In this document: positions 1-21,692 of the stretch, one piece after another
How the letters are laid out: each line of letters begins with the position of its first letter
How positions within the stretch are numbered: position 1 is the stretch's first letter
From: a virus
Lineage: Duplodnaviria; Heunggongvirae; Uroviricota; Caudoviricetes
Length of the DNA stretch: 21,692 nt
Reading direction: 5' to 3' (one strand)
Virus record (IMG/VR): IMGVR_UViG_2541047885_000001
The notes under the pieces: generated by a model
What the model saw: the letters and a program-made list of their open reading frames with translations, nothing else
What the model was told of the DNA's origin: nothing
The model's database searches: none
Translations under genes and position numbers: made by a program

Positions 1-34
1 GTTCTTCTGACAGAACGGCGGCACAGGGATGTGC
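1..34. repeat. Left arm of a perfect 34-bp inverted repeat (partner at 1155..1188); may extend beyond the window edge
   Basis: Bases 1..34 are the exact reverse complement of 1155..1188. The arm contains two small sub-palindromes (GTTC-N8-GAAC and GCACA-N4-TGTGC). Confidence 0.85.
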
Positions 35-151
35 CTTTAAATAATTCTGTACAGATTGCAGGTGAATAGCGTACTATTACCTCAAGGGTAAACGGATTGG
101 TTTCATTTTTATTAATCCGTGTAATGAACTTATGAGATATGAGGTAATGTC

Positions 152-331
152 ATGCGAAACGAAAAATTGCAGATGCGTAGAGCGCAAGCTGCCGCAAGAC
201 GTTCTTTCAATGGAAGCGTAGAGTACGTAAAAGTTACTATGACAAAAGATCACGCAAGTCGCGTATCCCGCGCTTTCTTTGATTCTCGTAACAATAAGGA
301 AAATTATGAGTTCGTCTGCGTCGCAGAATGA
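152..331 (+). CDS. Candidate small basic protein (59 aa), first gene of a possible two-gene cargo module; below the ORF-track length cutoff
   Basis: ATG at 152 with GAGGT 8 nt upstream; open frame to TGA at 329..331; overlaps the start of the downstream ORF by 26 nt in another frame. Arg/Lys-rich translation (MRNEKLQMRRAQAAARR...). Confidence 0.25.
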   Translation: MRNEKLQMRRAQAAARRSFNGSVEYVKVTMTKDHASRVSRAFFDSRNNKENYEFVCVAE

Positions 332-851
332 TAAAAATCAAATTGTCAGATATAAGGGTCGAGTATTGCATACGCAAAATTTCTCGGCCCTTTGTGCATC
401 TGATCTTGAGCTGAAGAAAGTATCTGATGCCTTTACCCAGTATTGGAAAACGGGATACCATCCATCTCTTGGTAAAGATGCTGCATTTGCTCGTCCGACA
501 GAAATGCTTAAACTAAATGTCAGGCATACTCATGTCGATAACCAAGACTATATTCCAGAAGATAGTGATAAAAAACACACTGGTAAAAAATCATCTTGGG
601 ATGCATGGAAAAATATAGCGTCTGTGCAAGTAAAATGCATACCAACAAGTGATTGCTTTTTAGTTTATTCGGTAAATCACAATCGTGATGCGCTGGTTAT
701 GTTTTTTGTTGACGCAGATGCCCACAACATAACTGAGCAAGAAGAGTTTAAAGAGGCAGCAATCACTATCAGTTATCAATTCTTTGAGAAAACAAAAACA
801 GAACCAATGCCTTTAGAAGAAGATCTTTTTTCTGATAAATGGAAGGAATAG
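306..851 (+). CDS. Hypothetical protein (181 aa), low-GC cargo gene; no family recognised
   Basis: ORF-track frame 279..851; ATG at 306 preceded by AAGGA at 296..300. Roughly 38% GC against about 50% in flanking phage genes. Followed directly by an intrinsic terminator. Confidence 0.6.
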   Translation: MSSSASQNDKNQIVRYKGRVLHTQNFSALCASDLELKKVSDAFTQYWKTGYHPSLGKDAAFARPTEMLKLNVRHTHVDNQDYIPEDSDKKHTGKKSSWDAWKNIASVQVKCIPTSDCFLVYSVNHNRDALVMFFVDADAHNITEQEEFKEAAITISYQFFEKTKTEPMPLEEDLFSDKWKE

Positions 852-871
852 CCCGCAGCGCGGGCTTTTTT
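851..871 (+). terminator. Rho-independent terminator after the 181-aa ORF
   Basis: GCCCGC / GCGGGC stem followed by a T6 tract, overlapping the TAG stop. Confidence 0.6.
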
Positions 872-943
872 GTGGACGAAACAAAAGTCAGTGCTACACT
901 CATTGACGCCACATTGAGGTGGCTTATAGATGGAAATTTCACA

Positions 944-1105
944 ATGAAAAAAGCATTTGCTGCACTGTTCGTTTTGTTGTCTCTGGTAGCGTCAACTCAG
1001 GCCTTTGCCGGTCGTTGTCAGCACGACAGCGACACTGCTGCTGACGGCTCACGCTGCGGTGGGCGTTCTGCGGATTCCCGCCCGGGCGGCGGTGGCATTC
1101 GTTAA
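944..1105 (+). CDS. Possible small secreted peptide (53 aa) with a signal-peptide-like N-terminus
   Basis: ATG at 944 within ORF-track frame 839..1105; MKKAFAALFVLLSLVASTQAFA resembles a Sec signal with an AFA-G cleavage site. Weak RBS; Gly/Arg-rich low-complexity tail. Confidence 0.25.
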   Translation: MKKAFAALFVLLSLVASTQAFAGRCQHDSDTAADGSRCGGRSADSRPGGGGIR

Positions 1106-1128
1106 AAACAAGGCCGCGAAAGCGGCCT
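1103..1128 (-). terminator. Intrinsic terminator for the arc-ant transcript
   Basis: AGGCCGC-GAAA-GCGGCCT hairpin (1111..1128); read on the minus strand it is followed by TTTTT. Confidence 0.5.
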
Positions 1129-1140
1129 GTGACATGTCAC
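1129..1140. repeat. 12-bp perfect palindrome GTGACATGTCAC, copy 1
   Basis: Identical 12-mer recurs at 19386..19397; both copies abut a terminator hairpin at a cargo boundary. Confidence 0.8.
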
Positions 1141-1154
1141 GATAGTTTCGTTTT

Positions 1155-1188
1155 GCACATCCCTGTGCCGCCGTTCTGTCAGAAGAAC
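1155..1188. repeat. Right arm of the 34-bp inverted repeat; overlaps the last codons and stop of ant
   Basis: Exact reverse complement of 1..34; the ant stop codon (1179..1181) lies inside the arm. Confidence 0.85.
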
Positions 1189-2123
1189 CCTGCTTTGTCG
1201 TTGATATACTCCGCGTGCGTCTGGATATCACGCAGGCATTTGCTCACACCGACGATGTAGCAGAACATGGTGGTCAGCTCCGCCGCCGCGCCCGATACAT
1301 CGTGCCCGTCGTCCTGCAACTGGTTTAGCAGATTCATCAGCAGTGAGTTCTCCGTCAGGCCGAGAACACCAGACGGAGAATGAATCAGGCTGCGGTAGCC
1401 GGGCTTCAGCGGATAACCATAACATTTTGTCTGTGTTTTAATTGCCTCACGAAGCGCATCTAACATCTTGACTGCCACTTCATCATTCTCTGATGCAGAT
1501 CCAGCAGGGAGATGCTCCCCTTCAAGCGGAACCCGAGCAACAAGAGACAACGCTTCGGCGAATTGATCTTCATCAATTTCTTTGTACGAACAGCCAAAAT
1601 GAGATTTCAGTGACGACCACATGGTGATCATCGCCTTAGCCTGTTTTTCTTTTGGCAGAGACTGACCGCGACTCATGACGAGTTGTTTAATGGCTTCCTG
1701 CTGTTCAGTGGTTATTTTACCCGGCAACGCCTTTTTAGCTTTGCGTGGGTTAACCACATGGCCTTTAGTCCAGTACTCGTAGAGCACATCGTCACACTCT
1801 TCCTGATACTGGATTACCTTGTCGCGGATTTCAGGACGGACTTTGTTAGGGCTGATGGTTTGCAACCAGCCAGCAAGTTTGCGAAGTGCCAAACAAATAA
1901 TCTCACGGCGCTGTTCATCCCCAGGAAGCTGCATTGTGATTTTCACAATGCAGGTTTTAAACCGCTGCTTCATTTTCGTAAACTGTGAAGCCCAATCCAT
2001 ACCCATGCCTTCAACGATAGGTTTCATTGGGGTGTACGGTTCTCCGTTGTGATTGACAACATAAAGTTCTGCGCCGTGGAATGGCACGTTGATAGTAGAT
2101 ACCGCTGTTGCTATACTCGTCAT
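1179..2123 (-). CDS. ant: Phage antirepressor (Ant-like), 314 aa
   Basis: Sits downstream of an Arc-like gene and divergent from an Mnt-like gene, as in P22 immI. N-terminal region looks like antirepressor N-domains; size close to P22 Ant (300 aa). Confidence 0.75.
   Translation of the reverse strand: MTSIATAVSTINVPFHGAELYVVNHNGEPYTPMKPIVEGMGMDWASQFTKMKQRFKTCIVKITMQLPGDEQRREIICLALRKLAGWLQTISPNKVRPEIRDKVIQYQEECDDVLYEYWTKGHVVNPRKAKKALPGKITTEQQEAIKQLVMSRGQSLPKEKQAKAMITMWSSLKSHFGCSYKEIDEDQFAEALSLVARVPLEGEHLPAGSASENDEVAVKMLDALREAIKTQTKCYGYPLKPGYRSLIHSPSGVLGLTENSLLMNLLNQLQDDGHDVSGAAAELTTMFCYIVGVSKCLRDIQTHAEYINDKAGFF
2089..2117 (+). promoter_or_regulatory. Sigma70-like promoter antisense to the ant 5' end (candidate Psar)
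   Basis: TTGATA (2089..2094), 17-bp spacer, TATACT (2112..2117); predicted start near 2124, opposite the ant start codon (2121..2123). Confidence 0.45.
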
Positions 2124-2197
2124 GTCGTTAATTCCTATACGTAGTTTTACGATACTGAAGCCCTGACGGTCTGGCCACCGTTGGGCTTCGCTGTTTT
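2124..2197 (+). ncRNA. Candidate sar-like antisense RNA (~70-75 nt) covering the ant start codon and RBS
   Basis: Runs from the antisense promoter to a plus-strand hairpin (GAAGCCC 2157..2163 paired with GGGCTTC 2183..2189, inner ACGGT/ACCGT stem) followed by a T-rich stretch. Complementary to the ant SD (2133..2136) and ATG. Architecture parallels P22 sar. Confidence 0.4.
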
Positions 2198-2363
2198 ATG
2201 CCACGCTATTCTTCTCACCAGTGAGTCCATACACTTTCCTCAGCTGATAGATAATCTCTGTATTGAACTTTCGGCATTCTTTTTCGCCATTTCTTTCAAT
2301 AGCTAACTTCACATCGTCCGGAAAACGAACTCGTCGTTGACACATCTCTTTTGCTTTTTGCAT
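2196..2363 (-). CDS. arc: Arc-like ribbon-helix-helix repressor (55 aa from ATG 2363; the ORF track extends to a TTG at 2399)
   Basis: ATG at 2363 with AAGGAG 7 nt upstream. Translation matches the Arc pattern (basic N-terminal beta strand, RVRFPDDV..., NTEIIYQL). Lies immediately upstream of ant. Confidence 0.8.
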   Translation of the reverse strand: MQKAKEMCQRRVRFPDDVKLAIERNGEKECRKFNTEIIYQLRKVYGLTGEKNSVA

Positions 2364-2378
2364 TTCATATCTCCTTAG

Positions 2379-2447
2379 CCCCACCGTGGGGCAAAACAAT
2401 TGTCACACCGTGCGTCATTGATGTCAAGCACACGGTGAGGCATACTT
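2379..2447. promoter_or_regulatory. Divergent Pant / Pmnt promoter region with three candidate operator heptamers
   Basis: Minus strand: TTGACA (2427..2422), 17 bp, GACAAT (2404..2399). Plus strand: TTGATG (2418..2423), 17 bp, CATACT (2441..2446). CACCGTG at 2382..2388 and 2406..2412, and its inverse CACGGTG at 2431..2437; near-palindrome CCCCACCGTGGGG at 2379..2391. Confidence 0.5.
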
Positions 2448-2483
2448 CAATCATTGCAAGTAACTCAATATTTGGTGAAGAAC

Positions 2484-2915
2484 ATGAGCAGAGAAGATCC
2501 ACAACTAAGGATCAGACTTCCCGTTGAAGTAAAAGAAAAAATAGAAATTTCTGCAAAAGCCAATAAGCGATCAATGAACGCTGAAATAGTACAACGTCTT
2601 GACACCAGCTTTCTGAAAGATATTCATGAAGATGACGTAATTTCTGCTTATGAAGCAAAAATTATTGCAAACAATGCACGACATGAAATATTAAATATTA
2701 TTTTCAAAAGAACCTTTAATGAAATTAATAAGAAAATAACACTTGGACATACAAGTTTTTATATAAACCTTAATGACCTTGAACTGGAATCACTTGCAGA
2801 TAATGATTACCAGATCATCTTTGAAAAAACATTTAATAAGCTCAATGAACTAGGTTACATCATCTGTGAAAACTCATGGGATGCAGATGGTTTTGGAATT
2901 GAAATACCTGAATAG
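2484..2915 (+). CDS. mnt: Mnt-like RHH repressor (143 aa) with an unrecognised ~95-aa C-terminal domain
   Basis: ATG at 2484 with GGTGA 5 nt upstream. N-terminus (DPQLRIRLPVEVKEKIEISAKANKRSMNAEIVQRL) closely resembles the P22 Mnt DNA-binding domain as I recall it. C-terminal domain contains an internal repeat. About 30% GC. Confidence 0.8.
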   Translation: MSREDPQLRIRLPVEVKEKIEISAKANKRSMNAEIVQRLDTSFLKDIHEDDVISAYEAKIIANNARHEILNIIFKRTFNEINKKITLGHTSFYINLNDLELESLADNDYQIIFEKTFNKLNELGYIICENSWDADGFGIEIPE

Positions 2916-2926
2916 GAAGAACAAAA

Positions 2927-2947
2927 GGCGTGTACATATTACACGTC
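2927..2947 (+). other. Hairpin between mnt-like and the downstream gene (possible partial terminator or attenuator)
   Basis: GGCGTGTA / TACACGTC stem with a 5-nt loop, followed by TTTAATA. Confidence 0.3.
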
Positions 2948-3005
2948 TTTAATACAATTGAAAAACGCCACATTACTGATGTATGTTACAACAAGGAGCG
3001 ATATT

Positions 3006-3569
3006 TTGAAAACCATATCTATATTAAAGGTTGCATTAGGCGTCGCTATTATTTTGACTCTCTCAATATTGTTTTATTTTTACCACAAAAAAACTGCTAT
3101 TGCTCTTGATGGTCACACGGCAAACTCATTTTTCTCAGAGTACATAGTGCCGCTATCAGGAAGCGGTATAACAAATAAATATACTGACTATGACATCAAA
3201 TATGGAATTGATGATGGGAAGACTATTGTATTACATGTAATCATTAAAAACCTAATGACAGTAAATAAAAATACAGACTTTAACGATAAAAATACAATAC
3301 ATCACAACAACAGCAAAACATTAATTTCTTATAGTAGCAACATCTATACGGATAAATACCTAAAATACATATCAGAAGATACAATAAAAGAAACCCGCGA
3401 AAAGTTAAAAAACATATATTGTGCATCCGGCAGTTTTCACAAATTATCGCCGCAAGAGCGTTTATTCTACGAAGCAAGAAAACAACGTAAGTCAATAATA
3501 TTACATTATTATGCTGATTCAGGGGAATCACTCATATTTAATATTGGGGTTTCCCCTGAATCATGCTAA
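3006..3569 (+). CDS. Hypothetical single-pass membrane protein (187 aa from TTG 3006; alternative ATG at 2979), low-GC cargo
   Basis: Perfect AAGGAG (2993..2998) 7 nt upstream of TTG 3006. N-terminal hydrophobic helix ISILKVALGVAIILTLSILFYFY followed by HKK. Same strand as and just downstream of mnt-like. Asn/Lys/Tyr/Ile-rich. Confidence 0.7.
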   Translation: MKTISILKVALGVAIILTLSILFYFYHKKTAIALDGHTANSFFSEYIVPLSGSGITNKYTDYDIKYGIDDGKTIVLHVIIKNLMTVNKNTDFNDKNTIHHNNSKTLISYSSNIYTDKYLKYISEDTIKETREKLKNIYCASGSFHKLSPQERLFYEARKQRKSIILHYYADSGESLIFNIGVSPESC

Positions 3570-3580
3570 AGGTGTTTAAC

Positions 3581-6500
3581 TCACCGCATCACCGGATCCA
3601 CCTGGTTTATTAGTGGCGCAATCCAGAACAGGTTATTGCCTGGTATCAGGGTTCGGGCATTATGCACAATACGATCACCGGCATCACCATTCAACACTCC
3701 TGCGGTCACATCAATGATGCTATCCGCAAGACCAAATGACGGTCCGAATAGAGATCCTACGAATCCACGACTGGCATACCTAGACTGTGTGCCAGTGCCA
3801 AATAAAGCCCCCAGCCCAACAGCACCACCAGTAGCCTTTTCAGCCATGTTGTTATATTCCATCAATGGTCCAAGAATACCGGATCTATCTATACCCTCAA
3901 GCACCAGTTTCTCTGGTGACCAGTCAACATTTTTCCCTTTCGATGCTTCTTTAAGCGCATAGACCAGTGAGCCAAGAGCAATCTGAAATGCAGTGCCATA
4001 ATAAAATTGCGCAGTTCCTTCCTGTAACCCACCAAGTAGCGCACGGTTGTATGAAGCCGTTGTGAATGATTTAAACTGAAATATCGTTCGCCCCATTGGA
4101 GTACTCGCCCATAAAGGTGTGTCACCAATACCGGGGGTGATGATAGTGTTATTAACGTCTTTCAGAACCGCTGACTGGAATACTCCGGCAACGTACTGAT
4201 CATCCCATTTATCAAAGTTACCAATGTGCCATCCATCAATTACCTCGCCATGTTTCCCGAACTCACTGCGAATACGTGCAGCCATATTGTCGTTGATACC
4301 GAGTTTTGCCAGGCGGCGTGCAGGAAATGCACCGGACAAAATACCGTCTGAAATAACCATTCCGTTCATGGATTTGTTTATGTCATTAAAGCGATCCATG
4401 AGTGTCAGCTTGCCGAAGGCATCAGTAATTCGCTCCATTCCGGCTTCGACTGCTGTTGTCCTGGAAGAGCTGTCAACAAGATCACCAATTGCACGAGAGC
4501 GTGAATGCAGTACAGTTTCCAGTCCGATACCCATCTTCAACATCTCTTCTTTGCTGGCCTTAAATGCCGGTGATTGGGATATCTGAGAAGCATAGCCTTT
4601 CATGGTGTTACGGAAACCATTAACCATAACCCCTCTGGCCAGATCTGGAATAGCTGATACTGTCATTCCACCGAGTTTGGTCGTGAAGTTCACATCCCGC
4701 AGAAAAGCGCCAGCACGAACAAAAAACGAAGACGGATCATCAGGCATCCCATATGTACCAACAAGACGATCGCGTAATGCTGTTATGTCTCTGAGATCAT
4801 TTGCTCTTGATTTTGAAAGTCTGGACTGTTCTTTCCGTAATTCCTTTTCGTACTTTCGCATTAATGAATCGAGTTTACCCTGAGGAACAACTTCACCATT
4901 GCTCTCATAACGTGCTTTCAGATTTGCCACACTTTCGTCATATTTCGCCTTTATTTTTTCAGGCACTTCCCGTAACAGACTGTCATATTCGTCCTCAATT
5001 AATTGCAGACGCTCAGTCATAGTTCGTTTGCCAAATGTTCTCGTCAACTCAATTTCTGCTGCCGCTTCACGGATATGACGTTGCAGCACGTAATTCACAT
5101 CACTTTCAAGATAATCCCTGATAAGACTATCAGGAACATTTAATGTTCTTTCTTTCGTACTACCTGCGGCTTTTACAGAAAATACGCTGACAAAATCCTG
5201 TGGAACCTTAGCACCAGTAATTTTATTAATTACGATATCTGCTGCAATTTCAGCATCCTCAGGAACCAGTGTTTTATTTCCTCTCGACCACCAGTCAACC
5301 AAAATACGTCGAAATTTATCGCGTTCACTGATTATTTTTCCAACTTTATATATGCGTGGGAAATAGCTTGCCTGGCCTAATGCTTTCAGTTCTTCATCTG
5401 GCGGCAATAAACCAAGCTTTTGCATTTCAACTTTCACCCGATTTAATACAGTTCGCATCGCCTGCGCCGTTTCCTGAACAACAGGATTAGCATGCACATC
5501 ACCGCTTCGCATAGCATTCCCAACCTGCTGACGAAATGAATCAAAACTCATGTCACCACCATCAGCTTTATACTTTGCGTATGCCTGTTTATTTCCGACA
5601 ACAACAGCAGCTTCTTCACGCTGCCATCCACGTGTACGGGTTTCTACAGCTACCGGTGTTTCAATCCCCCTTTCATTTCCTTTAAGGGTGAAATTATTTT
5701 CGGCTAACTCCAGCGTTGTTTTTCGCACTGTCCTGGACGGAGACTCCATTAACCTTGTCAAAGGAGTAAGATAGCTCCCTGCTTTCCATGCAGCCTTTCC
5801 AACCACCCCACCAGAAACAGGGGTTAAATCATCCAGAGTCGCTGTATCAATTTTCATAGCACCAACACTACCACCATCGGAAAGCGAAGCGGCAGCCCTG
5901 TCAGTCACTGATGTAATGCTCATATTATCAAGAGCATCAGCAACCTCACGTGTGGCTGCAGCCCGGACGGATGGCGAAAGCGCAACACCAGCACTGGCAA
6001 ACACGCCGCTCATCATCGCCCCCGCTGCAACGTGAGCGGCACTTTCACCCCATGAGCGTGTTATTTGCTGATTATTCAGTACAACCTCGCTTAATGCTGT
6101 ACCGGCAGCACCAATCGCAATCTGTGAGCCAATACGCGCCAGTGCCCCTCCTTGAGCACCGGGAATAAACATTGACGCAACAGTAACCGGATCCATTCCC
6201 GCAGCAATACTGGCAAGGGTTCCAACTACGCCAGCATCAGACAATAAACGTCTGTCTTCATTTTCATCATCTATCTGCTGCTTAATCCACGCCGTTTCCT
6301 CTGGTGATCGGGAATCTGCAAATTTCGCCCCCCAGTATTCATAACCGTGCAACTCATTTTTATCAGCATATGGGTTATAACCCTCGACCGGTTCAAACTG
6401 TCTGGCTGGGCGGAAAAAACCAGACAGAATATTGTTCTGTCGCATTGCAGCCCCCCATACGGAAGGCTCAGGTGGCAATGGCTCAGGATTAGCCCCTTCC

Positions 6501-6595
6501 GGAAGGGCAACATCAAACCCAGTTTGTTCCGGCAAAACATTACCTGACGGGATCAGTCCGTTATTAAGATCTTCAGCTTGTGCATAAACTGGCAT
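3581..6595 (-). CDS. Internal virion / DNA-ejection protein (1004 aa)
   Basis: Last gene of the late operon before immI (the position of P22 gp16). Long coiled-coil-like segments and Gly/Ala-rich hydrophobic stretches. ATGA start/stop overlap with the upstream gene at 6595. Confidence 0.8.
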   Translation of the reverse strand: MPVYAQAEDLNNGLIPSGNVLPEQTGFDVALPEGANPEPLPPEPSVWGAAMRQNNILSGFFRPARQFEPVEGYNPYADKNELHGYEYWGAKFADSRSPEETAWIKQQIDDENEDRRLLSDAGVVGTLASIAAGMDPVTVASMFIPGAQGGALARIGSQIAIGAAGTALSEVVLNNQQITRSWGESAAHVAAGAMMSGVFASAGVALSPSVRAAATREVADALDNMSITSVTDRAAASLSDGGSVGAMKIDTATLDDLTPVSGGVVGKAAWKAGSYLTPLTRLMESPSRTVRKTTLELAENNFTLKGNERGIETPVAVETRTRGWQREEAAVVVGNKQAYAKYKADGGDMSFDSFRQQVGNAMRSGDVHANPVVQETAQAMRTVLNRVKVEMQKLGLLPPDEELKALGQASYFPRIYKVGKIISERDKFRRILVDWWSRGNKTLVPEDAEIAADIVINKITGAKVPQDFVSVFSVKAAGSTKERTLNVPDSLIRDYLESDVNYVLQRHIREAAAEIELTRTFGKRTMTERLQLIEDEYDSLLREVPEKIKAKYDESVANLKARYESNGEVVPQGKLDSLMRKYEKELRKEQSRLSKSRANDLRDITALRDRLVGTYGMPDDPSSFFVRAGAFLRDVNFTTKLGGMTVSAIPDLARGVMVNGFRNTMKGYASQISQSPAFKASKEEMLKMGIGLETVLHSRSRAIGDLVDSSSRTTAVEAGMERITDAFGKLTLMDRFNDINKSMNGMVISDGILSGAFPARRLAKLGINDNMAARIRSEFGKHGEVIDGWHIGNFDKWDDQYVAGVFQSAVLKDVNNTIITPGIGDTPLWASTPMGRTIFQFKSFTTASYNRALLGGLQEGTAQFYYGTAFQIALGSLVYALKEASKGKNVDWSPEKLVLEGIDRSGILGPLMEYNNMAEKATGGAVGLGALFGTGTQSRYASRGFVGSLFGPSFGLADSIIDVTAGVLNGDAGDRIVHNARTLIPGNNLFWIAPLINQVDPVMR

Positions 6596-9312
6596 TATTT
6601 AGATCCCCACGAAAAGTAATCTTTAAATTTGTCCATACGTTCGTTATGCAGGCGCTGATACTGCTCATCCAGAGCGCGATGCTTGTCTTTGAAGTTTCGT
6701 ATAGCCTGTCCACGCATAATTTCTTCCTGCTCGTACTGCTCCCGTTCCTGCTGCATTTTCTTATAAGGTTCCCAATCTTCTAGTGATGGTTCCCAACGCA
6801 TAGGACGCCCATGTTTGTTATAAAACGGCTGGACCCGATCGATGCCATTTTCATCCTTAGTTCTTACCATAATGGCGTAATCACCATTACGGGGTGTTAA
6901 CACGTCAGGGGTTATGAATAATTCGCCATTAATACGACTCTCAGGGGTTTTTGTCTCAACTACAGGAGCATTACCTGACGTGATCCCAAGCAACGTCGGA
7001 CTGGTTGTTATAATCTCTTTGCGCTCACCGTACATCAGCCGTTCTTTTTCAGCTTTCCACTGCGCCGCCTGCCAGCCTGACGGCCCATATTGATAAAGCG
7101 CCTCCGGTGCATATTTCATAAACTGCGCTTCTCCGTTGACCTCGCTGATACTCCAGGTGCGGGCTATCTGCTGGTTGGTCATTTGCTTCGCTACGTCAGC
7201 GTTACCACCAGCAACGCGGTAGTTAATGTCATACAGCGTCTGATAGTCATTACGGAATCTAGCTGCTTCCGGCGTCTGGTCATCCGCAGACGGATCCCAA
7301 CGGAACCACTGCGCCATATTGCTGACAGCAGAATTCATCGCCTTGCTGCGATCATTTTTGTACTCTTTTGAACTCTGCGTTGATGCCAATTGAGCTTTAA
7401 GAGCATCGGTCTGGTTGTATGTAAGGTTCTGCGCCTGCTCGATAGCCGCATCAGCAGACATGCCAGAATCAGTTAGTTGCTTAACAGTCAGATAAAAACC
7501 CTGCATATCCTTCGGCATATTTCCAATAGATGCATTGTCTGTTTCATATAACCGACTAAACAAATTCGCTGCATTTTTAACCACTTCCTGATTGCTGGAT
7601 CGGGATACTGCTGAAAGCTGCGTGATGACCTGCGAAGGCATTATGCCAGTCTGAGCCACAAGCCGAACAACCCCATCATGAGTGGAGACATCATTAATAC
7701 GAAAGTTCTGCGCCATTTCTGTGTAATCAGCAGCTTTCTGCATTGACTTGTTGCTTGGGTCTAATTTTTCACCTATTGTCAGCGCCTCATTGAATCTGCG
7801 TGAATCCCGTTGCGCCTGAATTGCTTCATTTGATCTCTGAAGCAATGCAGACAATTTTCCGTAAGCATCGAGTTTTAACGCATAGTGAGGATCGTTAACC
7901 TCAGGCTTCACTTTCTGCATTTCTTCTTGCTGCTGAGAAGGAGGTAAATACTGAATTGCCTGGAATATTCTCGCGTTATCAATCGCTATATCCAGTTGAT
8001 TGATTATTTTATCTGCATTTTTTCCATACCCCCTGATGATAGTCTCCTGAGCCGGTATATAATCTGGAACCTCACCGTTATATAGCTGGGCCATGGTGTT
8101 ATTAATAGCTGGCTCAAGCTGTTCTAATATTAACTTCCTTTGCTTTTCTATCTGACTATTAGCAAGGTTATCTATTTGATAAATAGTCAGCGGATCCATT
8201 CCAGTTTTATTTTTTCTATATCGGGAAAGCCACCCTTGTGTTTCTGATGGAAGATTTCGGATAAATTCTTCTTCTGATATTTCACCTTTACGTGGATCAC
8301 CGACTTTGGCGATCAGTTTATCCACGTTACCCATCCCCCAGTTATATGCTGCTCCGGTCAATATTTCGGAACCGTACTTACCATACAGTTGATTTACATA
8401 GTCACTGGCGAGCATTTCATGCTGTTGTTCGTCCGTAGGGTTGTATTCAACGCCACGTTTGGCCGCCAGTTCTTTCCCTGTGCCCGGCATTAACTGGTAT
8501 TTCCCCTGGGCCCTCTCTCCAGAAGATGTTTTCGGTCCTTCAAGAATACTACCATCAGGATTAAAATGACGATCACCTGATTCAACAAGGCGTATGGCAC
8601 GCATGTCCATGCCTCCAGAATCATTTTTCTGAAACTGACCATTTAACCATCCTTCCGGATTAGCAGCGGCATAATTCTTCGCCCGCATTTCTGTGGCACT
8701 GCGATCATCACTTTCTATTTCTTCCAGAATGCGTTCTTGTGACCATCCCCTGGCTGCTCCATATCTGGCAATGGCTACCATTCTGGAATTTCTGGCTAAA
8801 GTGGCAGTTTGCGGGTCATTCCAGGCATCCGCTTCATTTTGTATCCATAATTTTCTCGTTGCCTGATATTGCTCATCTTCATAGGCATTTGTCTGCCCTA
8901 TCTCATGTCTGAGAACTCCAGTACTGAACTGAATTTTCTGTGTTCTGGCTTGTTGCAAAAACATATTTCTTGCTGCTTCATCAGTCAATGAAGCAGCTAT
9001 TTCTTCCACATCCTGATCAAATCCAGATATGTACTCTTGCCCCTTACCAATCGCATTTTTGCCTTGTTGTGCATAAAAACCGGTTTGAGGGTTATAAAGA
9101 CGTTCATTGCTGCGCTGATTAAGCTGAAGTATGGCATCCTGAGACAATGCAACATTCGCTTTCTGCCTGGCTTCACCATATGCCACCGCATACTGATCTG
9201 CGACATTCGCCAGCACCTGACCTGCTTGAGGAACATCGAAGGTTTGAAAACCACCGGTTTGCACACCACGACTTTGCACCTGGCGTCCGGATGTAGTAGG
9301 AACAACAGGCAT
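6595..9312 (-). CDS. Internal virion protein with a lytic transglycosylase (SLT) domain (905 aa)
   Basis: Residues ~235-335 (about 8308..8610) carry an SLT-like signature: VESGDRHF, GKYQLMPGTG, AAYNWGMG. Position and size fit a T7 gp15/gp16-type core protein. Confidence 0.85.
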   Translation of the reverse strand: MPVVPTTSGRQVQSRGVQTGGFQTFDVPQAGQVLANVADQYAVAYGEARQKANVALSQDAILQLNQRSNERLYNPQTGFYAQQGKNAIGKGQEYISGFDQDVEEIAASLTDEAARNMFLQQARTQKIQFSTGVLRHEIGQTNAYEDEQYQATRKLWIQNEADAWNDPQTATLARNSRMVAIARYGAARGWSQERILEEIESDDRSATEMRAKNYAAANPEGWLNGQFQKNDSGGMDMRAIRLVESGDRHFNPDGSILEGPKTSSGERAQGKYQLMPGTGKELAAKRGVEYNPTDEQQHEMLASDYVNQLYGKYGSEILTGAAYNWGMGNVDKLIAKVGDPRKGEISEEEFIRNLPSETQGWLSRYRKNKTGMDPLTIYQIDNLANSQIEKQRKLILEQLEPAINNTMAQLYNGEVPDYIPAQETIIRGYGKNADKIINQLDIAIDNARIFQAIQYLPPSQQQEEMQKVKPEVNDPHYALKLDAYGKLSALLQRSNEAIQAQRDSRRFNEALTIGEKLDPSNKSMQKAADYTEMAQNFRINDVSTHDGVVRLVAQTGIMPSQVITQLSAVSRSSNQEVVKNAANLFSRLYETDNASIGNMPKDMQGFYLTVKQLTDSGMSADAAIEQAQNLTYNQTDALKAQLASTQSSKEYKNDRSKAMNSAVSNMAQWFRWDPSADDQTPEAARFRNDYQTLYDINYRVAGGNADVAKQMTNQQIARTWSISEVNGEAQFMKYAPEALYQYGPSGWQAAQWKAEKERLMYGERKEIITTSPTLLGITSGNAPVVETKTPESRINGELFITPDVLTPRNGDYAIMVRTKDENGIDRVQPFYNKHGRPMRWEPSLEDWEPYKKMQQEREQYEQEEIMRGQAIRNFKDKHRALDEQYQRLHNERMDKFKDYFSWGSK

Positions 9313-9878
9313 CAGTAACCTCCTATTTTGAATCGGGAGTCAGAATTCATAAAACCTGAGTTAGATAACATTGGCGTGTTTCCTTGCTTACTAATCGGAT
9401 TGATACTTCCGCCACCCAACTTATATGCACCGTATGCTTTTAGTGGTGCCGTTAACAAAGTGCTGGTCATCGATGATTTAGCAGCCGACTGAGCAGCAGC
9501 CCCCTGTGCCTGAGCATTCATTCCCTGAACCTGATACCCATATGCCTCACGCTGAGCATTATTCACTGTCGTTAACGCATCAAGAGTGCCGAACTGAGCA
9601 TTATCCGCAAAAACGTCAAGAGCTGTTCCGCTACTTAATTCCGCACCGGTAGCACCCATAGTAGCCGCCGCAGTGCCTGAGCGTTGACGCATTTCACGAC
9701 GACGCTGATCCGCTTCAATATTCCCACGATTGATTGAATCCTGTGCCTGAGCTTCAGCAATTTCAGCATTCCGATCAGCTATGGCTGACTGGTATTTTGC
9801 CTGCTTGCTCTGGCTGTACATTGACGCGGCTGTGGATGCCACTGTGACGGCAACCAAAGCGATGGCTGGGTTACACAT
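9312..9878 (-). CDS. Putative membrane-associated internal virion protein (188 aa, gp14-like by position)
   Basis: N-terminal hydrophobic segment (PAIALVAVTVASTAAS) then an Ala/Gln-rich region; start/stop overlaps with both neighbours. Confidence 0.7.
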   Translation of the reverse strand: MCNPAIALVAVTVASTAASMYSQSKQAKYQSAIADRNAEIAEAQAQDSINRGNIEADQRRREMRQRSGTAAATMGATGAELSSGTALDVFADNAQFGTLDALTTVNNAQREAYGYQVQGMNAQAQGAAAQSAAKSSMTSTLLTAPLKAYGAYKLGGGSINPISKQGNTPMLSNSGFMNSDSRFKIGGY

Positions 9879-10342
9879 TATTTTCTCTCCATGTGAAATC
9901 TGTGGAAATTAAGACCAAGAGCACCATAAGGCGCGGCTTCTTCAAGCCTGAATCCAAGCCAGTGCAGCCATGCTCTGGCAACATGGTTTCGCTCGTCGAC
10001 GTAGTTTTCCAGGCGCGGATAAACTGCCAGCATCTGCTGCAATACAGGGCGGCAGTGGCGAAGAAATGTCTTCTGATATTTTTCAATACGGCTGGTTCCT
10101 ACCAGCCAGGGCGTACCATTGCCACCGATCATTGACGCCGGAGATACGCCAAACATGGTTACCAGTTCTCCGTTCGCAAATCCTGACCAGGCCATAGTCG
10201 CAGTACGCAGACCAACACGCAGCGCATCTTCGGTAGTCATCAGTGATACCGCATACAGTTCGTCAATATCAGCCTGACGAACATCCGGCAAAATCATCTG
10301 AAGATGCTCTTCGGTAGCGGGAATAATTTGAACATCGATCAT
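9878..10342 (-). CDS. Putative internal virion protein (154 aa, gp13-like by position)
   Basis: ORF coupled to both neighbours by overlapping start/stop codons; sits between the tail tubular B homologue and the core proteins. Confidence 0.65.
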   Translation of the reverse strand: MIDVQIIPATEEHLQMILPDVRQADIDELYAVSLMTTEDALRVGLRTATMAWSGFANGELVTMFGVSPASMIGGNGTPWLVGTSRIEKYQKTFLRHCRPVLQQMLAVYPRLENYVDERNHVARAWLHWLGFRLEEAAPYGALGLNFHRFHMERK

Positions 10343-12813
10343 CAGAACCCACCAACAGTAAGGCGAGGAATAACGGCAAGAACAGACAGCGGCAACGGGT
10401 CAAGCTGACGGATTTTTACACGTCCGTTTTTGCCCCAGTTACTGTCCAGTTTCACTTCTACTTTTCCGGTAGCGTCATCAACAGGATTATCGTAGAACTC
10501 GAATTCACGCTGTGGATATTCGTACCATTTACCGCCGGGCGTAGTCGCCCAGATGCCGCGACTGGCATTCACAACCAGAGTAACGGACGGGATCACCTGT
10601 TTTTTGTCCAGCAGCGTTTCCTGTCCGTTAATGTTGATATCCAGTGTTTCGAATTCAGCAGTTATTGGCAGGCCGATGTGCACAACAGCCCCAGGTGATT
10701 CCAGCGTGACGGCACCTCCGGAAACCACTTTCTGTGGTTCCACGTTCGCATCAGAGAGAATGTTTACGGTCTGGCCTTCAAGATGAGACAGGCCTCCAAA
10801 TGTCCGGCGCGCCATCTGCCAGTTCGTGGTGGCCACATTCCTGAGGGATGGCGGGACGTTCCTGTTAGCACGAACCACTACAGCGGTATTGCTGGTTACA
10901 GAAATAATGTCGCAACGTAATTCTTTTGACACCTCATCGCCAGTATCAGGATCAGTTCCGGTATAAGGGAACTGTAGTTGCGCGCCAACATCACTACTGG
11001 TGAAGTACGCACCACCAGAAACACTGATTGTATATTCCGCGCGGTAATCCCATTCGCCAGAACCACCAGTGATGATCATCGTTCTGTCAGACGTATTTCT
11101 TCCATCATAGCTAAGGCCAGAATCAACAAAGAAAGCATCTTCATCGCTGGTAAATAAACGGCTGGACAGTCGCTCGATGTATCTCACTGTTTGCCCGTTA
11201 ACGGTTCGGTTAACGACGAAATACACCGCATCTTCATTGCCTTCGCTGATACTGCATGTGCTTTCATATTTTCCGGTACTGGATTGTGGTGCCCATGCAA
11301 AAACCTGCTGATCACGCAAATAGGTCATCACCAGTAATTTACCGTCATCACGAATGCAAAAGGCACTGGAGTAAGGGACAATCGAGAAGCACCAGTCAAC
11401 AATGCTGTGCTTCTGAAAAAGATGATTGGCAAGGATGGTCAGGTCGTTCCCCTGATAGCCGTCAACATCAAATGAGTAGGCCAGATCACGGACAACGCTG
11501 CCTTTCTCCTGGACGAACAGAGCAATATTCGCCACGGCAATTGGCGGGACGTTGCTTGAGCCATTTGATCCCTGAGAGCTGAATGCGAATGATGATGGGG
11601 TAAGCACTTTGTTCTGGTCGCCGGTGATGACGTACTCACCTCCGGAAGTCAGCGCCACCAGCGAACCGACATCAATCAGGTGGCGGATCTCATTAACCTG
11701 ACGCCCGGCATAGGTGTAGATAATTCTGTCGTCATCCTGCGTAGGATTGCTTTTGCCAAAATCCTTATAATCCCCGGTACGGCTGGCCCAGATAGTCTGA
11801 GGAAACGCAGTCGATGCGGCGAAGTAAAGACGTTGTTGATAATAAACAACAGTGCCAGGATAACCATTAACACTGTTCCAGGCATATTTAGCCCATTTAT
11901 AGCTGGCATTATCCTCGCCAACTACCTGCGAAGGGATATAGGAAATCACCTCGGCAGTTGCAGTAGTTCCATTTGCAGCAGAGATACGGGCAATGCCAAA
12001 ACCACTGTGCAGATACTCCCACTCAATGCCGGTATCATCATCACCGGATCCGCCCCAGCCATCCCATGATGTGCCTTCTGTATGCGAAGGGCGCAAAGTG
12101 CCTGTTTTGCCTACTGTAACGGCGCGATAGTAGTTACTGTCTGCACGGCGAATATCGCCAATTGACGTACTCTTACTGGTTTCCCATACCGGCACAGAAT
12201 CCACTGCAGGCTGTTCCAGATAGAACAATTTGCCTACCTGCTCCGCGCCAAAAATAGAGGCGCTTGCCGTTAACGTAATTGTCCCGGTGCTGGCGCTGGC
12301 ATAAACCGTCACTGACTCGTCAATATTGATATCTTCAAATGGTCCGTTCTTCGTTACCACATCAACCAGTTGCCAGTTGTCATGCGCATAGCGACGCAAC
12401 TCTTTCGGCGGGTATGCCGGATGAACAAGCGTAAGCACGTCGGCGCTTTGCGTGAATTTAATTCGGAACAGATCGGCTTCAGTATATGGCGTGGAAATTT
12501 CATAAATAACATTGCTGCTGTTCAGCACCAACGCACCATCTTTGATAACGCGCATGTACTGGTGTCCGAACTCCAGAGCATAAGTCTGAACCGTCGAGAA
12601 CTGGAACGGGATCAGGCGGCATTTCCGATTTGGGTATTTGGCGGCACCGACAAAACGCGTACCAGGTCGATTCTCAACTCCGCCATACTGCCGCACGATA
12701 AAGTTATCGCACTTGCGCAATGCCACCTGGTACTTCGCCATGTCAATACGACCGTACAACGACGGTCCAATCTCACCACCGGCAAAGCTGGGCTGGATCC
12801 AACTGATAGCCAT
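10342..12813 (-). CDS. Tail tubular protein B-like (nozzle), 823 aa
   Basis: Size and position match T7 gp12 (794 aa); N-terminal region shows gp12-like pattern; follows the gp11-like gene. Confidence 0.75.
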   Translation of the reverse strand: MAISWIQPSFAGGEIGPSLYGRIDMAKYQVALRKCDNFIVRQYGGVENRPGTRFVGAAKYPNRKCRLIPFQFSTVQTYALEFGHQYMRVIKDGALVLNSSNVIYEISTPYTEADLFRIKFTQSADVLTLVHPAYPPKELRRYAHDNWQLVDVVTKNGPFEDINIDESVTVYASASTGTITLTASASIFGAEQVGKLFYLEQPAVDSVPVWETSKSTSIGDIRRADSNYYRAVTVGKTGTLRPSHTEGTSWDGWGGSGDDDTGIEWEYLHSGFGIARISAANGTTATAEVISYIPSQVVGEDNASYKWAKYAWNSVNGYPGTVVYYQQRLYFAASTAFPQTIWASRTGDYKDFGKSNPTQDDDRIIYTYAGRQVNEIRHLIDVGSLVALTSGGEYVITGDQNKVLTPSSFAFSSQGSNGSSNVPPIAVANIALFVQEKGSVVRDLAYSFDVDGYQGNDLTILANHLFQKHSIVDWCFSIVPYSSAFCIRDDGKLLVMTYLRDQQVFAWAPQSSTGKYESTCSISEGNEDAVYFVVNRTVNGQTVRYIERLSSRLFTSDEDAFFVDSGLSYDGRNTSDRTMIITGGSGEWDYRAEYTISVSGGAYFTSSDVGAQLQFPYTGTDPDTGDEVSKELRCDIISVTSNTAVVVRANRNVPPSLRNVATTNWQMARRTFGGLSHLEGQTVNILSDANVEPQKVVSGGAVTLESPGAVVHIGLPITAEFETLDININGQETLLDKKQVIPSVTLVVNASRGIWATTPGGKWYEYPQREFEFYDNPVDDATGKVEVKLDSNWGKNGRVKIRQLDPLPLSVLAVIPRLTVGGF

Positions 12814-13418
12814 CAGGACAACCTCGCAATGGTAAACTCGTCAACCGGTGGCAGTGGTTCCTGTGATTCATTCTGGCTATGCGAGCCAGCACTAAGAATC
12901 ACGCGATTGTACATATTGAGGGCAAACGTACCGAGGTCTGCATTCCCAGTCAGCGCCATGTTAATAGCTGCCGCAAGACGCCAGGCCAACGCCTCCATAA
13001 AAATGGCATCAAACATGTTCACATCTGTAACGCGAGATACATACTTGAGCCATGCCTGCGGCTGGTCTGTGTAGATCAACTTTCCTGTTCCGTTGGTGTC
13101 TGCACCAACTTCGTACTGAACGCGCATTGCTGCTGTTGGATTGCGTACACCAGGAAGCATAATTTCAGTAATGCGCAGACAATCGGACGGGTACTGGTAC
13201 GCATATTCCCAGTCAGGCGGTGGATTGCTCGTATCTGCAAGCGCCACGCGTTTGGTAGCAAAGTTCCAGTCAAAATCAGAAAGCACAGCATCACGGCAGG
13301 CCTCAAAGTGCAGCGAACATTCCCCCGCTTCCTTGCTGGCTTCCGTCAGGCTGTTAATACTGCGGCTGTTGCCAATATTGGACAGCGCACGATTGCAGAT
13401 CTCTACTACAGAGGCCAT
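12813..13418 (-). CDS. Tail tubular protein A-like (adaptor), 201 aa
   Basis: Size matches T7 gp11 (196 aa); N-terminus (VVEICNRALSNIGNSRSINSLTE) resembles the gp11 N-terminus as I recall it. Confidence 0.7.
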   Translation of the reverse strand: MASVVEICNRALSNIGNSRSINSLTEASKEAGECSLHFEACRDAVLSDFDWNFATKRVALADTSNPPPDWEYAYQYPSDCLRITEIMLPGVRNPTAAMRVQYEVGADTNGTGKLIYTDQPQAWLKYVSRVTDVNMFDAIFMEALAWRLAAAINMALTGNADLGTFALNMYNRVILSAGSHSQNESQEPLPPVDEFTIARLS

Positions 13419-13474
13419 AAGTTTCTATACTCCTGCAATAAAGGGGCCGAAGCCCCTTGTCTGATTCGCGAGGC

Positions 13475-13819
13475 TTACACGCCCAGTTCTTTACGCTTAT
13501 CTGCGATCTTCTCGCGTAGCGTTTCGGCTTTGGCGTTATGGTGTGGCTTCTCGTTAAAGAGCAATTCGTACTCTTCACGGAGCTTATCCAGTTCACCATC
13601 ATCTGACACATCGTTGATGATTTTGGTGCTGGTTGCTGCCATTGACACCTTTCCTGCAACTTTTGCTTTTGCCTGTCTGGCTGCATCGTTAACAGGTTCC
13701 AGTGCGCTACCAGGCTCACCTTCGTATTCGATTTCTGCCCCCTCCGGCCACAGAGTGTTATGGATATGAGAGAGGCGCAGAACGCGGTATCTTGGTTTCT
13801 CACCTGACATCGATATCAC
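13475..13819 (-). CDS. Small virion-associated protein (114 aa), possibly head completion or staple
   Basis: ORF between the capsid-adjacent gene and tail tubular A; charged, helical C-terminus. Confidence 0.6.
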   Translation of the reverse strand: MISMSGEKPRYRVLRLSHIHNTLWPEGAEIEYEGEPGSALEPVNDAARQAKAKVAGKVSMAATSTKIINDVSDDGELDKLREEYELLFNEKPHHNAKAETLREKIADKRKELGV

Positions 13820-13820
13820 C

Positions 13821-14258
13821 TTAACCAGTTACTTTTGAGCGGATCGGGTACGGCGTATTGGCATCAACATCCAGACTGATACCCGCAGTGAATTTGCCAG
13901 CCGTTAGTGGGCCAGTTGCGACGGAGTAGTTAACACGCAGATATCGCTGAACACCGGCAGGCACCTTTGCAGAAACAACTCGTTTACCTGCTGTCAGGGC
14001 GGTCTTTGCCAGTGCGCCACTATCATAAATAGTGGTCCATGAGCTGTTATTCTCACTCGTCTGCAACTGGATGTTTACAGTTGCATCACCGCTTGCCGCG
14101 GCGGCTGTGTTAACCAGCGCCCAAAACTCAAGCGGGTAACCCACGCCGATATCACGACGTTTTCCGTCAATTGGACCGAGATCGATTACGTCAGTAGAAG
14201 CCGCGGTATTCGTAACCGCCTGAGCTTCGGAGAACATCAACAGTTTGTCGGTGATCAT
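13821..14258 (-). CDS. Putative capsid decoration / head-associated protein (145 aa)
   Basis: Directly downstream of the major capsid gene; Ala/Thr/Val/Gly-rich, beta-strand-like composition. Confidence 0.6.
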   Translation of the reverse strand: MITDKLLMFSEAQAVTNTAASTDVIDLGPIDGKRRDIGVGYPLEFWALVNTAAAASGDATVNIQLQTSENNSSWTTIYDSGALAKTALTAGKRVVSAKVPAGVQRYLRVNYSVATGPLTAGKFTAGISLDVDANTPYPIRSKVTG

Positions 14259-14309
14259 CTTCTTTCTCCATTAGTGGGTCTGTTACGACCCACAGGTTAA
14301 TAACAGGCG

Positions 14310-15302
14310 TTACACCACGCGGGCTTCTGTTTCCAGAAGCGCATCAGTTTCACGGATTGGTACACCACGGAATGAAGTCCACCACTCGCCTTCTGTCTCT
14401 TTTACGCTGATAGCCAGAGATGTTTTCTCCAGAGACTGCAGATCAAGAGCCTGGCCTACAGTGCGGTTCATGTAGAACACCGGGCGGCCCATGCCAAGGT
14501 TTGGAATGCGATGTAGTGCTTTAACCATCAACTTCGCAATATTTGCGGCAGAGGATGGTTCTGAAATATTGCTGACATCGATGTTTGCAATGCGAACAAC
14601 ATAACGCCAGTCACGCAGAGCAAGTCCGTTATCCCATTTGTAATGGGTGCGATAGCCTTCGTACTTGCCGCCATTAGCATCTTCCAGTGTCACCTGGCCT
14701 TTATCTTCCATCTGGATGCCAGCCTTCTGCCCTTTCGGGAAGATGCCATGCACGGTGTTTTCGCCCCACACCACTAACCAGATTGAGGTGTTATCTGTAC
14801 CCGTGCCACCAGCATCAATGATGTTCTGAGCATTACCCGCAGACAGGCTGGAATAGCGGGAGGACAGTCCCATAAACTGCTGAGGGTTAACGCTGGAATC
14901 ACCATAAAACAGCGTCTGCGCCATCTGCTGATTCATCGCTTCAATAAATGCGCGGTCTTCAGAAAGGCGGAATTCGGCGGTATTGCCGTTCAGATCAGCC
15001 AGTGACTTATCGACTTCAGCATAGGTTTCCAGCATGCCCACGGAATCGGTTACCTGCACTGTGGTTGATTTGCTTGGCTGTACGCCATAGTTCAGCAAAC
15101 GCCAGGTAGCTGAAGGTAAACCAGAACGAATGGTGGTTCGGTGTCCGGTAGGAAGGTTCCCTTCGACAAAAGGCATATCCTGAAGGATCGGGTTAGTTTG
15201 ACCGAGGAGCTCGATAATCTTATCGACTTTCCCGTTTGGATCGACGCGCTTACCCCAGTCAGCCAGCGTTAGCGCAGTTAAGCCTTTAACAGCCATTGTC
15301 AT
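14310..15302 (-). CDS. Major capsid protein (330 aa; more likely start is the ATG at 15296)
   Basis: Follows the scaffold gene; size and composition typical of HK97-fold coat proteins of T7/epsilon15-like podoviruses. GAGG sits 8 nt upstream of the second ATG. Confidence 0.85.
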   Translation of the reverse strand: MTMAVKGLTALTLADWGKRVDPNGKVDKIIELLGQTNPILQDMPFVEGNLPTGHRTTIRSGLPSATWRLLNYGVQPSKSTTVQVTDSVGMLETYAEVDKSLADLNGNTAEFRLSEDRAFIEAMNQQMAQTLFYGDSSVNPQQFMGLSSRYSSLSAGNAQNIIDAGGTGTDNTSIWLVVWGENTVHGIFPKGQKAGIQMEDKGQVTLEDANGGKYEGYRTHYKWDNGLALRDWRYVVRIANIDVSNISEPSSAANIAKLMVKALHRIPNLGMGRPVFYMNRTVGQALDLQSLEKTSLAISVKETEGEWWTSFRGVPIRETDALLETEARVV

Positions 15303-15310
15303 TTCCTCTC

Positions 15311-16006
15311 TTATTTGCCATAGAGCACTTCGGCCGCACTACGCTGGCCTTCATTACCACCGGTGACCATGCCATCTTCAGACATCGCCTTTCCGATTTT
15401 CACGAACGTTTTGACCAGATCAGGGTGATTACCCAGCCCGGTGGTGTTCAGATATTCTTTGAGTTCAGGTGTCCCGAACTGGTCAAGCGCACGCTGTGCG
15501 GCGCTAAGGTTAGAAATCAACTTGTCGCCACCGATTTCTTTGTCGGCTTTTACATCCGCAGCCCACTGCTCGGTTGTTTTCTGCCAGGCTTCTGCCTGGC
15601 GCTGCTGAACACCTGCCAGAATCTTCGGATAAGCATCAACCAGCTTTTGCGCTTGCTCGTTGGTCAGGTTTAGTTCTCGCGCCACCGGCTCGAATTCCTT
15701 CAACGCTTCTGTATCCAGCTCTACGCCTTCGGCAGCCTGAAACTCGTACTTTTCAGGCGCACCCTCTGGTTTATCGCCGTCCTTTTTTTCACCCTGCTTA
15801 TCGTTTTCAGGCTTTTTGTTATCAGCAGGTTTATCGCCATCAGCAACAGGTTGTGGCTTATCACCTTCCTGTTGTGATGGATCACCAACTGGAGCAGGGT
15901 TATCACCTGCAGGCGCTGACGGTTCTGACGCAGCCGGAGCTGCTCCACCATCGACTGGTTGCTCATTGCAAAGACGGCGATACAGCAAACGCTCAAATAA
16001 ATTCAT
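15311..16006 (-). CDS. Scaffolding protein (231 aa from ATG 16006; the ORF track starts at GTG 16012)
   Basis: Acidic, Pro/Ala/Asp/Lys-rich low-complexity N-terminal half and helical C-terminal half; lies between portal and capsid genes. AGGAG 6 nt upstream of ATG 16006. Confidence 0.8.
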   Translation of the reverse strand: MNLFERLLYRRLCNEQPVDGGAAPAASEPSAPAGDNPAPVGDPSQQEGDKPQPVADGDKPADNKKPENDKQGEKKDGDKPEGAPEKYEFQAAEGVELDTEALKEFEPVARELNLTNEQAQKLVDAYPKILAGVQQRQAEAWQKTTEQWAADVKADKEIGGDKLISNLSAAQRALDQFGTPELKEYLNTTGLGNHPDLVKTFVKIGKAMSEDGMVTGGNEGQRSAAEVLYGK

Positions 16007-16008
16007 GA

Positions 16009-16305
16009 TCACTCCTGTTCACTGGCCTCTTTGGCCATCTTCAAATACTGTTCAGGGCAATGCGCCATAACGCGCTGAAACAGTTCCAGCGCCAGATTGC
16101 GTTGCCCCTCATTAAATGCCATTGCCATAGCGTCCATCGGTGAGATAGCGGAAAACACACGGCCTTTCTCCAGCACCGACCAGACAACGCGACGCCCCTG
16201 TTCACTGCTCATGACAAAGCAAATGTCATCAATTTCACGCTGTGCCATGTCACGTTGCTTACGGGCGTTTTCTTCTTTCAGTTGATCGTCTTCGTAATCT
16301 GTCAT
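16009..16305 (-). CDS. Hypothetical small protein (98 aa) between portal and scaffold
   Basis: ATGA overlap with the portal stop (16302..16305); its stop is 2 nt before the scaffold ATG. Confidence 0.6.
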   Translation of the reverse strand: MTDYEDDQLKEENARKQRDMAQREIDDICFVMSSEQGRRVVWSVLEKGRVFSAISPMDAMAMAFNEGQRNLALELFQRVMAHCPEQYLKMAKEASEQE

Positions 16306-17981
16306 TGTGATTGCCCACCCTGACCACTAACTGCATTCGCCATAGCTGACAAAACACTCGGATCCGAAGTTTTAGCTTCGCTTAGCGTCTTGGCACCCTG
16401 TGCCGCCGCCATCCCCATCGCCATCATTTGTTGCTGCTGTTGTTGCTGTGCCCGTTGCTGGCGAGCCTGCTCAACCTGTTCCTGCGGAACAATGACGGTT
16501 GGAGACACTCCGGACATATCAGCGAATGCATCGATCGCCTGATCAACGTTGAGTTTGTCGAGAGCTTCTGGTTTCGCTTGCGCAAGTTGACCAATGAAGT
16601 TAACCGTGGACGCCAGACTGGACAGGCCGATAGACTTCTGCGCCTGAGCCATGACGGAAATGTATTCGACCTTCAGGGGCATACCTTCCATCGCGTCAGG
16701 CGGTGGCGGCAGCATGTTTTTACGCACCATCATCGAGAAAGCGCGGTCAATGAGAGGATTAAGACATTCGTCGTTCAGACGCTCCAGAACCGGCCCCAAC
16801 ATCAGAAGTTTTTCTTCTTTCATTTCGATCACCGCTTCAACAGGCATCGAGCGGGTATTGATGTTCTGCAACATCATGAACAGATCGACAAAGTAGGCGC
16901 TGTTAATGATTTGACGGGTGTCCTGAATGTCTGCCACCAAATCTGCTGTACTGGGGTTAACCAGATAAGCAGGCCTGAAACCATCCTGACCAGTAATCTG
17001 ATCGATATACGTGATGTCGCCAGGAAGAAGGGAGGCACGCTGATTCTTGAGGGAAGTCGGAGCAACCATCGGCGGATTGGTGGCTTTATCAATCAACTGC
17101 GACTTGCGCTTCTGGAGAAGCTGCAATGCCTTAACAGGTCCAAGCGCCAGCATACCCGGGCATGATGATCCATAAACATCTTCGCCGTTAACTTCCCAGC
17201 GCGGAGCCATAATTGGAAACTCATCGAATCCGGACTCACGCAACAACTTGTCGTTATCGCCACCAACCTCGTAATAAACCGATTTGAATGGCTTGTTCTT
17301 GCTATCCAGCTTCGATGTATCGCGGTCAATGTTCGGGTAAACCGAATGCATCACTTCAATCCACTTCTCGTAGGTTCCGCTTTCCCACATGCTTTTTACG
17401 GATTCGCTGACGTTATTTAGCCCGAACTCCTGAACAAGCTGACGAACAGTCATAGAGAACTTGCGAAAACAGGTGTCCACACTGCCACGAGGTGAGTTAG
17501 CCAGGTAGTAACTGCCTATCGGGAATGGCATTGTGCGAATGATGTCCTCGTCATCCTCCAGCACTGCCATTGCACCAGTGCTGTATGTGCCGAGGCTTCC
17601 GTATAACTGCGGCAGCGACTGATAGAGATTCGACTTATTGAACATATCGTTCATGCGGTTCTGCACCGCCTCAAGCCACAACTTAACAGGGCCATAATCC
17701 ATCATTTCAGGATCTGGCGTAGCCAGGCGAAACCACGGACGCGCGGGGCTTGTGATGCCTGACATCATGCCGCTGGCGAGAGTGCGCGCCGCCATAGTCC
17801 CGGTCGAATCAATAATGCGTGTATTGCGTCGATCGTTACGGTTGACCTCAGAAGTCAGAAAGCGGGAACCACGCGGGTTGATGTAATCACTCAACTCGCG
17901 CCAGTGCGGCTCGAACGACTGACGCTCGCTTTCAAGTTGTGCGAACTGTTTGTTCAATCGCTCTTTAGTTGTTTCCGCCAT
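16302..17981 (-). CDS. Portal (head-to-tail connector) protein, 559 aa
   Basis: Size and position typical of a T7 gp8 / epsilon15-type portal; RBS GGAG 8 nt upstream of the ATG. Confidence 0.9.
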   Translation of the reverse strand: MAETTKERLNKQFAQLESERQSFEPHWRELSDYINPRGSRFLTSEVNRNDRRNTRIIDSTGTMAARTLASGMMSGITSPARPWFRLATPDPEMMDYGPVKLWLEAVQNRMNDMFNKSNLYQSLPQLYGSLGTYSTGAMAVLEDDEDIIRTMPFPIGSYYLANSPRGSVDTCFRKFSMTVRQLVQEFGLNNVSESVKSMWESGTYEKWIEVMHSVYPNIDRDTSKLDSKNKPFKSVYYEVGGDNDKLLRESGFDEFPIMAPRWEVNGEDVYGSSCPGMLALGPVKALQLLQKRKSQLIDKATNPPMVAPTSLKNQRASLLPGDITYIDQITGQDGFRPAYLVNPSTADLVADIQDTRQIINSAYFVDLFMMLQNINTRSMPVEAVIEMKEEKLLMLGPVLERLNDECLNPLIDRAFSMMVRKNMLPPPPDAMEGMPLKVEYISVMAQAQKSIGLSSLASTVNFIGQLAQAKPEALDKLNVDQAIDAFADMSGVSPTVIVPQEQVEQARQQRAQQQQQQQMMAMGMAAAQGAKTLSEAKTSDPSVLSAMANAVSGQGGQSQ

Positions 17982-17995
17982 TTCAATGACTCCGG

Positions 17996-18202
17996 TTACT
18001 GACCAAGCAGCGTTTTACCGCTGGTATTAGCGGTTGATGTGTCACCCTGAGAACCGGTAAGCAGCGTAGAACTACGACCAGCAGCAGCGCGACGGCGACG
18101 AGTTTCTTCGTCGCGGGCATCAACAACGGCGGCATCCTGCTCCTGTGGTGCTGCCTGAACTTCTGGTGTTGCAGGCACTGATGGTGAGCTACCCATGCAC
18201 AT
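17996..18202 (-). CDS. Hypothetical small protein (68 aa) directly upstream of portal
   Basis: ATG at 18202 preceded by GGAGTCATTGA-T; the same 11-mer precedes the portal ATG. Hydrophilic, Ala/Arg-rich. Confidence 0.45.
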   Translation of the reverse strand: MCMGSSPSVPATPEVQAAPQEQDAAVVDARDEETRRRRAAAGRSSTLLTGSQGDTSTANTSGKTLLGQ

Positions 18203-18222
18203 ATCAATGACTCCGTACGCAA

Positions 18223-18300
18223 TTAAATTATTACCAATTTAACCACACATGATTTATTTATCGTAGGTAGTTGACATTTAACGCACAAATTATTACCTTT
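18223..18300. promoter_or_regulatory. AT-rich promoter-like region at the edge of the terL-portal insertion
   Basis: Plus strand: TTGACA (18271..18276), 17 bp, TACCTT. Minus strand: TTGTGC, 17 bp, TACGAT. Confidence 0.3.
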
Positions 18301-19011
18301 CAGGTAACCAAAGAGTTCATTCCGGTTACTAACCTGACTGGCTTGTCGTTAAATTGAACAGGTGGAGTGAGCTTTTATTTTGAGCAGTACGGCGTATGGC
18401 ACATGCGCCGATAGCGGTCTGGATACGTTTAAGGGGCACCCTCCCTTGCTCGGGCAAACGAACCAGGTAGCCGGAATGTGCAAGTCGAGCGGTTTTATTC
18501 CGCGCACGGGGATTCACCATCCCGGCGATCAGGTGTGACACCTCGGAAGAGACGAGGATGCAACAGGTAAGAGCATTGAGATTGATCGTCGTTCCTGGGC
18601 CCAAGGTCTGCTCGAAGTCAGTGCTCTTTCCGTTGTGGTGAATGCGCAGGCTGATGCGCACCCCGTGAACGTGGGGGAATGGGTAAGGCATAAGCCTGAG
18701 TTGGAAGACAAGCTGCGTGAATAGCCGGAAGTCAGGGTTACCCAACAAACTCAGTGAAAATCATGACGCATATCCTCTTGAGAGAGTGGCAGCTAACACT
18801 GAGCATATTTCAAGCCGGAGATCAGCACCGGCCACCACAACCCAATCACGTTAGGACCGTGATACGGCAGTACCAGGCAATGCGTGTAGCTTTGGCGGTG
18901 GCAGTTCTCCTTCTTCTGACCACCGCCCTTTTTACAGCAGAACGCCATTCCGATGACGTTGCGCTGTAAACCCTGCATCACCCGCCAAGGAAGGCACTCC
19001 GTTGATCATTC
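18300..19011 (+). ncRNA. ORF-poor ~700-nt region; candidate structured RNA or long regulatory leader (function unknown)
   Basis: No convincing ORF on either strand despite ~55% GC; bounded by a consensus -35 upstream and an intrinsic terminator placed 12 nt before the next RBS. Several GC-rich hairpins visible. Confidence 0.2.
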
Positions 19012-19036
19012 GCCCGGTTCGTCCGGGCATTTTTTT
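19012..19036 (+). terminator. Intrinsic terminator or attenuator immediately upstream of the 110-aa gene
   Basis: GCCCGG-TTCGT-CCGGGC hairpin followed by a T7 tract, then AAGGTGA RBS and the ATG at 19049. Confidence 0.6.
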
Positions 19037-19048
19037 AAGGTGAAAATC

Positions 19049-19381
19049 ATGAAAGAGAAGACTGCAGCTGAGCGCTATGCCGCAGCTATCAATGCCGCGA
19101 TGGCGATTGTAAACCTGCGTGAAGAGATTAAAGATCTCCTTGCAATTATCCATAACAACCTGACATGTACAGAGTTGCTTGGCGGTCAGTACAACGGTGA
19201 GGCGGTGAAGGAGGCATTTAAAAATGCCGAGGTAGGAATAATTCCAGCAAACTATGTCAAGGCTGAATGTGTGCTCCTAAAGGCACGAGTGAGTCTGCAT
19301 GAAGATCCTGGTAATCTCGGTCGAACTGCAATGCGTTACGTGATAGACGAGTCGAATGCCAAACACAATCTACCGAAATAA
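19049..19381 (+). CDS. Hypothetical protein (110 aa), cargo gene inserted between terL and portal on the opposite strand
   Basis: ATG at 19049 with AAGGTGA 5 nt upstream; in ORF-track frame 18953..19381; followed by the palindrome and a terminator. Confidence 0.7.
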   Translation: MKEKTAAERYAAAINAAMAIVNLREEIKDLLAIIHNNLTCTELLGGQYNGEAVKEAFKNAEVGIIPANYVKAECVLLKARVSLHEDPGNLGRTAMRYVIDESNAKHNLPK

Positions 19382-19385
19382 CACC

Positions 19386-19397
19386 GTGACATGTCAC
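19386..19397. repeat. 12-bp perfect palindrome GTGACATGTCAC, copy 2 (preceded by CACCGTG)
   Basis: Identical to 1129..1140; lies 5 nt after the stop of the 110-aa gene and just before a terminator hairpin. Confidence 0.8.
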
Positions 19398-19401
19398 AAA
19401 C

Positions 19402-19428
19402 AGCCAGCCTATGAGCTGGCTTTGTTTT
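19402..19428 (+). terminator. Terminator hairpin between the converging 110-aa gene and terL
   Basis: AGCCAGC-CTATGA-GCTGGCT stem-loop followed by TTGTTTT. Confidence 0.5.
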
Positions 19429-19471
19429 ATCCTCACCAGAGGATATCAACGATATTATCCCCACCAGCGGA

Positions 19472-20947
19472 TTAAGCATAGGGATCGTAATCTGTGATGG
19501 CCTTGCCTTGCTGGTTCTGCTGACCGGGAATTCGCAGACGCTTCGACACAGGGAACGCAAACGTCAGCAGTAGCGCATCGCCTTTACCCGGCGAACGCCC
19601 AAGCCGCTCCTTGATATCCTCCTTCGGTTCGATAACGATTTTACCGTCCACGCGAACTTTGTACTCTGCCGCCGACAGGTCGTCTGCAGTTTCCTGGTCA
19701 TCCAGCATGCCGCCCAGCCTCAGCCATGTCTTACATGAGTTGAACATCTCCCCACGCTTGTTAAGCATCTGCGGGTCAGTAGACGCGCCACCGAACGGAA
19801 CAAGTTGCCATGTACGACCCCAGCCGTCACCGATTGACTTCAAACCGGTTCCGTAACCGAAGTCGATGAACACCGCGTCAGCCTGATACTGGTCTTCAAA
19901 GTCAGCGATACGCTTCGCCATAATCAGATCGTCGGTAGTCTTGTTGCCAGTCCACAGCACCTTACTGTGTAGCCCCTGCCGCAGGTATATCACAGCGTCA
20001 TCAACGCCGGAGTATGCCGGGTCAACGCCGATTATCACCGGAGCATGTGCAACCTGCGCAGCGGTTACCACCAGTTTCATTGCCTCGTCAGTAAGACCGG
20101 TAGGGATAAACTGCAATTCAGATGCATCAGGGAATATGCCACGCACACGGATTTTAACGAAGTCGCTATCTTCCCCGTAGTCATCAACCCATTTCTGCAA
20201 CTGCTGTTTGTTGGTGCCTTCCACCGTCCTGCTGTCAATCTGCGCAGTTTTCCAGCGGTGTTTGTATTTGCGGAAACATTCACGGAAACGCCCGGTGTTA
20301 CGTGTAGGGTTTCCGAAAGCCACCCAGATAATCTCAGTGTCTTCGTCCGTTAGCGCACCCTCGGCAACTTCCCACACCAGATCCGCAATGTTCGACGCTT
20401 CATCAAATACCACGATGATGCGTTTACGCTCGTTGTGTAGTCCGGCGAATGCCTCAGTGTTGTGCTCAGACCAGGGGATTGCGTCAGCTCGCCACCGCTT
20501 GTCGTGCCCAGGGTCATTGCTGTACATCGCGGTAGCGGTACAGGTAAACCAGTCTTTCGTGATAGCAAGGTTTGACCACTTGATAATTTCCGGCCAGGTC
20601 TTCGTTCGTAGCTGGTTGTCGGTGTTGGCGGTCACCACGACCTTACAATCCTCGCAAGTGGACATGCCCCAGTTGATCAGCATTGAGATGAATGCGGATT
20701 TACCAATACCGTGACCAGAAGCACGTGCCAGCATAAGCGGCTGATATCGCGTCTCTGGATTCTGCAGGTGATCACGTATCTCTCGGAACGCATCAGCCTG
20801 CCACTGACGTGGGCCGGTGGCATGTGCCAGTTCAGTCCCCTCTTCCCCCCATGGGAACGCATAGAGGGCATAGCCAAGCGGATCGTGAGTGAACCCTGCA
20901 ATATCCTCGATTAACTGCTCTTCAGGAGATAACGCTGTATCTGTCAC
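19472..20947 (-). CDS. Terminase large subunit (491 aa)
   Basis: Walker A-like ARASGHGIGKS, Walker B-like IIVVFDEAS, and a C-terminal nuclease-like region (IIGVDPAYSG); ATGA overlap with the terS stop. Confidence 0.92.
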   Translation of the reverse strand: MTDTALSPEEQLIEDIAGFTHDPLGYALYAFPWGEEGTELAHATGPRQWQADAFREIRDHLQNPETRYQPLMLARASGHGIGKSAFISMLINWGMSTCEDCKVVVTANTDNQLRTKTWPEIIKWSNLAITKDWFTCTATAMYSNDPGHDKRWRADAIPWSEHNTEAFAGLHNERKRIIVVFDEASNIADLVWEVAEGALTDEDTEIIWVAFGNPTRNTGRFRECFRKYKHRWKTAQIDSRTVEGTNKQQLQKWVDDYGEDSDFVKIRVRGIFPDASELQFIPTGLTDEAMKLVVTAAQVAHAPVIIGVDPAYSGVDDAVIYLRQGLHSKVLWTGNKTTDDLIMAKRIADFEDQYQADAVFIDFGYGTGLKSIGDGWGRTWQLVPFGGASTDPQMLNKRGEMFNSCKTWLRLGGMLDDQETADDLSAAEYKVRVDGKIVIEPKEDIKERLGRSPGKGDALLLTFAFPVSKRLRIPGQQNQQGKAITDYDPYA

Positions 20948-21543
20948 TGATTGCCATCCTGACGTTCTTTCAGTCTCTTCCTGGCTGCCGCTATGCGATC
21001 AGCAATTGTCACATTCACATTAACATCCAGGCGTTCTTTGAATGCGTTGACGTCGACGTGCTTACCAATCAGTTCGAGGTTCTTCACCTTGTCAGGCCAT
21101 TTAATTTTTTTGAGGATGCCAACCAGCTCTTTCTCGTCTCCACGGCCTTCGAACATGTCGGCCAGTTCGAAACCTGTCAGGTACTGCCGCCAGACCTTAG
21201 GCCATTCCGAGACCGGCTTGATGCTCATATCGTCGTTGAGAATGTCAATCACGTCCATCTGGTCGATCTCCACCAGGCGCATGAGAACGTAATCAGCACT
21301 GACGCGCATTCGTTTGTTGCGCTCCTCCATCAACTCGGCAATCCGTTTCTGAATGCGTTCATCGCGCATCATGACACTGGCTTTAACTGCCGCTGTATTT
21401 GGGGAGAATCCTGCATTAATCGCAGCCTGAGTCTGGTTTTCAGGCGTTTTGATGTATGACTGGCAATAAGCCTCCTGCATTGCTGTTAGTGGCTTAAATT
21501 GCGTTGATTTGCGTTTATAGGTTTTAGGTTCAGCAGGCATCAT
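20944..21543 (-). CDS. Terminase small subunit (~199 aa from the ATG at 21543/21540; the ORF track extends to TTG 21588)
   Basis: Immediately upstream of and coupled to terL; N-terminal region has a terminase small subunit-like pattern (LTAMQEAYCQSYIKTPENQTQAAINAGFSP). GGTGG lies 5 nt before the second ATG. Confidence 0.8.
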   Translation of the reverse strand: MMPAEPKTYKRKSTQFKPLTAMQEAYCQSYIKTPENQTQAAINAGFSPNTAAVKASVMMRDERIQKRIAELMEERNKRMRVSADYVLMRLVEIDQMDVIDILNDDMSIKPVSEWPKVWRQYLTGFELADMFEGRGDEKELVGILKKIKWPDKVKNLELIGKHVDVNAFKERLDVNVNVTIADRIAAARKRLKERQDGNQ

Positions 21544-21550
21544 AACCACC

Positions 21551-21579
21551 GTGGTAATAGTTACCGTTGTGGTAATAGT
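21551..21579. repeat. Direct repeat GTGGTAATAGT x2 (7-bp spacer) in the terS 5' leader
   Basis: 11-mer at 21551..21561 and 21569..21579, between the upstream terminator and the probable terS start. Confidence 0.5.
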
Positions 21580-21584
21580 ACCAT

Positions 21585-21612
21585 GCAAAATAAAGCCGCC
21601 ATAGTTGGCGGC
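21585..21612 (-). terminator. Intrinsic terminator upstream of terS
   Basis: GCCGCCA-TAGT-TGGCGGC hairpin; on the minus strand it is followed by TTTATTTT. Confidence 0.5.
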
Positions 21613-21616
21613 AGTA

Positions 21617-21692
21617 TGAACCGCCCCGGGAATCCTGGAGACTAAACTTCCTGAGAAAGAGGTAAACAGGATGACTAAAAATACTCGTTTTT
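21617..21692 (+). mobile_element. Left end of an IS3-family insertion sequence (IS629-like), truncated by the window edge
   Basis: TGAACCGCCCCGGGAATCCTGGAG... matches my recollection of the IS629 left terminus; an orfA start (MTKNTRF) follows with RBS AGAGGT. Confidence 0.7.
21671..21692 (+). CDS. IS3-family transposase OrfA, first 7 codons only
   Basis: ATG at 21671; MTKNTRF matches the IS629-type OrfA N-terminus from memory. Confidence 0.65.

Follow-up and report, generated by a model that had tools for sequence, protein, structure and literature searches.

A perfect inverted repeat beside ant in a TL-2011b-like Escherichia coli prophage and a probable cargo slot between convergent antirepressor genes

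Introduction

Accessory-gene (moron) hotspots of phages, as seen in lambdoid and P22-like mosaicism and in the anti-phage hotspots of P2/P4 type, hold varied genes at a fixed position; the cargo comes with a terminator of its own and departs from its surroundings in GC content, insert-free forms exist, and identical flanks occur beside different cargos. The locus described here shares these features and would, on the reading that we favor, be a known kind of locus with a mild twist, namely that the flanking homology is inverted. The described hotspots exchange their cargo by homologous recombination in the conserved genes on either side. Unlike their flanks, those of the present locus are inverted copies of one coding module, which makes either orientation of the cargo possible, and, unlike the cargo of the P2/P4-type anti-phage hotspots, the cargo proteins tested here have no PADLOC match to a defense family.

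Invertible segments constitute a second described system. Mu G, P1 C and Salmonella H are gene-bearing segments that are bounded by inverted repeats and found in both orientations among strains, traits that also appear here, and a repeat length of 34 bp brings to mind the inverted repeats that bound Mu G. The present locus differs from all three in having no invertase and no hix/gix site, in arms that consist of 260-300 nt of coding sequence, and in that the one informative allele change lies ~95 nt into an arm.

The neighborhood of the locus resembles the immI region of P22, with a sar RNA, an Arc-like gene upstream of ant, a gene for an Arc-domain protein on the other strand, and an Ant protein with a P22_AR_N domain. 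It departs from P22 immI in that the host phage is TL-2011b-like and not P22-like, in that P22_AR_N is the only Pfam domain of Ant, whose C-terminal ~90 aa are common to Bro-N/AntA proteins, and in the presence of a second, convergent antirepressor gene. Finally, the toxin-like cargo gene is comparable to the YafN-YafO type II toxin-antitoxin system of E. coli in its Pfam match to YafO and in the small overlapping ORF that precedes it; unlike in YafN-YafO, the match is marginal, the upstream ORF belongs to no antitoxin family, and the site is a prophage cargo slot.

Results

The window, by which we mean the whole 21,692-nucleotide stretch analyzed (IMG/VR record IMGVR_UViG_2541047885_000001), comprises the late genes and the immI region of a TL-2011b-like E. 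coli prophage. Phage TL-2011b covers 93% of it at 97.6% identity, and the related phage vB_EcoP_ZX5 has been placed in the genus Uetakevirus (PMC9782041). A sar RNA, arc, mnt and ant, the combination that marks an immI-type region, are found together to the right of the cassette (Table 1).

Table 1. Features of the left part of the window, in window coordinates
Feature	Position	Strand	Remarks
Left arm of the inverted repeat	1..34	+	cut by contig end
End of plus-strand antirepressor gene	1-10		last codons and stop (..FF*) of a gene lost in the gap; within left arm
3' tail	11-34		24 nt, common to both arms; within left arm
Cargo leader	35..151	+	~65 nt conserved in most cargo types
Operator-like palindrome TTACCTCAAGGGTAA	77-91		within cargo leader
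59-aa ORF	152..331	+	phrog_6685 (unknown function); gp45 in TL-2011b
YafO-family toxin-like protein, 181 aa	306..851	+	Pfam YafO_toxin PF13957
Intrinsic terminator hairpin	850..866	+	after toxin-like gene
53-aa protein	944..1105	+	signal-peptide-like N-terminus; phrog_14503, "membrane associated protein", moron category
Terminator hairpin and T run	1111..1128	-	inside the "cassette"
Full right arm	1155..1452	-	24-nt tail and coding sequence of the Ant C-terminal module (~aa 225-314)
ant, 314 aa	1179..2123	-	P22_AR_N N-terminal domain and shared C-terminal module
sar antisense RNA	2125..2192	+	Rfam RF00262, 45.2 bits vs gathering score 43
Arc-like small repressor gene	2196..2363	-	upstream of ant; PHROG Arc-like repressor
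mnt-position gene	2484..2915	+	Arc-type ribbon-helix-helix domain; Pfam Arc, 1e-14

The preliminary description of this DNA had drawn attention to a low-GC cassette at the left end of the window, bounded by a perfect 34-bp inverted repeat with two sub-palindromes in each arm, the right arm of which provides the last codons and stop of ant. Each of these sequence observations is borne out, with a reservation about base composition. Positions 1-34 and 1155-1188 are exact reverse complements (100% complementary, far above chance), each arm holds the two 5-bp sub-palindromes GTTCT..AGAAC and GCACA..TGTGC, and the stop and last codons of ant, which ends ...GFF*, lie inside the right arm. A search for further copies of the 34-mer, as had been proposed, returned in the window only these two sites with up to three mismatches allowed, and none in 100 shuffled sequences. 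The low GC content (35-42%) is confined to positions 1-900 and does not extend to the last ~250 nt of the segment; the region 900-1200, which contains the small secreted-protein gene, has 55-60% GC.

The length of the repeat is explained by the source scaffold. Positions 1-2400 of the window match scaffold KE701653.1 (GCA_000460275.1; locus L090) at 2400 of 2400 nucleotides, with a run of ~596 N directly left of base 1 (L090 8124-8719) and a second N run directly right of base 21692 (L098 1452-2255). The entire window is a single contig of this scaffold, with a gap on either side. Because the N run adjoins base 1, the contig breaks off inside the repeat and truncates the left arm, and the length of 34 bp is an assembly artefact and not a biological property.

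Beyond the contig end, relatives give the repeat a length of 257-298 nt or more, in agreement with the earlier guess that it might be longer than 34 bp and extend outside the window. The inverted repeat measures 292 nt at 91% identity in both TL-2011b and E. coli OkiPb01683, 257 nt at 98% in ETEC4085, and 478 nt with additional upstream blocks in UTME-12, where the greater length is due to both flanking genes being of the Bro-N type. Among 29 arm pairs, all span 260-330 nt except one that is cut by a contig end, and the arms match exactly at their inner ends over 4 to 95 nt. The repeat is built from two convergent antirepressor genes, of which it takes in the last ~78-90 codons and 24 nt more. 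A plus-strand Bro-N CDS ends at the equivalent of window base 10 both in TL-2011b and in the complete OkiPb01683 genome, and the antirepressor gene of the left arm is likewise of the Bro-N type in the closest resolved relatives. Judged from these alignments, the 34-bp repeat appears to be only the innermost part of an inverted duplication of 260-300 bp formed by two antirepressor genes standing tail to tail.

The two antirepressor genes are domain-shuffled. Their products have unrelated N-terminal domains (P22_AR_N and Bro-N in Pfam) and nearly the same C-terminus: over the C-terminal ~100 aa, Ant and the Bro-N protein of the related locus L001 are identical at 85 of 101 positions (84%), and the last 77 aa are identical. 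The C-terminal module of both arms matches phrog_450; no Pfam family was found for it, and literature searches found no description of this repeat. The tail alleles among the 29 arm pairs read ..GCCGTTCTGTCAGAAGAAC, ..GCCGCCCGTCAGAAGAAC and ..GCCGCCGTCAGAAGAAC. Since the alleles differ (TTCTG vs CCCG or CCG), the first sub-palindrome is specific to the allele; in the second, one pair is broken by an A/G polymorphism. One locus (L031) has a single tail allele on both arms, with an exact run of 63 nt. The suggestion that the arms are recombinase or transposase binding sites is not upheld: they are the coding 3' ends of paralogous antirepressor genes, the first sub-palindrome of which depends on the allele. 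The preliminary description had also named three outcomes that would speak against its own reading, and two of them were observed: no recombinase lies nearby, and the 34-mer is, as the relatives display, simply the edge of a long duplicated region containing the 3' end of ant.

The segment between the arms contains its own genes and terminators, and its earlier portrayal as exchangeable cargo is well founded. The last 26 nt of the 59-aa ORF run into the toxin-like gene, a position that suggests an antitoxin; the ORF has no match to a Pfam family or to an antitoxin family. The 181-aa product of the following gene matches YafO_toxin marginally (25.9 bits vs a Pfam cut-off of 25), and the RefSeq product name in relatives also supports the assignment. 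PADLOC gave no match for nine cassette and cargo proteins, the YafO-like protein included. Nearly all cargo types end with a common terminator followed by the 53-aa secreted-protein gene, which is their conserved 3' module. The hairpin at 1111-1128 is likely the terminator of ant.

Upstream of the cargo genes, the leader contains in most relatives a promoter-like element of the form TTGCAG-17nt-TACTAT, placed immediately ahead of the palindrome. Its spacing in the window is only 10 nt (window 56-77; compare L001 6056-6090), as 7 nt (ACTGGGG) are missing, and L010 is likewise shortened. No promoter-like site was found in window 1-150, and the cargo promoter may be disabled in the window allele by the 10-nt spacing.

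The diversity of the cargo was assessed in 80 IMG/VR loci with the C-terminal module, onto each of which probes were mapped. Two convergent arms are present in 29 of them, always with the segment between the antirepressor 3' ends, and the inner segments fall into 10 clusters, whose contents include YafO-like, DUF2335 and DUF4760 proteins, membrane proteins and unknowns. The cargo of the window is one of at least 10 alternatives. An identical 314-aa Ant stands beside six different gene contents. The locus thus presents varied genes at a fixed position between conserved flanks, as in a moron hotspot, and the terminator at 850-866 and the GC content of 35-42% over positions 1-900 are further features of the moron kind; the promoter-like element of most relatives has a spacing of 10 nt in the window. 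In many phages the cargo follows a Bro-N gene and a single arm, and no second arm is present, so that the second arm is not needed for cargo to be present. In L007, both the Bro-N gene and the cargo are absent, and a gp47-like gene directly faces ant. A 2400-bp query finds at least a partial match in roughly one fifth of complete E. coli genomes.

The orientation of the segment differs among relatives, though not for the cargo of the window. The YafO cargo is in the native arrangement in 10 complete E. coli genomes, and a version with 35-1154 inverted in silico next to ant occurs in none of 5426 complete E. coli genomes. Another cargo of 1006 nt, with two hypothetical genes and the small gene, is inverted in ETEC4085 and native in UTAK-6, both of them complete genomes that have the left-hand AntA gene and the right-hand ant in common. 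The flanks of the two are collinear at 99.4-99.8%, while 3744-5263, comprising arms and cargo, is inverted at 98.5%. The difference is a clean inversion with breakpoints inside the arms, and the earlier idea of an invertible segment is supported to the extent that both orientations of an inter-arm segment occur among related prophages. The right arm of ETEC4085 is chimeric, of the ant type outside and with the left-arm allele over the inner 95 nt; a crossover or conversion inside the arm would yield such a structure. A further locus, L024, is inverted relative to L010 and L021 beside the same Bro-N allele.

Two other candidates were set aside. In L009, which might be read as an inverted YafO cassette, the contig stops 34 nt past the cassette, leaving the case ambiguous between an inversion and a path chosen by the assembler. 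For L045 and L036, orientation measured from the tailspike side proved unsafe, as the small gene stays by the same Bro-N allele: the whole antirepressor-cargo-antirepressor block differs and not the inner segment alone.

Arms of the same genome are hardly more alike than arms of different genomes (median similarity 96.0% within vs 95.6% between genomes). This marginal difference gives no strong sign of ongoing arm-to-arm conversion and argues against an active, dedicated homogenizing mechanism.

Discussion

Taken together, the locus is very probably an accessory-gene hotspot between convergent antirepressor genes, the cargo of which is swapped, and occasionally flipped, by general homologous recombination. 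The inverted duplication stems from tail-to-tail antirepressor genes that have a C-terminal module and a 24-nt tail in common, the plus-strand partner being of Bro-N/AntA/ORF6N type, presumably in the scaffold gap here, and the minus-strand partner a P22_AR_N-type ant. The slot is laid out as a conserved leader with promoter-like element and operator-like palindrome, one or two variable ORFs (here the 59-aa ORF and the YafO-like gene), a terminator, the small secreted-protein gene, and the ant terminator. Cargo could be replaced, stacked and occasionally inverted via host RecA or phage RecT/exonuclease VIII, with the arms, the leader and the small-gene module as portable homology; TL-2011b has RecT-like and exonuclease VIII genes. 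Since the arms are inverted copies, the cassette could recombine in either orientation, and a crossover inside the arms would keep both antirepressor reading frames intact. Three observations count against this explanation. The YafO cargo is inverted in none of the 5426 complete E. coli genomes, and the comparison of arms within and between genomes gives no strong sign of ongoing conversion. Beyond the left gap of the scaffold (L090), moreover, a Bro-N gene and an arm precede a cargo module with a 108-aa ORF and a DUF2335 gene, after which come a terminator and 11 nt from the start of the small-protein gene; given this DUF2335 module across the gap, the structure left of the window may be compound or mis-scaffolded.

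A programmed switch, in which the 34-bp arms are Hin/Gin/Cin-type or tyrosine invertase sites that flip 35-1154 within a population, is highly improbable, even though the occurrence of inter-arm segments in both orientations among strains, like the Mu G-like length, can be offered for it. That length was set by a contig end, one sub-palindrome varies with the allele, the other has a pair broken by the A/G polymorphism, and the allele change in the right arm of ETEC4085 lies ~95 nt from the inner end and not within the 34-mer. The preliminary description had considered an invertible segment and advised looking for an adjacent recombinase; no invertase was found among the window ORFs or anywhere in TL-2011b, in the annotation of which only a distant integrase appears (192-1439, ~30 kb away), and the consensus pattern TTNTCNNAAACCNNGGTTTNNGANAA of the 26-bp hix/gix-type crossover sites has no match in the window with up to three mismatches. 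The other form that it had proposed, a small mobile cargo element (IS, MITE or cargo transposon) inserted next to ant and bounded by terminal inverted repeats, is scarcely credible. A perfect terminal inverted repeat around low-GC cargo would fit such an element; however, there is no transposase among the three cargo ORFs (Pfam, PHROG), among the other window ORFs or in TL-2011b, the repeat continues for 260-300 nt into the genes on both sides, within their coding sequences, and in every two-arm locus the segment lies between antirepressor 3' ends, with no copies at unrelated loci with target-site duplications seen. Cargo follows one arm in many phages that have no second arm, and no precise empty site turned up in related prophages, the cassette-free L007 having also lost the whole Bro-N gene. 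It is equally remote that the left 34-mer is a spurious reverse-complement contig end with no inverted repeat in the genome. The N runs at both ends of the contig and the similar 34-nt contig end of L009 would be in keeping with such an error; against it, the arm stands directly left of the same cassette in L001, L002, L091 and L092, which are complete genomes and a finished phage, and L031 has the same tail allele on both arms over its 63-nt exact run.

The inversion could also have been selected as a regulatory device, in that a flip moves the ant terminator (1111-1128) away and sets cargo transcription against ant. The ant terminator does lie within the invertible part, and in the inverted ETEC4085 locus ant adjoins the cargo leader instead; inverted forms are rare, however, and no recombinase is present to drive switching, so that we regard such a device as quite unlikely. 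The consequence that orientation would tune antirepressor output and prophage induction is just as doubtful. An extended form, in which inverted coding arms were selected both for capturing cargo in either orientation and for rewiring ant termination and antisense transcription, is improbable as well; if it were true, inversion would make antirepressor output, prophage inducibility and cargo expression vary in a heritable way.

On the favored reading, that of a hotspot served by general homologous recombination, common E. coli prophages have here a cargo slot that is very active, with an identical antirepressor beside many uncharacterized small genes, YafO-like toxin genes among them. It would be a convenient place to hunt for genes that benefit the lysogen or act against other phages, as well as a natural case of orientation-free cassette exchange by homologous recombination. 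Our results also remove a false lead, a perfect 34-bp inverted repeat resembling recombinase sites, and illustrate how a contig end can disguise a long coding repeat as a short, neat site.

Additional observations

An 85-aa gp47-like gene, located left of the window in relatives (4754-5011 in L001), is a stand-alone copy of the C-terminal module (phrog_450 at 1.8e-47; 42% identical to Ant aa 235-310), which brings the module copies at the locus to three. A scan of species-representative genomes returned only two distant relatives, Scandinavium and Superficieibacter, with the module in tandem and not convergent; in both (L101, L102) a stand-alone module copy and a full antirepressor stand in tandem.

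The loop of the cargo terminator exists in both orientations, GCCCGC-AGC-GCGGGC (window 850-866) and GCCCGC-GCT-GCGGGC (L090 8805-8825), and the hairpin with flipped loop also ends other cargo modules. ETEC1749 has a pair of cargo modules in tail-to-tail arrangement, with the palindromic terminator as their junction (L086, ~3002-3016). The flipped loop and this joint suggest recombination within the terminator palindrome.

The palindrome TTACC-N5-GGTAA is strongly over-represented, with 4 occurrences in the window vs 0.39 expected and 14 in TL-2011b (L085) vs 0.97. Its window sites are at 77-91, 18293-18307 and 21543-21575. In TL-2011b it lies on both sides of the HTH repressor gene gp10, and also upstream of int, terS, the Bro-N gene, gp47 and the cassette. 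It probably serves the prophage repressor as operator, in which case the cargo slot would be under repressor control.

A Logan contig of run SRR958575 with the same terminase is 20,263 nt long; by coordinate arithmetic it would end near window base 1383, inside the right arm. Between the mnt-like gene and a 1004-aa virion gene lies a 203-aa ORF (2958-3569, plus strand) with a GC content of 28-33%. It has no Pfam family, belongs to phrog_8033 (unknown function) and gives a weak ThsB/TIR-like PADLOC match (E = 0.0036); it could be a superinfection-exclusion or defense gene.

The IMG/VR contig L024 has three arms (3628-7803): a pair of Bro-N genes and a truncated ant, represented by an N-terminal fragment, precede a complete arm-cargo-arm unit. 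Slots thus occur in arrays, and an array of this type may be relevant to the scaffold gap on the left. Several prophages have a partial, inverted P22_AR_N fragment of ant beside a Bro-N gene and lack arc, mnt and the 203-aa gene (L004 3820-4086; also L021, L026, L036, L051, L052, L065, L066, L075 and L082). These loci look like larger immI rearrangements, presumably also via the shared module.

Follow-up and report, generated by a model that had tools for sequence, protein, structure and literature searches.

The question raised by this locus was what two overlapping genes at positions 152-851 encode, and whether they constitute a toxin-antitoxin (TA) module. The DNA analyzed, a stretch of 21,692 nucleotides referred to here as the window, belongs to a phiV10/TL-2011b-like (Uetakevirus) prophage of E. 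coli. On its plus strand, a small ORF with an ATG start (152-331) encodes a 59-aa protein, which is the candidate antitoxin, and a large ORF, also with an ATG start (306-851), encodes a 181-aa protein, which was assigned to the long-form YafO-family toxins and has a predicted RelE/HigB-like endoribonuclease fold. The two ORFs overlap by 26 nt (306-331). The small ORF is preceded by the Shine-Dalgarno sequence GAGGT (141-145, plus strand), 6 nt 5' of the ATG at 152, and ATGAGGTGATGTCATG was kept in divergent loci. The Shine-Dalgarno sequence of the toxin gene, AAGGA (296-300, plus strand), lies within the small ORF, and in most loci AAGGa/g is kept 5 nt ahead of the toxin ATG. The two-gene unit is closed by an intrinsic-terminator-like hairpin with a T-run (850-872, plus strand). 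The hairpin itself (850-866) has 7 bp, six of them G-C, is followed by TTTTTT, begins at the toxin stop codon, and has a centroid energy of -12.5 kcal/mol; a GCCCGC-loop-GCGGGC hairpin with a T-run was present in 9 of 11 divergent loci, with variable loops. Positions 1-1300 contained no match to Rfam RNA families. The layout is that of a type II TA system, with two small co-oriented genes, the partner located 5' of the toxin and overlapping it, separate Shine-Dalgarno sites, and one terminator after the toxin gene. The first-pass annotation had described an overlapping pair in which the small ORF has its own ribosome-binding site and which ends at a strong terminator, and had called the small ORF basic and rich in Arg and Lys. 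All of this was present as described: the Shine-Dalgarno sites were kept in relatives, the pI of the 59-aa protein is 10.0, and its N-terminal helix is Arg-rich.

Both ORFs are more than chance ORFs, because both are under purifying selection. The dN/dS of the small ORF was 0.2-0.4 over the 50 codons outside the overlap, with dS reaching saturation, and that of the toxin gene was 0.05-0.09, which indicates strong purifying selection. The loci used for comparison came from viral contigs and exact-protein look-ups, and the scan of species-representative genomes for relatives yielded no confirmed locus.

The 181-aa protein had been placed in no known family in the first-pass annotation, and no RelE-like signature had been recognized in it by eye. 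Neither statement held. The protein matched PF13957 (YafO_toxin) with an E-value of 1.1e-5 and 25.9 bits, a small margin over the Pfam gathering threshold of 25, and its residues 46-148 aligned with profile positions 3-88 of 101. The name 'type II toxin-antitoxin system YafO family toxin' is already attached to it by RefSeq/PGAP, both in phage TL-2011b and on E. coli chromosomes. When it was aligned directly with K-12 YafO, hhalign gave an E-value of 0.006 over 51 columns, and BLASTP detected no similarity between the two proteins. Because the PF13957 score was marginal and the direct comparison with K-12 YafO weak, membership was tested independently. In a profile search of 1.84 billion representative proteins, the family proved small, with only 70 representatives. 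Within it, long forms (165-200 aa) grade into short forms (131-150 aa), which have the canonical YafO size. PF13957 was matched by 32 of 59 family relatives, and none of them matched another family. In an alignment of 59 sequences including K-12 YafO, G56 and H76 were invariant and F43, D58, P64, S115, Y121, and H140 were at least 90% conserved; the 181-aa protein keeps every one of these residues.

The predicted structure of the 181-aa protein shows the RelE-superfamily fold, a RelE-like character that had been missed by eye. HigB2 and YoeB took the top Foldseek ranks, neither of them significantly, and no solved structure was detectable by sequence among the relatives. Roughly 80 residues of the 181-aa protein are unmatched in K-12 YafO; they make up an N-terminal extension, an insertion at residues 80-112 with pLDDT < 50, and a C-terminal tail. 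The acidic tail (residues 165-181, PMPLxEDLFSDKW) is conserved in long-form toxins and absent from short-form YafO. Sequence and predicted fold together place the 181-aa protein as a distant, long-form member of the YafO family.

We then consider the 59-aa partner. An ORF of 55-63 aa was found at the same upstream position in 47 of 47 loci, including those with toxins only 44-68% identical, and its length changes across loci stay in frame. Loss of conservation of this ORF had been named in the first-pass annotation as grounds for abandoning its reading, and the opposite was observed, both in this count and in the dN/dS values given above. The pairwise identities of the small protein and of the toxin were correlated with r = 0.90. 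The conserved residues of the small protein are VTMTKEHAxRVSRAFYDSRND. Its residues 27-55 are homologous to an 84-aa partner (hhalign probability 91.5%, E 9e-7) that belongs to a toxin only 34% identical to the 181-aa protein. Because this homology covers residues 27-55, the conserved core of the small protein is its C-terminal half, and the Arg-rich N-terminal helix its variable part.

Searches of Pfam, NCBIfam, PADLOC, and the PDB placed the 59-aa protein in no family; its sole match was PHROG 6685, which has no functional label. Full-length PHROG matches were obtained for both proteins, the toxin with PHROG 1651 (E 5e-51) and the partner with PHROG 6685 (E 3e-45). Homology of the small protein to YafN (Phd/YefM) was ruled out by comparison of its profile with YafN (hhalign probability 0.15%) and by the lack of a Pfam antitoxin family. 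A Pfam match to DUF6955 (E 0.04) was inconsistent, occurring in 7 of 28 family members and significant in none. A ribbon-helix-helix repressor (Arc/MetJ/CopG), suggested by the segment 'VKVTMTKEH', was supported by no family, model, or fold. The monomer model of the 59-aa protein consists of two helices at low confidence and had no fold match, and searches with Pfam, the predicted fold, and family profiles found no DNA-binding fold or family. In the first-pass annotation the pair had been read as a small regulator with a larger effector in a TA-like layout. The toxin family and the conserved, co-evolving gene in the antitoxin position bear out the TA part of that reading, but the role of regulator is not borne out, since no DNA-binding fold or family was seen and the one conserved palindrome upstream is also carried by phages that lack the module.

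The charges of the two proteins follow a constant pattern. In all 12 pairs compared, a basic partner (pI 9-11) goes with an acidic toxin (pI 5.1-6.7), which is the reverse of textbook RelE-type pairs; the pI values of K-12 YafN and YafO are 5.5 and 7.0, respectively. Annotation of the two genes is uneven. PGAP calls the small ORF, as hypothetical, in TL-2011b, but not in the E. coli chromosomal records examined, and in NZ_OZ121072.1 and NZ_CP157110.1, where the toxin is annotated by PGAP and the 59-aa ORF is not, the toxin looks like an orphan. In more distant YafO relatives, too, a small gene lies upstream; it encodes 56-113 aa and is always unannotated or 'hypothetical'; homology of these upstream genes to the 59-aa protein was not detectable. 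In one viral contig (L045, 4001-4535) the toxin is frameshifted, with its ORF truncated at 112 aa, and the small ORF adjoining it is intact. This pattern would be expected if loss of the toxin is tolerated and loss of the partner is not.

Two convergent antirepressor genes flank the pair: on the left a Bro-N gene, which ends at position 10, and on the right a P22-type Ant gene (1179-2123, minus strand; Pfam P22_AR_N, E 1e-44). A perfect 34-nt inverted repeat lies outside the module on both sides. Its left arm (1-34) combines the final 10 nt of the Bro-N gene upstream with the hairpin ggcacagggatgtgcc, and its right arm (1155-1188) is the 3' end of the convergent P22-type gene. Compensatory GGCGCA..TGCGCC variants of the hairpin were found in loci L031, L038, and L039. 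The repeat was considered as the end of an invertible segment or of a transposon, and this was rejected: it is the shared 3' end and hairpin of two convergent antirepressor paralogues. The term cassette, used for this region in the first-pass annotation, is right in that a perfect repeat bounds it, but the repeat is simply this shared gene end. In many genomes the module has a different right flank and lacks the 34-nt repeat.

The phage phiv142-3 diverges from the window right after a palindrome at 77-91 and rejoins it near 825, and because of this the stretch of about 92-872 is exchangeable cargo (a moron), in a slot that is a cargo-exchange hotspot. In phiv142-3 (L052, 2610-3086), Orf9 (55 aa) and Orf10 (52 aa), which are unrelated to the toxin pair, replace it after the palindrome. 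The pair was found in at least three unrelated contexts, including the tail-gene cluster of a different phage type and a site beside an OspG-kinase gene, and in other prophages relatives adjoin Bro-N and tail-spike genes. Among 5,426 complete E. coli genomes, 61 (1.1%) carry the pair, and it is complete in every one. Distant relatives of the pair in other prophage-like regions (L054, 3585-4181; L062, 3-692; L057, 2430-3134) adjoin OspG-type kinase, Bro-N antirepressor, and pRha-family genes, and antirepressor-type neighbourhoods recur for distant pairs outside the phiV10/TL-2011b group. Taken with the linkage and co-evolution described above, the two genes are real, always linked, and co-evolving, and they move together between unrelated contexts.

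Two further features of the neighbourhood were recorded. A gene at 944-1105 (plus strand) encodes a 53-aa protein with a signal-peptide-like N-terminus and a Gly/Arg-rich tail, predicted to be secreted or in the membrane; it belongs to PHROG 14503 ('membrane associated protein', moron category) and is followed by a hairpin at 1111-1128. It was considered as a third component and rejected, as it lies beyond the terminator, and many related phages without the toxin pair still carry it, which makes it independent cargo. An Arc-like small repressor gene (2196-2399, minus strand; TL-2011b annotation) adjoins Ant, and a 153-aa ORF (2454-2915, plus strand) diverges from it, an arrangement that resembles a P22 immI-type control region.

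Upstream of the pair, a promoter-like region (56-91, plus strand) contains a -35-like TTGCAG (56-61), a -10-like TACTAT (72-77), and, overlapping the latter, the palindrome TTACC-N5-GGTAA (77-91). This region belongs to the phage backbone slot, and the cargo swap junction lies directly 3' of the palindrome. It was conserved across divergent loci, with a spacing of 17-18 nt in L031, L038, and L044; a 7-nt deletion shortens this spacing in the window, and a strict sigma-70 scan of the window found no site. A four-fold tandem TGCGCAT occurs upstream of the module promoter in locus L033 (about 3557-3585) and is absent from the window.

The palindrome occurs four times in the window in comparison with 0.39 expected, at 77-91, 18293-18307, 21543-21557 (one mismatch), and 21561-21575. 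The copy at 18293 follows a perfect TTGACA at 18271, and the tandem copies lie at the 5' end of the terminase small-subunit gene. The palindrome was present in 49 of 52 loci. It also occurs in two phages without the module, with three copies in phiv142-3 and eight in phiV10. The phiV10 (L053) copies are located at 87, 3252, 20497, 31953, 32015, 32727, 35070, and 35132; copies flank the CI-like repressor gene on both sides, and others precede several operons. Because it was found in 49 of 52 loci and in module-free phages, the palindrome is probably the operator of a phage-wide regulator, predicted to be the CI-like repressor. The possibility that it is the antitoxin's own operator was rejected, as it is not specific to the module and has eight copies in the module-free phiV10. 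No conserved inverted repeat was found between the palindrome and the start of the small ORF, and no conserved private operator of the module was found, the sole conserved upstream palindrome being the one shared with phages that lack it.

These results are best explained by a type II-like TA pair, and we consider it likely that a long-form YafO-family toxin is combined here with a minimal antitoxin that binds it directly, has no DNA-binding role, and is expressed from a phage-controlled promoter. The linkage and co-evolution expected of a type II system were observed: 47 of 47 loci, dN/dS of 0.2-0.4, r = 0.90, and at least three unrelated contexts. By homology, the 181-aa toxin would inhibit translation by cutting mRNA and would use the conserved positions His76, His140, Asp58, Ser115, and Tyr121 to do so. 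The 59-aa protein would be made from the same transcript just ahead of the toxin, from its own ribosome-binding site and with the 26-nt overlap, and would most likely bind the toxin directly through residues 27-55 and so neutralise it; it seems too small, and too poor in DNA-binding signature, for a classical autorepressor. Transcription appears to start at the backbone promoter, and because this promoter carries the phage's own multi-copy operator, expression may follow the regulatory state of the phage with no private feedback loop. Such a module could serve in prophage maintenance, in host shut-off, or in exclusion of other phages. A bolder version, which we think unlikely, holds that the 59-aa protein represents a new minimal antitoxin family specific to long-form YafO, and that the module has no feedback of its own, is placed under the master repressor through the palindrome, and is expressed only upon derepression or infection by a related phage. 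If that were true, the module would be a phage-state-sensing device for host shut-off or exclusion and not a classical addiction module.

The alternative that survives best is compatible with the type II-like TA pair and concerns what it was selected for, namely anti-phage defence of the lysogen by abortive infection or superinfection exclusion; abortive infection was the second suggestion of the first-pass annotation. Variable prophage cargo hotspots often hold defence genes. The pair occupies a variable cargo slot of a temperate phage into which other small genes are swapped, its distribution is patchy (1.1% of E. coli genomes), and relatives in other prophages adjoin Bro-N and tail-spike genes, all of which would suit such a role. 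However, neither protein had a match at E <= 0.1 in PADLOC-DB 2.0, and no paper was found on YafO-type toxins in defence. A standing defence would also fit poorly, because the prophage repressor, if bound to the operator, would silence the module in lysogens. Selection for defence is accordingly a possibility that we do not favour.

The second alternative is that the small protein is not an antitoxin but a nucleic-acid-binding regulator or a separate factor, the YafO-like toxin being controlled otherwise, for example by transcriptional repression through the phage repressor or by its own acidic C-terminal tail. The strongly basic character of the small protein and its Arg-rich N-terminal helix, unlike the acidic YafN (pI 5.5), point in this direction, but the conserved part is the C-terminal half and not the basic helix, and the small protein shows no DNA-binding family or fold. 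The phage-wide operator in the promoter region and the conserved acidic tail of the toxin, which short-form YafO lacks, speak for the other means of control that this alternative proposes, whereas the strict linkage of the two genes in 47 of 47 loci and in unrelated genomic contexts, together with the co-evolution of partner and toxin (r = 0.90), argues against it. The overlapping, co-translated layout is moreover the standard position of an antitoxin. We regard this alternative as improbable.

Slightly lower still we place the view that the YafO-like 181-aa protein is degenerate or has been repurposed and no longer acts as an RNase toxin, being for instance a ribosome-binding protein or a structural phage accessory. 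All near-invariant positions of the family, both histidines included, are kept in it, although its family score is borderline and its overall charge acidic. The approximately 80 residues without a counterpart in K-12 YafO, with the low-confidence insertion at 80-112, would fit a change of function, but the gene is under very strong purifying selection (0.05-0.09), and at one locus a frameshifted toxin lies beside an intact partner, which is the typical pattern of toxin loss. Finally, it is very improbable that the small ORF is a mere upstream frame that delivers ribosomes to the toxin start by translational coupling, with a functionless peptide, as might be proposed from the 26-nt overlap, the toxin ribosome-binding site embedded in the small ORF, and the low confidence of the small-protein monomer model, because the 50 non-overlap codons are under purifying selection (dN/dS 0.2-0.4, with dS saturating) and the residues VTMTKEHAxRVSRAFYDSRND are conserved, extending to the partner of a toxin only 34% identical.

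With the type II-like TA pair as the preferred reading, the toxin is already known from automatic annotation, and what is new about the pair lies in its partner, in the long-form architecture of the toxin, and in the predicted regulatory wiring. No paper describing this phage-borne pair was found in the literature. The RefSeq-labelled toxin is present in 61 complete E. coli genomes, and because the partner gene is uncalled in the RefSeq records examined, these loci look like orphan toxins. Since distant YafO relatives also have small 'hypothetical' upstream genes, the data suggest that one or more uncharacterised antitoxin families accompany YafO toxins. To our knowledge, no E. coli RelE-like toxin is less well understood than YafO, for which no structure has been solved, and a long-form subfamily that is divergent, strongly conserved, and equipped with additional segments is useful comparative material for it. 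Since the pair lies downstream of a phage-wide operator, expression of the toxin may be linked to the regulation of the prophage. Partner exchange between toxin and antitoxin families is well known, so that current concepts are unchanged, and the value of the locus lies mainly in annotation and as an experimental lead.

The pair was compared with known systems. The closest is K-12 YafN-YafO (dinB-yafN-yafO-yafP), whose toxin belongs to the same Pfam family, PF13957, and shares with the 181-aa protein the motif positions F..YW, FGKD, RHxH, TSD..LVY, and AH; there, as here, the partner is upstream and the toxin downstream. K-12 YafO has been reported to be toxic, with rescue through YafN, and to cleave only those mRNAs that are translated, and a RelE-superfamily fold has been proposed for it (PMC2814082), while its dependence on the ribosome was questioned by a later transcriptome-wide study (PMC8546651). 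The two toxins differ in length (132 aa in K-12 and 181 aa here), and K-12 YafO lacks the extras of the long form, which are the N-terminal extension, the insertion of about 30 residues, and the acidic C-terminal tail PMPLxEDLFSDKW. The partners differ more: YafN has 97 aa and is acidic and of the Phd/YefM type, whereas the partner described here has 59 aa, is basic, and is unrelated to it. The location differs as well, yafNO being part of the SOS-regulated dinB operon and the present pair lying in a prophage cargo slot. PHROG 1651 and PHROG 6685 carry no functional label, and neither the link to YafO nor the pairing of the two families is recorded there.

HigB2 of Vibrio cholerae, HigB1 of M. 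tuberculosis, RelE, and YoeB are ribosome-dependent RNase toxins with 8-14% identity to the 181-aa protein, and their Foldseek matches fell short of significance. In HigB systems the gene order is reversed, the toxin gene preceding that of the antitoxin (PMC2814082). Antitoxins of the HigB/RelE type carry HTH or RHH DNA-binding domains, and no such domain was seen in the 59-aa partner. The pair also resembles the PaaR2-PaaA2-ParE2 modules, three-component systems of E. coli O157:H7 prophages in which a toxin of the RelE/ParE superfamily is paired with an antitoxin of about 60 aa without a DNA-binding domain, and the third component, a CI-like repressor, controls transcription. The likeness to the present locus lies in a prophage toxin with a very small antitoxin lacking a DNA-binding domain, and in the control by a CI-like repressor that is predicted here.

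Follow-up and report, generated by a model that had tools for sequence, protein, structure and literature searches.

A candidate 14-bp regulator site at operon ends of Uetakevirus prophages and its linkage to a phrog_536-family gene

The 12-base palindrome GTGACATGTCAC occurs twice in the 21,692-nucleotide stretch of prophage DNA analysed here (the window), and forms the core of a 14-bp motif, Y-GTGAC-NN-GTCAC-R, which is probably the recognition site of a regulator of the phrog_536 family and would most likely serve to set read-through at terminators. This reading was reached by comparing sequences, and is supported by the conservation of the motif, its position, its exclusive linkage to one gene family, the strict 2-bp spacing between its arms and the half-site-like character of its flanks.

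The palindrome and its surroundings in the window

The window belongs to an epsilon15/phiV10-like (Uetakevirus) prophage and shares 97.6% identity with Escherichia phage TL-2011b. Its late genes lie on the minus strand, with terS at ∼20944–21588 and the portal, head, tail and ejection genes extending down to position 3581. A low-GC cargo block (33% GC) lies between the last structural gene and the first copy of the palindrome, and is followed by a P22-type immI module. The features referred to below are these:

1101..1128, minus strand: intrinsic terminator 3' of copy 1 (terminator scan, RNA fold)
1129..1140: palindrome copy 1, end of the late operon, site (c) (exact match)
1179..2123, minus strand: ant, P22_AR_N antirepressor (Pfam PF10547, E = 9.6e-45; TL-2011b annotation)
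2125–2192, plus strand: sar RNA of the immI module, antisense between arc and ant (Rfam RF00262, 45.2 bits)
2196–2363, minus strand: arc, immI module
2427–2399, minus strand: Pant-like promoter, immI module
2484–2915, plus strand: Arc-domain 'mnt-like' gene, immI module
19049..19381, plus strand: cargo gene of 110 aa, phrog_27507, function unknown (PHROG match 1e-74)
19386..19397: palindrome copy 2, after terL, site (b) (exact match)
19402..19431, plus strand: intrinsic terminator 3' of copy 2, hairpin 19402–19421 plus T-run (terminator scan, fold)
19472..20947, minus strand: terL, start of the conserved backbone that continues through hairpin and palindrome
21595..21612, minus strand: terminator upstream of terS (comparison with uninterrupted relatives)
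21618..21692, plus strand: end of an IS3-family element (from the sequence, which is found at 22,807 places in E. coli genomes, annotated as IS3 family transposase)

The repeated palindrome is real. Exact copies were found at 1129–1140 and 19386–19397, just where a preliminary description had placed them, and the identity between the two in fact covers 14 nt, TGTGACATGTCACG, in opposite orientations (1128–1141 on the plus strand for copy 1, 19385–19398 on the minus strand for copy 2). Copy 1 thus reads T-GTGACATGTCAC-G and copy 2 reads C-GTGACATGTCAC-A on the plus strand, both of them conforming to Y-GTGAC-NN-GTCAC-R with a centre of exactly 2 bp. The window contains six perfect 12-bp palindromes, compared with 5.3 expected, and two of the six are GTGACATGTCAC. 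Repetition of a 12-mer per se is commonplace, since 86 canonical 12-mers recur in the window; a recurring perfect 12-bp palindrome was seen in 2 of 300 dinucleotide shuffles. With this p value of ∼0.007, the support from within the window is moderate, and it is the comparative evidence that is decisive. A further copy with one mismatch, at 16242 within a conserved coding region, is probably due to chance.

Both copies stand next to G+C-rich stem-loops with U-tracts, which themselves qualify as intrinsic terminators. According to the preliminary description, each copy abuts the terminator hairpin of a plus-strand cargo gene. This is correct for copy 2, where the terminator (AGCCAGCCTATGAGCTGGCT plus TTGTTTTATC) begins 4 nt downstream of the palindrome on the plus (cargo) strand, and the stop codon of the cargo gene 19049–19381 lies 4 nt before it; read on the late strand, after terL, the same hairpin has only a weak U-tract (GUUUGUG). 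It does not hold for copy 1. The T-run of the G+C hairpin at 1111–1128 is on the minus strand, and the plus-strand cargo gene has only an A-run before the hairpin, so that this is the terminator of the ant/late operon rather than that of the cargo gene. Its stem-loop (1128–1111, AGGCCGCTTTCGCGGCCT) directly abuts the palindrome and is followed by the tail TGTTTTTAAC, which contains TGTTTTT; the last late-strand gene before it is ant, the stop codon of which lies 38 nt upstream of the palindrome. Relatives retain this hairpin beside the palindrome. Read along the strand carrying the U-tract, both copies come after a gene stop and before the hairpin and its U-tract. The palindrome is not part of the terminator stems and pairs inconsistently in the folds, and it is invariant whilst the hairpin sequences vary among sites and phages.

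The detection of sar RNA means that the window prophage has a complete P22-type immI (mnt-like gene, Pant, arc, sar and ant), a module which is absent from phiV10 and epsilon15. The Pant region (2370–2445) has inverted repeats of its own, CCCCAC-C-GTGGGG at ∼2379–2391 and CACACCGTG / CACACGGTG at ∼2404–2412 and ∼2430–2438. These repeats, probably Arc/Mnt-type operators, have no relation to the 12-mer. Another palindrome, TTACC-N5-GGTAA, is also dispersed over the window, at 77–91, 18293–18307, 21543–21557 and 21561–21575 (four copies, 0.39 expected), upstream of terS and of the portal operon. Its sequence agrees with the sites that the epsilon15 record labels 'repressor' (ATTACC-N5-GGTAAT), and its placement suggests direct control of each late unit by the prophage repressor.

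Fixed sites and a linked regulator gene

The palindrome is perfect at three syntenic places in epsilon15, phiV10, Tyrion, SPN1S and ∼80 metagenomic relatives, with two or three copies per 40-kb genome. The genomes compared are ∼78–82% identical in conserved genes and the flanks of the sites cannot be aligned, yet the palindrome is still perfect. Site (a) overlaps the TGA stop codon of a 113-aa regulator gene, the last early-right gene, just upstream of terS; in uninterrupted relatives it lies 23–45 nt upstream of the strong terminator that precedes terS. Site (b), copy 2 of the window, comes just after the terL hairpin, and site (c), copy 1, just before the terminator that ends the late operon. 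At all three the order on the U-tract strand is gene stop, palindrome, intrinsic terminator. Perfect copies in named phages are located as follows:

epsilon15: 2142 (b), 19517 (c) and 39612
phiV10: 2262 (b) and 19493 (c)
Tyrion: 2702 (b) and 20377 (c)
SPN1S: 2174 (b) and 19662 (c)
TL-2011b: 32282 (c)

At the Rz end of SPN1S there is a one-mismatch copy that has not been conserved among relatives. In the curated epsilon15 and phiV10 records, the terminators beside the sites are annotated, as are other binding sites, whereas the palindrome is not.

The regulator gene, with a site on or beside its stop codon, is found in TL-2011b, E. coli SY033 and ∼80 relatives, whilst the window ends in an insertion sequence before reaching it. 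At its right end the window runs into an IS3-family element, of which the terminal repeat and the opening codons (MTKNTRF) are present; the element begins at a distance of 4 nt from the stem of the terminator upstream of terS, between this terminator and the position of site (a). In E. coli SY033 (locus L214), site (a) is 37 nt beyond the point where the IS of the window begins. The third palindrome and the regulator gene are thus missing from the window because the IS3-family insertion intervenes, and in the window prophage this insertion may break the connection between the early-right operon and the late genes.

Two other roles were considered for the sites and dropped. The phiV10 record is cut inside a palindrome, between GTGA and CATGTTAC, as might be expected of a pac or cos end; the cut is there because the record ends at the stop codon of the last gene. 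GTGACA also resembles a −35 hexamer, and in the Salmonella-type site (a) TAAATT follows 17 nt downstream. Nothing comparable was seen at E. coli-type sites (a) or at sites (b) and (c), and no promoter is conserved around site (a) across lineages.

The gene that ends in site (a) encodes a protein of ∼113 aa belonging to phrog_536 ('transcriptional regulator'), the family of N15 gp46 and epsilon15 gp49. This family is unnamed, its members being annotated as 'hypothetical protein' or 'transcriptional regulator'. The protein gave no sequence match in Pfam, NCBIfam or PDB and no match to a Q family. An AlphaFold2 model, computed from an alignment joining the enterobacterial and Vibrio clades, has a pLDDT of 80 and consists of an arginine-rich, basic N-terminal helix (5–18), an extended segment (19–29), helices at 30–40 and 52–74, and a C-terminal part with a Cys4 region and then a short helix. 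Foldseek and profile comparisons were negative. From the model, a ribbon-helix-helix (RHH) fold plus a Cys4 knuckle is plausible. A literature search on N15 gp46 and epsilon15 gp49 returned nothing relevant, and the 12-mer was not found in the literature searched, although an earlier mention in work on epsilon15 is not fully excluded.

Homologues of the regulator occur in the Pectobacterium myovirus ZF40 (67% identity), in N15 and phiKO2 (∼35%), in P2-like Yersinia phages and in many Vibrio and Aeromonas phages, and the motif accompanies them. ZF40 has exactly three copies of GTGACATGTCAC, one of them 3 nt after the regulator stop. N15 likewise has three, in the form GTGAC-TG/CA-GTCAC, and one of these falls on the gp46 stop with the register unchanged. 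In Vibrio phage K233 there are again three copies (GTGAC-NN-GTCAC), of which one precedes the terS start by 19 nt, and in a Yersinia phage two copies stand 33 bp apart. Of all TL-2011b open reading frames, the regulator alone has a homologue in each of these four phages. As an unbiased test, we took 80 viral loci picked by protein homology alone, 1.18 Mb in total. These contain 117 copies of GTGAC-NN-GTCAC, where 1.13 are expected (∼100-fold enrichment), with at least one copy in 78 of the 80 loci; in 43 of the 80, the TGA stop of the regulator coincides with nucleotides 2–4 of the motif, in a single register.

Only a centre of 2 bp is enriched, lengths of 0, 1 and 3–6 bp being at chance. The arms are invariant and the centre is variable (AT, CT, AC, TT, GG), with no covariation between the centre dinucleotide and the protein, and 95% of half-sites have a pyrimidine just outside the arm. 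At the level of sequence, invariant arms, a 2-bp centre and pyrimidine flanks are the signature of a symmetric dimer on double-stranded DNA. The motif is enriched outside open reading frames, and 16 of 138 sites lie 0–6 nt upstream of a terminator-like hairpin, compared with 37 of 4400 random positions. In ZF40, N15 and the Vibrio phages the sites are promoter-proximal or intragenic, and ZF40 and N15 each have a separate Q-like gene besides the regulator. The output of binding may therefore differ among lineages.

In species-representative bacterial genomes, matches to the 14-mer are mostly scattered over diverse taxa and the regulator gene accompanies only 5 of 120, so these matches are mostly chance occurrences and not a general host motif. 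With three fixed places per genome and ∼100-fold enrichment only around one regulator gene, the concern that the palindrome might be a scattered restriction or methylation site was refuted.

Two observations on individual phages may be added. The N15 copy at 28550–28561 (locus L210) lies ∼115 nt upstream of the terminator preceding the anti-repressor operon (genes 32–30), at about the expected position of the promoter of that operon, and gp46 might therefore regulate N15 anti-immunity. Some high-GC viral contigs (L107, L155, L193, L136 and L126) contain iteron-like arrays of GTCACGC / GTGACAT repeats around GTGACATGTCAC, in apparent coding regions of unrelated phages. These arrays may belong to an unrelated system that uses the same half-site.

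Cargo joints and alternative explanations

The palindrome marks cargo boundaries, as had been proposed. We surveyed site (b) in 80 metagenomic loci with 99–100% identical TerL. In ∼60 of the 80 the backbone is conserved from terL up to and including the palindrome, a perfect copy of which is found 78 nt after the terL stop. Cargo starts 0–7 nt past the palindrome and comprises at least seven sequences that are unrelated or strongly diverged, the stop codon of the cargo gene mostly being 4 nt from the palindrome. The cargo gene of the window (19049–19381), for which no Pfam, NCBIfam or PADLOC match was found, is one of these alternatives. Loci without site (b) have another hairpin and other cargo. 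One locus (L039, 5551–5955) carries two tandem cargo genes after terL, each followed by stop, 4 nt, GTGACATGTCAC and hairpin, like a cassette array. The same is seen at the end of the late operon, where the palindrome of site (c) lies 5 to 3532 nt from the last structural gene and is adjoined by the ends of many unrelated genes. Phages differ in what comes directly after site (a): some have nothing, others a small open reading frame or what a deletion left of it, and others again a UmuD-like gene with a LexA-box promoter. The 3' end of ant, the palindrome and the hairpin form one block that occurs in either orientation. The repeated motif thus stands at the 3' end of each exchangeable open reading frame; no integron integrase is annotated beside the sites in the records of related phages, and no promoter-like site was found within or next to the motif.

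Several cargo genes are of interest in their own right. The LexA-box insertion, with a near-consensus box (TACTGT-N8-ACAGTA), a promoter and a UmuD-like gene, is found directly after site (a) in several relatives (L087 18100–18560, Klebsiella phage ST11-OXA245phi3.2; also L091, L090, L119 and L200), and would place a cargo gene under SOS control where the early and late genes meet. In the window, the AT-rich open reading frame 2958–3569 (plus strand, 203 aa, phrog_8033) inside the 33% GC island has a weak TIR-like (ThsB) PADLOC match (E = 0.0036) and is a possible defence or counter-defence gene. The YafO-family toxin gene at 279–851 (plus strand, Pfam E = 1.2e-5), with a small open reading frame (152–331) upstream and a terminator (850–866) after it, looks like part of a cargo toxin–antitoxin pair. 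In relatives, a tRNA-Arg gene separates the site (b) cargo from the portal-side genes; ARAGORN found no tRNA in the window, and 18330–18950 may therefore be a remnant or a replacement.

Could the palindrome and hairpin primarily be a recombination linker or cassette joint, a site of cargo exchange or insertion comparable to PeSL motifs or integron attC? The backbone/cargo breakpoint falls exactly at the palindrome at sites (b) and (c), the genes inserted directly after site (a) differ (the small open reading frame, the LexA-box/UmuD-like unit and others), and the tandem array of L039 and the ant block in both orientations speak for exchange as well. However, a length of 12–14 bp is short for exchange by homology, the palindrome has no dedicated recombinase associated with it, and in phages of unrelated architecture the motif stays with one regulator gene and is often coding or promoter-proximal, with cargo absent. 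The strict spacing and pyrimidine flanks resemble protein half-sites, and any strongly conserved island amid variable genes will look like a breakpoint. We consider a primary role in recombination unlikely. Conservation between the variable genes is confined to islands made up of the site and its hairpin. Recombinant joints therefore fall at the palindrome, and exchange there is likely a consequence of this conservation; the suggestion of an insertion hotspot survives only as this likely by-product.

An element 5' of the terminator that acts in the 3' untranslated RNA (GUGACAUGUCAC), by forming a small hairpin or a self-pairing duplex or as a site of processing, would agree with the rule of stop codon, palindrome and U-tract terminator on the transcribed strand at sites (a), (b) and (c), and with the arginine-rich N-terminal helix of the regulator. 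Yet no palindrome-based structure is common to the folds of site (a) and the two window copies, and the palindrome forms a 4-bp stem at best. The arms are invariant and do not covary, whilst it is the putative loop that varies, and the flanks would pair as C..A and T..G, poor stem extenders, in about half of the sites. In other phages, moreover, the sites are often upstream of start codons or intragenic. An RNA element thus appears quite improbable, and the earlier idea of a 3'-end processing signal is disfavoured by the lack of a shared fold and by these flank pairs.

Binding by a host factor, for instance MatP, with the phage borrowing its site, is more doubtful again. The spacer is strictly 2 bp, and the 3-bp form of the MatP site, matS, is at chance in all sets (1, 2 and 0 occurrences compared with 0.46, 1.13 and 0.67 expected). 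Prophages of Escherichia and Salmonella avoid matS (PMC3603311). The motif tracks a phage gene rather than the host, being present also in phages of Vibrio, Pectobacterium and Yersinia, and the few species-representative matches that accompany the regulator gene (the 5 of 120 above) leave the remainder mostly to chance. Given the 2-bp centre and a matS form that is avoided or not enriched, the phage site is not matS and host MatP is an unlikely binder.

We give very little weight to the proposal that the Arc-like or Mnt-like repressors of the immI module use the palindrome as an operator. The window does carry such a module, with an Arc-domain protein, ant and sar RNA, and CACCGTG beside copy 2 resembles the Pant repeats. 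On the other hand, CACCGTG is absent from most site (b) cargo variants, and copy 1 is at the 3' end of ant, not at Pant (2399–2427). The half-site noted earlier at Pant proved uninformative, the GTGACA/TGTCAC hexamer being at chance frequency (13 in the window, 10.6 expected). The phages epsilon15, phiV10, Tyrion and SPN1S, without annotated arc, mnt or ant, keep all three copies. Of the repressor-site option put forward in the preliminary description, a protein-binding site in general is therefore retained and Arc/Mnt as the binders are not.

Possible mechanism and relation to known systems

We infer that the phrog_536-family regulator binds the palindromic sites, probably as a symmetric dimer via the RHH-like domain, with the basic helix before this domain and the Cys4 knuckle after it. 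The bound regulator, placed beside terminators, would most likely control read-through at operon ends; we favour this output because of the order of site and terminator at the three sites, the position of the regulator as the last early gene, and the absence of an annotated Q-like gene from Uetakevirus records. Antitermination would fit site (a), where it would take early-right transcription into terS and terL, and also site (c), where late transcription would continue into tail-fibre and lysis genes. In P22, late transcription runs across immI. At site (b), a roadblock or insulator fits better. By analogy with LacI at O3, the site on the stop codon of the regulator gene could provide feedback on the regulator mRNA, and looping between sites, as proposed for MatP, can also be envisaged.

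If the regulator does bind these sites, a protein annotated in hundreds of enterobacterial, Vibrio and other temperate phages, including the model phages epsilon15, phiV10 and N15, gains its cis partner. Late-gene control in Uetakevirus, where no Q or N is recognisable, would come down to three 14-bp sites and one small protein, and there would be a reason why morons and cargo genes are exchanged at identical joints, several such prophages being present in EHEC lineages. The near-identity to matS also raises the question of how one base pair of spacing keeps phage and host recognition apart.

[quoted passage not shown] The matS consensus, GTGAC-RNY-GTCAC (13 bp), is bound by E. coli MatP (PMC6907758), an RHH dimer plus an N-terminal helical domain (PMC12756933). 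The arms are identical to those of the phage motif, whereas the phage centre is 2 bp and not 3 (RNY). The presumed phage partner, ∼113 aa with a Cys4 knuckle, is without a four-helix bundle or coiled coil; hhalign between regulator and MatP was not significant, and there is no significant sequence similarity. Furthermore, the phage sites lie beside terminators in a 40-kb genome, and matS is spread over an 800-kb chromosomal domain. The logic of recognition may nevertheless be similar in the two cases.

A more far-reaching reading, to which we assign only an outside chance, is that the RHH-Cys4 protein and its sites, shorter by 1 bp, are the phage counterpart of MatP/matS and organise the genome at the boundaries of transcription units. 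The sites would be invisible to host MatP because of the missing base pair, and the three sites could be bridged or looped, or host SMC complexes excluded. Alternatively, the regulator loaded on its DNA site could be a switch that decides read-through at the downstream terminator, the late-gene switch of phages without Q. Such a system would be common to podo-, sipho- and myoviruses of enterobacteria and vibrios.

For the reading we prefer, a regulator that sets read-through, the RHH repressors (Arc and Mnt of P22 immI, CopG, MetJ, omega) provide a comparison as small dimers on short symmetric or repeated sites, and the fold class predicted for the regulator is the same. Unlike their operators, the phage sites are at the stop codon of the regulator gene and at operon ends instead of at the promoter of its own operon, and the regulator would have an additional Cys4 domain. 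The arrangement also recalls late-gene antitermination by lambda Q, with its binding element and tR', in that the early-right genes likewise end with the regulator, after which come a cis site, a strong terminator and the late (terminase) genes. It differs in that no promoter or sigma-dependent pause element is conserved beside the phage site, that extra copies lie at operon ends, and that the regulator has no similarity to Q families.

The PeSL (promoter-early stem-loop) motifs of T4-type phages flank variable open reading frames, and the moron concept comes from lambdoid phages. The phage motif is likewise short, conserved, accompanied by a terminator hairpin and situated beside variable, horizontally exchanged open reading frames, but, in contrast to PeSL, it has no promoter, is associated with the gene of a trans-acting regulator and is present at places without cargo as well. 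LacI binds O3 at the 3' end of lacI, with a roadblock, non-stop mRNA and tmRNA tagging as the result. The phage site is likewise on the 3' end of the regulator gene, on the stop codon itself in the 43 loci mentioned above; this likeness is one of position and purely by analogy. The CI-type operators of epsilon15 are likewise short palindromes dispersed over the late region, in the window too, yet they have another sequence and occupy promoter positions upstream of terS, the portal operon and the tail-fibre gene, not operon ends. A regulator with a palindromic operator is, then, an already known kind of arrangement. What is unusual here is the location of the site on the regulator's own stop codon and beside operon-end terminators, its spread over unrelated phages and its matS-like arms.

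Follow-up and report, generated by a model that had tools for sequence, protein, structure and literature searches.

The window, by which we mean the entire 21,692-nucleotide stretch of viral DNA analysed here, is 97.6% identical to Escherichia phage TL-2011b, which has been named as a Uetakevirus (PMC11522302). Positions 2050-2420, the sar/arc stretch, match a segment of the E. coli OkiPb01683 chromosome with 100% identity, and at least 80% of this stretch is carried by 38 of 5,426 complete genomes. Here a small arc-like reading frame and the anti-repressor gene ant lie downstream of a virion-protein gene (3581..6595, minus strand) and run in the same direction, while an mnt-like gene occupies the opposite strand, an arrangement as in P22. 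The locus contains the following features.

1179..2123, minus strand: ant, encoding an anti-repressor of 314 aa (P22_AR_N, Pfam PF10547, E = 9.6e-45; PHROG 524 and 245, 'anti-repressor Ant')
2089..2094, plus strand: -35 element of Psar, TTGATA, 5/6 to consensus, within ant codons 10-12
2109..2117, plus strand: extended -10 element of Psar (TG-C-TATACT), over ant codons 3-4 (AGT ATA) and GCA of codon 5
2121..2136, minus strand: ant translation initiation region and predicted sar target, with AGGAA (complement of 2132-2136) separated by 9 nt from the AUG (2123..2121)
2124..2197, plus strand: predicted sar RNA, about 72-74 nt (from Rfam RF00262, covariance model R1 and the P22 annotation)
2124..2153, plus strand: stem-loop I, GUCGU (2124-2128) with ACGAU (2149-2153), its loop including UUCCU (2132-2136)
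2156..2190, plus strand: stem-loop II, a terminator hairpin of 14 bp in which U2164 is bulged, with the loop CUGGCC (2171-2176)
2196..2363, minus strand: ORF (55 aa) for an arc-like small repressor, sharing an operon with ant and preceding it (PHROG 228, E = 3.4e-5)
2399..2427, minus strand: candidate Pant, TTGACA-17-GACAAT with TG, a consensus match only, in a place analogous to P22 Pant; it would drive arc-ant
2484..2915, plus strand: mnt-like divergent repressor, 143 aa, N-terminal Arc/ribbon-helix-helix (Pfam PF03869, E = 1e-14)

The two repressor genes differ in how readily they are recognised. The mnt-like gene is named 'Arc family DNA-binding protein' in RefSeq. The arc-like ORF is called 'Arc-like repressor' in the TL-2011b record and is weakly supported: it matched the PHROG 228 family of that same name, and the Pfam search gave no recognised family for its 55 aa (Arc, E = 0.11). 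Neither the TL-2011b record nor RefSeq annotates sar or any ncRNA at the locus. Moreover, RefSeq (NZ_AP042515) begins the ant coding sequence at a GTG at 2087 (3038 in locus L245), 12 codons downstream of the ATG at 2123, the equivalent of which is used as the ant start by P22, TL-2011b and all homologues. The RefSeq start is thus 12 codons too far downstream, and as a consequence the promoter described below is hidden in an apparent spacer.

Several further sequence elements were observed around these genes. Around the divergent promoters (2375-2442) there are three copies of the motif CACCGTG: the first lies within CCCCAC-C-GTGGGG, a palindrome at 2381-2393 shortly past the candidate Pant -10, the second between the Pant hexamers (2406-2412), and the third, inverted, at 2431-2437. 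The arc-like and mnt-like repressors probably use these motifs as operators. At 2418-2446 a candidate Pmnt, TTGATG-17-CATACT, was read by eye. In P22, transcription from Pant activates Psar. Terminator-like hairpins of the minus strand were seen at 1111-1128, 50 nt past the ant stop, and at 2929-2945, between the virion-gene operon and the mnt-like gene, where the hairpin could limit read-through into arc-ant. Within ant itself, a perfect 11+3+11 palindrome (CTGCATTGTGA-TTT-TCACAATGCAG; 1929-1953, gene nt 171-195) was found, of which, by estimate, about 0.03 would be expected by chance in the window. Other Ant N-terminal classes carry different palindromes in the same place (ggtatggtgGAAATcaccatacc, ggtatagagGAAATctctatacc and gtaactTTAagttac), the P22 class has none, and the compensatory changes alter the protein (IVKITM, MVEITI, IEEISI). 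The palindrome may form a hairpin in the ant transcript or serve as a binding site for a protein.

The first-pass annotation had proposed a near-consensus promoter within the first ant codons, firing in the opposite direction, and this was borne out, as were all of its coordinates. Psar (TTGATA-17-TATACT; 2089-2117, plus strand) is directed away from ant; its -10 hexamer (2112-2117) coincides with ant codons 3-4 and is preceded by TG at 2109-2110, and the site scored 10/12 with the extended -10 in the promoter scan. The block TTGCTATACT..TCATG was unchanged in a four-way alignment of the window with P22, coliphage CUS-3 and a Klebsiella phage, comparison loci that came from BLAST or the Ant protein, independently of the motif. 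The -35 element differs by Ant N-terminal class, being GTGTTA (3/6) in P22 and TTGATA (5/6) in the class of the window, and the latter was also found with CUS-3-type Ant N-termini.

In all sar-bearing loci retrieved by protein or DNA similarity, Ser-Ile-Ala at codons 3-5 was encoded by AGT-ATA-GCx; in loci retrieved by pattern, the same codons are present by construction. The siphovirus YYZ-2008 carries an Ile-to-Leu codon change and its hexamer is TAAACT, so that the key -10 positions are kept, which points to a constraint at the level of DNA. Ant homologues of Mannheimia and Pasteurella phages (Pasteurellaceae) have neither the promoter motif nor the hairpin, and the motif is therefore not simply a requirement of the Ant protein. 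Pure coding constraint was rejected as the explanation of the promoter.

The 5′ end of the predicted RNA, G2124, was placed by homology to the annotated P22 sar, and lies 7 nt past the -10 and opposite ant position -1; the 3′ end was predicted within the U-run 2194-2197. The start had at first been placed directly opposite the ant ATG. It does fall at the start codon, but it adjoins the ATG (G2124 against 2123..2121) rather than overlying the AUG. From there the predicted RNA spans the ant leader from -1 to about -72, including the Shine-Dalgarno sequence AGGAA. The record for P22-pbi (sar 15021-15090, ant ATG 15091, Psar 15097-15125, t-sar 15021-15058) places 6 nt between the -10 and a start that adjoins the ATG, and the spacing in the window is identical. 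This annotated geometry confirmed that the antisense RNA of P22 occupies the same relative position.

The plus strand folded into two hairpins with a minimum free energy (MFE) of -23.7 kcal/mol (z = -2.98). With only 5 bp, stem I is short, and the 5′ half of the window RNA alone reached -3.0 kcal/mol against about -6 for P22; the UUCCU in its loop is an anti-Shine-Dalgarno sequence, the complement of the ant AGGAA. In stem II, 2156-2163 and 2165-2170 pair with 2177-2190, after which come GCUGUUUU and the U-run. The hairpin and T-rich stretch expected about 70 nt downstream in the arc-ant spacer are thus present (2156-2190 and 2194-2197), the U-run being overlapped by the stop codon of the arc-like ORF (2196-2198).

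The gap between stem and U-run had been regarded as a weakness of this terminator, a concern that did not hold: a short gap ahead of the U-run is the norm of the sar family. The tail of P22 sar, CAACUUUACG, has only three U, whereas that of the window, CGCUGUUUUAUG, has four. Tails of homologues are often CACUGUUUU or CAACGUUUUU, and CxCUGUUUU, as in the window, is common to many of them. Termination is predicted from sequence, and the hairpin and U-run would give an RNA of 72-74 nt compared with the family length of about 68-69 nt. For P22 sar, a length of 69 nt is reported (PMC3134472, citing Liao et al. 1987).

RF00262 (sar) was the sole Rfam family above threshold in the 21.7-kb window. 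It matched 2125-2192 on the plus strand over its full length (model positions 1-68), at a borderline 45.2 bits, 2 bits over the gathering score of 43 (E = 1.9e-6 for the whole window); P22 and CUS-3 scored 96 and 84.6, respectively. The identical E. coli chromosome segment gave the same match. R1, a covariance model built from 8 hand-annotated seed sequences, matched 2124-2202 at 70.5 bits (E = 4.7e-14). Matches to mir-33, hairpin ribozyme, mir-460 and NPPA-AS1 in 1900-2500 were far under their thresholds and were rejected as chance or palindrome artefacts.

Scanning of a 3-kb region returned 4 promoter-like sites where 6.8 were expected and 4 terminator-like sites where 2.6 were expected. Such matches are about as frequent as chance predicts and alone prove nothing, which speaks for an account of the locus as a coincidence of one promoter-like and one terminator-like match. 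The two covariance-model E-values given above, together with the presence of the same arrangement in more than 70 distinct loci, leave that account a vanishingly small probability; it is already refuted by the Rfam, R1 and covariation results. The element stands above chance because the Rfam covariance match, the z-score of the fold and conservation with covariation across homologous loci coincide. The first-pass reading of a sar-like antisense RNA was supported by the RF00262 match, the P22-like geometry and the mnt/arc/ant context.

To collect homologues, viral contigs were scanned with an exact pattern in which the -10/ATG block was invariant and the RNA body was left free, yielding about 75 distinct sar-like sequences. 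Since 240 of the 252 fetched loci, including most of the covariation set, came via a pattern fixing this block, its conservation in the pattern-retrieved set is by construction. A scan of genome contigs with TTGCTATACTNNTCATG (15 fixed bases, 596 Gb) gave matches that were nearly all due to chance, the genuine ones being Hafnia, two Xenorhabdus contigs and a few others.

When 75 variants were aligned with MAFFT alone, stem I fell out of register and RNAalifold detected only stem II; 76 matches were therefore realigned with Infernal using R1. All 43 distinct 5′ halves folded alone into a hairpin with a closing stem from +1 or +2, and the arms of stem I vary (GUCGU/ACGAU, GUUGGU/ACUGAC, GUCAAUA/UGUUGAU, GCCGG/CUGGC, GUCUU/GGGAC and others). 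Standard pairs filled 97.5% of cells across the 76 loci, compared to 91.7% after shuffling and 22-51% when partners were slid, counts that are inflated because R1 fitted the alignment to the structure. Double-sided changes were detected in 11 pairs, comprising all six modelled pairs of stem I and five of the 14 in stem II, where 98.6% of cells were paired. None of 500 shuffles reached any of the observed covariation measures. Across homologous immI regions, the comparison singled out by the first-pass annotation as a check, both helices thus covary (76 loci, in an alignment fitted to the model).

An alignment-independent check was provided by comparing the two strands. In the 76 loci, G-U cells outnumbered A-C cells by 327 to 10 on the sar strand, and the mean MFE was -29.0 kcal/mol on this strand compared to -19.7 for its complement, the sar strand being the more stable in 75 of 76. 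Since G-U pairing is possible on the sar strand only and A-C cells would pair only on the ant mRNA strand, and given the difference in energy, the conserved fold belongs to the plus-strand RNA and not to the arc-ant mRNA.

This result bears directly on the proposal that the hairpin acts in the minus-strand arc-ant mRNA, as an intercistronic stabiliser, a processing site or an attenuator, with the apparent promoter a by-product of the Ser-Ile-Ala codons. The complement of stem II does fold in the predicted ant leader (in which the ant Shine-Dalgarno sequence is unpaired), and the -10 coincides exactly with ant codons 3-4. Nevertheless, we consider the proposal very improbable. On the minus strand the G-U pairs turn into A-C mismatches, with the loss of mean stability noted above, and the leader fold reached a z-score of only -1.52. 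The invariable AGT-ATA-GCx of the similarity-found loci and the TAAACT retained by the Leu variant of YYZ-2008 also stand against a codon by-product. A terminator or attenuator on the minus strand between arc and ant was looked for and rejected: the hairpin is followed there by AGUAUCGUAAAAC and no U-run, and the terminator scan reported the plus-strand site only.

The locus bears signs of recombination. Relatives of the phiV10 type share only the C-terminal part of ant, inverted, and from about 1413 onward (the N-terminal part of ant, sar, arc and mnt) no match was found in the phiV10-type region compared, which gives this stretch the look of an exchangeable cassette. Homology to CUS-3 covers 1515-2170, ending inside stem II, and homology to the Klebsiella phage covers 2108-2196. 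Among the homologues, the three main classes of stem I each combine with the same arc-side classes, producing 16 four-gamete quartets. This free combination suggests that the conserved sar blocks are also recombination joints, and it fits the CUS-3 record, in which the stretch adjoining the ant start is marked 'bsq2; boundary sequence'.

An alternative explanation holds that the blocks are kept mainly as ant/arc joints of mosaic phages, the RNA being unmade or non-regulatory here. The CUS-3 label next to the ant start, the quartets and the chimeric nature of the window itself all agree with such a view, yet it appears very improbable. Joints need sequence identity rather than pairing, leaving the compensatory changes in both helices unexplained, and the 327:10 excess of G-U over A-C, the kept -10 positions and the anti-Shine-Dalgarno sequence of loop I are likewise unaccounted for. 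Joint and regulatory roles are, moreover, not mutually exclusive.

A reading that combines the two roles can be offered tentatively: sar may possibly be both a regulator and a hinge for immI shuffling, its conserved blocks serving as the joints at which modules reassort. The near-invariant blocks would be the Psar -10/ATG block and outer stem II, and the Ant N-termini, the stem-loop I 'specificity' classes and the arc-side modules would reassort independently. If true, this would provide the route by which a P22-type cassette entered a Uetakevirus-type prophage, as well as the origin of the chimeric window sar, with its CUS-3-type loop I and Klebsiella-type stem II. As a corollary, a resident sar could repress in trans the ant of an incoming phage that shares its stem-loop I class, which would constitute RNA-based cross-immunity.

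Overall, these data argue that 2089-2197 of the plus strand very probably encodes a homologue of P22 sar with its own promoter. The window sar is a divergent, unannotated copy and an ordinary member of the known RF00262 family. The sar RNA of P22 was described by Liao et al. 1987, Wu et al. 1987 and Schaefer & McClure 1997 (as cited in PMC2629481); by pairing with the ant leader, it occludes the ribosome-binding site (PMC7968456, PMC2629481), and sar has already been predicted in several P22-like phages (PMC2629481, PMC12111858, PMC13397905). From this P22 literature we infer that the window sar would be transcribed and would repress ant translation.

In the model that we favour, RNA polymerase would start at Psar, within the first 12 ant codons and in the direction opposite to the gene, to produce a plus-strand RNA of about 72 nt that runs from G2124 to the hairpin and U-run of the arc-ant spacer. 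The RNA would fold into two stem-loops, the first presenting UUCCU against the ant Shine-Dalgarno sequence. Being made from the opposite strand, it would be perfectly complementary to the ant leader (-1 to about -72), and pairing would sequester the ribosome-binding site and block synthesis of Ant from any transcript entering ant. Pant is one possible source of these transcripts and read-through of the upstream virion-gene operon another; read-through transcripts are plausible targets because arc-ant lies downstream of the virion-protein gene in the same direction. The outcome would be an anti-repressor that is helped to stay off.

The value of this finding is mainly for annotation: a predicted regulatory RNA has gone unannotated in a type of prophage that occurs in E. 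coli, Shiga-toxin producers among them. With its P22-centred seed, the Rfam sar model misses clear homologues from Klebsiella, Xenorhabdus and YYZ-2008, and a broader seed would recover many more copies. Control of anti-repressors by sar is not confined to P22-like phages but travels with the immI cassette into other lineages.

IS10 RNA-OUT and lambda OOP are likewise short antisense RNAs encoded in cis, each with a promoter and a terminator of its own. RNA-OUT spans a ribosome-binding site (Ma & Simons 1990, as cited in PMC7968456). However, the targets are different, transposase for RNA-OUT and the cII 3′ end for OOP, and both are unrelated to sar in sequence; neither gave an Rfam match at the window locus.

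The C4 antisense RNA of P1/P7 immI (RF01695, with isrK) resembles sar in being a small RNA that keeps a phage anti-repressor off, but it belongs to a different family and acts by a different mechanism: C4 arises by processing of the same transcript and base-pairs with target sites upstream. No match to RF01695 was found in the window, nor in 1900-2500 at E up to 10. To the left of the window, about 0.7-0.9 kb from its first base (L245 40-221; L001 1071-1269), this prophage has an isrK-like RNA (63-77 bits with RF01394) and, at about 0.8 kb, a copy of C4 (78-80 bits with RF01695), both upstream of a BRO-N gene. At its 3′ end this BRO-N gene repeats the ant 3′ end in inverted orientation, with 95.7% identity to window 1155-1412. 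Two genes of the anti-repressor type are therefore present in the prophage, each apparently controlled by a separate antisense RNA, and they flank a gene for a YafO-family toxin-like protein (279-851, plus strand; Pfam E = 1.2e-5, just above the cut-off). A small ORF (839-1105, plus strand), annotated as membrane-anchored in TL-2011b, also lies between the two anti-repressor genes.

Within the sar family, the homologues of the Klebsiella phage (L004), siphovirus YYZ-2008 (L246) and Xenorhabdus (L212) fell below Rfam reporting and scored 27-54 bits with R1 (53.8 bits for the Klebsiella sar). All three have the same position, the same promoter and a compensated stem II. The Xenorhabdus beddingii contig (L212) has three sar-like matches within 2 kb (2295-2372, 2921-3003 and 3985-4063) and two complete mnt/arc/anti-repressor modules in tandem, one with a different type of anti-repressor (N-terminus MNNVANK...); the third match is apparently orphaned.

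The likeness to P22 sar extends to the promoter in the first ant codons with TTGCTATACT as -10, the start adjoining the ant ATG, the two stem-loops, of which the first displays an anti-Shine-Dalgarno sequence, the predicted 3′ end at the arc stop and the mnt/arc/ant neighbourhood. Outer stem II, GAAGCCC/GGGCUUC, is common to P22, the window, CUS-3 and the Klebsiella prophage. In contrast, stem I differs from that of P22 in the sequence of its arms and loop, and stem II in that of its inner half. The window also has a -35 nearer to consensus, a tail of four U rather than three, a barely recognisable Arc-like protein and an mnt-like protein of 143 aa, and its host element is a Uetakevirus-type (epsilon15/phiV10-like) E. 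coli prophage rather than a P22-like phage. CUS-3 matches the window in stem-loop I and the Ant N-terminus, and Klebsiella phage ST899-OXA48phi17.1 matches it in stem-loop II and the tail. As neither sar matches over the full RNA and each accounts for only a part, the window sar is a natural chimera.

Follow-up and report, generated by a model that had tools for sequence, protein, structure and literature searches.

The immI region of phage P22 and its two repressors, Arc and Mnt, are textbook models of RHH-DNA recognition and of antirepressor control. In the P22 record, the mnt operator (AGGTCCACGGTGGACCT) lies just after the -10 element of the promoter Pant, and the arc operator (ATGATAGAAGCACTCTACTAT) lies in the Pant spacer. 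Other RHH proteins, such as MetJ on its met-boxes, the omega repressor on its heptads, CopG and AmrZ, place a beta-sheet in the major groove and recognize short dyad-related repeats with several dimers. General background on RHH proteins is given in PMC3325190. The published half-site of P22 Mnt is GTGGACC; it is bound by the tetramer, and its most specific position is G3 (PMC2726951).

Here we analyzed a control region of this kind in a 21,692-nucleotide stretch of viral DNA (IMG/VR record IMGVR_UViG_2541047885_000001, Caudoviricetes; hereafter the window). Judged by its sequence, the locus is a P22-immI-type module consisting of ant, an arc-like gene, a sar RNA and a divergent mnt-like gene. 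The gene set and its order are those of P22: ant, an upstream small gene that is putatively of the RHH type, sar, and a divergent mnt-type RHH repressor. The antirepressor gene ant (1179..2123, minus strand, 314 aa) matches the Pfam family P22_AR_N (PF10547, E 9.6e-45), and its counterpart is annotated as Ant in Escherichia phage TL-2011b. The arc-like gene (2196..2363, minus strand, 55 aa) lies directly upstream of ant on the same strand. The Mnt-like repressor gene (2484..2915, plus strand, 143 aa) encodes an N-terminal RHH domain that starts SREDPQLRIRLP. Between the arc-like gene and ant, the plus strand carries a putative sar-like antisense RNA (2125..2192), which was detected with the Rfam model RF00262 (45.2 bits against a gathering score of 43, E 9.8e-8). 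This RNA has a folding z of -3.3 and a terminator-like hairpin at 2168-2187 (+), and it was left unannotated in the TL-2011b record.

By its sequence content, the host prophage belongs with the TL-2011b-like (Uetakevirus-like) podoviruses and not with the P22-like ones. The closest phage is TL-2011b itself, with 96.8% identity over 2.5 kb. TL-2011b has been discussed alongside the phiV10 and epsilon15 group (Uetakevirus), and the one functional study found for a phage of the TL-2011b group is confined to its main repressor and an antirepressor (PMC9782041). When the control region served as a DNA query against the phage collection, TL-2011b was the only match, and relatives were therefore reached through proteins. 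Across 5,426 complete E. coli genomes, the module was found in 44.

The TL-2011b sequence (L001 4390-4420; also L007) carries an extra G at about codon 10 of the mnt-like gene (AAGGGATC versus AAGGATC). The extra base cuts the mnt-like product to 14 aa, and the record annotates a shorter downstream "hypothetical protein". The frameshift reflects either genuine loss of the maintenance repressor or an error in sequencing.

A cassette made of ant, the arc-like gene, three operators and the mnt-like gene is also present in E. coli CFSAN018748 (L004 1529-3187, 75% identity). There it sits between lambda-like tail genes, namely those for minor tail protein L and a C40 peptidase, whereas the cassette in the window is flanked by podovirus genes. 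The cassette therefore appears to be mobile across unrelated phage types, as a moron.

The intergenic region between the two repressor genes contains the heptamer CACCGTG at 2382-2388 and 2406-2412 (both plus strand) and its complement CACGGTG at 2431-2437, which confirms the positions given in the first-pass annotation. The whole window has six copies of CACCGTG where 2.6 are expected, and nine of 100 shuffles reach six, so that taken alone this number is unremarkable. Three copies inside 56 bp, the cluster found here, occurred in none of 300 dinucleotide-preserving shuffles. Because triple clusters of any heptamer arise in about 32% of shuffles, the cluster still needs biological support.

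Each heptamer appears to span the dyad of a 15-17-bp candidate operator of the same type as the P22 mnt operator. The first of these, O1 (2377..2393, AGCCCCACCGTGGGGCA), has its dyad at 2385 and holds a perfect 15-bp palindrome, GCCCCACCGTGGGGC, at 2378-2392. The second, O2 (2401..2417, TGTCACACCGTGCGTCA), has its dyad at 2409 and six of eight symmetric pairs, and the third, O3 (2426..2442, AAGCACACGGTGAGGCA), has its dyad at 2434 and four of eight symmetric pairs in the window. Read outward from the dyad, the half-site is G1 T2 G3 n G5 n C7 A8 (GTGnGnCA). All six half-sites start with GTG, and the outer half-sites found in the window are GGGC, CGTC, TGAC, AGGC and TGCT. When we searched the window with the 17-mer TGNCNCACNGTGNGNCA, allowing up to two mismatches, O1, O2 and O3 were the only matches; the remaining CACCGTG copies (14751, 19382 and 21547) showed no match to the 17-bp motif within two mismatches.

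These observations change how the heptamers are to be read. The first-pass annotation had taken them for half-sites, but each is instead the centre of one ~17-bp dyad operator with two half-sites. It had also described the third copy as inverted, which is uninformative because CAC-N-GTG is its own reverse complement except for the variable middle base. The spacing of 24-25 bp that it reported stands (24 and 25 bp from centre to centre in the window), but its equation with two helical turns does not. The distance amounts to about 2.3-2.4 turns, and neighbouring sites therefore lie on different faces of the helix.

The operators lie over two predicted promoters. The Pant-like promoter (2399..2427, minus strand) consists of a -35 element TTGACA (2427..2422), a 17-bp spacer and an extended -10 element TGtGACAAT, with the -10 hexamer at 2404..2399. 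It has 10 of 12 matches in the promoter scan, with the TG present. It is oriented such that it would drive the arc-like gene and ant, and an equivalent is seen in the relative L004. The Pmnt-like promoter (2418..2446, plus strand) was read by eye as a -35 element TTGATG (2418-2423), a 17-bp spacer and a -10 element CATACT (2441-2446). It scores 8 of 12 in the window, one match under the scan threshold. Relatives carry CATAAT, and at the equivalent place in L004 the scan picks TTGAAG-17-CATAAT with a score of 9 of 12. The -35 hexamers of the two promoters overlap back-to-back.

O1 is located about 6 bp downstream of the Pant -10 element and, given the promoter fits, would therefore cover the expected Pant start site. 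O2 lies within the Pant spacer and abuts or overlaps the extended -10 element. O3 lies within the Pmnt spacer; it reaches two bases into the Pmnt -10 element and shares two bases with the Pant -35 element. An overlap of the heptamers with the -35/-10 elements of both predicted promoters had been noted from the start, and it is roughly borne out, by O2 for Pant and by O3 for Pmnt and Pant.

To assess conservation, we used 63 viral loci recovered by protein-based searches, which together with the window and L004 gave 27 distinct arc-mnt intergenic sequences (Arc-like identity 62-100%). The three sites are kept in all 27. Mean column identity across these regions is 0.82 for O1, 0.996 for O2 and 0.95 for O3, the conservation of O2 and O3 being confounded with that of the promoter elements that both sites overlap; the O1-O2 spacer reaches 0.59 and the mnt leader 0.56. 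The Pmnt-like promoter is also conserved in this alignment. Both O1 and O3 vary most at the central base, which can be C, G, T or A; such freedom is expected of an unread position at a dyad. O3 takes the form of a perfect palindrome, CCCCAC-N-GTGGGG, in most clades. The clade of the window is the exception, with a perfect O1 and a degenerate O3.

The O2-O3 spacing is 25 bp throughout. The O1-O2 spacing is 24-26 bp in the 27-region set and reaches up to 28 bp in distant relatives, and this variability counts against strict helical phasing. Phasing by two helical turns was rejected because 24-26 bp are not integral turns and because O1 and O2 are 24 to 28 bp apart, depending on the relative.

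Comparison with P22 separates one familiar operator from one that is missing. O1 and the P22 mnt operator have the nine-base core CCAC-N-GTGG in common. The operator centre follows the Pant -10 element by 15 bp in the P22 mnt operator and by 14 bp in O1, and both sites are found at the same distance before the arc start codon. The Pant spacer, the location of the arc operator in P22, contains O2 here. Direct reading of 2395-2446, however, revealed none of the TAGA/TCTA boxes of the 21-bp P22 arc operator, and the position is taken instead by O2, a Mnt-type site. The first-pass annotation had considered the sequence unrelated to the P22 operators; this remains true of the arc operator, given the absence of TAGA, but fails for the mnt operator, given the common CCAC-N-GTGG. 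By gene content, sar and the mnt-operator-like O1, we assign the locus to the P22 immI kind, with the arc-operator feature missing.

Although the immI kind itself is known, the locus departs from P22 in operator number, promoter layout, specificity and the C-terminal domain of the repressor. The three operators here are of one sequence family, whereas P22 has one mnt operator and one unrelated arc operator with TAGA boxes. The predicted promoters are back-to-back, with overlapping -35 elements and starts expected near 2392 (-) and 2453 (+), ~61 bp apart, whereas those of P22 are interleaved, with starts ~37 bp apart. The outer half-site is GGGC here and GACC in P22, and the beta-strand carries Q/R here and H/N in P22, which we read as a different specificity within the same type. 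Unlike in P22, the Arc-like protein has Mnt-like recognition residues. The C-terminal domain of the Mnt-like protein (~90 aa) also differs from the coiled coil of P22 Mnt.

The Mnt-like protein matches the Pfam family Arc (PF03869, E 1e-14), its best PDB match is 1mnt (E 4e-7), and the N-terminus of its AF2 model (pLDDT 80.7) matches the Arc-operator complex 1par with a probability of 0.99. The C-terminal domain (window 2634-2915, residues ~50-143) shows 58-66% identity across Enterobacterales. It is modelled (~55-143, pLDDT 80-90) as one long helix and an alpha/beta unit, and a Foldseek search of the model against the PDB returned no match for this domain at E <= 0.001. According to the model, this domain replaces the coiled coil of P22 Mnt. 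As for its role, oligomerisation and ligand or partner binding are guesses. That each operator takes a tetramer (two RHH dimers) is an assumption by analogy, since this domain neither resembles the P22 coiled coil nor matches a PDB entry.

The Arc-like protein gave no Pfam match, its profile found only weak matches to Arc in the PDB (best E 0.36), and its AF2 monomer model (pLDDT 56) was too poor for a fold search. The assignment of an RHH fold therefore rests on an hhalign match, in register, between the Arc-like and Mnt N-termini (79.9% probability, E 1.4e-5). The beta-strand of the Arc-like protein, QRRVRF (QRKVRF in relatives), is in register with QLRIRL of the Mnt-like protein, and both strands carry Q, R/K and R at the recognition positions. 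It is therefore plausible that the two proteins share sites. The N-terminal arms of the two repressors differ (SREDP versus QKAKEMC).

The sites appear to track the Mnt-like protein. For instance, the divergently encoded partner has different strand residues in L093-L095 (H.V.R or K.M.R), and the partner in L097 is an excisionase-like gene, not an RHH gene, and in all of these loci the three sites are still of the Mnt-like type.

We extended the comparison with a scan of one genome per species, using a four-sequence alignment as the query, which recovered 80 further loci. Sites were counted for 42 Mnt-like genes with the arm M-x-R-x-x-P/T, as occurrences of CAC-N-GTG within 135 bp upstream. 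Of these Arg-arm genes, which are from Proteobacteria, 26 have at least three sites, eight have two, six have one (P22, SE1 and four others) and two have none. Because the sites were collected by the CAC-N-GTG pattern, G1, T2 and G3 are constant by construction. We take the real signal to be that nearly every Arg-arm gene has CAC-N-GTG sites.

Half-site position 5 varies with beta-strand residue 8. It is G in 122 of 124 half-sites where the residue is R, T in 39 of 42 where it is K, T or A where it is N, and C where it is M; these loci are related by descent and fall into about five residue classes rather than hundreds of independent events, so the counts overstate the number of independent events. 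The Mnt of phage SE1 (strand QFNLRLP) has the upstream site AAGACCACGGTGGTCTT. In the Q.R.R family, the invariants are T2 G3. G5. C7 A8, a set that is symmetric about G5. O2 keeps T2, G3, G5, C7 and A8 and deviates at positions 4 and 6 only.

One subfamily has a KQTDP arm, with no Arg and with Q.K.R kept. Here the inner triplet changes from GTG to TAG while the outer GGT stays, giving sites of the form ACCTA-N-TAGGT. This subfamily has three sites too, with a -35 hexamer between the second and the third. The KQTDP-arm loci (L104, L108, L109, L112, L114, L117, L119 and L133) come from Alphaproteobacteria and Chromohalobacter. Since these sites change on the inside only, the inner triplet would follow the arm and the outer bases the beta-strand. 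The KQTDP and CAC-N-GTG subfamilies can be read as a natural specificity-swap series, in which we infer the residue-to-base contacts from the co-variation. Together with the position over Pant and Pmnt and the match to P22, this co-variation supports the earlier proposal that the sites are operators for the flanking RHH repressors.

In Xenorhabdus bakwenae (L082), O1, ~100 bp upstream of the mnt-like gene, is TGTCACACCGTGCGTCA and thus identical to O2. In Mixta mediterraneensis (L084), O1 is a perfect 19-bp palindrome, TCGTCACACGGTGTGACGA, with O2-class half-sites. The recognition residues of both proteins are unchanged in these two loci despite the O2-class O1, which is explained by none of the models that we considered.

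We consider it likely, with a probability of about 0.65, that 2377-2442 is an immI control region with three Mnt-type operators that are bound by the Mnt-like repressor, and that the Arc-like protein probably acts on the same sites. This reading draws on the sites themselves, their symmetry and conservation, the match to the P22 mnt operator and the co-variation with the N-terminus, all of which were observed. In a lysogen, Mnt-like repressor made from Pmnt would occupy O1 (at the Pant start) and O2 (at the spacer and extended -10 element) and turn Pant off. Transcription of arc and ant would then be blocked and the antirepressor would stay silent. At a higher concentration, the Mnt-like repressor would also occupy O3, at the Pmnt spacer and -10 element, and limit its own synthesis. 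When Pant fires, the Arc-like protein would feed back on the same control region, probably through the same sites, O2 being the positional equivalent of the P22 arc operator. The sar RNA would act on the ant mRNA, as in P22.

The pseudo-dyad of the half-site at G5 suggests that each half-site takes one RHH dimer. Two dimers would then sit ~10 bp apart, as P22 Mnt does on GTGGACC, and the P22 half-site is likewise symmetric, with GGACC centred on A5. The symmetry of the half-site would thus fit the geometry of the dimer. From sequence comparison we infer the remaining elements of this scheme, namely binding, the assignment of proteins to sites, the ranking of affinities, the start sites and the oligomeric state.

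A division of labour closer to that of P22, in which the Mnt-like protein binds the GGGG-class sites O1 and O3 only and the Arc-like protein alone binds O2, seems unlikely to us. The half-sites of O2 (GTGTGACA and GTGCGTCA) would then form a separate specificity class, and yet O2 keeps all the invariants of the half-site and differs only at positions 4 and 6. The position of O2 in the Pant spacer, where the P22 arc operator sits, speaks for such a division, as do the different arms of the two proteins (SREDP and QKAKEMC). O2 is also near-invariant in sequence, including its central base, and fixed in orientation, unlike O1 and O3, and this could mean a different binder. A further point in its favour is that the only clade with an altered Arc-like strand (C8 and R11 for Y8 and K11) is also the only clade with an altered O3, which may mean that at least one site is read by the Arc-like protein. 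The O1 sites of Xenorhabdus (L082) and Mixta (L084), however, are O2-class with unchanged beta-strand residues, and in distant loci the three sites follow the Mnt-like protein even where its partner is different or absent, neither of which fits an O2 reserved for the Arc-like protein.

It is far less probable that the heptamers are constrained only as parts of the promoters, or that they are bound by another factor, such as the main repressor of the prophage or a host protein. O2 and O3 do overlap -10/-35 elements, and the whole of 2401-2446 is highly conserved, but the hexamers lie mostly outside the heptamers, and O1, which is outside the -35/-10 hexamers, is nevertheless a conserved palindrome with a free centre. 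Such an explanation also does not predict that the sites change alongside the recognition residues and the arm of the Mnt-like protein across distant bacteria. We give next to no credence to the palindromes being RNA hairpins, for instance with O1 forming a stem-loop at the 5' end of the arc-ant mRNA. A Pant start near 2392 would place O1 within the transcript, and GCCCC/GGGGC is a possible 5-bp stem, but the natural O1 variants GCCTCAC...GTGGGGC and GCCCCAC...GTGAGGC break the pairing on one strand or the other without compensation, and conservation is highest in CAC and GTG, which would have to form the loop. For both promoters, the predicted start lies downstream of O2 and O3. The hairpin reading was rejected for the lack of compensatory changes and because two of the three sites precede the predicted starts.

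Operators for the Mnt-like repressor, probably used by the Arc-like protein as well, also invite comparison with lambda OR (OR1-OR3, PR/PRM, CI and Cro), where three related dyad sites lie between divergent promoters. This likeness is functional only. As in lambda OR, repressors are encoded on both sides, here apparently with common recognition residues. Unlike in lambda OR, the proteins are RHH and not helix-turn-helix proteins, the spacing is 24-26 bp, and the sharing of sites is suggested by sequence. The layout also differs from those of MetJ, omega, CopG and AmrZ, in which the repeats abut and adjacent dimers are cooperative, whereas here three separate 17-bp sites lie ~25 bp apart.

A bolder version, which we regard as possible but put forward only tentatively, is a lambda-OR-like switch built from RHH proteins. 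The paralogous Mnt-like and Arc-like proteins would compete for the three operators with opposite orders of affinity, which would make Pant and Pmnt bistable. If this were true, the widespread design would be one with three operators, and the P22 layout with its two unrelated operators would be a special case derived from it. There would also be a recognition code for Mnt-type RHH proteins, in which the Arg of the arm reads the inner GTG and residue 8 reads position 5.

The locus itself suggests that the pairing of one mnt operator with one arc operator, as found in P22, is not the common arrangement. The usual design in the sampled relatives, from enterobacterial prophages to Alphaproteobacteria, is a set of three Mnt-type operators over back-to-back promoters. 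Our literature search found no description of these operators or of the three-site layout. The co-variation of arm, beta-strand and operator provides specificity rules that are directly testable by single-residue swaps. Through the antirepressor, the module would control prophage induction in E. coli lineages, among them those with EHEC-associated TL-2011b-like prophages. We see its main value in the natural recognition code and in the hint that the two-operator design of P22 is an exception.

Elsewhere in the window, direct repeats (ACCACCGTGGTAATAGT and ACCGTTGTGGTAATAGT) are found at 21541-21580, just upstream of the start of an ORF (20944..21588, minus strand). The ACCACCGTGGTAATAGT repeat contains the palindrome CCACCGTGG, which resembles the SE1 and Q.K.R class Mnt-type sites. 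It does not match the 17-mer of the present family, TGNCNCACNGTGNGNCA. The cluster test returned other heptamer triples, CGGAAAC x3 and CAGCAAC x3 (12-bp period), at 20271-20309 and 16430-16454; both clusters fall within long ORFs and probably reflect repeats in coding sequence. Beside the immI module, an ORF at 279-851 (+) encodes a YafO-type toxin domain (Pfam E 1.2e-5, just above the cut-off), and its counterpart in TL-2011b is annotated as a YafO family toxin.

What the first reader, a model, noticed from the sequence alone, without database searches (positions are those of the whole stretch)
2484..3569. Lysogen-expressed low-GC pair: Mnt-like repressor with an unknown C-terminal domain plus a membrane protein
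The immI region is organised as in P22 (mnt divergent from arc-ant), but the mnt homologue is extended by a ~95-aa domain I cannot assign, and a single-pass membrane protein sits directly downstream on the same strand. Both are ~30% GC, so they look horizontally acquired. Genes co-transcribed with mnt should be on in the lysogen, and this spot corresponds to where P22 carries sieA. That makes the membrane protein a candidate superinfection-exclusion or other prophage-encoded defence factor.
Basis: partly seen in the sequence, partly recalled or inferred. Interest (0 to 1): 0.75.

Follow-up and report, generated by a model that had tools for sequence, protein, structure and literature searches.

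The report
P22-type immI switch plus periplasmic moron
This stretch of an E. coli prophage holds a P22-style antirepressor control switch, whose repressor carries an extra unexplained tail, and beside it an unrelated exported protein of unknown function that sits where phage P22 keeps its superinfection-exclusion gene, so it is a reasonable but untested candidate for blocking other phages.

Summary
Window 2484-2915 encodes a 143-aa Mnt homologue. Window 3006-3569 (TTG start, not 2958) encodes a 187-aa protein with an N-terminal hydrophobic anchor. Both are 31.7% GC against 48.1% for the window.

The window is a TL-2011b-like (epsilon15-type) podophage prophage. All four P22 immI elements are present: Mnt, Arc, Ant and a sar antisense RNA (Rfam hit).

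Long-Mnt residues 1-86 align with the whole of P22 Mnt, including its tetramerisation helix. Only about 57 residues (87-143) are really extra. This long form is a widespread Enterobacterales family that always travels with arc and an antirepressor, and elsewhere it has no downstream partner gene.

The "membrane protein" is not part of that cassette. Its relatives (28-52% identical; Escherichia, Providencia, Proteus, metagenomes) abut the 3' end of the about-1000-aa internal-virion/ejection protein gene convergently in every locus where the downstream DNA is held, with or without mnt nearby. Several carry cleavable signal peptides.

Superinfection exclusion is plausible by position and analogy, but untested. 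Co-transcription with mnt is not supported.

The parts
1179..2123 (-). ant, an antirepressor (314 aa)
   Evidence: Pfam P22_AR_N, E 9.6e-45. 40% identical to P22 Ant, E 3e-41.
2089..2117 (+). Psar-like promoter (TTGATA-17-TATACT, with an extended -10 TG), inside the 5' end of ant
   Evidence: Consensus scan, 10 of 12 matches. The position matches Psar in the P22 record.
2125..2192 (+). sar antisense RNA across the arc-ant junction
   Evidence: Rfam RF00262: 45.2 bits (gathering score 43), E 1.9e-6, full-length match to model positions 1-68. A terminator-like stem at 2168-2187 with a T-tract follows.
2196..2363 (-). arc-like small ribbon-helix-helix repressor (55 aa)
   Evidence: 33% identical to P22 Arc, E 4e-5. 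PHROG Arc-like families, E about 2e-5. A 55-aa gene occupies the same place in every long-Mnt cassette examined.
2399..2427 (-). Pant-like promoter (TTGACA-17-GACAAT with TG)
   Evidence: Consensus scan, 10 of 12 matches. The core sequence is conserved in the Yersinia and Enterobacter cassettes.
2377..2441 (.). Three operator-like palindromes sharing a CAC(C/G)GTG core. O_L (2377-2391, GCCCCACCGTGGGGC) lies at the predicted Pant start. O_M (2401-2417) lies between the Pant -10 and -35. O_R (2429-2441) overlaps the spacer of a candidate Pmnt (TTGATG 2418-2423 / CATACT 2441-2446).
   Evidence: Repeat search. The same three sites are present in the Y. pestis and Enterobacter cassettes. Assigning each site to a repressor is inference by analogy with Oarc and Omnt in the P22 record.
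2484..2915 (+). Long Mnt (143 aa). Ribbon-helix-helix domain at residues 1-46, Mnt-type long helix at 55-86, and an extra beta-alpha-beta-beta subdomain at 87-143.
   Evidence: Pfam Arc, E 1e-14. PDB 1mnt, E 2.3e-7. BLASTP against P22 Mnt covers Mnt residues 1-83. AF2 model, pLDDT 79.6. phrog_1388, unknown function. Family alignment.
2924..2950 (.). Hairpin between mnt and the exported-protein gene. The better T-tract is on the - strand, so it is probably the terminator of the late-operon read-through and a partial barrier to Pmnt transcripts.
   Evidence: dG -13.1 kcal/mol, z -6.6 on the + strand; -8.2 kcal/mol, z -3.3 on the - strand. A hairpin with a different sequence sits at the same aligned position in L015-L019. 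The scan calls a - strand terminator here.
3006..3569 (+). Exported protein (187 aa). N-terminal signal-anchor at residues 2-26, then a periplasmic alpha/beta domain with two cysteines (C139, C187) that are invariant or nearly so.
3581..6595 (-). 1004-aa internal-virion/ejection protein gene, convergent with the exported-protein gene (11-bp gap). It is the constant neighbour of that family.
   Evidence: Synteny in every relative locus with downstream DNA held. It follows the 905-aa protein with an SLT domain and the T7 gp14-family core protein.

Best explanation
The coordinates cover two independent elements that happen to lie next to each other in the variable slot between the ejection-protein genes and the tailspike of a TL-2011b-like temperate podophage.

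(1) A portable P22-type immI cassette. Long Mnt is expressed from Pmnt in the lysogen. By inference, it binds palindromic operators around the divergent Pant and keeps the antirepressor off. Arc and the sar antisense RNA damp ant after derepression, as in P22. Long-Mnt residues 1-86 are a complete Mnt: a ribbon-helix-helix domain plus the tetramerisation helix. The extra 57-residue alpha/beta subdomain most likely strengthens or extends oligomerisation, so that one oligomer can occupy more than one of the three operators. A signal- or partner-binding role is not excluded.

(2) A separate moron on the strand opposite the late operon. It encodes an exported protein, anchored in the inner membrane here and released by a cleavable signal peptide in relatives. 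The protein probably carries a disulfide bond, and its fold resembles the peptide-binding PA3611/AspS fold. It is probably made from its own promoter.

The most likely job, by inference and with roughly one chance in three, is superinfection exclusion at the envelope. The protein would bind a periplasm-exposed segment of the incoming phage's ejection proteins, or a host envelope partner they need. That would block assembly of the DNA-delivery conduit. This is the functional counterpart of P22 SieA, built from an unrelated protein.
For: immI cassette:
- Homology to P22 Mnt (32% identity, E 6e-14, covering all 83 Mnt residues), Arc and Ant.
- Rfam sar hit above the gathering score, with flanking promoter and terminator.
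- A Pant-like promoter and three CACNGTG palindromes, conserved almost base for base in Y. pestis and Enterobacter cassettes.
- The cassette (long Mnt, divergent 55-aa Arc, Bro-N/Ant) recurs inside the tail-gene regions of unrelated siphophage prophages, with no same-strand gene after mnt.

Exported protein:
- An N-terminal hydrophobic helix. Relatives have classic cleavable signal peptides, such as MKKLIPLLLIFPFIAFA/SPD.
- Two cysteines, one invariant and one nearly so.
- The helix/strand order and the cysteine positions (end of the helix equivalent to alpha2, and the C-terminal turn) match the AspS/PA3611 description in PMC3542185.
- The gene is convergent with and abuts the 1004-aa gene homologue in all 16 divergent loci with downstream sequence, as well as in all 18 TL-2011b-like loci.
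- The slot is the same as sieA in P22. SieA acts on ejection proteins gp16 and gp20 (PMC10883804).
- pN/pS is 0.70, against 0.05-0.13 for mnt, ant and the 1004-aa and 905-aa genes.
- One relative (P0141, locus L012) is fused in frame to a diverged copy of the conserved N-terminal segment of the ejection protein plus a transmembrane helix (E 2e-13).
Against: - There are no expression data and no phenotype.
- No PADLOC, Pfam or NCBIfam family supports a defence role.
- SieA is unrelated in sequence and architecture.
- The nearest fold, AspS, is a secretin pilotin, not a defence protein.
- pN/pS of 0.70 rests on few substitutions and fits relaxed constraint equally well.
- The ejection-protein fusion is seen on a single short-read contig.
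- Related E. coli prophages with the same ejection protein lack the gene.
- Promoter assignments are consensus matches only.
- AT-rich DNA in E. coli is often silenced by H-NS (established knowledge, not tested here).
Confidence: 0.5

Rival explanations
1. The exported protein is a lysogenic-conversion or fitness factor unrelated to phage defence. For example, it could be a periplasmic chaperone or pilotin-like binder of a host secretin or another envelope protein, changing secretion, adhesion or envelope properties of the lysogen.
For: - The best structural matches are PA3611 and the T2SS pilotin AspS, whose known role is binding a secretin C-terminal helix.
- The protein is exported and has conserved cysteines.
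- It is a moron-type gene: low GC, opposite strand.
- It is widespread in pathogenic and commensal Escherichia.
Against: - No lipobox, unlike AspS.
- No sequence similarity to YacC, the E. coli K-12 protein taken here as an AspS-family member (hhalign probability 0.1).
- Strict linkage to the ejection-protein gene across genera is not expected for a host-directed factor.
- The one fusion found is to an ejection-protein segment.
Confidence: 0.22
2. The exported protein works in the phage's own lytic cycle, made early or late. It might protect the infected cell from secondary ejection or lysis from without, or assist or regulate its own ejection or lysis proteins in the periplasm, for example by restraining the SLT transglycosylase domain of the 905-aa protein.
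For: - Long-term vertical association with the structural module. Identity tracks that of the neighbours: 28-52% against 33-81% for the 1004-aa protein.
- The adjacent 905-aa protein carries an SLT domain.
- T4 Sp and Imm are precedents for exclusion proteins made during infection (established knowledge).
Against: - The gene is antisense to the late operon, so late transcription would collide with it.
- Related prophages with the same ejection-protein gene lack it, so it is probably dispensable.
Confidence: 0.13
3. Residues 87-143 of long Mnt form a sensor or partner-binding domain that makes ant derepression conditional, through a ligand, a protease or a protein from another mobile element. 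On this reading they are not a passive oligomerisation module.
For: - The subdomain is conserved across many genera. Invariant residues include G88, F92, L99, L101, T116, L120, L123, G124, Y125, F137 and I141.
- No LexA box is visible in the control region (direct reading), so some other release signal is needed.
- Cassettes with near-identical operators occur in different prophages, which would allow cross-talk.
Against: - No ligand-binding family or fold was recognised.
- P22 immI works without any such sensor.
- The AF2 model packs the subdomain against the long helix as one compact unit.
Confidence: 0.15
4. The exported-protein gene is a decaying passenger with no current function.
For: - pN/pS is 0.70.
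- Frameshifted variants occur at a homopolymeric A tract (window 3407-3412) and at the homologous site of a divergent lineage (P0003, P0129).
- The gene is absent from some related prophages.
Against: - It is intact at 187 aa on more than 1,100 contigs.
- The motifs, the two cysteines and the predicted fold are kept at 28% identity across genera.
- All 18 IMG/VR copies are full-length and gap-free.
Confidence: 0.07

Closest known systems
Phage P22 immI region (mnt, Omnt/Oarc, arc, sar, ant)
   Same: - All four genetic elements are homologous to P22's: Mnt 32%, Arc 33%, Ant 40%, and sar by Rfam.
- mnt is divergent from arc-ant, and sar is antisense at the arc-ant junction.
- Operator-like palindromes lie at the Pant start and between its -10 and -35.
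- The region sits between the last ejection-protein gene and the tailspike.
   Different: - Mnt carries an extra conserved 57-residue alpha/beta subdomain.
- There are three related palindromes rather than one Omnt plus one Oarc.
- The cassette sits in an epsilon15-type podophage here, and elsewhere inside the tail-gene regions of siphophage prophages.
P22 SieA (inner-membrane superinfection exclusion protein; Leavitt et al. 2024, PMC10883804)
   Same: - Same genomic slot and orientation: downstream of mnt on the same strand and convergent with the last ejection-protein gene.
- Both are envelope-located.
- SieA types are also highly divergent, at about 25% identity.
   Different: - No sequence relation (hhalign probability 0.2%).
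- SieA is hydrophobic over much of its length and the paper describes an inner-membrane protein with several predicted transmembrane helices and a cytoplasmic motif. The window protein has one N-terminal anchor and a periplasmic globular domain.
- Exclusion has not been shown for the window protein.
PA3611 (PDB 3NPD) and the AspS family of T2SS pilotins (PDB 4FTF, 5ZDH)
   Same: - Same order of helices and strands.
- Two conserved cysteines at positions equivalent to the alpha2-alpha4 disulfide.
- Exported to the periplasm. Like PA3611, it is not a lipoprotein.
   Different: - No detectable sequence homology.
- No lipobox.
- An extra insert of about 35 residues (residues 87-115, low confidence) in the Escherichia branch.
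- Phage-encoded and linked to an ejection-protein gene, not to a secretin.
Periplasm- or envelope-level blocks to phage DNA entry: T4 Sp and Imm, T5 Llp, phi80/N15 Cor, Streptococcus Ltp (from established knowledge); the HXS system (PMC13128918, abstract seen)
   Same: The proposed mode of action is the same: a small exported or membrane-anchored protein that stops genome delivery after adsorption.
   Different: The protein families are unrelated. No experimental link exists for this protein.

Membership tests
P22 Mnt repressor family | N-terminal ribbon-helix-helix (Arc/Mnt) DNA-binding domain | tested here: met
   Pfam PF03869, E 1e-14, residues 2-46. PDB 1mnt, E 2.3e-7. BLASTP against P22 Mnt, 32% identity, E 6e-14.
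P22 Mnt repressor family | C-terminal helix that assembles two dimers into a tetramer | tested here: inconclusive
   Residues 52-86 align with Mnt residues 50-83, and AF2 predicts one long helix at 55-86. The oligomeric state could not be computed or measured.
P22 immI module | mnt divergent from an arc-ant operon | tested here: met
   ORF layout. Arc and Ant homology.
P22 immI module | sar antisense RNA spanning the arc-ant junction | tested here: met
   Rfam RF00262, 45.2 bits against a gathering score of 43, full length. Promoter and terminator flank it.
P22 immI module | Mnt and Arc operators overlapping Pant and Pmnt | tested here: inconclusive
   Three conserved palindromes lie at the predicted positions. 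Protein binding is not testable with these tools.
SieA superinfection-exclusion proteins | Sequence homology to SieA types A-C, including the FxRYPxEAxxFNK motif | tested here: not met
   hhalign of family alignment A3 against P22 SieA gives probability 0.2%. The motif is absent from the sequence.
SieA superinfection-exclusion proteins | Multi-pass inner-membrane protein | tested here: not met
   There is one N-terminal hydrophobic helix followed by a globular domain. Relatives have cleavable signal peptides.
SieA superinfection-exclusion proteins | Gene located between the last ejection-protein gene and the tailspike, convergent with the former | tested here: met
   P22 record compared with the window layout.
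SieA superinfection-exclusion proteins | Blocks DNA injection by related phages | not testable with these tools
   Needs plating and DNA-entry assays.
AspS / PA3611 fold family | alpha1-beta1-beta2-beta3-alpha2-alpha3-beta4-beta5-alpha4 fold | tested here: met
   [not shown]
AspS / PA3611 fold family | Conserved disulfide tying alpha2 to the C-terminal helix | tested here: inconclusive
   C139 (invariant, at the end of helix 124-138) and C187 (at least 90% conserved, at the C-terminal turn) sit at the equivalent positions. The Cys-Cys distance in the model could not be read out.
AspS / PA3611 fold family | Detectable sequence homology | tested here: not met
   No Pfam or PDB sequence hit to AspS or PA3611. 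hhalign against E. coli YacC, taken here as an AspS-family member, gives probability 0.1%.
AspS pilotins | Outer-membrane lipoprotein (lipobox cysteine) with a partner secretin | tested here: not met
   No lipobox in any family member. No secretin gene in the window or in related loci.
Thoeris ThsB (TIR-like) | Significant match to a ThsB profile, and a cytoplasmic TIR domain | tested here: not met
   PADLOC gives E 0.0026, 16 bits, a partial match only. The fold search found no TIR domain. The protein is predicted to be exported.

The most novel reading that the evidence does not exclude
The exported protein founds a new family of periplasmic superinfection-exclusion proteins specific to podophages with T7-type internal virion proteins. 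Its AspS-like groove would capture the conserved N-terminal helix of the incoming about-1000-aa ejection protein (window protein residues about 66-111). That would stop the trans-envelope conduit from forming. The fused variant P0141, which carries a copy of that very segment plus a membrane anchor, would be a decoy version of the same mechanism. A separate point is that the 57-residue tail of long Mnt could be a sensor that makes antirepressor release conditional.
Probability: 0.25. Interest if true: 0.7.

Novelty: new variant of a known kind. Interest (0 to 1): 0.45.

Why it matters
The immI part adds little biology. It does show that a longer form of Mnt, with an uncharacterised and conserved C-terminal subdomain, is the common form in Enterobacterales prophages, including the Y. 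pestis lambda-like prophage. It also shows that cassettes with near-identical operators sit in unrelated prophages, which allows cross-regulation of antirepressors between them.

The exported protein is the more useful lead. It is an uncharacterised family (phrog_8033), present on more than a thousand Escherichia contigs. It is locked next to the ejection-protein gene in several genera, evolves fast and is predicted to adopt a peptide-binding periplasmic fold.

If it excludes phages, it would be a second solution, independent of SieA, to blocking podophage DNA delivery. It would also give a handle on how the poorly understood ejection proteins of epsilon15/TL-2011b-type phages cross the periplasm. 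That matters for phage therapy against STEC and ExPEC strains that carry such prophages.

Tried and rejected
Searches that gave nothing useful:
- Pfam, NCBIfam and PADLOC gave nothing significant for the exported protein. The hits were DUF7847 E 0.058, ThsB E 0.0026 at 16 bits, and GroEL E 0.15. All were rejected as noise.
- A Foldseek search of BFVD found no viral structural relative, best E 0.1.
- The afdb50 library was unavailable.
- tblastn against the phage collection found only TL-2011b itself.
A narrower alignment found only Proteus cibi among species-representative genomes.
- hhalign against P22 SieA and E. coli YacC was negative.

Points left unresolved:
- I looked for a canonical sigma-70 promoter for the exported-protein gene. 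The candidates are TGTACA-16-TACAAT at 2931-2958 and TTGAAA-18-TATGTT at 2958-2987. They are no more frequent than in shuffled sequence, and the alignment with mnt-less relatives shows only a -10-like element after the hairpin. The promoter therefore remains unassigned.
- No LexA box was seen by eye in the 2364-2483 control region.
- Literature on TL-2011b and on Uetakevirus antirepressors says nothing about either protein.
- The Kapi1 lysogen transcriptome reports mnt as undetected in a P22-like lysogen. This is a caution against assuming that mnt-linked genes are 'on'.
Full report
**What the window is.** Bases 2100-3700 are 99.4% identical to Escherichia phage TL-2011b. The same stretch is present at 97-99% identity in 36 of 5,426 complete E. 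coli genomes, always on the chromosome. TL-2011b is a temperate podophage with epsilon15/phiV10-type late genes: T7-like internal virion proteins, a tailspike and an O-acetyltransferase. In epsilon15 and phiV10, the stretch between the last internal-virion gene and the tailspike is a short, variable region holding small opposite-strand genes or a Bro-N antirepressor. In the window this slot is large. It holds a YafO-like toxin, a small secreted peptide, ant, arc, the Mnt homologue and the second protein of the finding.

**Checking the observation.** The two + strand ORFs are real.
- ORF 2484-2915 (143 aa) matches Pfam Arc at residues 2-46, E 1e-14.
- The second ORF reads from TTG 2958. Its likely start is TTG 3006, 7 nt after AAGGAG. 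PGAP uses that start, and both the RBS and the start column align with those of distant relatives.
- Both genes are 31.7% GC. The window is 48.1%, ant 49.1% and the adjacent 1004-aa gene 46.6%.

**The immI cassette is a full P22 homologue.**
- Long Mnt is 32% identical to P22 Mnt (E 6e-14), the 55-aa gene is 33% identical to Arc (E 4e-5), and Ant is 40% identical to P22 Ant (E 3e-41).
- Rfam finds a full-length sar antisense RNA at 2125-2192 on the + strand, at 45.2 bits against a gathering score of 43.
- That RNA is preceded by TTGATA-17-TATACT inside the start of ant, and it ends in a terminator-like stem at 2168-2187 with a T-tract. This is the arrangement annotated in the P22 record.
- The 120-bp control region holds a Pant-like promoter on the - strand at 2427-2399, matching 10 of 12 positions.
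- It also holds three palindromes with a CAC(C/G)GTG core. One lies at the predicted Pant start (2377-2391, a perfect 15-mer). One lies between the Pant -10 and -35 (2401-2417). One overlaps the spacer of a candidate Pmnt (2429-2441).
- The same three sites, with an almost invariant central block TGTCACACCGTGCGTCATTG, are present in the cassettes of a Y. pestis lambda-like prophage and an Enterobacter siphophage prophage.
- Which repressor binds which site is inferred from the P22 layout. It is not shown here.

**What the 'unknown C-terminal domain' of Mnt is.** The BLASTP alignment with P22 Mnt runs through all 83 Mnt residues and covers residues 1-86 of the window protein. AF2 predicts one long helix at 55-86. 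So about 35 of the 95 'unassigned' residues correspond to the Mnt helix that, from established knowledge of P22 Mnt, makes the tetramer.

This is not a peculiarity of this phage. More than 260 proteins of 142-154 aa from Yersinia (including Y. pestis, 557 contigs), Citrobacter, Enterobacter, Salmonella, Klebsiella, Proteus, Providencia, Serratia and others are 57-68% identical over the full length. Their N-terminus is almost invariant, and the tail has a set of invariant residues. PHROGs lists the family as phrog_1388, unknown function.

In the six homologue loci examined, which represent two proteins, the long Mnt sits divergent from a 55-aa gene and an antirepressor. The antirepressor is of varying type: Bro-N, Bro-N+P22_AR_C, or P22_AR_N here. 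The cassette is embedded among tail genes, and the next gene after mnt is on the other strand.

I conclude that this is a portable immI cassette whose repressor is a long Mnt. My preferred reading of the tail is extra oligomerisation, which fits three operators. A sensor role is kept as a rival.

**The second protein is a separate, exported protein.** A word-indexed search found only near-identical Escherichia proteins. An exhaustive phmmer search and a profile search found a small family of 153-194 aa at 27-52% identity. It shares these features:
- An N-terminal hydrophobic segment.
- The conserved motifs LSG..A..FF..Y.VP, Y.VFYG.DDG..I and YYD..G.SL.FG.GVSP.SC.
- Two cysteines, C139 invariant and C187 at least 90% conserved.

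Relatives from IMG/VR contigs start with textbook cleavable signal peptides, such as MKKLIPLLLIFPFIAFA/SPD and MRILFPLLIMFPFTAFA/STD. The domain is therefore periplasmic. In the window protein the hydrophobic stretch is longer and is followed by HKK. That suggests an uncleaved anchor, though cleavage after AIA cannot be ruled out.

The order of elements in the model is helix, three strands, two helices, two strands, C-terminal turn. The cysteines sit at the end of the first of the two helices and at the C-terminus. This matches the published description of AspS and PA3611 and their conserved disulfide.

There is no sequence-level relation to that family, no lipobox and no secretin nearby. I therefore call it fold resemblance, not membership.

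**Its constant neighbour is the ejection-protein gene, not mnt.**
- In Providencia and Proteus prophages, an unassigned metagenome contig and IMG/VR contigs, 17 loci carry relatives only 28-52% identical. In all 16 loci that hold downstream DNA, the gene is convergent with, and lies about 10-40 bp from, the 3' end of the homologue of the 1004-aa protein, which is 33-81% identical.
- The upstream neighbour varies. It is small and large terminase genes in L015 and L017, a 175-aa gene in L009, L010 and L012, and a 98-aa gene in L011. No Mnt, Arc or P22-type Ant homologue is upstream in any of these loci.
- All 18 TL-2011b-like IMG/VR loci have the window's arrangement.
- Some E. coli prophages with a closely related 1004-aa gene lack the exported-protein gene. 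It is therefore dispensable.
- Low GC is a family trait: 33-37% against 39-53% for the loci. Identity falls in step with the structural genes. This looks like a long-resident moron rather than a recent import.

**Relation to mnt transcription.** A hairpin at 2924-2950 lies between the two genes (dG -13.1 kcal/mol, z -6.6). A hairpin of different sequence sits at the same aligned position in relatives that have no mnt. The better T-tract is on the - strand. It is therefore probably the terminator for late-operon read-through, and only a partial barrier in the + direction.

Because relatives lack mnt, the gene must be able to start on its own. In P22, sieA has its own promoter downstream of an mnt terminator. 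The candidate promoters here are only consensus matches. Co-transcription with mnt is therefore neither required nor shown.

**The sieA analogy.** Gene 16 (ejection protein) is convergent with sieA. sieA lies downstream of mnt and orf59a on the same strand, and arc-sar-ant-gene 9 lie on the other side.

Leavitt et al. [quoted passage not shown] Escape mutations fall in ejection proteins gp16 and gp20. [quoted passage not shown]

The window protein is unrelated to SieA: hhalign probability is 0.2%, and SieA is hydrophobic over much of its length. The analogy is one of position and, possibly, of function.

**Further circumstantial evidence.**
- Among Escherichia alleles, the gene's pN/pS is 0.70. 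The values for its neighbours are 0.05 (mnt), 0.05 (ant), 0.13 (the 1004-aa gene) and 0.11 (the 905-aa gene). The substitution counts are small, so this cannot separate diversifying from relaxed selection.
- One relative, P0141 on locus L012, continues in frame. The extension is a diverged copy (37-50% identity, E 2e-13) of the conserved N-terminal segment of the ejection protein, followed by a transmembrane helix. It shows no DNA-level similarity to the resident gene, so it is not a recent duplication. This is a domain-fusion hint of a functional link, but it rests on one short-read contig. Six further loci of that branch are unfused.

**Verdict.** However, the 'pair' is two independent elements.
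- The long Mnt is a new variant of a known repressor.
- The exported protein is an uncharacterised family with a PA3611/AspS-like predicted fold, in the sieA-equivalent slot. Envelope-level superinfection exclusion is the best single guess, at about one in three. The rivals are a host-directed envelope factor, a role in the phage's own cycle, and decay.
- Nothing here is categorically new. The candidate is specific and cheap to test.

Noticed in passing
window 2125-2192 (+), with promoter 2089-2117 and terminator stem 2168-2187: A full-length Rfam sar antisense RNA (45.2 bits, gathering score 43) spans the arc-ant junction, as in P22.
   Followed up: yes
window 2924-2950; L015-L019 at the aligned position: A hairpin upstream of the exported-protein gene is conserved in position but not in sequence, across phages with and without mnt. 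Its T-tract is on the - strand, so it looks like a terminator that stops late-operon transcripts running antisense through the moron.
   Followed up: partly
L012 2958-3752 (protein P0141): A Providencia/Proteus-type relative of the exported protein is fused in frame to a diverged copy of the N-terminal conserved segment of the neighbouring ejection protein, followed by a C-terminal transmembrane helix. It is seen on a single contig. Six sister loci are unfused.
   Followed up: partly
window 3407-3412 (A6 tract inside the exported-protein gene): A -1 frameshift at this A tract explains variant P0003. A -1 frameshift at the homologous A7 tract explains P0129 in a divergent lineage. These could be slippage or assembly errors. 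Intact 187-aa copies dominate, on more than 1,100 contigs.
   Followed up: partly
window 152-331 and 306-851 (+): A YafO-family toxin gene (Pfam E 1.2e-5; named as such by PGAP) is preceded by a 59-aa ORF with no Pfam match. No recognisable YafN antitoxin was seen.
   Followed up: no
window 944-1105 (+), inside a 54-58% GC patch at about 900-1350: A 53-aa product with a signal peptide followed by a Gly/Arg/Asp-rich peptide (phrog_14503, 'membrane associated protein', moron category). It sits in a locally high-GC patch, in contrast to the low-GC island next door.
   Followed up: no
L003-L008 (Y. pestis and Enterobacter prophages) compared with window 2364-2483: The immI control regions of prophages from different genera and different morphotypes share an almost invariant central operator/promoter block and a near-invariant Mnt N-terminus. 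Antirepressor control could therefore cross-talk between unrelated prophages.
   Followed up: partly
L041 4680-4976 and L042 4680-4976: In related E. coli prophages that lack the exported-protein gene, the slot next to the ejection-protein gene holds a 98-aa same-strand gene (WP_001555166) and a truncated antirepressor pseudogene. The slot therefore turns over.
   Followed up: no

Follow-up and report, generated by a model that had tools for sequence, protein, structure and literature searches.

Look-alike helices in the C-terminal domain of a putative Mnt-position repressor from an immI-like antirepressor module

The repressor Mnt of phage P22 is a protein of 83 aa in which a ribbon-helix-helix (RHH) domain is followed by a single C-terminal helix, and its gene is divergent from arc-ant. 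The C-terminal helix reportedly forms a tetramerising coiled coil, Mnt being a tetramer in solution that needs its tail to bind the operator with high affinity; 1MNT, and presumably also 1QEY, are structures of this protein. In the databases, P22 Mnt carries Pfam PF03869 together with PF11423 and belongs to phrog_795, while PF11423 was present in 120/120 of the P22 Mnt homologues among the matches listed. P22-type Mnt proteins (phrog_795; in RefSeq, for example, the mnt gene of NC_011976) are widely named 'partition protein ATPase', which for an 83-aa RHH repressor is an annotation error. Other RHH regulators have globular C-terminal oligomerisation or sensor domains, for example NikR with its ACT-like domain for tetramerisation and Ni binding. 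The repressor that we describe here is a full-length member of phrog_1388, whose members of 142-150 aa occur in Enterobacterales prophages as 'Arc family DNA-binding protein' and share its gene neighbourhood. This family is listed as function unknown, and its annotation covers the Arc domain only.

A repressor in the Mnt position of an immI-like module

The stretch of DNA that we analysed (the window; 21,692 nucleotides of the Caudoviricetes record IMGVR_UViG_2541047885_000001) contains on its plus strand a repressor gene in the Mnt position (2484..2915; 143 aa plus stop). The open reading frame (ORF) listing begins the same gene at TTG 2454; the supported start is ATG 2484, because all homologues begin with MSREDPQ and the DNA conservation between loci restarts at ATGAGCAGAGAAGA. 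The phrog_1388 match spans the full length of the protein (E=2.6e-71; residues 1-143 align with all 143 positions of the profile). For comparison 262 homologues were gathered, and homologues with 57-68% identity were found in Citrobacter, Enterobacter, Yersinia, Proteus and others.

The N-terminal part of the protein (residues 1-46; 2484..2621, plus strand) is an Arc/Mnt-type RHH domain. Its Pfam PF03869 Arc match (residues 2-46) reached 54.5 bits (cut-off 20.4), which places it in the Arc/MetJ RHH superfamily. Solved Mnt, Arc and AmrZ all match over the same N-terminal residues, the best PDB relative being solved Mnt (1mnt; residues 3-45, E=4e-7), and the RHH domain is shared with P22 Mnt by BLASTP as well (6e-14). 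Helices were predicted by AlphaFold at residues 14-26 and 31-41. The base contacts of the Mnt beta-strand are presumably made by H7, N9 and R11 (numbering includes Met); the present protein has Q7 for H7 and R9 for N9.

The repressor gene is divergent, as is mnt in P22, from two genes on the minus strand. The nearer one, a small Arc-like repressor gene (2196..2363), encodes 55 aa that match P22 Arc by BLASTP (E=4e-5), and the other, the antirepressor gene ant (1179..2123), encodes 314 aa with a Pfam P22_AR_N match (E=1e-44). Their counterparts in E. coli phage TL-2011b, which is 96.8% identical to the module stretch of the window, are named 'Arc-like repressor' and 'anti-repressor Ant'. The same module, consisting of a 143-147-aa gene divergent from a 55-aa gene and a Bro-N or P22_AR antirepressor gene across a spacer of about 123 bp, is shared by TL-2011b and by prophages of Y. 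pestis and Enterobacter. In these two prophages the three genes form a moron inside the tail-gene clusters. A distant family member is also divergent from small Arc-domain genes.

The spacer, here 120 bp, contains a promoter-like site for arc-ant on the minus strand (2399..2427) with TTGACA, 17 nt and TG-GACAAT, which was assigned by consensus match only (10/12 positions). Three of the window's six CAC(C/G)GTG sites also sit in the spacer at intervals of 24-25 bp, and these are our candidate operators O1, O2 and O3 (given without strand). O1, the palindrome GCCCCACCGTGGGGC (2378..2392), lies 7-21 nt downstream of the -10 of the predicted ant promoter. It has a 9-bp core, CCACCGTGG, in common with P22 Omnt (AGGTCCACCGTGGACCT), and the two have the same position relative to the Pant -10. 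O2, TGTCACACCGTGCGTCA (2401..2417), covers the -10 and spacer of the ant promoter and is identical in 4/4 loci; it occupies the position of P22 Oarc, yet has an Omnt-like core. O3, AGCACACGGTGAGGC (2427..2441), abuts the -35, has no equivalent by position in P22, and occurs in the Yersinia and Enterobacter loci as the variant CCCCACGGTGGGGC. Across the four loci compared, which include E. coli, Y. pestis and Enterobacter, O1-O3 are nearly invariant or strongly conserved. While P22 has one Omnt, there are thus three CAC(C/G)GTG sites at this locus.

The locus is a P22 immI-like antirepressor module. Judged from sequence, the repressor appears to share with the strict P22 Mnt family the divergent gene layout and the Omnt-type palindrome, but not the C-terminal PF11423, which gave no match at E<=1.

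Several further features of the region were observed. Compared with the window (2508-2512), TL-2011b (NC_019445, around position 5410) has one extra G at codon 9 (CTAAGGGATC versus CTAAGGATC). The extra G, whether a genuine mutation that inactivates the gene or an error in sequencing, frameshifts the RHH domain that is intact in the window copy, and RefSeq consequently annotates only a 113-aa 'hypothetical protein' from Met31 in TL-2011b. Directly past the repressor stop, a scan identified the inverted repeat AAAGGCGTGTA / TACACGTCTTT (2924-2950). It is terminator-like on the minus strand, and it may serve as a terminator that separates the repressor gene from the AT-rich ORF downstream. This ORF (2958-3569, 203 aa) has by eye a hydrophobic stretch near its N-terminus that resembles a membrane helix, gave no match in Pfam or NCBIfam, and looks like a separately acquired moron. 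It is missing from the Yersinia and Enterobacter loci, and the C-terminal domain of the repressor is folded and has no extended toxin-binding tail; we therefore rejected a toxin-antitoxin arrangement of an RHH antitoxin with a downstream toxin.

The C-terminal domain and its two look-alike segments

Where P22 Mnt has its single helix, the repressor has a domain of about 95 residues. AlphaFold modelled this domain with high confidence when it was given alone (42-sequence alignment; pLDDT 91, pTM 0.78), and the same elements were obtained for the full-length protein (pLDDT 80.7). The predicted fold is compact, with the order alpha1-beta1-alpha2-beta2-beta3. Helix alpha1 comprises residues 55-86 (2646..2741, plus strand), strand beta1 residues 91-95 (2754..2768), helix alpha2 residues 106-123 (2799..2852) and the beta2-beta3 hairpin residues 126-140 (2859..2903). 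A conserved L-G88-H turn precedes beta1, and both models place a short helical turn between beta1 and alpha2. The original prediction had been that this part of the protein differs from the coiled-coil tail of Mnt. This is borne out by the compact three-strand alpha/beta model, by the missing PF11423 match, and by the similarity to 1mnt, which ends at residue 45.

Homology of the domain to a known family was sought in vain. For this part of the protein, Pfam returned nothing but a DUF at E 0.32, NCBIfam had no match, and a PDB profile search gave a single spurious LRR match (E=1.9). Foldseek searches of the PDB produced no significant match (E>=0.07, TM<=0.5); the best was the C-terminal winged helix of Stn1 (E=0.07, TM 0.44), followed by HSF, SepF, R3H and MarR. 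Many phage proteins of 85-120 aa in a viral structure library did resemble the model (E about 1e-3, TM 0.55-0.69). All of these are named 'uncharacterized protein', and they were set aside as a functional lead. When 1.84 billion proteins were searched exhaustively with a profile of just the C-terminal domain, no more than 46 representative clusters were obtained. The majority consist of proteins of about 140 aa that carry the domain at the same position after an N-terminal region of about 48 aa, and in the cluster members that were aligned this region is an RHH domain. This near-exclusive fusion is in keeping with a domain that assists an RHH binder.

Within this domain, two similar segments had been reported about 45 residues apart. 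Both peptides are indeed present exactly as quoted in the translation of ORF 2484-2915 (plus strand), at a start-to-start offset that we measured as 39 residues. Segment 1, NIIFKRTFNEINKKI, comprises residues 71-85 (2694..2738) in the C-terminal half of alpha1, and segment 2, QIIFEKTFNKLNELG, comprises residues 110-124 (2811..2855), which is most of alpha2 plus the capping Gly124. According to the model, the segments thus belong to the domain's two main amphipathic helices, where they make up the second half of alpha1 and almost the whole of alpha2. Both helices lead in the model into a Gly, an aromatic residue and then a strand. Alpha1 is the longer helix, with 32 residues versus 18 in alpha2, and there is one strand more in the second unit. 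Instead of a tandem-repeat fold, the prediction shows one two-layer alpha/beta domain that does not separate into two repeats.

The segments are identical at 7/15 residues. A gapped off-diagonal self-alignment of the protein scored 46, compared with 27 +/- 4.7 in shuffled sequences, of which 3/1000 equalled the observed score. The likeness thus exceeds chance in this protein, and the outcome named beforehand as refuting it, a self-alignment score no better than that of shuffled controls, was not obtained. When the hydrophobic/polar pattern was preserved in the shuffles, the score was matched in 4-6/1000, and 23-26% of these shuffles had their best self-match at the same offset as the segments. 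These results indicate that the helices share a hydrophobic periodicity and that residue identities add further signal. By ungapped self-similarity the protein ranks second among the 22 ORFs of the window (z = 4.6), most of which lie between -1 and +1.4. The only higher value (z 5.5) belongs to an ORF of 233 aa on the minus strand (15311-16012), which has an N-terminal acidic/proline GDKP-like low-complexity repeat with a period of about 14 aa. Another ORF, of 142 aa on the plus strand (18953-19381), has a self-similarity z of 3.5 between residues 8-38 and 106-136, which may be chance. At the DNA level the two segments share 26/45 bases and a repeat scan revealed no direct repeat between them, on which grounds a recent DNA duplication was rejected.

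Likeness of the segments across the family

In the fixed register of the two segments, the window protein scored 41, relatives at 57-66% identity scored 10-28, and distant members scored -12 to +15. What the relatives at 57-66% identity retain is hhFxxTFxxh only, and distant relatives retain nothing. The motif hhFxxTFxxh was found only in the enterobacterial subfamily and is probably an aromatic packing motif. The pairs T77-F78 and T116-F117 vary little or not at all in the close subfamily. Across the whole family the nearly invariant residues are A55 and A58 at the start of alpha1 and L120, G124 and Y125, with G88 also among the few conserved positions; R76, E80, N82 and H89 are conserved polar residues.

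Within the phrog_1388 family, the window copy stands out in two ways: its two helices are the most alike, and its C-terminal half is exceptionally rich in AT. This half has 29% GC, 20% GC at third codon positions (GC3) and 44% F/I/N/K/Y, compared with 40-43% GC and 28-29% F/I/N/K/Y in the Yersinia pestis and Enterobacter homologues. The AT-rich composition probably adds to the resemblance between the segments, and the extra I, N and K identities of the window copy would be a product of this bias. The C-terminal half of the repressor gene lies, together with the downstream ORF, in a sharp low-GC island (2575-3550; 25-37% GC versus about 48% for the window), which may mark a recombination joint within the repressor gene.

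Such a composition raises the question of whether the likeness is pure coincidence, drawn from a small F/I/N/K-rich alphabet and devoid of structural meaning. The segments were singled out after a scan of the whole window, which entails a look-elsewhere effect, and P-values of about 0.02 were also reached by other helix pairs. Against this, shuffles that preserve precisely this composition matched the score in just 3/1000 cases, and the F..TF..h core recurs in 26 relatives of normal composition. The motif pair is, moreover, already conserved within the Enterobacterales, and both segments fall on equivalent elements of a confident model. We consider coincidence very improbable. With p about 0.003-0.006 for the likeness in this protein, chance and composition together may not explain all of it.

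An ancient intragenic duplication deserves more weight. In that scenario the alpha/beta domain was built by doubling an ancestral helix-Gly-strand unit, which may itself have come from the C-terminal helix of an Mnt-like protein, and the enterobacterial subfamily, the window copy above all, has kept the likeness. In its favour is a profile-profile comparison (HHalign) of the halves 55-100 and 101-143 in the close subfamily, which gave a score of 21.8 with P=1.4e-4 and was equalled by 0/300 column shuffles. The sequence L-G-(H/Y) and then a strand follow both segments, and G88, G124 and Y125 of these turns belong to the family-wide conserved positions. Furthermore, the Thr-Phe pair that is invariant in both helices of the close subfamily could be pseudo-symmetric packing left from a real duplication. 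However, the likeness of an ancestral duplication would persist or grow in family profiles, and here it fades: for the broad family, the same halves scored 10.7 with P=0.027, and 11/300 column shuffles were as good. Adding distant homologues therefore weakens the signal rather than strengthening it, and the distant members individually score around zero in this register. The profile-profile alignment is also confined to 14 helix columns, matching L-G-(H/Y) between the units requires a shift of 3 residues, the two units differ in helix length and strand number as described above, and the copy with the top score is an outlier that is unusually AT-rich as well.

The relation to the Mnt tail itself can be read in two directions. 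Compared with the C-terminal domain, a family profile of the P22 Mnt tail helix matches alpha2 (P=0.014-0.021, with 4-5/200 shuffles as good), and this weak resemblance is what a duplicated Mnt-like helix might have left behind. Conversely, since the Mnt tail helix reaches about 0.02 on alpha2, P-values of 0.01-0.03 have to be regarded as background for unrelated or barely related amphipathic helices in this comparison. All in all, we regard an ancient duplication as unlikely. The likeness of the segments is a genuine motif pair of the close subfamily that is enhanced in the window copy, and an internal duplication cannot be demonstrated from it. The original prediction of a duplicated structural unit in place of the Mnt coiled-coil tail is thereby upheld in its second half only: the tail is indeed a different one, but the likeness that was to mark the duplication decays across homologues.

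We propose that the likeness is made up of three components. The first would be a matching hydrophobic periodicity, which by itself gives this register as the best self-match in about one quarter of the pattern-preserving shuffles. The second would be the motif hhFxxTFxxh of the enterobacterial subfamily, and the third the additional I, N and K identities that are peculiar to the very AT-rich window copy.

A proposed role for the C-terminal domain

By its place in the module, the protein is probably the maintenance repressor of ant. Its RHH dimers would bind the CAC(C/G)GTG palindromes that cover the arc-ant promoter, with O1 possibly acting as the equivalent of Omnt. The C-terminal domain would join RHH dimers into tetramers or higher oligomers, and dimers joined in this way could occupy the operators cooperatively and keep ant off in the lysogen. 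The domain most likely oligomerises in place of the Mnt coiled coil, a role that we deduce from analogy and from the near-exclusive fusion to the N-terminal region of about 48 aa. The likely working analogy is NikR, in which RHH is also followed by an alpha/beta domain, for holding two RHH dimers together; searches gave no match in sequence, and no significant one in fold, between the C-terminal domain and NikR or another RHH accessory domain of solved structure, and no metal-binding motif is evident in the domain. Taken as a whole, the reading in which an immI-like repressor occupies the Mnt position, the segments are its two main C-terminal helices without a demonstrated duplication, and the domain oligomerises instead of the Mnt tail is the one that we favour, with somewhat better than even confidence.

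We also considered alpha1 as the direct counterpart of the Mnt tetramerisation helix. BLASTP and phrog_795 alignments to Mnt continue collinearly to residues 84-86, which favours alpha1, while the profile-profile comparison of the Mnt tail picks alpha2 instead (P about 0.02) and the C-terminal domain alone has no phrog_795 match at E<=1. We did not adopt this possible correspondence.

The conserved polar residues R76, E80, N82 and H89 suggest that the domain may contain a binding site and not purely a surface for oligomerisation. The domain might accordingly serve mainly to bind a partner or signal, such as Ant, the Arc-like protein, a host factor or a small molecule, and thereby modulate repression, comparable to the C-terminal domain of NikR. 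The compact globular fold with its winged-helix-like order of elements would suit this function, and the many stand-alone phage proteins of 85-120 aa with a similar predicted fold imply that the domain can act alone. Most of its closest matches in the PDB are domains that serve in protein interactions (Stn1 C-terminal, SepF and ScpA C-terminal), with DNA-binding winged helices (HSF, MarR) among them too. The winged-helix protein-contact domains of Stn1, ScpA and Cdt1 (C-terminal) have the same succession of helix, strand, short helix, helix and hairpin and are among the top Foldseek matches. These matches are weak, though (E 0.07-1.6, TM 0.27-0.46), and alpha1 with its 32 residues and the acidic to neutral alpha2, unlike a DNA-recognition helix, set the present domain apart. 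None of the structural matches is significant, and the only conserved neighbours are the arc-like gene and ant, with no other partner gene. Palindromic RHH operators, furthermore, normally need dimer-dimer contacts, and no oligomerisation element other than the C-terminal domain is evident. A main role in partner or signal binding thus seems to us rather improbable, and oligomerisation remains the preferred function.

A bolder version of the oligomerisation model would combine it with the duplication. The C-terminal domain would then be an undescribed oligomerisation or bridging module, globular and alpha/beta in fold, which arose from a duplicated amphipathic Mnt-like tail helix plus strand and allows one assembly to span the three operators. 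We judge this to be quite a long shot; if true, the architecture would be unlike the Mnt four-helix tetramer on a single operator.

The repeat alone matters little, being a shared helix-packing motif that is probably amplified by composition. What has changed is the description of the gene. It belongs to a widespread family of Enterobacterales prophage repressors, with members in relatives of E. coli Stx phages, in Yersinia pestis and in Enterobacter, Citrobacter and Proteus, that takes the place of Mnt in the antirepressor switch. The family exists in the databases but is uncharacterised, and it combines an alpha/beta domain that has no Pfam model or solved relative with a three-operator control region. 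If the domain is an oligomerisation element, then the classic Arc/Mnt switch has been rebuilt here with a different assembly module, and the family would offer a tractable system for the coupling of RHH dimers. The module controls the expression of an antirepressor, and hence prophage induction, in pathogens.

Follow-up and report, generated by a model that had tools for sequence, protein, structure and literature searches.

The 21,692-nt window, which is the whole stretch of viral DNA analyzed here (IMG/VR record IMGVR_UViG_2541047885_000001), is the virion-gene (late-gene) half of a common and already sequenced type of Escherichia coli prophage, the TL-2011b type. Taken together, the evidence makes it very probable that this is a temperate Uetakevirus prophage of that type, with a mobile accessory module that makes up a complete secondary immunity region and is homologous to immI of P22. 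Escherichia phage TL-2011b (NC_019445/JQ011317), which comes from the E. coli O103:H25 Norwegian outbreak strain and is treated as a Uetakevirus in the literature (PMC11522302), is colinear with the whole window at 97.6% identity and 93% coverage, and at least 80% of the window is present in at least 41 complete E. coli genomes. An arrangement that recurs in this way at 97 to 98% identity cannot be put down to chance. The top match was 97 to 98% and none reached 100%, which indicates that the exact prophage variant is absent from the collections searched. OkiPb01683 provides the full prophage context, between yfgI and guaA, with an integrase, a CI-like HTH gene, replication genes, a tailspike, and lysis genes.

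The initial annotation described a mosaic of a T7/epsilon15-like virion module and a P22-type immI region that could not be assigned to a named phage, an interpretation that is supported in part. Family matches, the sar RNA, and recurrence confirm the mosaic, which is real but ordinary. However, the combination is neither unassignable nor unusual, because the window is colinear with a named phage whose RefSeq record labels an “anti-repressor Ant” and an “Arc-like repressor” at the same place as the cassette of the window. Much of the region is thus nearly identical to a member of a single known genus, Uetakevirus. Further mosaic joints are the replaced ejection genes, a BPP-1-like pair of capsid and cement proteins, and a missing gp10 staple gene.

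In TL-2011b, as in the window, the same two genes replace those of the large ejection proteins. The two also agree in their ant, arc-like, mnt-like, and orf187 genes, in the YafO-like cassette, and in the inverted repeat with a Bro-N gene. The terminase regions are only 94% identical, and a 0.8-kb segment between the gp3 homologue and the terminase genes (18577-19402) differs from both TL-2011b and phiV10; in the window, this segment contains no tRNA-Arg, and its two open reading frames (ORFs) (18329-18748, minus strand; 18953-19381, plus strand) had no family matches. The gp10 “capsid staple” gene (~320 bp), present in TL-2011b, phiV10, and epsilon15 and named “capsid staple protein” by PGAP in OkiPb01683, is missing from the window at 13419-13425, and exactly the same junction was found in 68 complete E. 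coli genomes and in the isolated phage EC.W1-9. The mnt-like gene is intact in the window, whereas the deposited TL-2011b sequence has an extra G (a +1 frameshift) near codon 9, so that either the module tolerates the loss of Mnt or the record is erroneous.

Homology assigns the virion module to the epsilon15/phiV10 type (Uetakevirus), with a T7-like gene order. On the minus strand, the small (TerS, 214 aa; 20944-21588) and large (TerL, 491 aa; 19472-20947) terminase subunits are 89% and 94% identical to epsilon15 gp1 and gp2, respectively (PF03592, 2.6e-29; phrog_2 and phrog_51). The portal (559 aa; 16302-17981, minus strand) matches the T7-type head-to-tail connector family PF12236 (1.6e-187) and the portal of PDB entry 8ck0 (6e-179) and has 81% identity to epsilon15 gp4. 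It is followed by a protease-like protein of 233 aa, possibly the scaffold, and a Bbp19-family protein of 98 aa (15311-16305, minus strand; phrog_458 “protease,” 5e-111, and PF25181, 6.8e-17), which are 76% and 66% identical to epsilon15 gp6 and gp5, respectively. The major capsid protein (330 aa; 14310-15302, minus strand) belongs to the epsilon15 GP7 family (PF20911, 1.9e-149), with 43% identity to epsilon15 gp7 and PDB matches to BPP-1 (3j4u, 5e-129) and epsilon15 (3j40, 6e-86). Next on this strand are a Bbp16-family capsid cement protein (13821-14258; PF21190, 3e-47; 36% identity to epsilon15 gp8) and a homologue of epsilon15 gp9 (13475-13819; 40% identity), with a phrog_590 match in the stretch covering the two (13475-14258). 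The gp11-like tail adaptor/connector (201 aa; 12813-13418, minus strand) and the gp12-like tail nozzle (823 aa; 10342-12813, minus strand) are 85% and 88% identical to their epsilon15 counterparts, and RefSeq notes an HHpred match of epsilon15 gp11 to T7 tail tubular protein A. Matches to the “Connector Protein” (8ck1_E, 2e-26) and “Tail Nozzle” (8ck1_A, 2.4e-216) of PDB entry 8ck1 bear out these two labels, and the ORFs agree with the sizes and order initially given for the portal, capsid, gp11-like, and gp12-like proteins.

The genes for the terminase, portal, protease, adaptor, nozzle, gp13, and gp14 occur in the same order in phiV10 and epsilon15. DNA identity to phiV10 is 95 to 98% over 9524-21617. 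For epsilon15 it is ~78%, with protein identities of 60 to 94% that fall to 36 to 43% in the capsid, cement protein, and gp9. By comparison, relatedness to T7 appears only at the level of profiles and gene order, so the T7-supergroup pattern claimed initially holds at that level but does not extend to BLASTP, in which nothing significant was found between proteins of the window and those of T7. The order portal, scaffold/protease, capsid, gp11 adaptor, and gp12 nozzle is that of T7 gp8 to gp16, as is the downstream succession of small core proteins, large core proteins with a lytic transglycosylase, and a receptor-binding protein; the portal (PF12236) and gp14 (PF24072) families are common to both. 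In contrast to T7, the phage of the window is temperate, its terminase genes are upstream rather than downstream, its capsid is of the epsilon15/BPP-1 GP7 family with a Bbp16 cement protein, and its SLT domain belongs to the first of the large core proteins and not to a gp16-like N terminus.

The ejection proteins diverge from those of phiV10 and epsilon15 partway through the module. A 154-aa internal virion protein (9878-10342, minus strand; phrog_308, 2e-62) is 64% identical to epsilon15 gp13, and a 188-aa core protein of the T7 gp14 family (9312-9878, minus strand; PF24072, 7.5e-8) is 60% identical to epsilon15 gp14. The alignment with phiV10 begins at 9524, placing the break in similarity inside this 188-aa core gene. 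Beyond it, phiV10 and epsilon15 have three large ejection proteins, whereas the window has two unrelated ones. One of these, an internal virion protein of 905 aa (6595-9312, minus strand; phrog_1044), includes a lytic transglycosylase domain (PF01464 SLT, 1.3e-7) and resembles epsilon15 gp15 only in its first 250 aa (42%). The other is a 1004-aa protein (3581-6595, minus strand; phrog_342 “internal virion protein with endolysin domain,” 4e-209), the C-terminal part of which is distantly T7 gp16-like. No homologue of it was found in epsilon15 or phiV10; among named phages, it occurs in TL-2011b only (98.6% in tblastn), followed by a Klebsiella prophage (36%), Vibrio podoviruses (~32%), and weak matches to T7-like “internal virion/head protein” genes.

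The cassette at 1179-2915 corresponds, component by component, to a complete P22-type immI, with ant, sar, an arc-like gene, a divergent mnt-like gene, a Pant-like promoter, and an operator-like palindrome. The cluster adjoining the virion module is a genuine but divergent homologue of P22 immI, with which it shares the geometry of the promoter, operator, and sar. It lies outside the span 3581-21588 originally attributed to the mosaic. The divergent arc/ant/mnt genes and the antisense RNA reported there are present and of the P22 type but do not lie directly after the last ejection gene, as orf187 intervenes.

The ant gene (1179-2123, minus strand) encodes an antirepressor of 314 aa with a P22_AR_N domain (PF10547, 9.6e-45) and matches to phrog_524 and phrog_245 (“anti-repressor Ant”). 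Identity to P22 Ant is 40% over 217 aa (about aa 1-214). The C-terminal ~100 aa (214-314) are unrelated to P22 Ant, with no match to P22_AR_C (PF10548) in the Pfam domain search, and are 83% identical to the C terminus of the TL-2011b Bro-N protein; lacking P22_AR_C, this Ant could have a target that differs from that of P22 Ant. The sar antisense RNA (2125-2192, plus strand) matches the full Rfam model RF00262 (1-68) with 45.2 bits (E, 1.9e-6), a margin of only ~2 bits above the gathering score of 43, and the first of its stem-loops is weak. Its sequence complements the leader and ribosome-binding site of ant, and its 3′ end is a terminator hairpin. This hairpin, GAAGCCCUGAC...GUUGGGCUUC, is nearly identical to its P22 counterpart, and RF00262 matches were also found in TL-2011b and OkiPb01683.

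The first gene of the arc-ant operon (2196-2363, minus strand; 55 aa) matches P22 arc (53 aa) in position and size. Its product has 33% identity to P22 Arc over 40 aa by BLASTP (pairwise E, 4e-5), matches phrog_228 “Arc-like repressor” (3.4e-5), and aligns with Arc in register by hhalign (probability, 61%). It misses the Pfam Arc cutoff (12.8 versus 20.4 bits), a profile search of the PDB returned Arc at an E of about 0.1, and its AlphaFold model has low confidence. The protein is probably a ribbon-helix-helix repressor. The divergent mnt-like gene (2484-2915, plus strand; PF03869, 1.2e-14) encodes 143 aa, with a ribbon-helix-helix N terminus and a C-terminal extension longer than in P22 Mnt (83 aa), to which it is 32% identical across all 83 aa. 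Its top PDB match is the Mnt repressor (1MNT, 4e-7), ahead of Arc, and its nearest homologues in named phages after TL-2011b include Mnt of many P22-like phages.

The regulatory elements, with promoters and terminators in the same relative places as those annotated in P22, complete this correspondence. A Pant-like sigma-70 promoter (2399-2427, minus strand; TTGACA-17-GACAAT, 10/12 matches, with TG) precedes a perfect 15-bp palindrome, GCCCCAC(C/G)GTGGGGC (2378-2392), located 6 nt downstream of the −10. The P22 mnt operator, AGGTCCACGGTGGACCT, also lies 6 nt after its −10, and the CCACGGTGG core at the same position identifies the palindrome as its likely counterpart. The −35 TTGACA and the CACGGTGG operator core are invariant in an alignment of the window, Raoultella, Citrobacter, and P22. 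Two more CAC(C/G)GTG sites form an inverted repeat around the Pant −35, one in the spacer (2406-2412), at the position of the P22 arc operator, the sequence of which is replaced here by such CAC-N-GTG sites, and one just upstream of the −35 (2431-2437); both positions are kept in the cassettes of Raoultella and Citrobacter. The Arc-like and Mnt-like proteins both have Q-x-R-x-R on the presumed DNA-reading strand, which suggests that the two repressors may read related sites. A Psar-like promoter (2089-2117, plus strand; TTGATA-17-TATACT, upstream TG, 10/12 matches) lies inside the first codons of ant, in the same place relative to the start codon as annotated P22 Psar, and a terminator-like hairpin (1111-1128, minus strand; 7 pairs, 6 of them G-C, then TGTTTTT) is found downstream of ant.

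The genes, the RNA, the promoter/operator geometry, their homology to P22, and their conservation are observed, and by analogy with P22 they suggest a switch in which the pairing of proteins with sites and the target of Ant are predicted. In a lysogen, the Mnt-like repressor would bind the palindrome overlapping the start of the Pant-like promoter and keep arc-ant silent. After infection or loss of Mnt, Pant would fire, and the Arc-like protein would shut it again via the CAC-N-GTG sites in the spacer and around the −35. Transcribed from the promoter inside the 5′ end of ant, sar would pair with the ant ribosome-binding site and block translation, and any Ant produced would bind and inactivate the CI-type primary repressor of the prophage, tipping it towards lytic growth.

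The slot that separates the last ejection gene from the tailspike gene is known in P22-like phages as the “ant moron” (PMC2629481). In the lineage of the window, where the tailspike gene is beyond the left end, this variable slot likewise holds the immI-like region, and its comparison across genomes marks the cassette as a horizontally mobile accessory module of this kind and not a piece of P22. It is absent from epsilon15 and phiV10, both of which lack mnt, arc, sar, and a P22_AR_N ant; phiV10 has only an isrK/C4-RNA and Bro-N cassette, and epsilon15 has neither. The sar-arc-mnt core was found in 36 E. coli genomes, compared with about 527 that have the capsid gene of the window, and is at least 99% identical in 31 of the 36. 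The G+C content drops sharply at 2400-3600, with 33% in the mnt-like and orf187 stretch versus ~51% in the virion genes. Homologous cassettes occur in unrelated prophages of Citrobacter and Raoultella, in a siphovirus tail module and in a podovirus-like prophage beside a P22-type tailspike.

The arrangement could be mistaken for a recent, direct recombinant of a P22-like and an epsilon15-like phage, a new hybrid without a named representative, as the initial annotation implied. As in P22, all four components are present with mnt divergent from arc-ant, and sar runs antisense across the arc-ant junction, starting beside the ant start codon; the late operon is followed by opposite-strand membrane-protein and mnt genes and then by arc-ant in the late direction, past the ejection genes and before the tailspike gene. 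The middle of ant, moreover, has 85 to 88% DNA identity to ant of the P22-like E. coli phage CUS-3 and of Salmonella phage S.Kent 1-2-1. However, the cassette has no nucleotide similarity to P22 immI, its proteins are only 30 to 40% identical to those of P22, and the virion module is not P22-like. Given also that TL-2011b and dozens of E. coli genomes already have this arrangement and that homologous cassettes occur in non-P22 contexts, we rejected derivation from P22 and consider a recent recombinant very unlikely.

We also regard it as improbable that the cluster is an inactive remnant or that its ribbon-helix-helix proteins have another role, for example as antitoxin-type regulators of the YafO-like toxin. 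That toxin has no recognizable antitoxin family match and lies 300 bp past ant, the Arc-like protein matches Arc weakly, and the mnt-like gene is frameshifted in the TL-2011b record. Against this, none of the four components is disrupted in the window, the near-identity of the core in most carrier genomes indicates conservation, and promoter and operator positions are kept in three genera in which the Arc-like proteins are only 76 to 79% identical. The toxin gene is read from the opposite strand and lies behind terminators, and its cassette is missing from many prophages with the immI core (the 79%-coverage class). It is scarcely conceivable that assembly produced the juxtaposition by joining two prophages into a chimeric contig: nothing specific favors such an artefact, although the G+C drop could resemble a join, and it is refuted by the same colinear arrangement in TL-2011b, OkiPb01683, and the closed E. 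coli chromosomes.

Other genes flank the immI-homologous module on both sides. The AT-rich orf187 (3006-3569, plus strand; 187 aa; 32 to 34% G+C; phrog_8033, unknown function) has an N-terminal membrane anchor and no similarity to SieA, and it occupies the P22 sieA position beside mnt. On the other side, a gene for a YafO-like toxin (306-851, plus strand; 181 aa), preceded and overlapped by a 59-aa ORF (152-331, plus strand) and followed by a terminator-like hairpin (850-866), matches phrog_1651 (5e-51) and, at 25.8 bits against a cutoff of 25, PF13957 YafO_toxin (1.2e-5); its TL-2011b homologue is a “YafO family toxin” in RefSeq. This gene is cargo between the arms of an inverted repeat of ~290 bp. 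Positions 1-34 (plus strand), comprising the 3′-terminal 10 nt of a Bro-N antirepressor-like gene and downstream sequence, are the visible tip of one arm and the exact reverse complement of 1156-1189; the other arm, 1155-1412, matches TL-2011b L001 3033-2777 at 95.7% on the opposite strand. In OkiPb01683, the repeat is 292 nt long and 91% complementary. The body of the Bro-N gene is beyond the left end of the window, where close relatives have a P1-type (isrK/C4 RNA) Bro-N antirepressor cassette, and this antirepressor and Ant have a common C-terminal domain. A moron (944-1105, plus strand) encodes a 53-aa protein with a signal-peptide or membrane-anchor-like N terminus that matches phrog_14503 “membrane associated protein” (2.3e-40) and is labeled “putative transmembrane anchored protein” in TL-2011b.

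Among 50,697 phage records searched by megablast, Escherichia phage TL-2011b matches the window at 97.6% identity across 93% of its length, phiV10-type phages cover ~51% of it, and the DNA of Salmonella phage epsilon15 is 78% identical. Piecewise alignment indicates that the window is colinear with TL-2011b over positions 1-13418 (96.2% identity), 13426-18577 (98.5%), and 19402-21617 (94%), and the RefSeq annotation of TL-2011b lists an identical gene set in the same order, including an “anti-repressor Ant” and an “Arc-like repressor.” TL-2011b is listed as a Uetakevirus in a 2024 paper (PMC11522302), and the hallmarks of that group are all present in the window: a GP7-family capsid, a T7-type portal, the adaptor and nozzle, and the gp13 and gp14 core proteins. 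On sequence comparison, the window is best described as a variant of a TL-2011b-type Uetakevirus prophage (97 to 98% identity) and not as a new hybrid phage. The initial annotation had not assigned its combination of a T7/epsilon15-like virion module and a P22-type immI region to a specific named phage; the suggestion that no assignment can be made is contradicted by the TL-2011b match, through which the region is essentially near-identical to a single well-described genus. The mosaic interpretation offered there was right in substance, and further joints were found. No record identical to the window was present among those searched; thus, the window represents a new variant, although the prophage type to which it belongs is already known. 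The practical value of this result lies in correct annotation as a TL-2011b-type Uetakevirus prophage.

Of 5,426 complete Escherichia coli genomes, 41 carry at least 80% of the window at 97 to 98% identity, and its capsid gene is present in 527. The complete relative in E. coli strain OkiPb01683 is a standard temperate podovirus prophage located between yfgI and guaA, encoding an integrase, RecT, a CI-like helix-turn-helix protein, replication proteins, the module seen in the window, a tailspike, an acyltransferase, and a lysis cassette. The guaA integrase, CI-like repressor, tailspike, O-antigen modification genes, and lysis cassette would lie beyond the window; they are found in its closest complete relatives.

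The open reading frame (ORF) map consists of a single long minus-strand block running from 21588 to 3581 and a short mixed-strand region at 1-3580, and it bears out the gene sizes and order quoted in the initial annotation. Family searches of the minus-strand block identified a small terminase (PF03592), a large terminase, a T7-type portal (PF12236; 1.6e-187), a Bbp19-family protein, a protease-like protein, a GP7-family major capsid protein (14310-15302; PF20911, 1.9e-149), a Bbp16-family cement protein (13821-14258), a homolog of epsilon15 gp9, a 154-aa core protein, and a T7_gp14-family protein (PF24072). The same block encodes a 201-aa adaptor and an 823-aa nozzle, which match the “Connector Protein” (2e-26) and “Tail Nozzle” (2e-216) of PDB entry 8ck1, an entry on which nothing was found in the literature. 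It also encodes a protein of 905 aa, whose PDB matches all involve its SLT lytic transglycosylase domain, and one of 1004 aa, which had zero PDB matches and was assigned to the PHROG “internal virion protein with endolysin domain.” Together, the ORF map and family assignments reproduce the order of the T7 supergroup: portal, scaffold, capsid, gp11, gp12, core proteins, and receptor-binding protein. Direct BLASTP of all virion proteins of the window against T7 gp8 to gp19 gave no significant match, and the 1004-aa protein had weak tblastn matches to gp16-type genes. As judged from the sequences, the T7 likeness of the virion module is one of gene order and of profile-level families (PF12236 and PF24072).

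Similarity to phiV10, at 95 to 98% DNA identity across 9524-21617, ends at ~9524 within the gp14-like gene. Beyond this point, phiV10 and epsilon15 encode three large proteins, whereas the window has the 905-aa and 1004-aa proteins in their place. The latter has no epsilon15 homolog; the phage sequences closest to it after TL-2011b come from a Klebsiella prophage (36%) and from small podoviruses of Vibrio (~32%), and T7-type gp16 genes match it faintly. A second joint involves the head shell. The capsid (43% identical to epsilon15 gp7), cement protein, and gp9 are 36 to 43% identical to their epsilon15 counterparts, whereas the terminase, portal, adaptor, and nozzle are 81 to 94% identical, and the capsid is nearer to that of Bordetella phage BPP-1 (3j4u; 5e-129) than to that of epsilon15 (3j40; 6e-86). 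The divergence of the capsid and cement genes between flanking portal and tail genes that are 81 to 88% identical to those of epsilon15 indicates a different history of the head-shell genes.

The gene for the gp10 “capsid staple,” present in epsilon15, phiV10, and TL-2011b, is cleanly missing at 13419-13425. The exact gp10-less junction is shared by 68 of the 5,426 E. coli genomes and by the isolated phage EC.W1-9, which indicates that gp10 is dispensable within the group; the staple seems not to be needed alongside a Bbp16-type cement protein. A larger count of 303 gp10-less genomes was rejected, because flanking pieces joined across the gp10 gene had inflated it; the figure of 68 comes from a junction-only query. 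A variable segment at 18577-19402, between the gp3 homolog and the terminase genes, sets the window apart from all its named relatives; part of it resembles Enterobacter phage BUCT554 (87%). TL-2011b and phiV10 have a tRNA-Arg and a Gp49/Sf6-gene-66-like ORF at this location, whereas the window has no tRNA there, and its two ORFs (139 and 142 aa) are without a family match.

The P22-type immI cluster proposed in the initial annotation is real but sits at 1179-2915, outside the span of 3581-21588 to which it had been assigned, and an ORF for a 187-aa membrane protein (3006-3569) lies between it and the last ejection gene. Blastn of the window against positions 9000-19000 of P22 found no DNA similarity to immI, so homology had to rest on the protein, RNA, and operator levels. 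The ant gene (1179-2123, minus strand) encodes a P22_AR_N domain (PF10547; 9.6e-45) and is 40% identical to P22 Ant over the first 217 aa; no match to P22_AR_C (PF10548) was found in this protein. The sar RNA (2125-2192, plus strand) matches the full Rfam model RF00262 at 45.2 bits, a small margin over the gathering threshold of 43. It spans the arc-ant junction and is followed by a terminator hairpin, and its 3′ hairpin has almost the sequence of that in P22. A Psar-like promoter (TTGATA-17-TATACT; 2089-2117) falls within the opening codons of ant, which is also its location in P22. TL-2011b and OkiPb01683 also have the sar match, and the RNA is unannotated in public records of this prophage type.

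Divergent from arc-ant, on the plus strand, a 143-aa mnt-like gene (2484-2915) encodes an Arc/Mnt ribbon-helix-helix domain (PF03869; 1.2e-14). Its product is 32% identical to P22 Mnt across all 83 residues of the latter, and its best PDB match is the Mnt repressor itself (1MNT; 4e-7). The 55-aa arc-like gene (2196-2363, minus strand) fits P22 arc, the first gene of the ant operon, in position and size, and its product resembles Arc weakly, with a PHROG match at 3.4e-5 and an hhalign probability of 61%. This protein fell below the Pfam cut-off and had no NCBIfam match; a profile search of the PDB returned designed proteins as spurious top matches, with Arc at an E value of ~0.1, and an AlphaFold2 model built from 13 sequences had a pLDDT of 56, a quality insufficient for a fold search. 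The TL-2011b record names the arc-like gene, which OkiPb01683 lists as a “hypothetical protein.” The mnt-like gene, intact in the window and in OkiPb01683, carries the generic label “Arc family DNA-binding protein” in the latter and “hypothetical protein” in TL-2011b. Near codon 9 of its mnt-like gene, the TL-2011b deposit (~5485-5525 of the locus) contains an extra G relative to window positions 2484-2520 (ACTAAGGGATC versus ACTAAGGATC). This G frameshifts the ribbon-helix-helix domain, resulting in the shorter hypothetical protein annotated there.

The minus strand of the window upstream of arc reads CCTCACCGTGtgc-TTGACA-tcaatgacgCACGGTGt-GACAAT-tgtttt-GCCCCACGGTGGGGC-taaggagatatgaa-ATG(arc), and its P22 counterpart is TTGACA-tgatagaagcactctac-TATATT-ctcaat-AGGTCCACGGTGGACCT-...-ATG(arc), in which the palindrome AGGTCCACGGTGGACCT is the annotated mnt operator. 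The palindrome of the window is perfect and is located 6 nt after the −10 element of the Pant-like promoter, as in P22, and the core CCACGGTGG is common to both. We consider GCCCCACGGTGGGGC to be a putative operator that overlaps the Pant start, has the mnt-operator core, and is conserved in four lineages. Two more CAC-N-GTG sites are found, one in the promoter spacer, where P22 has its arc operator, and one just upstream of the −35 element. Among loci found through homologs of the arc-like protein, the cassettes from Raoultella and Citrobacter retain the −35 element, the CACGGTGG core, and the positions of all three sites, with Arc-like proteins that are only 76 to 79% identical; of the data presented, this conserved footprint most strongly supports a function of the predicted sites. 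In both repressors, the strand presumed to contact DNA has a Q-x-R-x-R motif (PQLRIRLP in the Mnt-like protein and CQRRVRFP in the Arc-like protein), which suggests that they may read related half-sites.

The cassette, whose components and layout were observed directly, most likely acts as a switch resembling that of P22 immI (as summarized in PMC2629481), by homology with which we infer what each repressor binds and what Ant targets. In the lysogen, the Mnt-like protein would repress Pant. Upon infection, Pant would direct expression of the Arc-like protein and Ant, and the Arc-like protein would then close Pant. Pairing of sar with the ant ribosome-binding site would block ant translation, and Ant itself would inactivate the CI-type primary repressor.

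The window’s cassette belongs, as a divergent member, to a regulatory type that is already known, and it is mobile and accessory rather than a fragment of P22. The corresponding slot holds only a small ORF in epsilon15 and a different cassette in phiV10. The sar-arc-mnt core occurs in only 36 complete E. coli genomes, with one copy each (31 of the 36 at an identity of at least 99%), and the stretch containing the mnt-like gene and the 187-aa ORF has a G+C content of 33%, versus ~51% for the virion genes. Homologous cassettes elsewhere have a 142- to 147-aa mnt-like gene, a 55-aa arc-like gene, and then an antirepressor gene, with the same three-site operator layout, as seen in loci from Raoultella and relatives (L009 to L011, 8448-10862) and from Citrobacter (L007, 8432-9877). 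The former cassette belongs to a siphovirus-type prophage, between the tail-tube/chaperone genes and the tape-measure gene; the latter has a P22-type tailspike gene and gtrABC as neighbors. The accompanying antirepressor is of the P22_AR_N type in some of these cassettes and of the Bro-N plus P22_AR_C type in others. An immI-type cassette with its conserved operators travels among phage chassis that differ considerably. The location in question, with ejection genes on one side and the tailspike gene on the other, was named the “ant moron” in P22-like phages by Villafane and colleagues (PMC2629481). The epsilon15-like chassis uses the same slot, which is therefore common to P22-like and epsilon15-like podoviruses.

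The AT-rich 187-aa ORF (3006-3569; ~33% G+C) encodes a protein with an N-terminal membrane anchor and occupies the position of P22 sieA. A role as a SieA analog was rejected: there is no SieA similarity, and a TIR-like PADLOC match was marginal (0.0026) and was not taken as evidence.

Two antirepressor cassettes, convergent and differing in regulatory type, occupy the variable slot of this lineage. The P22-type cassette, with mnt, arc, sar, and a P22_AR_N Ant, is inside the window. The other is of the P1/Gifsy type, with isrK and a C4 antisense RNA preceding a Bro-N gene, and is found in TL-2011b, OkiPb01683, and phiV10; in close relatives, the Rfam matches before the Bro-N gene score 63 to 77 bits for isrK and 78 to 80 bits for the C4 antisense RNA. 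In the window, a Bro-N antirepressor-like gene ends at position 10, convergent with ant. The N-terminal domains of Ant and the Bro-N protein of the same prophage type are unrelated, and their last ~100 codons are common, with 83% amino acid identity. This shared C-terminal domain is coded by an ~290-bp inverted repeat that brackets a 1.1-kb cassette; the inverted repeat and Bro-N loci are at 1-34 and 1155-1412 in the window, 2082-3033 in the TL-2011b locus, 13094-14033 and 15161-15452 in the OkiPb01683 locus, and 3088-3905 in the phiV10 locus.

A speculative and rather unlikely reading is that the shared C-terminal domain targets the repressor and that the lineage grafted it onto an imported P22-type Ant, creating a two-input induction switch, with the inverted repeat allowing the toxin cassette to invert or the ant genes to exchange ends. 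If functional, the dual arrangement would offer a compact example from nature of domain-swapped antirepressors, each controlled by a different kind of antisense RNA, and could be relevant to how prophages are induced in pathogenic lineages of E. coli; it is the one finding here that might merit follow-up. The bracketed YafO cassette is missing from many E. coli prophages that retain the immI core (the 79%-coverage class). Family searches recognized no antitoxin in its cargo (152-1105), which comprises an overlapping 59-aa ORF, a gene for a YafO-like toxin (PF13957, just above the cut-off), and a gene for a 53-aa signal-peptide/membrane protein.

Follow-up and report, generated by a model that had tools for sequence, protein, structure and literature searches.

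The window, a stretch of 21,692 nucleotides, comes from a Uetakevirus (phiV10/epsilon15-like) prophage, in which an RNA-module cassette is placed between the large-terminase and portal genes. The late genes that flank the cassette on both sides lie on the minus strand. Table 1 lists the features of the cassette, all of which were assigned to the plus strand.

Table 1. Features of the RNA-module cassette, with position in the window, strand and the basis or details of each assignment
Feature	Position	Strand	Basis or details
Promoter-operator region	18271-18307	+	-35, weak -10 and palindrome
5' leader	18308-18388	+	Comparison with upstream sequences of loci L002 and L003; weakly characterised
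Domain X, conserved RNA with two proposed pseudoknots	18389-18559	+	Alignment, pair counts, covariance model
Stem a cassette	18561-18634	+	Duplex predictions, pair counts
tRNA-like core	18635-18841	+	Pair counts, 25-mer search, tRNA-slot comparison
Conserved small hairpin AAUCACG-UUAGGAC-CGUGAU, between core and small RNA	18844-18863	+	-5.7 kcal/mol
DicF-like small RNA	18870-18933	+	Sub-threshold Rfam DicF match and terminator
Inter-terminator segment and terminator T2	18934-19036	+	Hairpin 18934-67; T2 stem 19012-28, U7 19030-36
RBS AAGGTG (19037-42) and 110-aa cargo gene (19049-19381)	19037-19381	+	ATG at 19049
Terminator T3, module end	19402-19428	+	Separates the cargo gene from the convergent large-terminase gene

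Promoter, coding capacity and strand

The cassette opens with a TTGACA element (18271-18276), followed at a spacing of 17 nt by the best -10 candidate, the weak TACCTT at 18294-18299. The perfect palindrome TTACCTTTCAGGTAA (18293-18307) overlaps the -10 and the likely start site. The consensus promoter scan returned nothing at its threshold for this promoter. TTGAC(A/C) keeps a fixed distance to the conserved palindrome AATTATTACCTTTNAGGTAA (window copy at 18293-18307) among distantly related Uetakeviruses from E. coli, Enterobacter and Klebsiella, and we infer promoter activity at 18271-18307. The 5' leader holds a stem-a-like 3' arm, GGAGTGAGCTTTT, which resembles the arms of the repeated cassettes described below.

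The original prediction had pointed to this -35 with a weak -10 and to an ORF-poor stretch of about 700 nt at ~55% GC, and both descriptions were borne out. From promoter to terminator, about 770 nt carry no credible ORF. The ORFs within 18277-19011 reach 139 aa at most and start mostly with TTG or GTG; none of those of at least 52 aa matched Pfam, and their PHROG matches were short and weak (E 0.003-0.03). The GC content is 52.5% in 18277-19011 and 55.0% in 18389-18935, compared with 48.1% in the whole window. Public annotations of the region show 'hypothetical' ORFs on either strand or are blank. According to the original prediction, the region would be a pseudogene remnant if homologues restored a reading frame. 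The Pfam and PHROG searches gave no sign of such a frame, and the homologues are set apart by compensatory changes and by indels whose lengths are not divisible by three, which argues against a remnant.

The plus strand is favoured by the pair counts: G.U pairs exceeded A.C pairs by 36 to 12 in domain X and by 26 to 18 in the core. The modules also share the orientation of tRNA-Arg, the U-tailed terminators and the downstream genes. Folding of the single sequence was uninformative as evidence of structure, with unexceptional energies (plus-strand z = -1.6, minus-strand z = -2.8). We find it hardly credible that the functional strand is the minus one and that the region merely separates terminase and portal as untranslated sequence within the late operon, such as a processing site or late-promoter region. 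The flanking late genes, the lower z-score and the need for late transcription to cross the region or restart at 18203-18300 would fit that reading. It is contradicted by the excess of G.U pairs, by the plus-strand position of tRNA-Arg, the terminators, the DicF-like RNA and the cargo genes, and by the co-orientation of the modules with N, ban and tRNAs in other phages.

A covariance-model scan of the region had been suggested at the outset, and no known family exceeded its threshold. At gathering thresholds, the sole Rfam match in the window was the sar RNA at 2125-2192, outside the region. At E<=10, the interval 18150-19500 returned a sub-threshold DicF match (25.7 bits) and chance matches, with no riboswitch or leader among them; the domain X model built here did match. 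Domain X, stem a, the tRNA-like core and the DicF-like RNA modules are all absent from Rfam 15. No description of the modules was found in literature searches on GOLLD/ROOL, on DicF-like RNAs together with tRNAs, on the N leader and RNase III, on the P1 ban operon or with the exact conserved sequences.

Structure and distribution of the RNA modules

The region is a mosaic of separately conserved plus-strand RNA modules common to unrelated phages, and not the single leader of about 700 nt first envisaged. Individual stretches have counterparts in P1, mEp460, Stx2 phages, Phapecoctavirus tRNA arrays and T1-like Klebsiella phages, and the modules stand upstream of genes as unrelated as N, ban, tRNAs and early-left genes. 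In a 15-mer scan of genome contigs, 6 of 120 loci were genuine, including those of Kosakonia sacchari and Escherichia whittamii; the number is small because a 15-mer is too short. The folding of homologues proposed in the original prediction was carried out, and in three modules compensatory base changes were seen among many phages; some of the helix support derives from sequences chosen by fixed motif or pairing filters. Together with the score of domain X given below, these changes strongly support the option of a separate, structured non-coding RNA.

Domain X is a new RNA family, defined in this analysis, of about 170 nt and five helices. Helix P1x (18390-94/18406-10) carries the loop GCACAU (18399-404), complementary to AUGUGC (18476-81), and helix P4x (18509-13/18519-23) carries the loop CACC (18515-18), which pairs with GGUG (18532-35). 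P2x (CUGG 18419-22, CCAG 18463-66) encloses a variable hairpin, a second variable hairpin lies around 18485-18505, and P6x is CCUCG-GAAGAGA-CGAGG (18541-57). In the alignment (A1), 95.9% of cells were paired, against 27-44% when the partners were slid; 11 pairs had changed on both sides, and none of 500 shuffles reached the observed values. A covariance model of 21 homologues, from which the window's sequence type was excluded, matched the window copy at full length and on the plus strand only, with 137.5 bits (E 4.4e-40).

Members occur in P1, mEp460 and Stx2 phages, some of them next to dicF-type RNAs, and 1836 of the 5426 complete E. coli genomes (about one third) carry one; the model found no copy in E. 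coli K-12. Among the matches listed, it is unannotated and occurs once per record. In several families it starts roughly 10-50 nt past predicted promoters; in the window it begins about 85 nt after the predicted start and precedes both terminators, T1 and T2.

Stem a is a covarying 17-bp helix formed by the 5' arm CAACAGGUAAGAGCAUUGA (18561-79) and the 3' arm UCAGUGCUCUUUCCGUU (18618-34), which enclose the variable cap V1 (18580-18617). The duplex was predicted on about 100 loci. Among 22 sequences with no-bulge geometry, 91% of positions were paired, compared with 61% after shuffling (0 of 1000 as high), and up to six pair types were seen at a position. A V1 of the window's exact type was also found in Phapecoctavirus tRNA arrays.

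The tRNA-like core is closed by GUGGUG (18635-40) and CACCAC (18833-38), extendable to GUUGUGGUG and CACCACAAC. Within it, the linker AAU leads to hairpin H1 (GCGCA-GGCUGA-UGCGC, 18644-59), followed by a hypervariable payload, V2 (18660-18813, 154 nt), and by hairpin H2 (GCCGG-AGAUCAGCA-CCGGC, 18814-32), which abuts the 3' strand CACCAC without a spacer. The length of V2 ranges from 12 to 162 nt among loci, and a 25-mer of the core occurs in more than 120 viral contigs. In the core alignment (A2), 94.6% of cells were paired, against 25-52% when slid, and nine pairs had changed on both sides; in P1 the closing helix is compensated to GCGGUG/CACCGC. The loops GCUGA and UCAGC are complementary, and in this candidate loop-loop pairing only wobble-type changes and no double changes were seen. 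Locus L198 was rejected as evidence of loop-loop covariation, as its changed bases can be read as stem as well.

This element has the layout of a tRNA, with an acceptor-type closing helix, a short linker before the D-like H1, and H2 adjoining the 3' strand. It does not have tRNA sequence features: its loops, GGCUGA and AGAUCAGCA, show neither the T-loop consensus UUCRANY nor the D-loop GG, and no CCA end is present, the 3' flank being AACC here and variable among loci. ARAGORN found no tRNA in the window, and the Rfam tRNA model gave no match at E<=10 in 18150-19500. The core occupies the position of a tRNA gene and is interchangeable with one. In phiV10-type phages its slot holds tRNA-Arg(UCU), which starts (GUGGCAU) at the same nucleotide as the core (GUGGUG), directly after stem a. 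Two loci are intermediate: L211 combines canonical D and T arms with the GUGGUG/CACCAC stem, and L208 scores 43.9 bits against the tRNA model, as a tRNA that bears an insert.

Fragments resembling T arms or D arms, none of which ARAGORN calls, are frequent in V1 and V2. The payload of locus L112, considered as a whole tRNA, was rejected, since ARAGORN was negative and only D-arm-like and T-arm-like sequences were found. Separately, some V2 payloads may mimic cellular RNAs, as in a copy of 16S rRNA helix 11 and in tRNA-like arms. The window's own V2 was dismissed as a host mimic: of the 5426 E. coli genomes only 2 contain it, as copies of the same prophage, and it resembles no other E. coli sequence.

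Many loci have a small hairpin behind the core or the tRNA, with stems that vary; that of the window is given in Table 1. The DicF-like RNA follows, with a single-stranded seed region, UGCGUGUAGCU, at about 18876-86, and ends at T1, a hairpin of GGCGGUGGCAG...CUGACCACCGCC with a U5 tail (18894-18933, -19.8 kcal/mol). It has the layout of DicF, an RNA of roughly 50 nt with UUUGGCGG... and an intrinsic terminator at its end, within a prophage operon with genes downstream. Its score against the Rfam DicF model (RF00039) was 25.7 bits (E 0.005) and did not reach the gathering score of 48; among 16 loci scanned with this model, only the K-12 copy passed (76.7 bits). The seed CUGUGUGUAGUC is kept in relatives ahead of different terminator hairpins. 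A crude terminator-counting script misses the long-loop terminators of DicF-like RNAs, so that its rows of '0 terminators' are unreliable.

Could these modules be evolutionary debris, that is, decayed tRNAs and recombination scars of a tRNA/moron hotspot, with flanks kept only as homology arms? The real tRNA in the slot of relatives, the tRNA-arm-like fragments of V1 and V2, the rarity of the window's V2 and the high mosaicism of the region would suit such an origin. We regard it as quite unlikely, given that several independent modules preserve their helices by compensatory and wobble changes and that junction nucleotides are invariant across P1, lambdoids, T1-like phages and Uetakeviruses. 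The frequency of domain X in complete E. coli genomes and the conservation of the small-RNA seed despite differing terminators also speak against debris.

Terminators, cargo gene and a proposed RNA operon

The second terminator, T2 (GCCCGG-UUCGU-CCGGGC and U7, 19012-19036, -13.1 kcal/mol), ends at 19036, and the RBS AAGGTG starts at 19037. The strong terminator running into an RBS, as originally described, was therefore correct, although the earlier T1 had been missed. The inter-terminator segment is ~80-91% conserved in phiV10, BUCT554 and Klebsiella phages, before different cargo genes, and T3 is conserved at 98-100% in phiV10-type relatives. The 110-aa cargo protein matches phrog_27507, of unknown function (E 3.5e-75), and had no match in Pfam or PADLOC. 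The gene found at the T2-RBS junction differs among relatives. No promoter-like hexamers were seen between the terminators and the RBS, and the same junction precedes many unrelated cargo genes; expression of the 110-aa gene by read-through only, as first proposed, is plausible.

The original prediction had also considered an attenuator leader. In a classical attenuator or riboswitch leader of this gene, a ligand, tRNA, protein or translation event would switch the RNA between terminator and antiterminator hairpins at 19012-19036. T2 does abut the RBS behind a long structured leader, and no promoter is visible between them. Nevertheless, the 70 nt upstream contain no segment complementary to the T2 5' arm GCCCGG, and no Rfam riboswitch or leader matched even at E<=10. 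The same leader and terminator stand before unrelated cargo genes, the modules occur in quite different gene contexts, and the 'leader' itself encloses a whole small RNA with its own terminator. A leader dedicated to the 110-aa gene is thus unsupported and, in our view, very improbable.

We favour, with moderate confidence, the interpretation that the region is a plus-strand phage non-coding RNA operon of exchangeable modules, whose transcript is processed and whose cargo is expressed by read-through. Transcription would start at the operator-overlapped TTGACA promoter and run through domain X and then the stem-a hairpin cassette. The next element would be a tRNA-shaped scaffold, standing in place of the tRNA-Arg of sister phages and bearing its 154-nt payload at the position of the anticodon arm, before the small hairpin and the DicF-like small RNA that would end at T1. 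Host RNase P, RNase III and RNase E may cut the primary transcript at the tRNA-like element and its flanking helices. Stable structured RNAs would thereby be released, along with a seed-bearing small RNA whose targets may be mRNAs of the host or the phage. The variable cargo gene would be expressed by the minority of polymerases passing both terminators. Because the core has neither the T-loop and D-loop consensus nor a CCA end nor a match to the tRNA model, RNase P cleavage at the core is suggested by analogy. The analysis establishes the strand and non-coding nature of the region, the borders of its modules, their conserved structures, their distribution and the interchange with a tRNA, whereas promoter activity, processing, action of the small RNA in trans and the passage of the terminators are deduced.

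The weak -10 and the negative promoter scan, the failure of ARAGORN and the tRNA model to recognise the core, the lack of double changes in the loop-loop complementarity, the sub-threshold DicF score, the unexceptional folding energies and the filtered choice of part of the sequences weigh against the operon interpretation, which also leaves the best-conserved part, domain X, without a role. At least three conserved structured RNA modules are widespread among phages of E. coli, Klebsiella, Salmonella and Enterobacter. In public records their places are blank or filled with doubtful ORFs, and naming the modules would clean up annotation. In Uetakeviruses, the site is a hypervariable place for cargo genes, and the logic of expression behind two terminators is unusual.

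Comparison with known systems

The leader of the P1 ban operon (Pban, dicF-like region, tRNA-Asn, tRNA-Thr, tciABC, tRNA-Ile, ban) is built from homologues of these modules. Its copy of domain X (78.9% identity, 133 bits with the model) directly follows tRNA-Ile, three tandem stem-a/core units follow tRNA-Thr, and a dicF-like region is annotated. The modules of the P1 record are unannotated or covered by opposite-strand ORFs (plp, upl). With the same modules, tRNAs and a dicF-like region, this operon would likewise give a long, largely untranslated RNA built of modules. It differs from the window in its distal domain X, which is promoter-proximal here, in its real tRNAs, and in ending with the helicase gene ban, whereas the window has a small cargo gene behind two terminators.

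The dicB operon of the K-12 Qin prophage, with DicF (RF00039), resembles the window in having a small RNA with UUUGGCGG... and a terminator inside a longer prophage transcript, with protein genes downstream. DicF is matured from this longer transcript by RNase E and RNase III. BLAST gave only weak matches to Qin, and the kinship became clear via intermediate 'Qin-type' loci: the ~170 nt upstream of dicF are a decayed stem a and a 'Qin-type' core, which are intact in mEp460-like phages. The DicF-like RNA and terminator have the same layout in mEp460. The window RNA differs from DicF in its score, which is below the gathering score, and in its seed UGCGUGUAGCU, which is unlike that of DicF, and K-12 has no domain X.

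The core stands exactly between nutL (boxA, boxB) and the N start codon in N-carrying lambdoids, and its closing helix there, GGGGUGUGGUG...CACCACACC, aligns with the lambda stem GGGGUGUGUG...CACACACC. In the lambda N leader, RNase III cuts within this stem, which the comparison with the lambda sequence made here places at the position of the core closing helix. The lambda stem encloses an unrelated interior in which hairpins H1 and H2 are missing, and the window has neither a nut site nor N.

These N-carrying phages have nutL and the core without domain X. In mEp460 and Stx2a_1447, the array of domain X, stem a, core and DicF-like RNA lies directly after PL and its operators, before the early-left genes, and no N-like ORF is annotated at these loci. 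Because the array occupies the putL position of HK022 in lambdoids without an annotated N, we keep the 'antitermination-controlled' part of the original prediction as a hypothesis. The array, and domain X especially, could serve in cis as a leader for processive antitermination, in the manner of HK022 put RNA, a possibility that we hold tentatively, at well below even chances. The nascent promoter-proximal RNA would fold, bind the transcribing polymerase and make it resistant both to intrinsic terminators and to Rho on long untranslated RNA. It would thus enable expression of the window's cargo gene, of the early-left genes in lambdoids without an annotated N and of P1 ban, and such an action is compatible with processing of the RNA.

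A put-like role of domain X is plausible. Put RNAs, whose sites are downstream of PL and PR, suppress termination of both the intrinsic and the Rho-dependent kind, and that of HK022 consists of two stem-loops of about 70 nt (PMC9378689). Like the lambdoid array, HK022 put is downstream of the early PL, upstream of terminators, in a phage without N. The short distance of domain X from predicted promoters in several families, the two strong terminators between the promoter and a good RBS, and the many kinds of cargo kept behind the junction point the same way. However, domain X is much longer (~170 nt) and has five helices along with two proposed pseudoknots, and neither BLAST, regex nor covariance-model searches of HK022 20000-32000, its immunity region, matched domain X or the array. 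The single copy per record among the matches listed means that no putR-like second copy is present in them. In P1, moreover, over 2 kb separate domain X from the promoter; it stands immediately ahead of ban, and no terminator was seen in between. If put-like action is real, the modules are a candidate answer to how lambdoids without an annotated N pass the terminators of the PL leader.

tRNA-like modules for processing or stability are known from the tRNA-like domain of tmRNA, bacterial YrlA, mammalian mascRNA and engineered 'tRNA scaffolds'. The core resembles them in its acceptor-like stem, its linker of 2-3 nt, its D-like and T-like hairpins and the insert in place of the anticodon arm. It is unlike them in that its elbow would be a 5-bp loop-loop pairing and not the canonical D/T contacts. 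The engineered 'tRNA scaffold', used to display RNA payloads, may have a natural counterpart in the core.

One could go further and suppose jointly that domain X represents a new class of promoter-proximal, polymerase-acting, put-like antiterminators and that the adjacent core is a natural 'tRNA scaffold' for hypervariable payloads, some of them perhaps decoys. The users would be lambdoids without an annotated N, P1 and Uetakeviruses. The scaffold would express and stabilise the payloads, and those mimicking cellular RNAs might serve as decoys against RNA-targeting host defences. Taken as a whole, this combination is doubtful.

GOLLD and ROOL, finally, are phage-borne, structured and tRNA-associated, as is the array in the window. 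The array is set apart from them by the lack of an Rfam match, by its Enterobacterales hosts and by its modular build, as opposed to a single fold of 400-800 nt.

Genomic setting, promoter and mosaic make-up

The window is an E. coli prophage of the Uetakevirus type (phiV10/epsilon15-like). The genes flanking the region matched phiV10, TL-2011b and related phages, and E. coli strain BCE049 was 99.9% identical to a 1.25-kb query from the window. The plus-strand cassette forms an antisense insertion in the late operon, with the large terminase on one side and the 68-aa/portal genes on the other (see table); therefore, late transcription must either cross 1.2 kb that is antisense to the structured RNAs, or restart in 18203-18300. 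The terminator T3 lies between the convergent cargo and terminase genes. Elsewhere in the window, a sar RNA (RF00262) of the P22 immI antisense type was found at 2125-2192 on the plus strand, adjoining a 314-aa minus-strand ORF (1179-2123); its 45.2 bits narrowly exceed the gathering score of 43.

Features of the window and relatives of its segments
Feature	Position	Strand	Remarks
Portal	16302-17981	minus	late gene
68-aa gene	17996-18202	minus	late gene
Large terminase	19472-20947	minus	late gene
Small terminase	20944-21588	minus	late gene
Cassette	18203-19471	plus	region, 110-aa gene and T3, between large terminase and 68-aa gene
-35 TTGACA	18271-18276	plus
Palindrome	18293-18307
-10 TACCTT	18294-18299	plus	17-nt spacer
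Domain X	18389-18559	plus
Stem a	18561-18634	plus
tRNA-like core	18635-18841	plus
Small conserved hairpin	18844-63	plus	after core
Terminator T1	18894-18933	plus	-19.8 kcal/mol
Hairpin	18934-67	plus	followed by T2
Terminator T2	19012-19036	plus	RBS immediately after
110-aa cargo gene	19049-19381	plus
Terminator T3	19402-19428	plus
Segment	18203-18577		phiV10-type phages, 96%; same cassette in relatives
Segment	18389-18551		P1/P7/D6 (79%), mEp460, Stx2 phages; in P1 in the ban operon, 14 nt past tRNA-Ile; shortly downstream of cI and PL in mEp460 and Stx2a_1447
Segment	18568-18641		Phapecoctavirus, unannotated gap within tRNA array
Segment	18619-18660		40 nt at 100% in many T1-like Klebsiella phages, immediately 5' of tRNA-Arg and tRNA-Met
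Segment	18812-19052		BUCT554 and Klebsiella prophages, upstream of different genes

BLAST against phage records broke the region into segments, each with different relatives, so the reading of the region as a single leader was rejected. The original prediction of a TTGACA -35 with a weak -10 was reproduced, and the perfect palindrome TTACCTTTCAGGTAA overlaps the -10. A simple promoter scan returned no promoter above its threshold in the region. Across Uetakeviruses of E. coli, Enterobacter and Klebsiella, TTGAC(A/C) stands at a constant distance from a conserved AATTATTACCTTTNAGGTAA, and this fixed spacing argues for a regulated promoter. A further AATTATTACC copy lies at 18226-18237, 60 nt upstream of the palindrome, which recurs with one mismatch at 77-91; allowing up to 2 mismatches, the window gave 3 matches against 0.41 expected by chance. 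The set resembles an operator. As had been claimed, the region holds no plausible ORF: none had a credible family match in the ORF family scans. The GC content is 52.5% for 18277-19011 and 55% for 18389-18935.

Domain X, stem a and the tRNA-like core

Scanning viral contigs with GGTARCCGGAATGTGCAAG located domain X at more than 120 loci, from which 23 non-redundant sequences were aligned. In the proposed structure, the loop GCACAU of the P1x hairpin is complementary to AUGUGC 70 nt downstream, but these positions are invariant and the pairing is uninformative. The P2x helix surrounds a variable hairpin, and a second variable hairpin is also proposed. The P4x loop CACC pairs with a downstream GGUG and covaries (AACC/GGUU in mEp460-type sequences), and the GAAGAGA loop of the P6x hairpin is nearly invariant. 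Standard pairs occupied 95.9% of the alignment cells, against 27-44% with partners slid by 1-3 columns; both sides changed in 11 of 29 pairs, and none of 500 shuffles reached the observed values. The pair counts support the proposed structure, and the possibility that the region is mere debris is unlikely.

A covariance model built from 21 homologues, leaving out the window's sequence type, scored P1 at 133 bits and window 18389-18559, on the plus strand, at 137.5 bits (E 4e-40). The N-leader loci, HK022, lambda, ZCKP8 and the K-12 Qin dicF region gave no match. Of 5426 complete E. coli genomes, 1836 carry domain X, at 1920 chromosomal and 550 plasmid places; among the rows listed, no annotated feature lies beneath these copies.

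Stem a follows. At roughly three loci in four, the 17-18 nt directly 5' of the core pair with an upstream segment 40-130 nt away, with arms that differ greatly between loci (CAACGGGAAGAACACUGGGG / CCCAGUGUUCUUCCCGUU, CACAUGAGAGCGCUCCGCC / GGCGGAACGCUCUCAUGU and CAACUGUAACGACGCUUC / GGGAGCGUCGUUACAGUU). In the 22 no-bulge sequences, 91% of positions were paired, against 61% with shuffled 3' arms (0/1000), and up to 6 pair types occurred per position; selection by duplex energy somewhat inflates the paired fraction and leaves the pair-type diversity unaffected. In the variable cap V1, a T-arm-like GGUUCGAAUCC is frequent. The 3' arm in the window (GUGCUCUUUCCGUU, 18621-18634) has UGCUCUUU in common with the boxA consensus of rrn and nut. 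The likeness is probably fortuitous because the motif is base-paired in the window; in the N-leader loci, a true TGCTCTTTAACAA lies 60-90 nt upstream of the core.

A scan with GTGGTGAATGCGCAGGCTGATGCGC placed the core in more than 120 viral contigs, which gave 115 distinct contexts. A closing helix (GUGGUG/CACCAC) is followed by an AAU linker, the hairpin H1 (GCGCA-GGCUGA-UGCGC), an insert V2, which spans 12 to 162 nt and is represented by dozens of unrelated sequences, and the hairpin H2 (GCCGG-AGAUCAGCA-CCGGC), which abuts the 3' strand of the closing helix. In H2, wobble pairs occur together with compensatory changes (GCAGG/CCUGC, GCCAG/CUGGC, GUUGG/CCAAC); H1 covaries (GGCGG/CCGCC, GCACA/UGUGC) in the few sequences outside the search-pattern constraint; the closing helix tolerates U.G and reads GCGGUG/CACCGC in P1. 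The loops GCUGA/UCAGC are complementary in nearly all members and vary by wobble-type changes only; a loop-loop contact is therefore a proposal. The 3 nt 5' of GUGGUG have two possible partners, the first bases of stem a and the 3 nt that follow CACCAC. Examples show covariation for each (GUU with AAC, CCU with AGG), a hint of alternative pairing.

The order of these elements is that of a tRNA: closing helix, short linker, hairpin, variable region and a hairpin abutting the 3' strand. In phiV10-type relatives, tRNA-Arg(UCU) occupies the same slot and starts (GUGGCAU...) at the exact core-start nucleotide after stem a. One locus (L211) keeps GUGGUG/CACCAC but combines it with an 80-nt insert and with D and T arms of canonical form, and another (L208) has a 127-nt element in the core slot that scores 43.9 bits, above the Rfam tRNA threshold. 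The core is thus shaped and placed like a tRNA; we do not claim it as one, because neither ARAGORN nor the Rfam tRNA model detected it in the window, where it lacks T-loop or D-loop consensus and CCA.

The V2 of the window (154 nt) is rare: 2 of the 5426 E. coli genomes carry it. The N leader of the P22-like contigs L090 and L107 has a copy that is 85% similar. At four loci (L065, L074, L084 and L087), V2 is a copy of nt 242-282 of E. coli 16S rRNA (helix 11 region) with 33/40 identities and substitutions that preserve the helix; it could be a mimic or decoy of the ribosomal RNA element, or a chance capture. Other inserts hold D-arm-like or T-arm-like sequences that ARAGORN does not call.

A minus-strand role for the region is unlikely: G.U pairs outnumber A.C pairs in both domain X (36:12) and the core (26:18), and tRNA-Arg, U-tailed terminators, promoters and downstream genes (N, ban, cargo) share the plus orientation. 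In phiV10 and mEp460, the strand opposite tRNA-Arg (PhiV10p04, L001 3434-3685) and opposite domain X, stem a and core (gp37, L007 2443-2811) is annotated with 'hypothetical protein' CDS. Both CDS are probably mis-annotations, and the weak PHROG matches of the region's ORFs may derive from such entries.

DicF-like RNA, terminators and cargo gene

After the small hairpin comes a single-stranded stretch, read as CUGUGUGUAGUC in relatives even where a different terminator hairpin follows, a pattern expected of a seed region. The terminator T1, which the original prediction overlooked, ends this RNA. It is DicF-like in build and a non-member by the Rfam criterion, as the DicF model gave the window RNA 25.7 bits (E 0.005) where the threshold is 48.

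The terminator placed directly before the RBS held up as first described. Classical attenuation is an unlikely account of this layout; in the window sequence, no complement to the 5' arm of T2 was seen that could act as antiterminator, and inspection from T1 to the RBS revealed no promoter-like hexamers. The same terminator-RBS junction precedes variable cargo in the window (19037-19381), in L001-L004 and in other Uetakevirus loci; the genes behind T2 encode Gp49-family proteins and small proteins of at least eight unrelated kinds. The 110-aa gene of the window belongs to the function-unassigned family phrog_27507 and had no Pfam or PADLOC match. The slot is possibly a moron, defence or anti-defence hotspot.

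A probable processed RNA operon and its known counterparts

We favour, with moderate confidence, the reading of the region as a processed non-coding RNA operon. The promoter would drive a transcript of ~630-730 nt, in which the tRNA-like element and long helices would serve as punctuation for host RNases, yielding a small RNA with a seed along with stable, structured RNAs; some transcripts would read past T1 and T2 to express the cargo. We infer the promoter activity and every later step.

A more tentative proposal, compatible with the processed operon, is that domain X is a put-like, polymerase-modifying antiterminator. The mEp460-type and Stx2a_1447-type phages have no annotated N gene, and the array of domain X, stem a, core and DicF-like RNA forms their PL leader before the early-left genes, which is the position of putL in HK022 (PMC9378689). 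N-carrying phages have nutL and the core without domain X, and in several families domain X starts 10-50 nt past predicted promoters. However, domain X has no similarity to put and a different architecture, only one copy occurs per record among the records listed, and in P1 it is distant from the promoter. As a separate observation, mEp460-type phages carry C4 antisense RNA (83.6 and 82.3 bits) and isrK (67 and 64.2 bits) at L007 206-394 (minus) and L143 5052-5240 (plus); these adjoin an antirepressor gene and are unrelated to the region.

The modules are absent from Rfam 15, lack annotation among the RefSeq and GenBank rows listed, and were not found described in the literature searched, whose limited coverage makes an earlier description possible. 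The system type itself is already known, as long phage leaders and operons combine tRNAs with a DicF-type small RNA. The core precedes a DicF-like RNA in the window, mEp460 and many other loci, follows stem a before tRNAs in T1-like phages, and stands immediately after a promoter in one contig (L048). In lambdoid contigs, it lies between nutL (boxA/boxB) and the start codon of an N-like antiterminator. Checked against the lambda sequence, the N-leader stem, which is the RNase III site controlling N synthesis, aligns with the core closing helix of N-carrying lambdoids, and processed N leaders are a comparable known system. The P1 ban and Qin dicB operons are known mixed operons of tRNA and DicF type. 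In P1 (L006, AF234173 68204-73372; 980-1690), three tandem stem-a/core units lie on the operon strand between tRNA-Thr and tciA, one with the compensatory closing helix GCGGUG/CACCGC; the plp and upl CDS overlie them on the opposite strand and may be doubtful. In E. coli K-12 Qin (L130 ~3170-3380), the ~200 nt just upstream of dicF are a decayed stem a and a 'Qin-type' core (GUUGUGGCAACCCGCGAAAUGG...), of which mEp460-like phages hold intact versions; unlike the window, K-12 has no domain X.

Follow-up and report, generated by a model that had tools for sequence, protein, structure and literature searches.

What is a small plus-strand gene doing between the terminase and portal genes of a phage whose large genes in this region are all read from the other strand? 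In this study, we addressed this question in a stretch of 21,692 nucleotides of viral DNA (hereafter the window, meaning the whole stretch), which derives from a phiV10/epsilon15-like (Uetakevirus) prophage; the phage is temperate and was found integrated in chromosomes of E. coli. All large ORFs between 3581 and 21588 were found on the minus strand, whereas the gene under study, which encodes a protein of 110 aa, is on the plus strand. The region around this gene is 99.9% identical to E. coli BCE049, and both sides of the gene are 95-98% identical to phiV10 and its relatives. The 110-aa version of the locus is rare: of 5426 complete E. coli genomes, just 2 contain it. The gene, the variable slot that contains it and the genes that border the slot are as follows:

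20944-21588, minus strand: terS (PF03592)
19472-20947, minus strand: terL, the large terminase subunit gene and right border of the slot (ORF; annotated as terminase/PacB-like in phiV10 and by PGAP)
19049-19381, plus strand: the 110-aa gene, a member of the phrog_27507 family and the variable payload of the slot (ORF and translation; identical to WP_001561052.1)
18203-19471, strand-neutral: the whole variable slot, from the 68-aa gene/portal to terL
17996-18202, minus strand: a conserved 68-aa gene at the left border of the slot (phrog_831)
16302-17981, minus strand: the portal gene, also at the left border (PF12236, E 1.6e-187)

The ORF runs on the plus strand from an ATG at 19049 to a TAA at 19379-19381, and the PGAP annotation contains the same ORF. 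Comparative analysis revealed that it is a genuine gene under purifying selection. Against a 73%-identical homologue from K. oxytoca, dN/dS was approximately 0.09, with dS being saturated. A close (word-indexed) search with the protein returned 15 clusters with 61-98% identity, and an exhaustive profile search for the family returned 45 clusters among 50%-identity representatives. Nearly all members have 100-115 aa and align end to end, and both the length and the start codon of the gene are kept down to 22% identity. A 142-aa version starting at 18953 was rejected as an artefact, because homologues begin at the ATG at 19049 and the extension holds a terminator hairpin. The G+C content of the gene (46.5%) is lower than that of the flanking genes (52-54%), and the pI of the protein is about 6.8, so there is no obvious surplus of basic residues.

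The sequence-only reading of this DNA had described a gene opposite in strand to the late operon, with its own RBS and a downstream terminator, wedged between terL and portal. The ORF, the RBS (AAGGTG, 6 nt before the ATG at 19049), the terminator (a hairpin at 19402-19421 with a U-rich tail on the plus strand only) and the minus-strand setting were all confirmed, and thus its coordinates and description were correct. The position between terL and portal also holds; however, approximately 850 nt of non-coding, RNA-like sequence and the 68-aa gene intervene on the portal side. Two minus-strand ORFs in this part of the window were tried and rejected. One of them (18793-18981, 62 aa; PGAP WP_064733031.1 in strain C6) overlaps the first hairpin and the leader listed below, is unsupported by homologues, had no match in Pfam or NCBIfam, and is probably spurious. 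Its position is similar to that of phiV10 p04. The other (18932-19153) overlaps conserved hairpins and has no homologue support.

Comparison with related prophages established that the 110-aa gene was not freely inserted: it is an allele in a slot where the ORF is replaced precisely between a leader and a terminator that the alleles have in common. In pairwise BLAST, identity to phiV10 was 97.6% up to 18577, 80% over 18921-19043 and 95% from 19377 on. The elements that surround the ORF within the slot are:

18389-18565, plus strand: a conserved structured-RNA candidate at the 5' end of the putative plus-strand unit, outside the gene (identity to P1; RNAalifold)
18894-18933, plus strand: T1, an intrinsic-terminator-like hairpin and U-run (GGCGGTGG...CCACCGCC CUUUUU; fold -19.6 kcal/mol, z -5.7)
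18921-19043, plus strand: the conserved leader 5' of the ORF, 80% identical to phiV10, where it precedes Acb4 (BLAST breakpoints and alignment)
19012-19036, plus strand: T2, an intrinsic-terminator-like hairpin and U7 that abuts the RBS of the 110-aa gene (terminator scan; -13.1 kcal/mol, z -3.4)
19037-19042, plus strand: the Shine-Dalgarno AAGGTG (from the sequence)
19377-19471, plus strand: the conserved 3' flank, comprising the stop codon, palindrome, terminator and spacer to the terL stop codon (BLAST breakpoint at 19377)
19386-19397: a perfect palindrome, GTGACATGTCAC, 5 nt after the stop codon and before the terminator
19402-19421, tail to 19431, plus strand: the downstream terminator hairpin, followed by TTTGTTTTAT (-12.3 kcal/mol, z -3.4; U-run on the plus strand only)

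We aligned nine 5' flanks and eight 3' flanks from prophages with differing payload genes. On the left, the alleles converge at the ATG and have the leader, the hairpin and U7 run, and AAGGTG in common; on the right, they converge at the TAA, with the stop codon, the palindrome and the terminator in common. Thus, it is the ORF alone that is swapped inside a fixed expression cassette. The AAGGTG is common to most slot alleles regardless of the ORF, and so is the 3' flank. The KY171 variant has diverged near the ORF on both sides, in the Shine-Dalgarno (nine-variant alignment) and in the 3' flank as far as the terminator stem; L006, the most distant locus, has only the start and stop regions in common with the other alleles. 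The palindrome is kept in most alleles, carries 1-2 base changes in L006 and is not retained in KY171. The palindrome may serve in protein binding or in recombination. Both the T1 stem and the downstream terminator stem are kept paired by compensatory changes, from G-C to A-U relative to phiV10 in the former and from AGCCAGCC/GGCTGGCT to AGCCCGCC/GGCGGGCT in the latter (3' flank alignment). Relatives whose terL and portal are 95-100% identical hold other genes at the position of the 110-aa gene, which most Uetakevirus genomes lack. The allele is also mobile: L027 and a Pseudocitrobacter locus (L046) encode a 98%-identical protein although their portal and terL show just 80-89% identity.

The plus strand upstream of the ORF is rich in RNA elements. 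The structured-RNA candidate is located 5' of the tRNA-Arg position and has approximately 80% identity to the trnI-ban interval of phage P1 (L008 1501-1669); it is also present in L001 (1986-2177), in L002 (7495-7602), and in K. oxytoca and other Uetakevirus prophages. RNAalifold analysis of seven sequences gave 37 pairs, 10 of which show compensatory double changes, and the invariant G-U pairs favor the plus strand. The candidate had no match in Rfam at E<=1. A tRNA search of the window with ARAGORN found none: 18578-18920 lacks the tRNA-Arg that phiV10-type phages and most of the E. coli relatives have at this position, and the segment that replaces it is a mosaic. The stretch at 18561-18660 recurs with 100% identity in about 48 Klebsiella phage records, where it precedes tRNA-Arg/tRNA-Met.

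The U-runs of T1 and T2 are on the plus strand only, and the tandem is retained by every slot allele in the E. coli, Klebsiella and IMG/VR loci; in the divergent L006, T2 is unrecognizable. The stretch of approximately 100 nt between the two hairpins could be a small RNA or an attenuator. T1 weakly resembles the 3' part of DicF (Rfam score 25.7 bits; gathering score 48). The Rfam matches to DicF and RyhB, both below their gathering scores, were rejected as reflections of the terminator hairpins. A scan of 17900-19600 found no sigma-70-like promoter. With no promoter detected and with T1 and T2 placed before the RBS, the ORF seemingly depends on plus-strand read-through or anti-termination. A weak TTGACA-17-TACCTT was noticed by eye at 18272-18300 on the plus strand, under the scan threshold and 750 nt 5' of the gene, and its -35 is kept as TTGACT in K. 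oxytoca prophages. It is possible that this candidate promoter, judged from its sequence, would drive the whole RNA/tRNA/ORF unit.

We then considered which other genes occupy the slot. Alleles at the same position and on the plus strand were found in sister E. coli prophages, and the identified ones belong to two families. Acb4 (anti-CBASS 4), of the PF13876 N4 Gp49/Sf6 gp66 family, has its founding member in Bacillus phage SPO1 and is characterized by the sequestration of cyclic oligonucleotide signals as a homo-tetramer. A PF13876 allele is present in phiV10 (gene p03) and most E. coli Uetakevirus prophages (E 6e-35 and 2e-30); this is the Acb4 family of anti-CBASS sponges (PMC11722364; PMC12265669), and Acb4 binds 3'3'-cGAMP (PMC11722364). 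The second is a Tad2-like allele of 98 aa in E. coli PD23 (L038:1903-2199), which matches PF11195 (E 4e-24) and also solved Tad2 structures (E 1e-12 to 1e-15). The feature of Tad2 (Thoeris anti-defence 2, PF11195/DUF2829) is gcADPR sequestration, and PF11195 represents a family of anti-Thoeris sponges (PMC12265669).

The 110-aa gene shares with Acb4 the exact slot, strand, leader, RBS, stop codon and terminator, and Acb4 is likewise a short single-domain protein (75-124 aa); with Tad2 it shares the slot (in PD23) and a similar size. However, the 110-aa protein is unrelated to either of them in sequence and fold. It had no Pfam family at E<=1, and no match to PF11195 in Pfam or to solved Tad2 among PDB sequences with either of the profiles described below; hhalign of the family profile gave a probability of 0.1% against phiV10 Acb4 and 0.15% against Tad2, and the fold search of the PDB library was negative. 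At least two further families in the slot are orphans, phrog_4846 (139 aa, L039:1003-1422, E. coli E22) and phrog_3163 (115 aa, L040:1099-1446, E. coli JNEC-KY171), and neither had a Pfam or PDB match. Since they occupy the same slot as the Acb4 and Tad2 alleles do in other prophages, both may be regarded as additional anti-defence candidates. In L006, a C-terminal fragment of phrog_4846 (7801-7992) lies immediately 5' of a 109-aa member of the phrog_27507 family.

The family itself had not been recognized from the sequence alone, and our remote homology and structure searches gave only phrog_27507 (PHROGs v4; function unassigned), which matches the protein with an E-value of 3.5e-75 over residues 1-110 of 110 and also matches all 44 aligned relatives. 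No match was found in Pfam or PADLOC-DB 2.0 (both at E<=1), in NCBIfam or among PDB sequences, the last of which were searched with profiles of 12 and 44 sequences, and a Pfam scan of all 44 members gave scattered single-member chance matches only. The hhalign probability of the family profile was <=0.2% against each of Acb4, Tad2, Lockin and the two orphan alleles. The sequence-only reading had set its proposal against homology to a structural or packaging protein; such homology was looked for and none was found. A tblastn search of 50,697 GenBank phage records with the protein yielded no match, and the gene is known solely from prophages and metagenomes. Searches for related loci gave nothing in IMG/VR with alignments A5 and A8, and the corresponding genome scan gave only Pseudocitrobacter faecalis and one doubtful match. 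No literature mention of WP_001561052 or phrog_27507 was found.

An AF2 model built with 12 close sequences had a pLDDT of 57, and the 44-sequence alignment was used instead, with a pLDDT of 95.9 and a pTM of 0.80. The model contains a helix of 32 residues (6-37), short helices at 40-45 and 50-59, strands at 63-67, 71-76 and 79-82, and a C-terminal helix at 92-102. The protein is thus confidently predicted to be a small soluble alpha/beta fold, in which an amphipathic N-terminal helix is followed by an alpha-beta-beta-beta-alpha module; fold searches of the model against PDB and BFVD gave no match. We infer from the model that the 32-residue helix would drive homo-oligomerization. Among the 44 members, which share 22-98% identity, Y10 and E42 are present in 44 of 44, H84 in 41, T39 in 38 and R9 in 36. 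The invariant polar residues suggest a ligand or catalytic site, and conservation across these sequences suggests that Tyr10, Glu42, His84, Arg9 and Thr39 would form it.

The positions of homologues vary with their distance from the 110-aa protein. At identities of at least 64%, all 21 loci are antisense between terL and portal. At 41-43% (L033 and L034), a related phage carries the gene 5' of terS and on the terS strand; at 36-44%, it is found in lambdoid nin regions beside NinB, Dam, NinX, NinF or NinG; and at 22-30%, it belongs to co-directional arrays of small early genes. Thus, the question raised by the sequence-only reading, whether homologues are always next to terminase genes, is answered in the negative: only the close clade, with every one of its 21 loci, shows this position, whereas more distant members are in early and nin accessory regions. 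Several distant members were on contigs too short to show their surroundings. One member with 30% identity (P0054; L014 and L015) is 66 nt 3' of a Lockin gene (PDB 9p8l, E 7e-20) and three genes after Tad3 (PF25185, E 1e-29), all in one co-directional early gene cluster. Both Lockin (PF26760) and Tad3 are anti-Thoeris proteins; both, however, are without homology to the 110-aa family, and Lockin showed no similarity to it in sequence or fold. This neighborhood was seen in one phage lineage only, on two contigs, and of the approximately eight distinct contexts that lie outside the Uetakevirus slot, it is the only one with known anti-defence neighbors. In another, unrelated phage, a 28%-identical member heads a six-gene plus-strand island (L050 6001-7980), which is antisense between portal/Mu-F-like and scaffold/capsid genes; its five co-oriented neighbors have no Pfam matches on record, and four of them were scanned without a PHROG match. 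The common theme of these positions is accessory or hot-spot loci.

Because the identified slot-mates, Acb4 and Tad2, inhibit nucleotide-signalling immunity, we propose that the 110-aa protein is a counter-defence factor. We give an even chance to the reading that the gene is a phage counter-defence gene of a new family. Two independent associations point in this direction, namely allelism in the slot with Acb4 and Tad2 and adjacency to Lockin/Tad3 in an unrelated phage, and the small size, mobility and invariant polar residues add to it. The slot argument is one of guilt by association, and two of the other alleles are orphans as well; compared with known anti-defence proteins, slot-mates included, the 110-aa protein showed no sequence or fold similarity. 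Immune-signal sponges are short, usually <200 aa, and reside in phage accessory loci together with other sponges (PMC12265669). The 110-aa protein has this size and this kind of location, being allelic with Acb4 and Tad2 and having a homologue that adjoins Lockin. Sponges are also defined as homo-oligomers with multiple positively charged pockets at the protomer interfaces, which bind or remove a nucleotide signal and so cancel the cognate defence (PMC12265669). For the oligomer and its pockets, the 110-aa protein offers indirect hints in its amphipathic 32-residue helix and its invariant Y10, E42 and H84. A more specific proposal, which we put forward only tentatively, is that phrog_27507 is a new-fold family that neutralizes nucleotide immune signalling (CBASS, Thoeris, Pycsar or type III CRISPR) by sequestering or cleaving the signal via a Tyr10/Glu42/His84 site. 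The anti-defence option, which the sequence-only reading had listed among several, is the one now favored, given the Acb4 and Tad2 genes in the slot of sister prophages and the distant homologue that adjoins Lockin near Tad3.

The Uetakevirus slot is a plus-strand unit antisense to the late operon and dedicated to accessory genes. Its order is the structured-RNA candidate, tRNA-Arg (in most relatives, absent here), two terminators, the leader and RBS, the exchangeable ORF, and a terminator. Recombination in the fixed flanks would swap the ORF exactly from ATG to TAA. Under the counter-defence reading, the protein would be made from read-through or anti-terminated plus-strand transcripts, during infection or induction. 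After homo-oligomerization through the N-terminal helix, the site formed by the polar residues might bind or cleave an immune signalling molecule, or dock onto a defence effector.

Other explanations were weighed against this reading. First, the gene might encode an early accessory protein unrelated to immunity, acting in nucleic-acid metabolism, replication or recombination, or binding RNA via a dsRBD-like alpha-beta-beta-beta-alpha module, which we consider somewhat unlikely. Proteins with the dsRBD-like alpha-beta-beta-beta-alpha fold (Loquacious, R2D2, TRBP and PACT D3) were placed among the closest known systems.

Second, the late operons of lambdoid/HK97-like phages can contain additional genes, termed morons, that bring their own signals, and the morons of prophages often have defence or exclusion functions rather than counter-defence functions. 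The sequence-only reading had seen a moron-like antisense gene here, and this view held up: the gene has its own terminator (19402-19431) and is replaced by other genes in near-identical, collinear relatives. It resembles morons in being an extra gene in a late module, on the opposite strand, flanked by terminators and atypical in G+C content. However, it differs from them in lacking a detected promoter and in lying behind two terminators in a tRNA/RNA unit, and the slot, far from reflecting a single insertion event, is conserved in the genus and has its ORF replaced exactly. A lysogenic-conversion or defence moron would be made in the lysogen and would benefit the host, for example through superinfection exclusion, or would be a small toxin or abortive-infection factor. 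Such a function agrees with the classic antisense, terminator-bracketed layout, with a G+C content below that of the flanking genes and with a temperate phage integrated in E. coli chromosomes. Nevertheless, we regard it as unlikely: the identified slot alleles are counter-defence sponges and not defence genes, the protein had no PADLOC match, the distant homologues are co-directional in early/nin operons and beside Lockin/Tad3 rather than in lysogeny modules, and the gene has no detected promoter of its own.

Third, a packaging or head-assembly accessory protein would suit the position between terL and portal and the family member inside the head module of another phage (L050). This is highly improbable and has effectively been refuted, since the unrelated proteins Acb4 and Tad2 occupy the same slot in phages with 95-100% identical terL/portal; in addition, in both cases the gene and the late genes lie on different strands, homologues are found in early and nin regions, and most Uetakevirus genomes lack the gene. 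Finally, that the ORF arose by chance on the antisense strand of an RNA-rich spacer and makes no functional protein has next to no probability despite the approximately 850 nt of non-coding, hairpin-rich sequence around it, being refuted by the dN/dS of 0.09 with saturated dS, the length and start conserved down to 22% identity and the AF2 pLDDT of 96.

Exchangeable anti-defence or accessory cassettes in phage hot-spots are known; as far as the literature searched shows, the 110-aa family, its fold and the Uetakevirus slot have not been described. Counter-defence proteins of phages are found family by family, each showing how immune signalling is blocked, and new families are useful for phage therapy and strain engineering. 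The 110-aa gene is a clean candidate in this respect, with slot alleles from two validated sponge families, a novel predicted fold and three invariant polar residues. If the more specific proposal on nucleotide immune signalling is true, the terL-portal slot would be a plug-and-play anti-signalling locus, and phrog_4846 and phrog_3163 would be further undiscovered inhibitors. In addition, the slot could be of use for discovery, as a listing of its alleles across Enterobacteriaceae prophages would give a short catalogue of candidate inhibitors.

Two further observations were made beside these results. Elsewhere in the window, an Rfam match to sar RNA (RF00262) at 2125-2192 on the plus strand scored 45.2 bits against a gathering score of 43, which implies a P22-type immI/antirepressor antisense-RNA control region in the prophage. 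In an IMG/VR contig with an identical 110-aa gene (L028 6330-9049), about 2.6 kb of extra sequence lies between the gene and the terL match, perhaps because the slot or terL has taken up an insertion.
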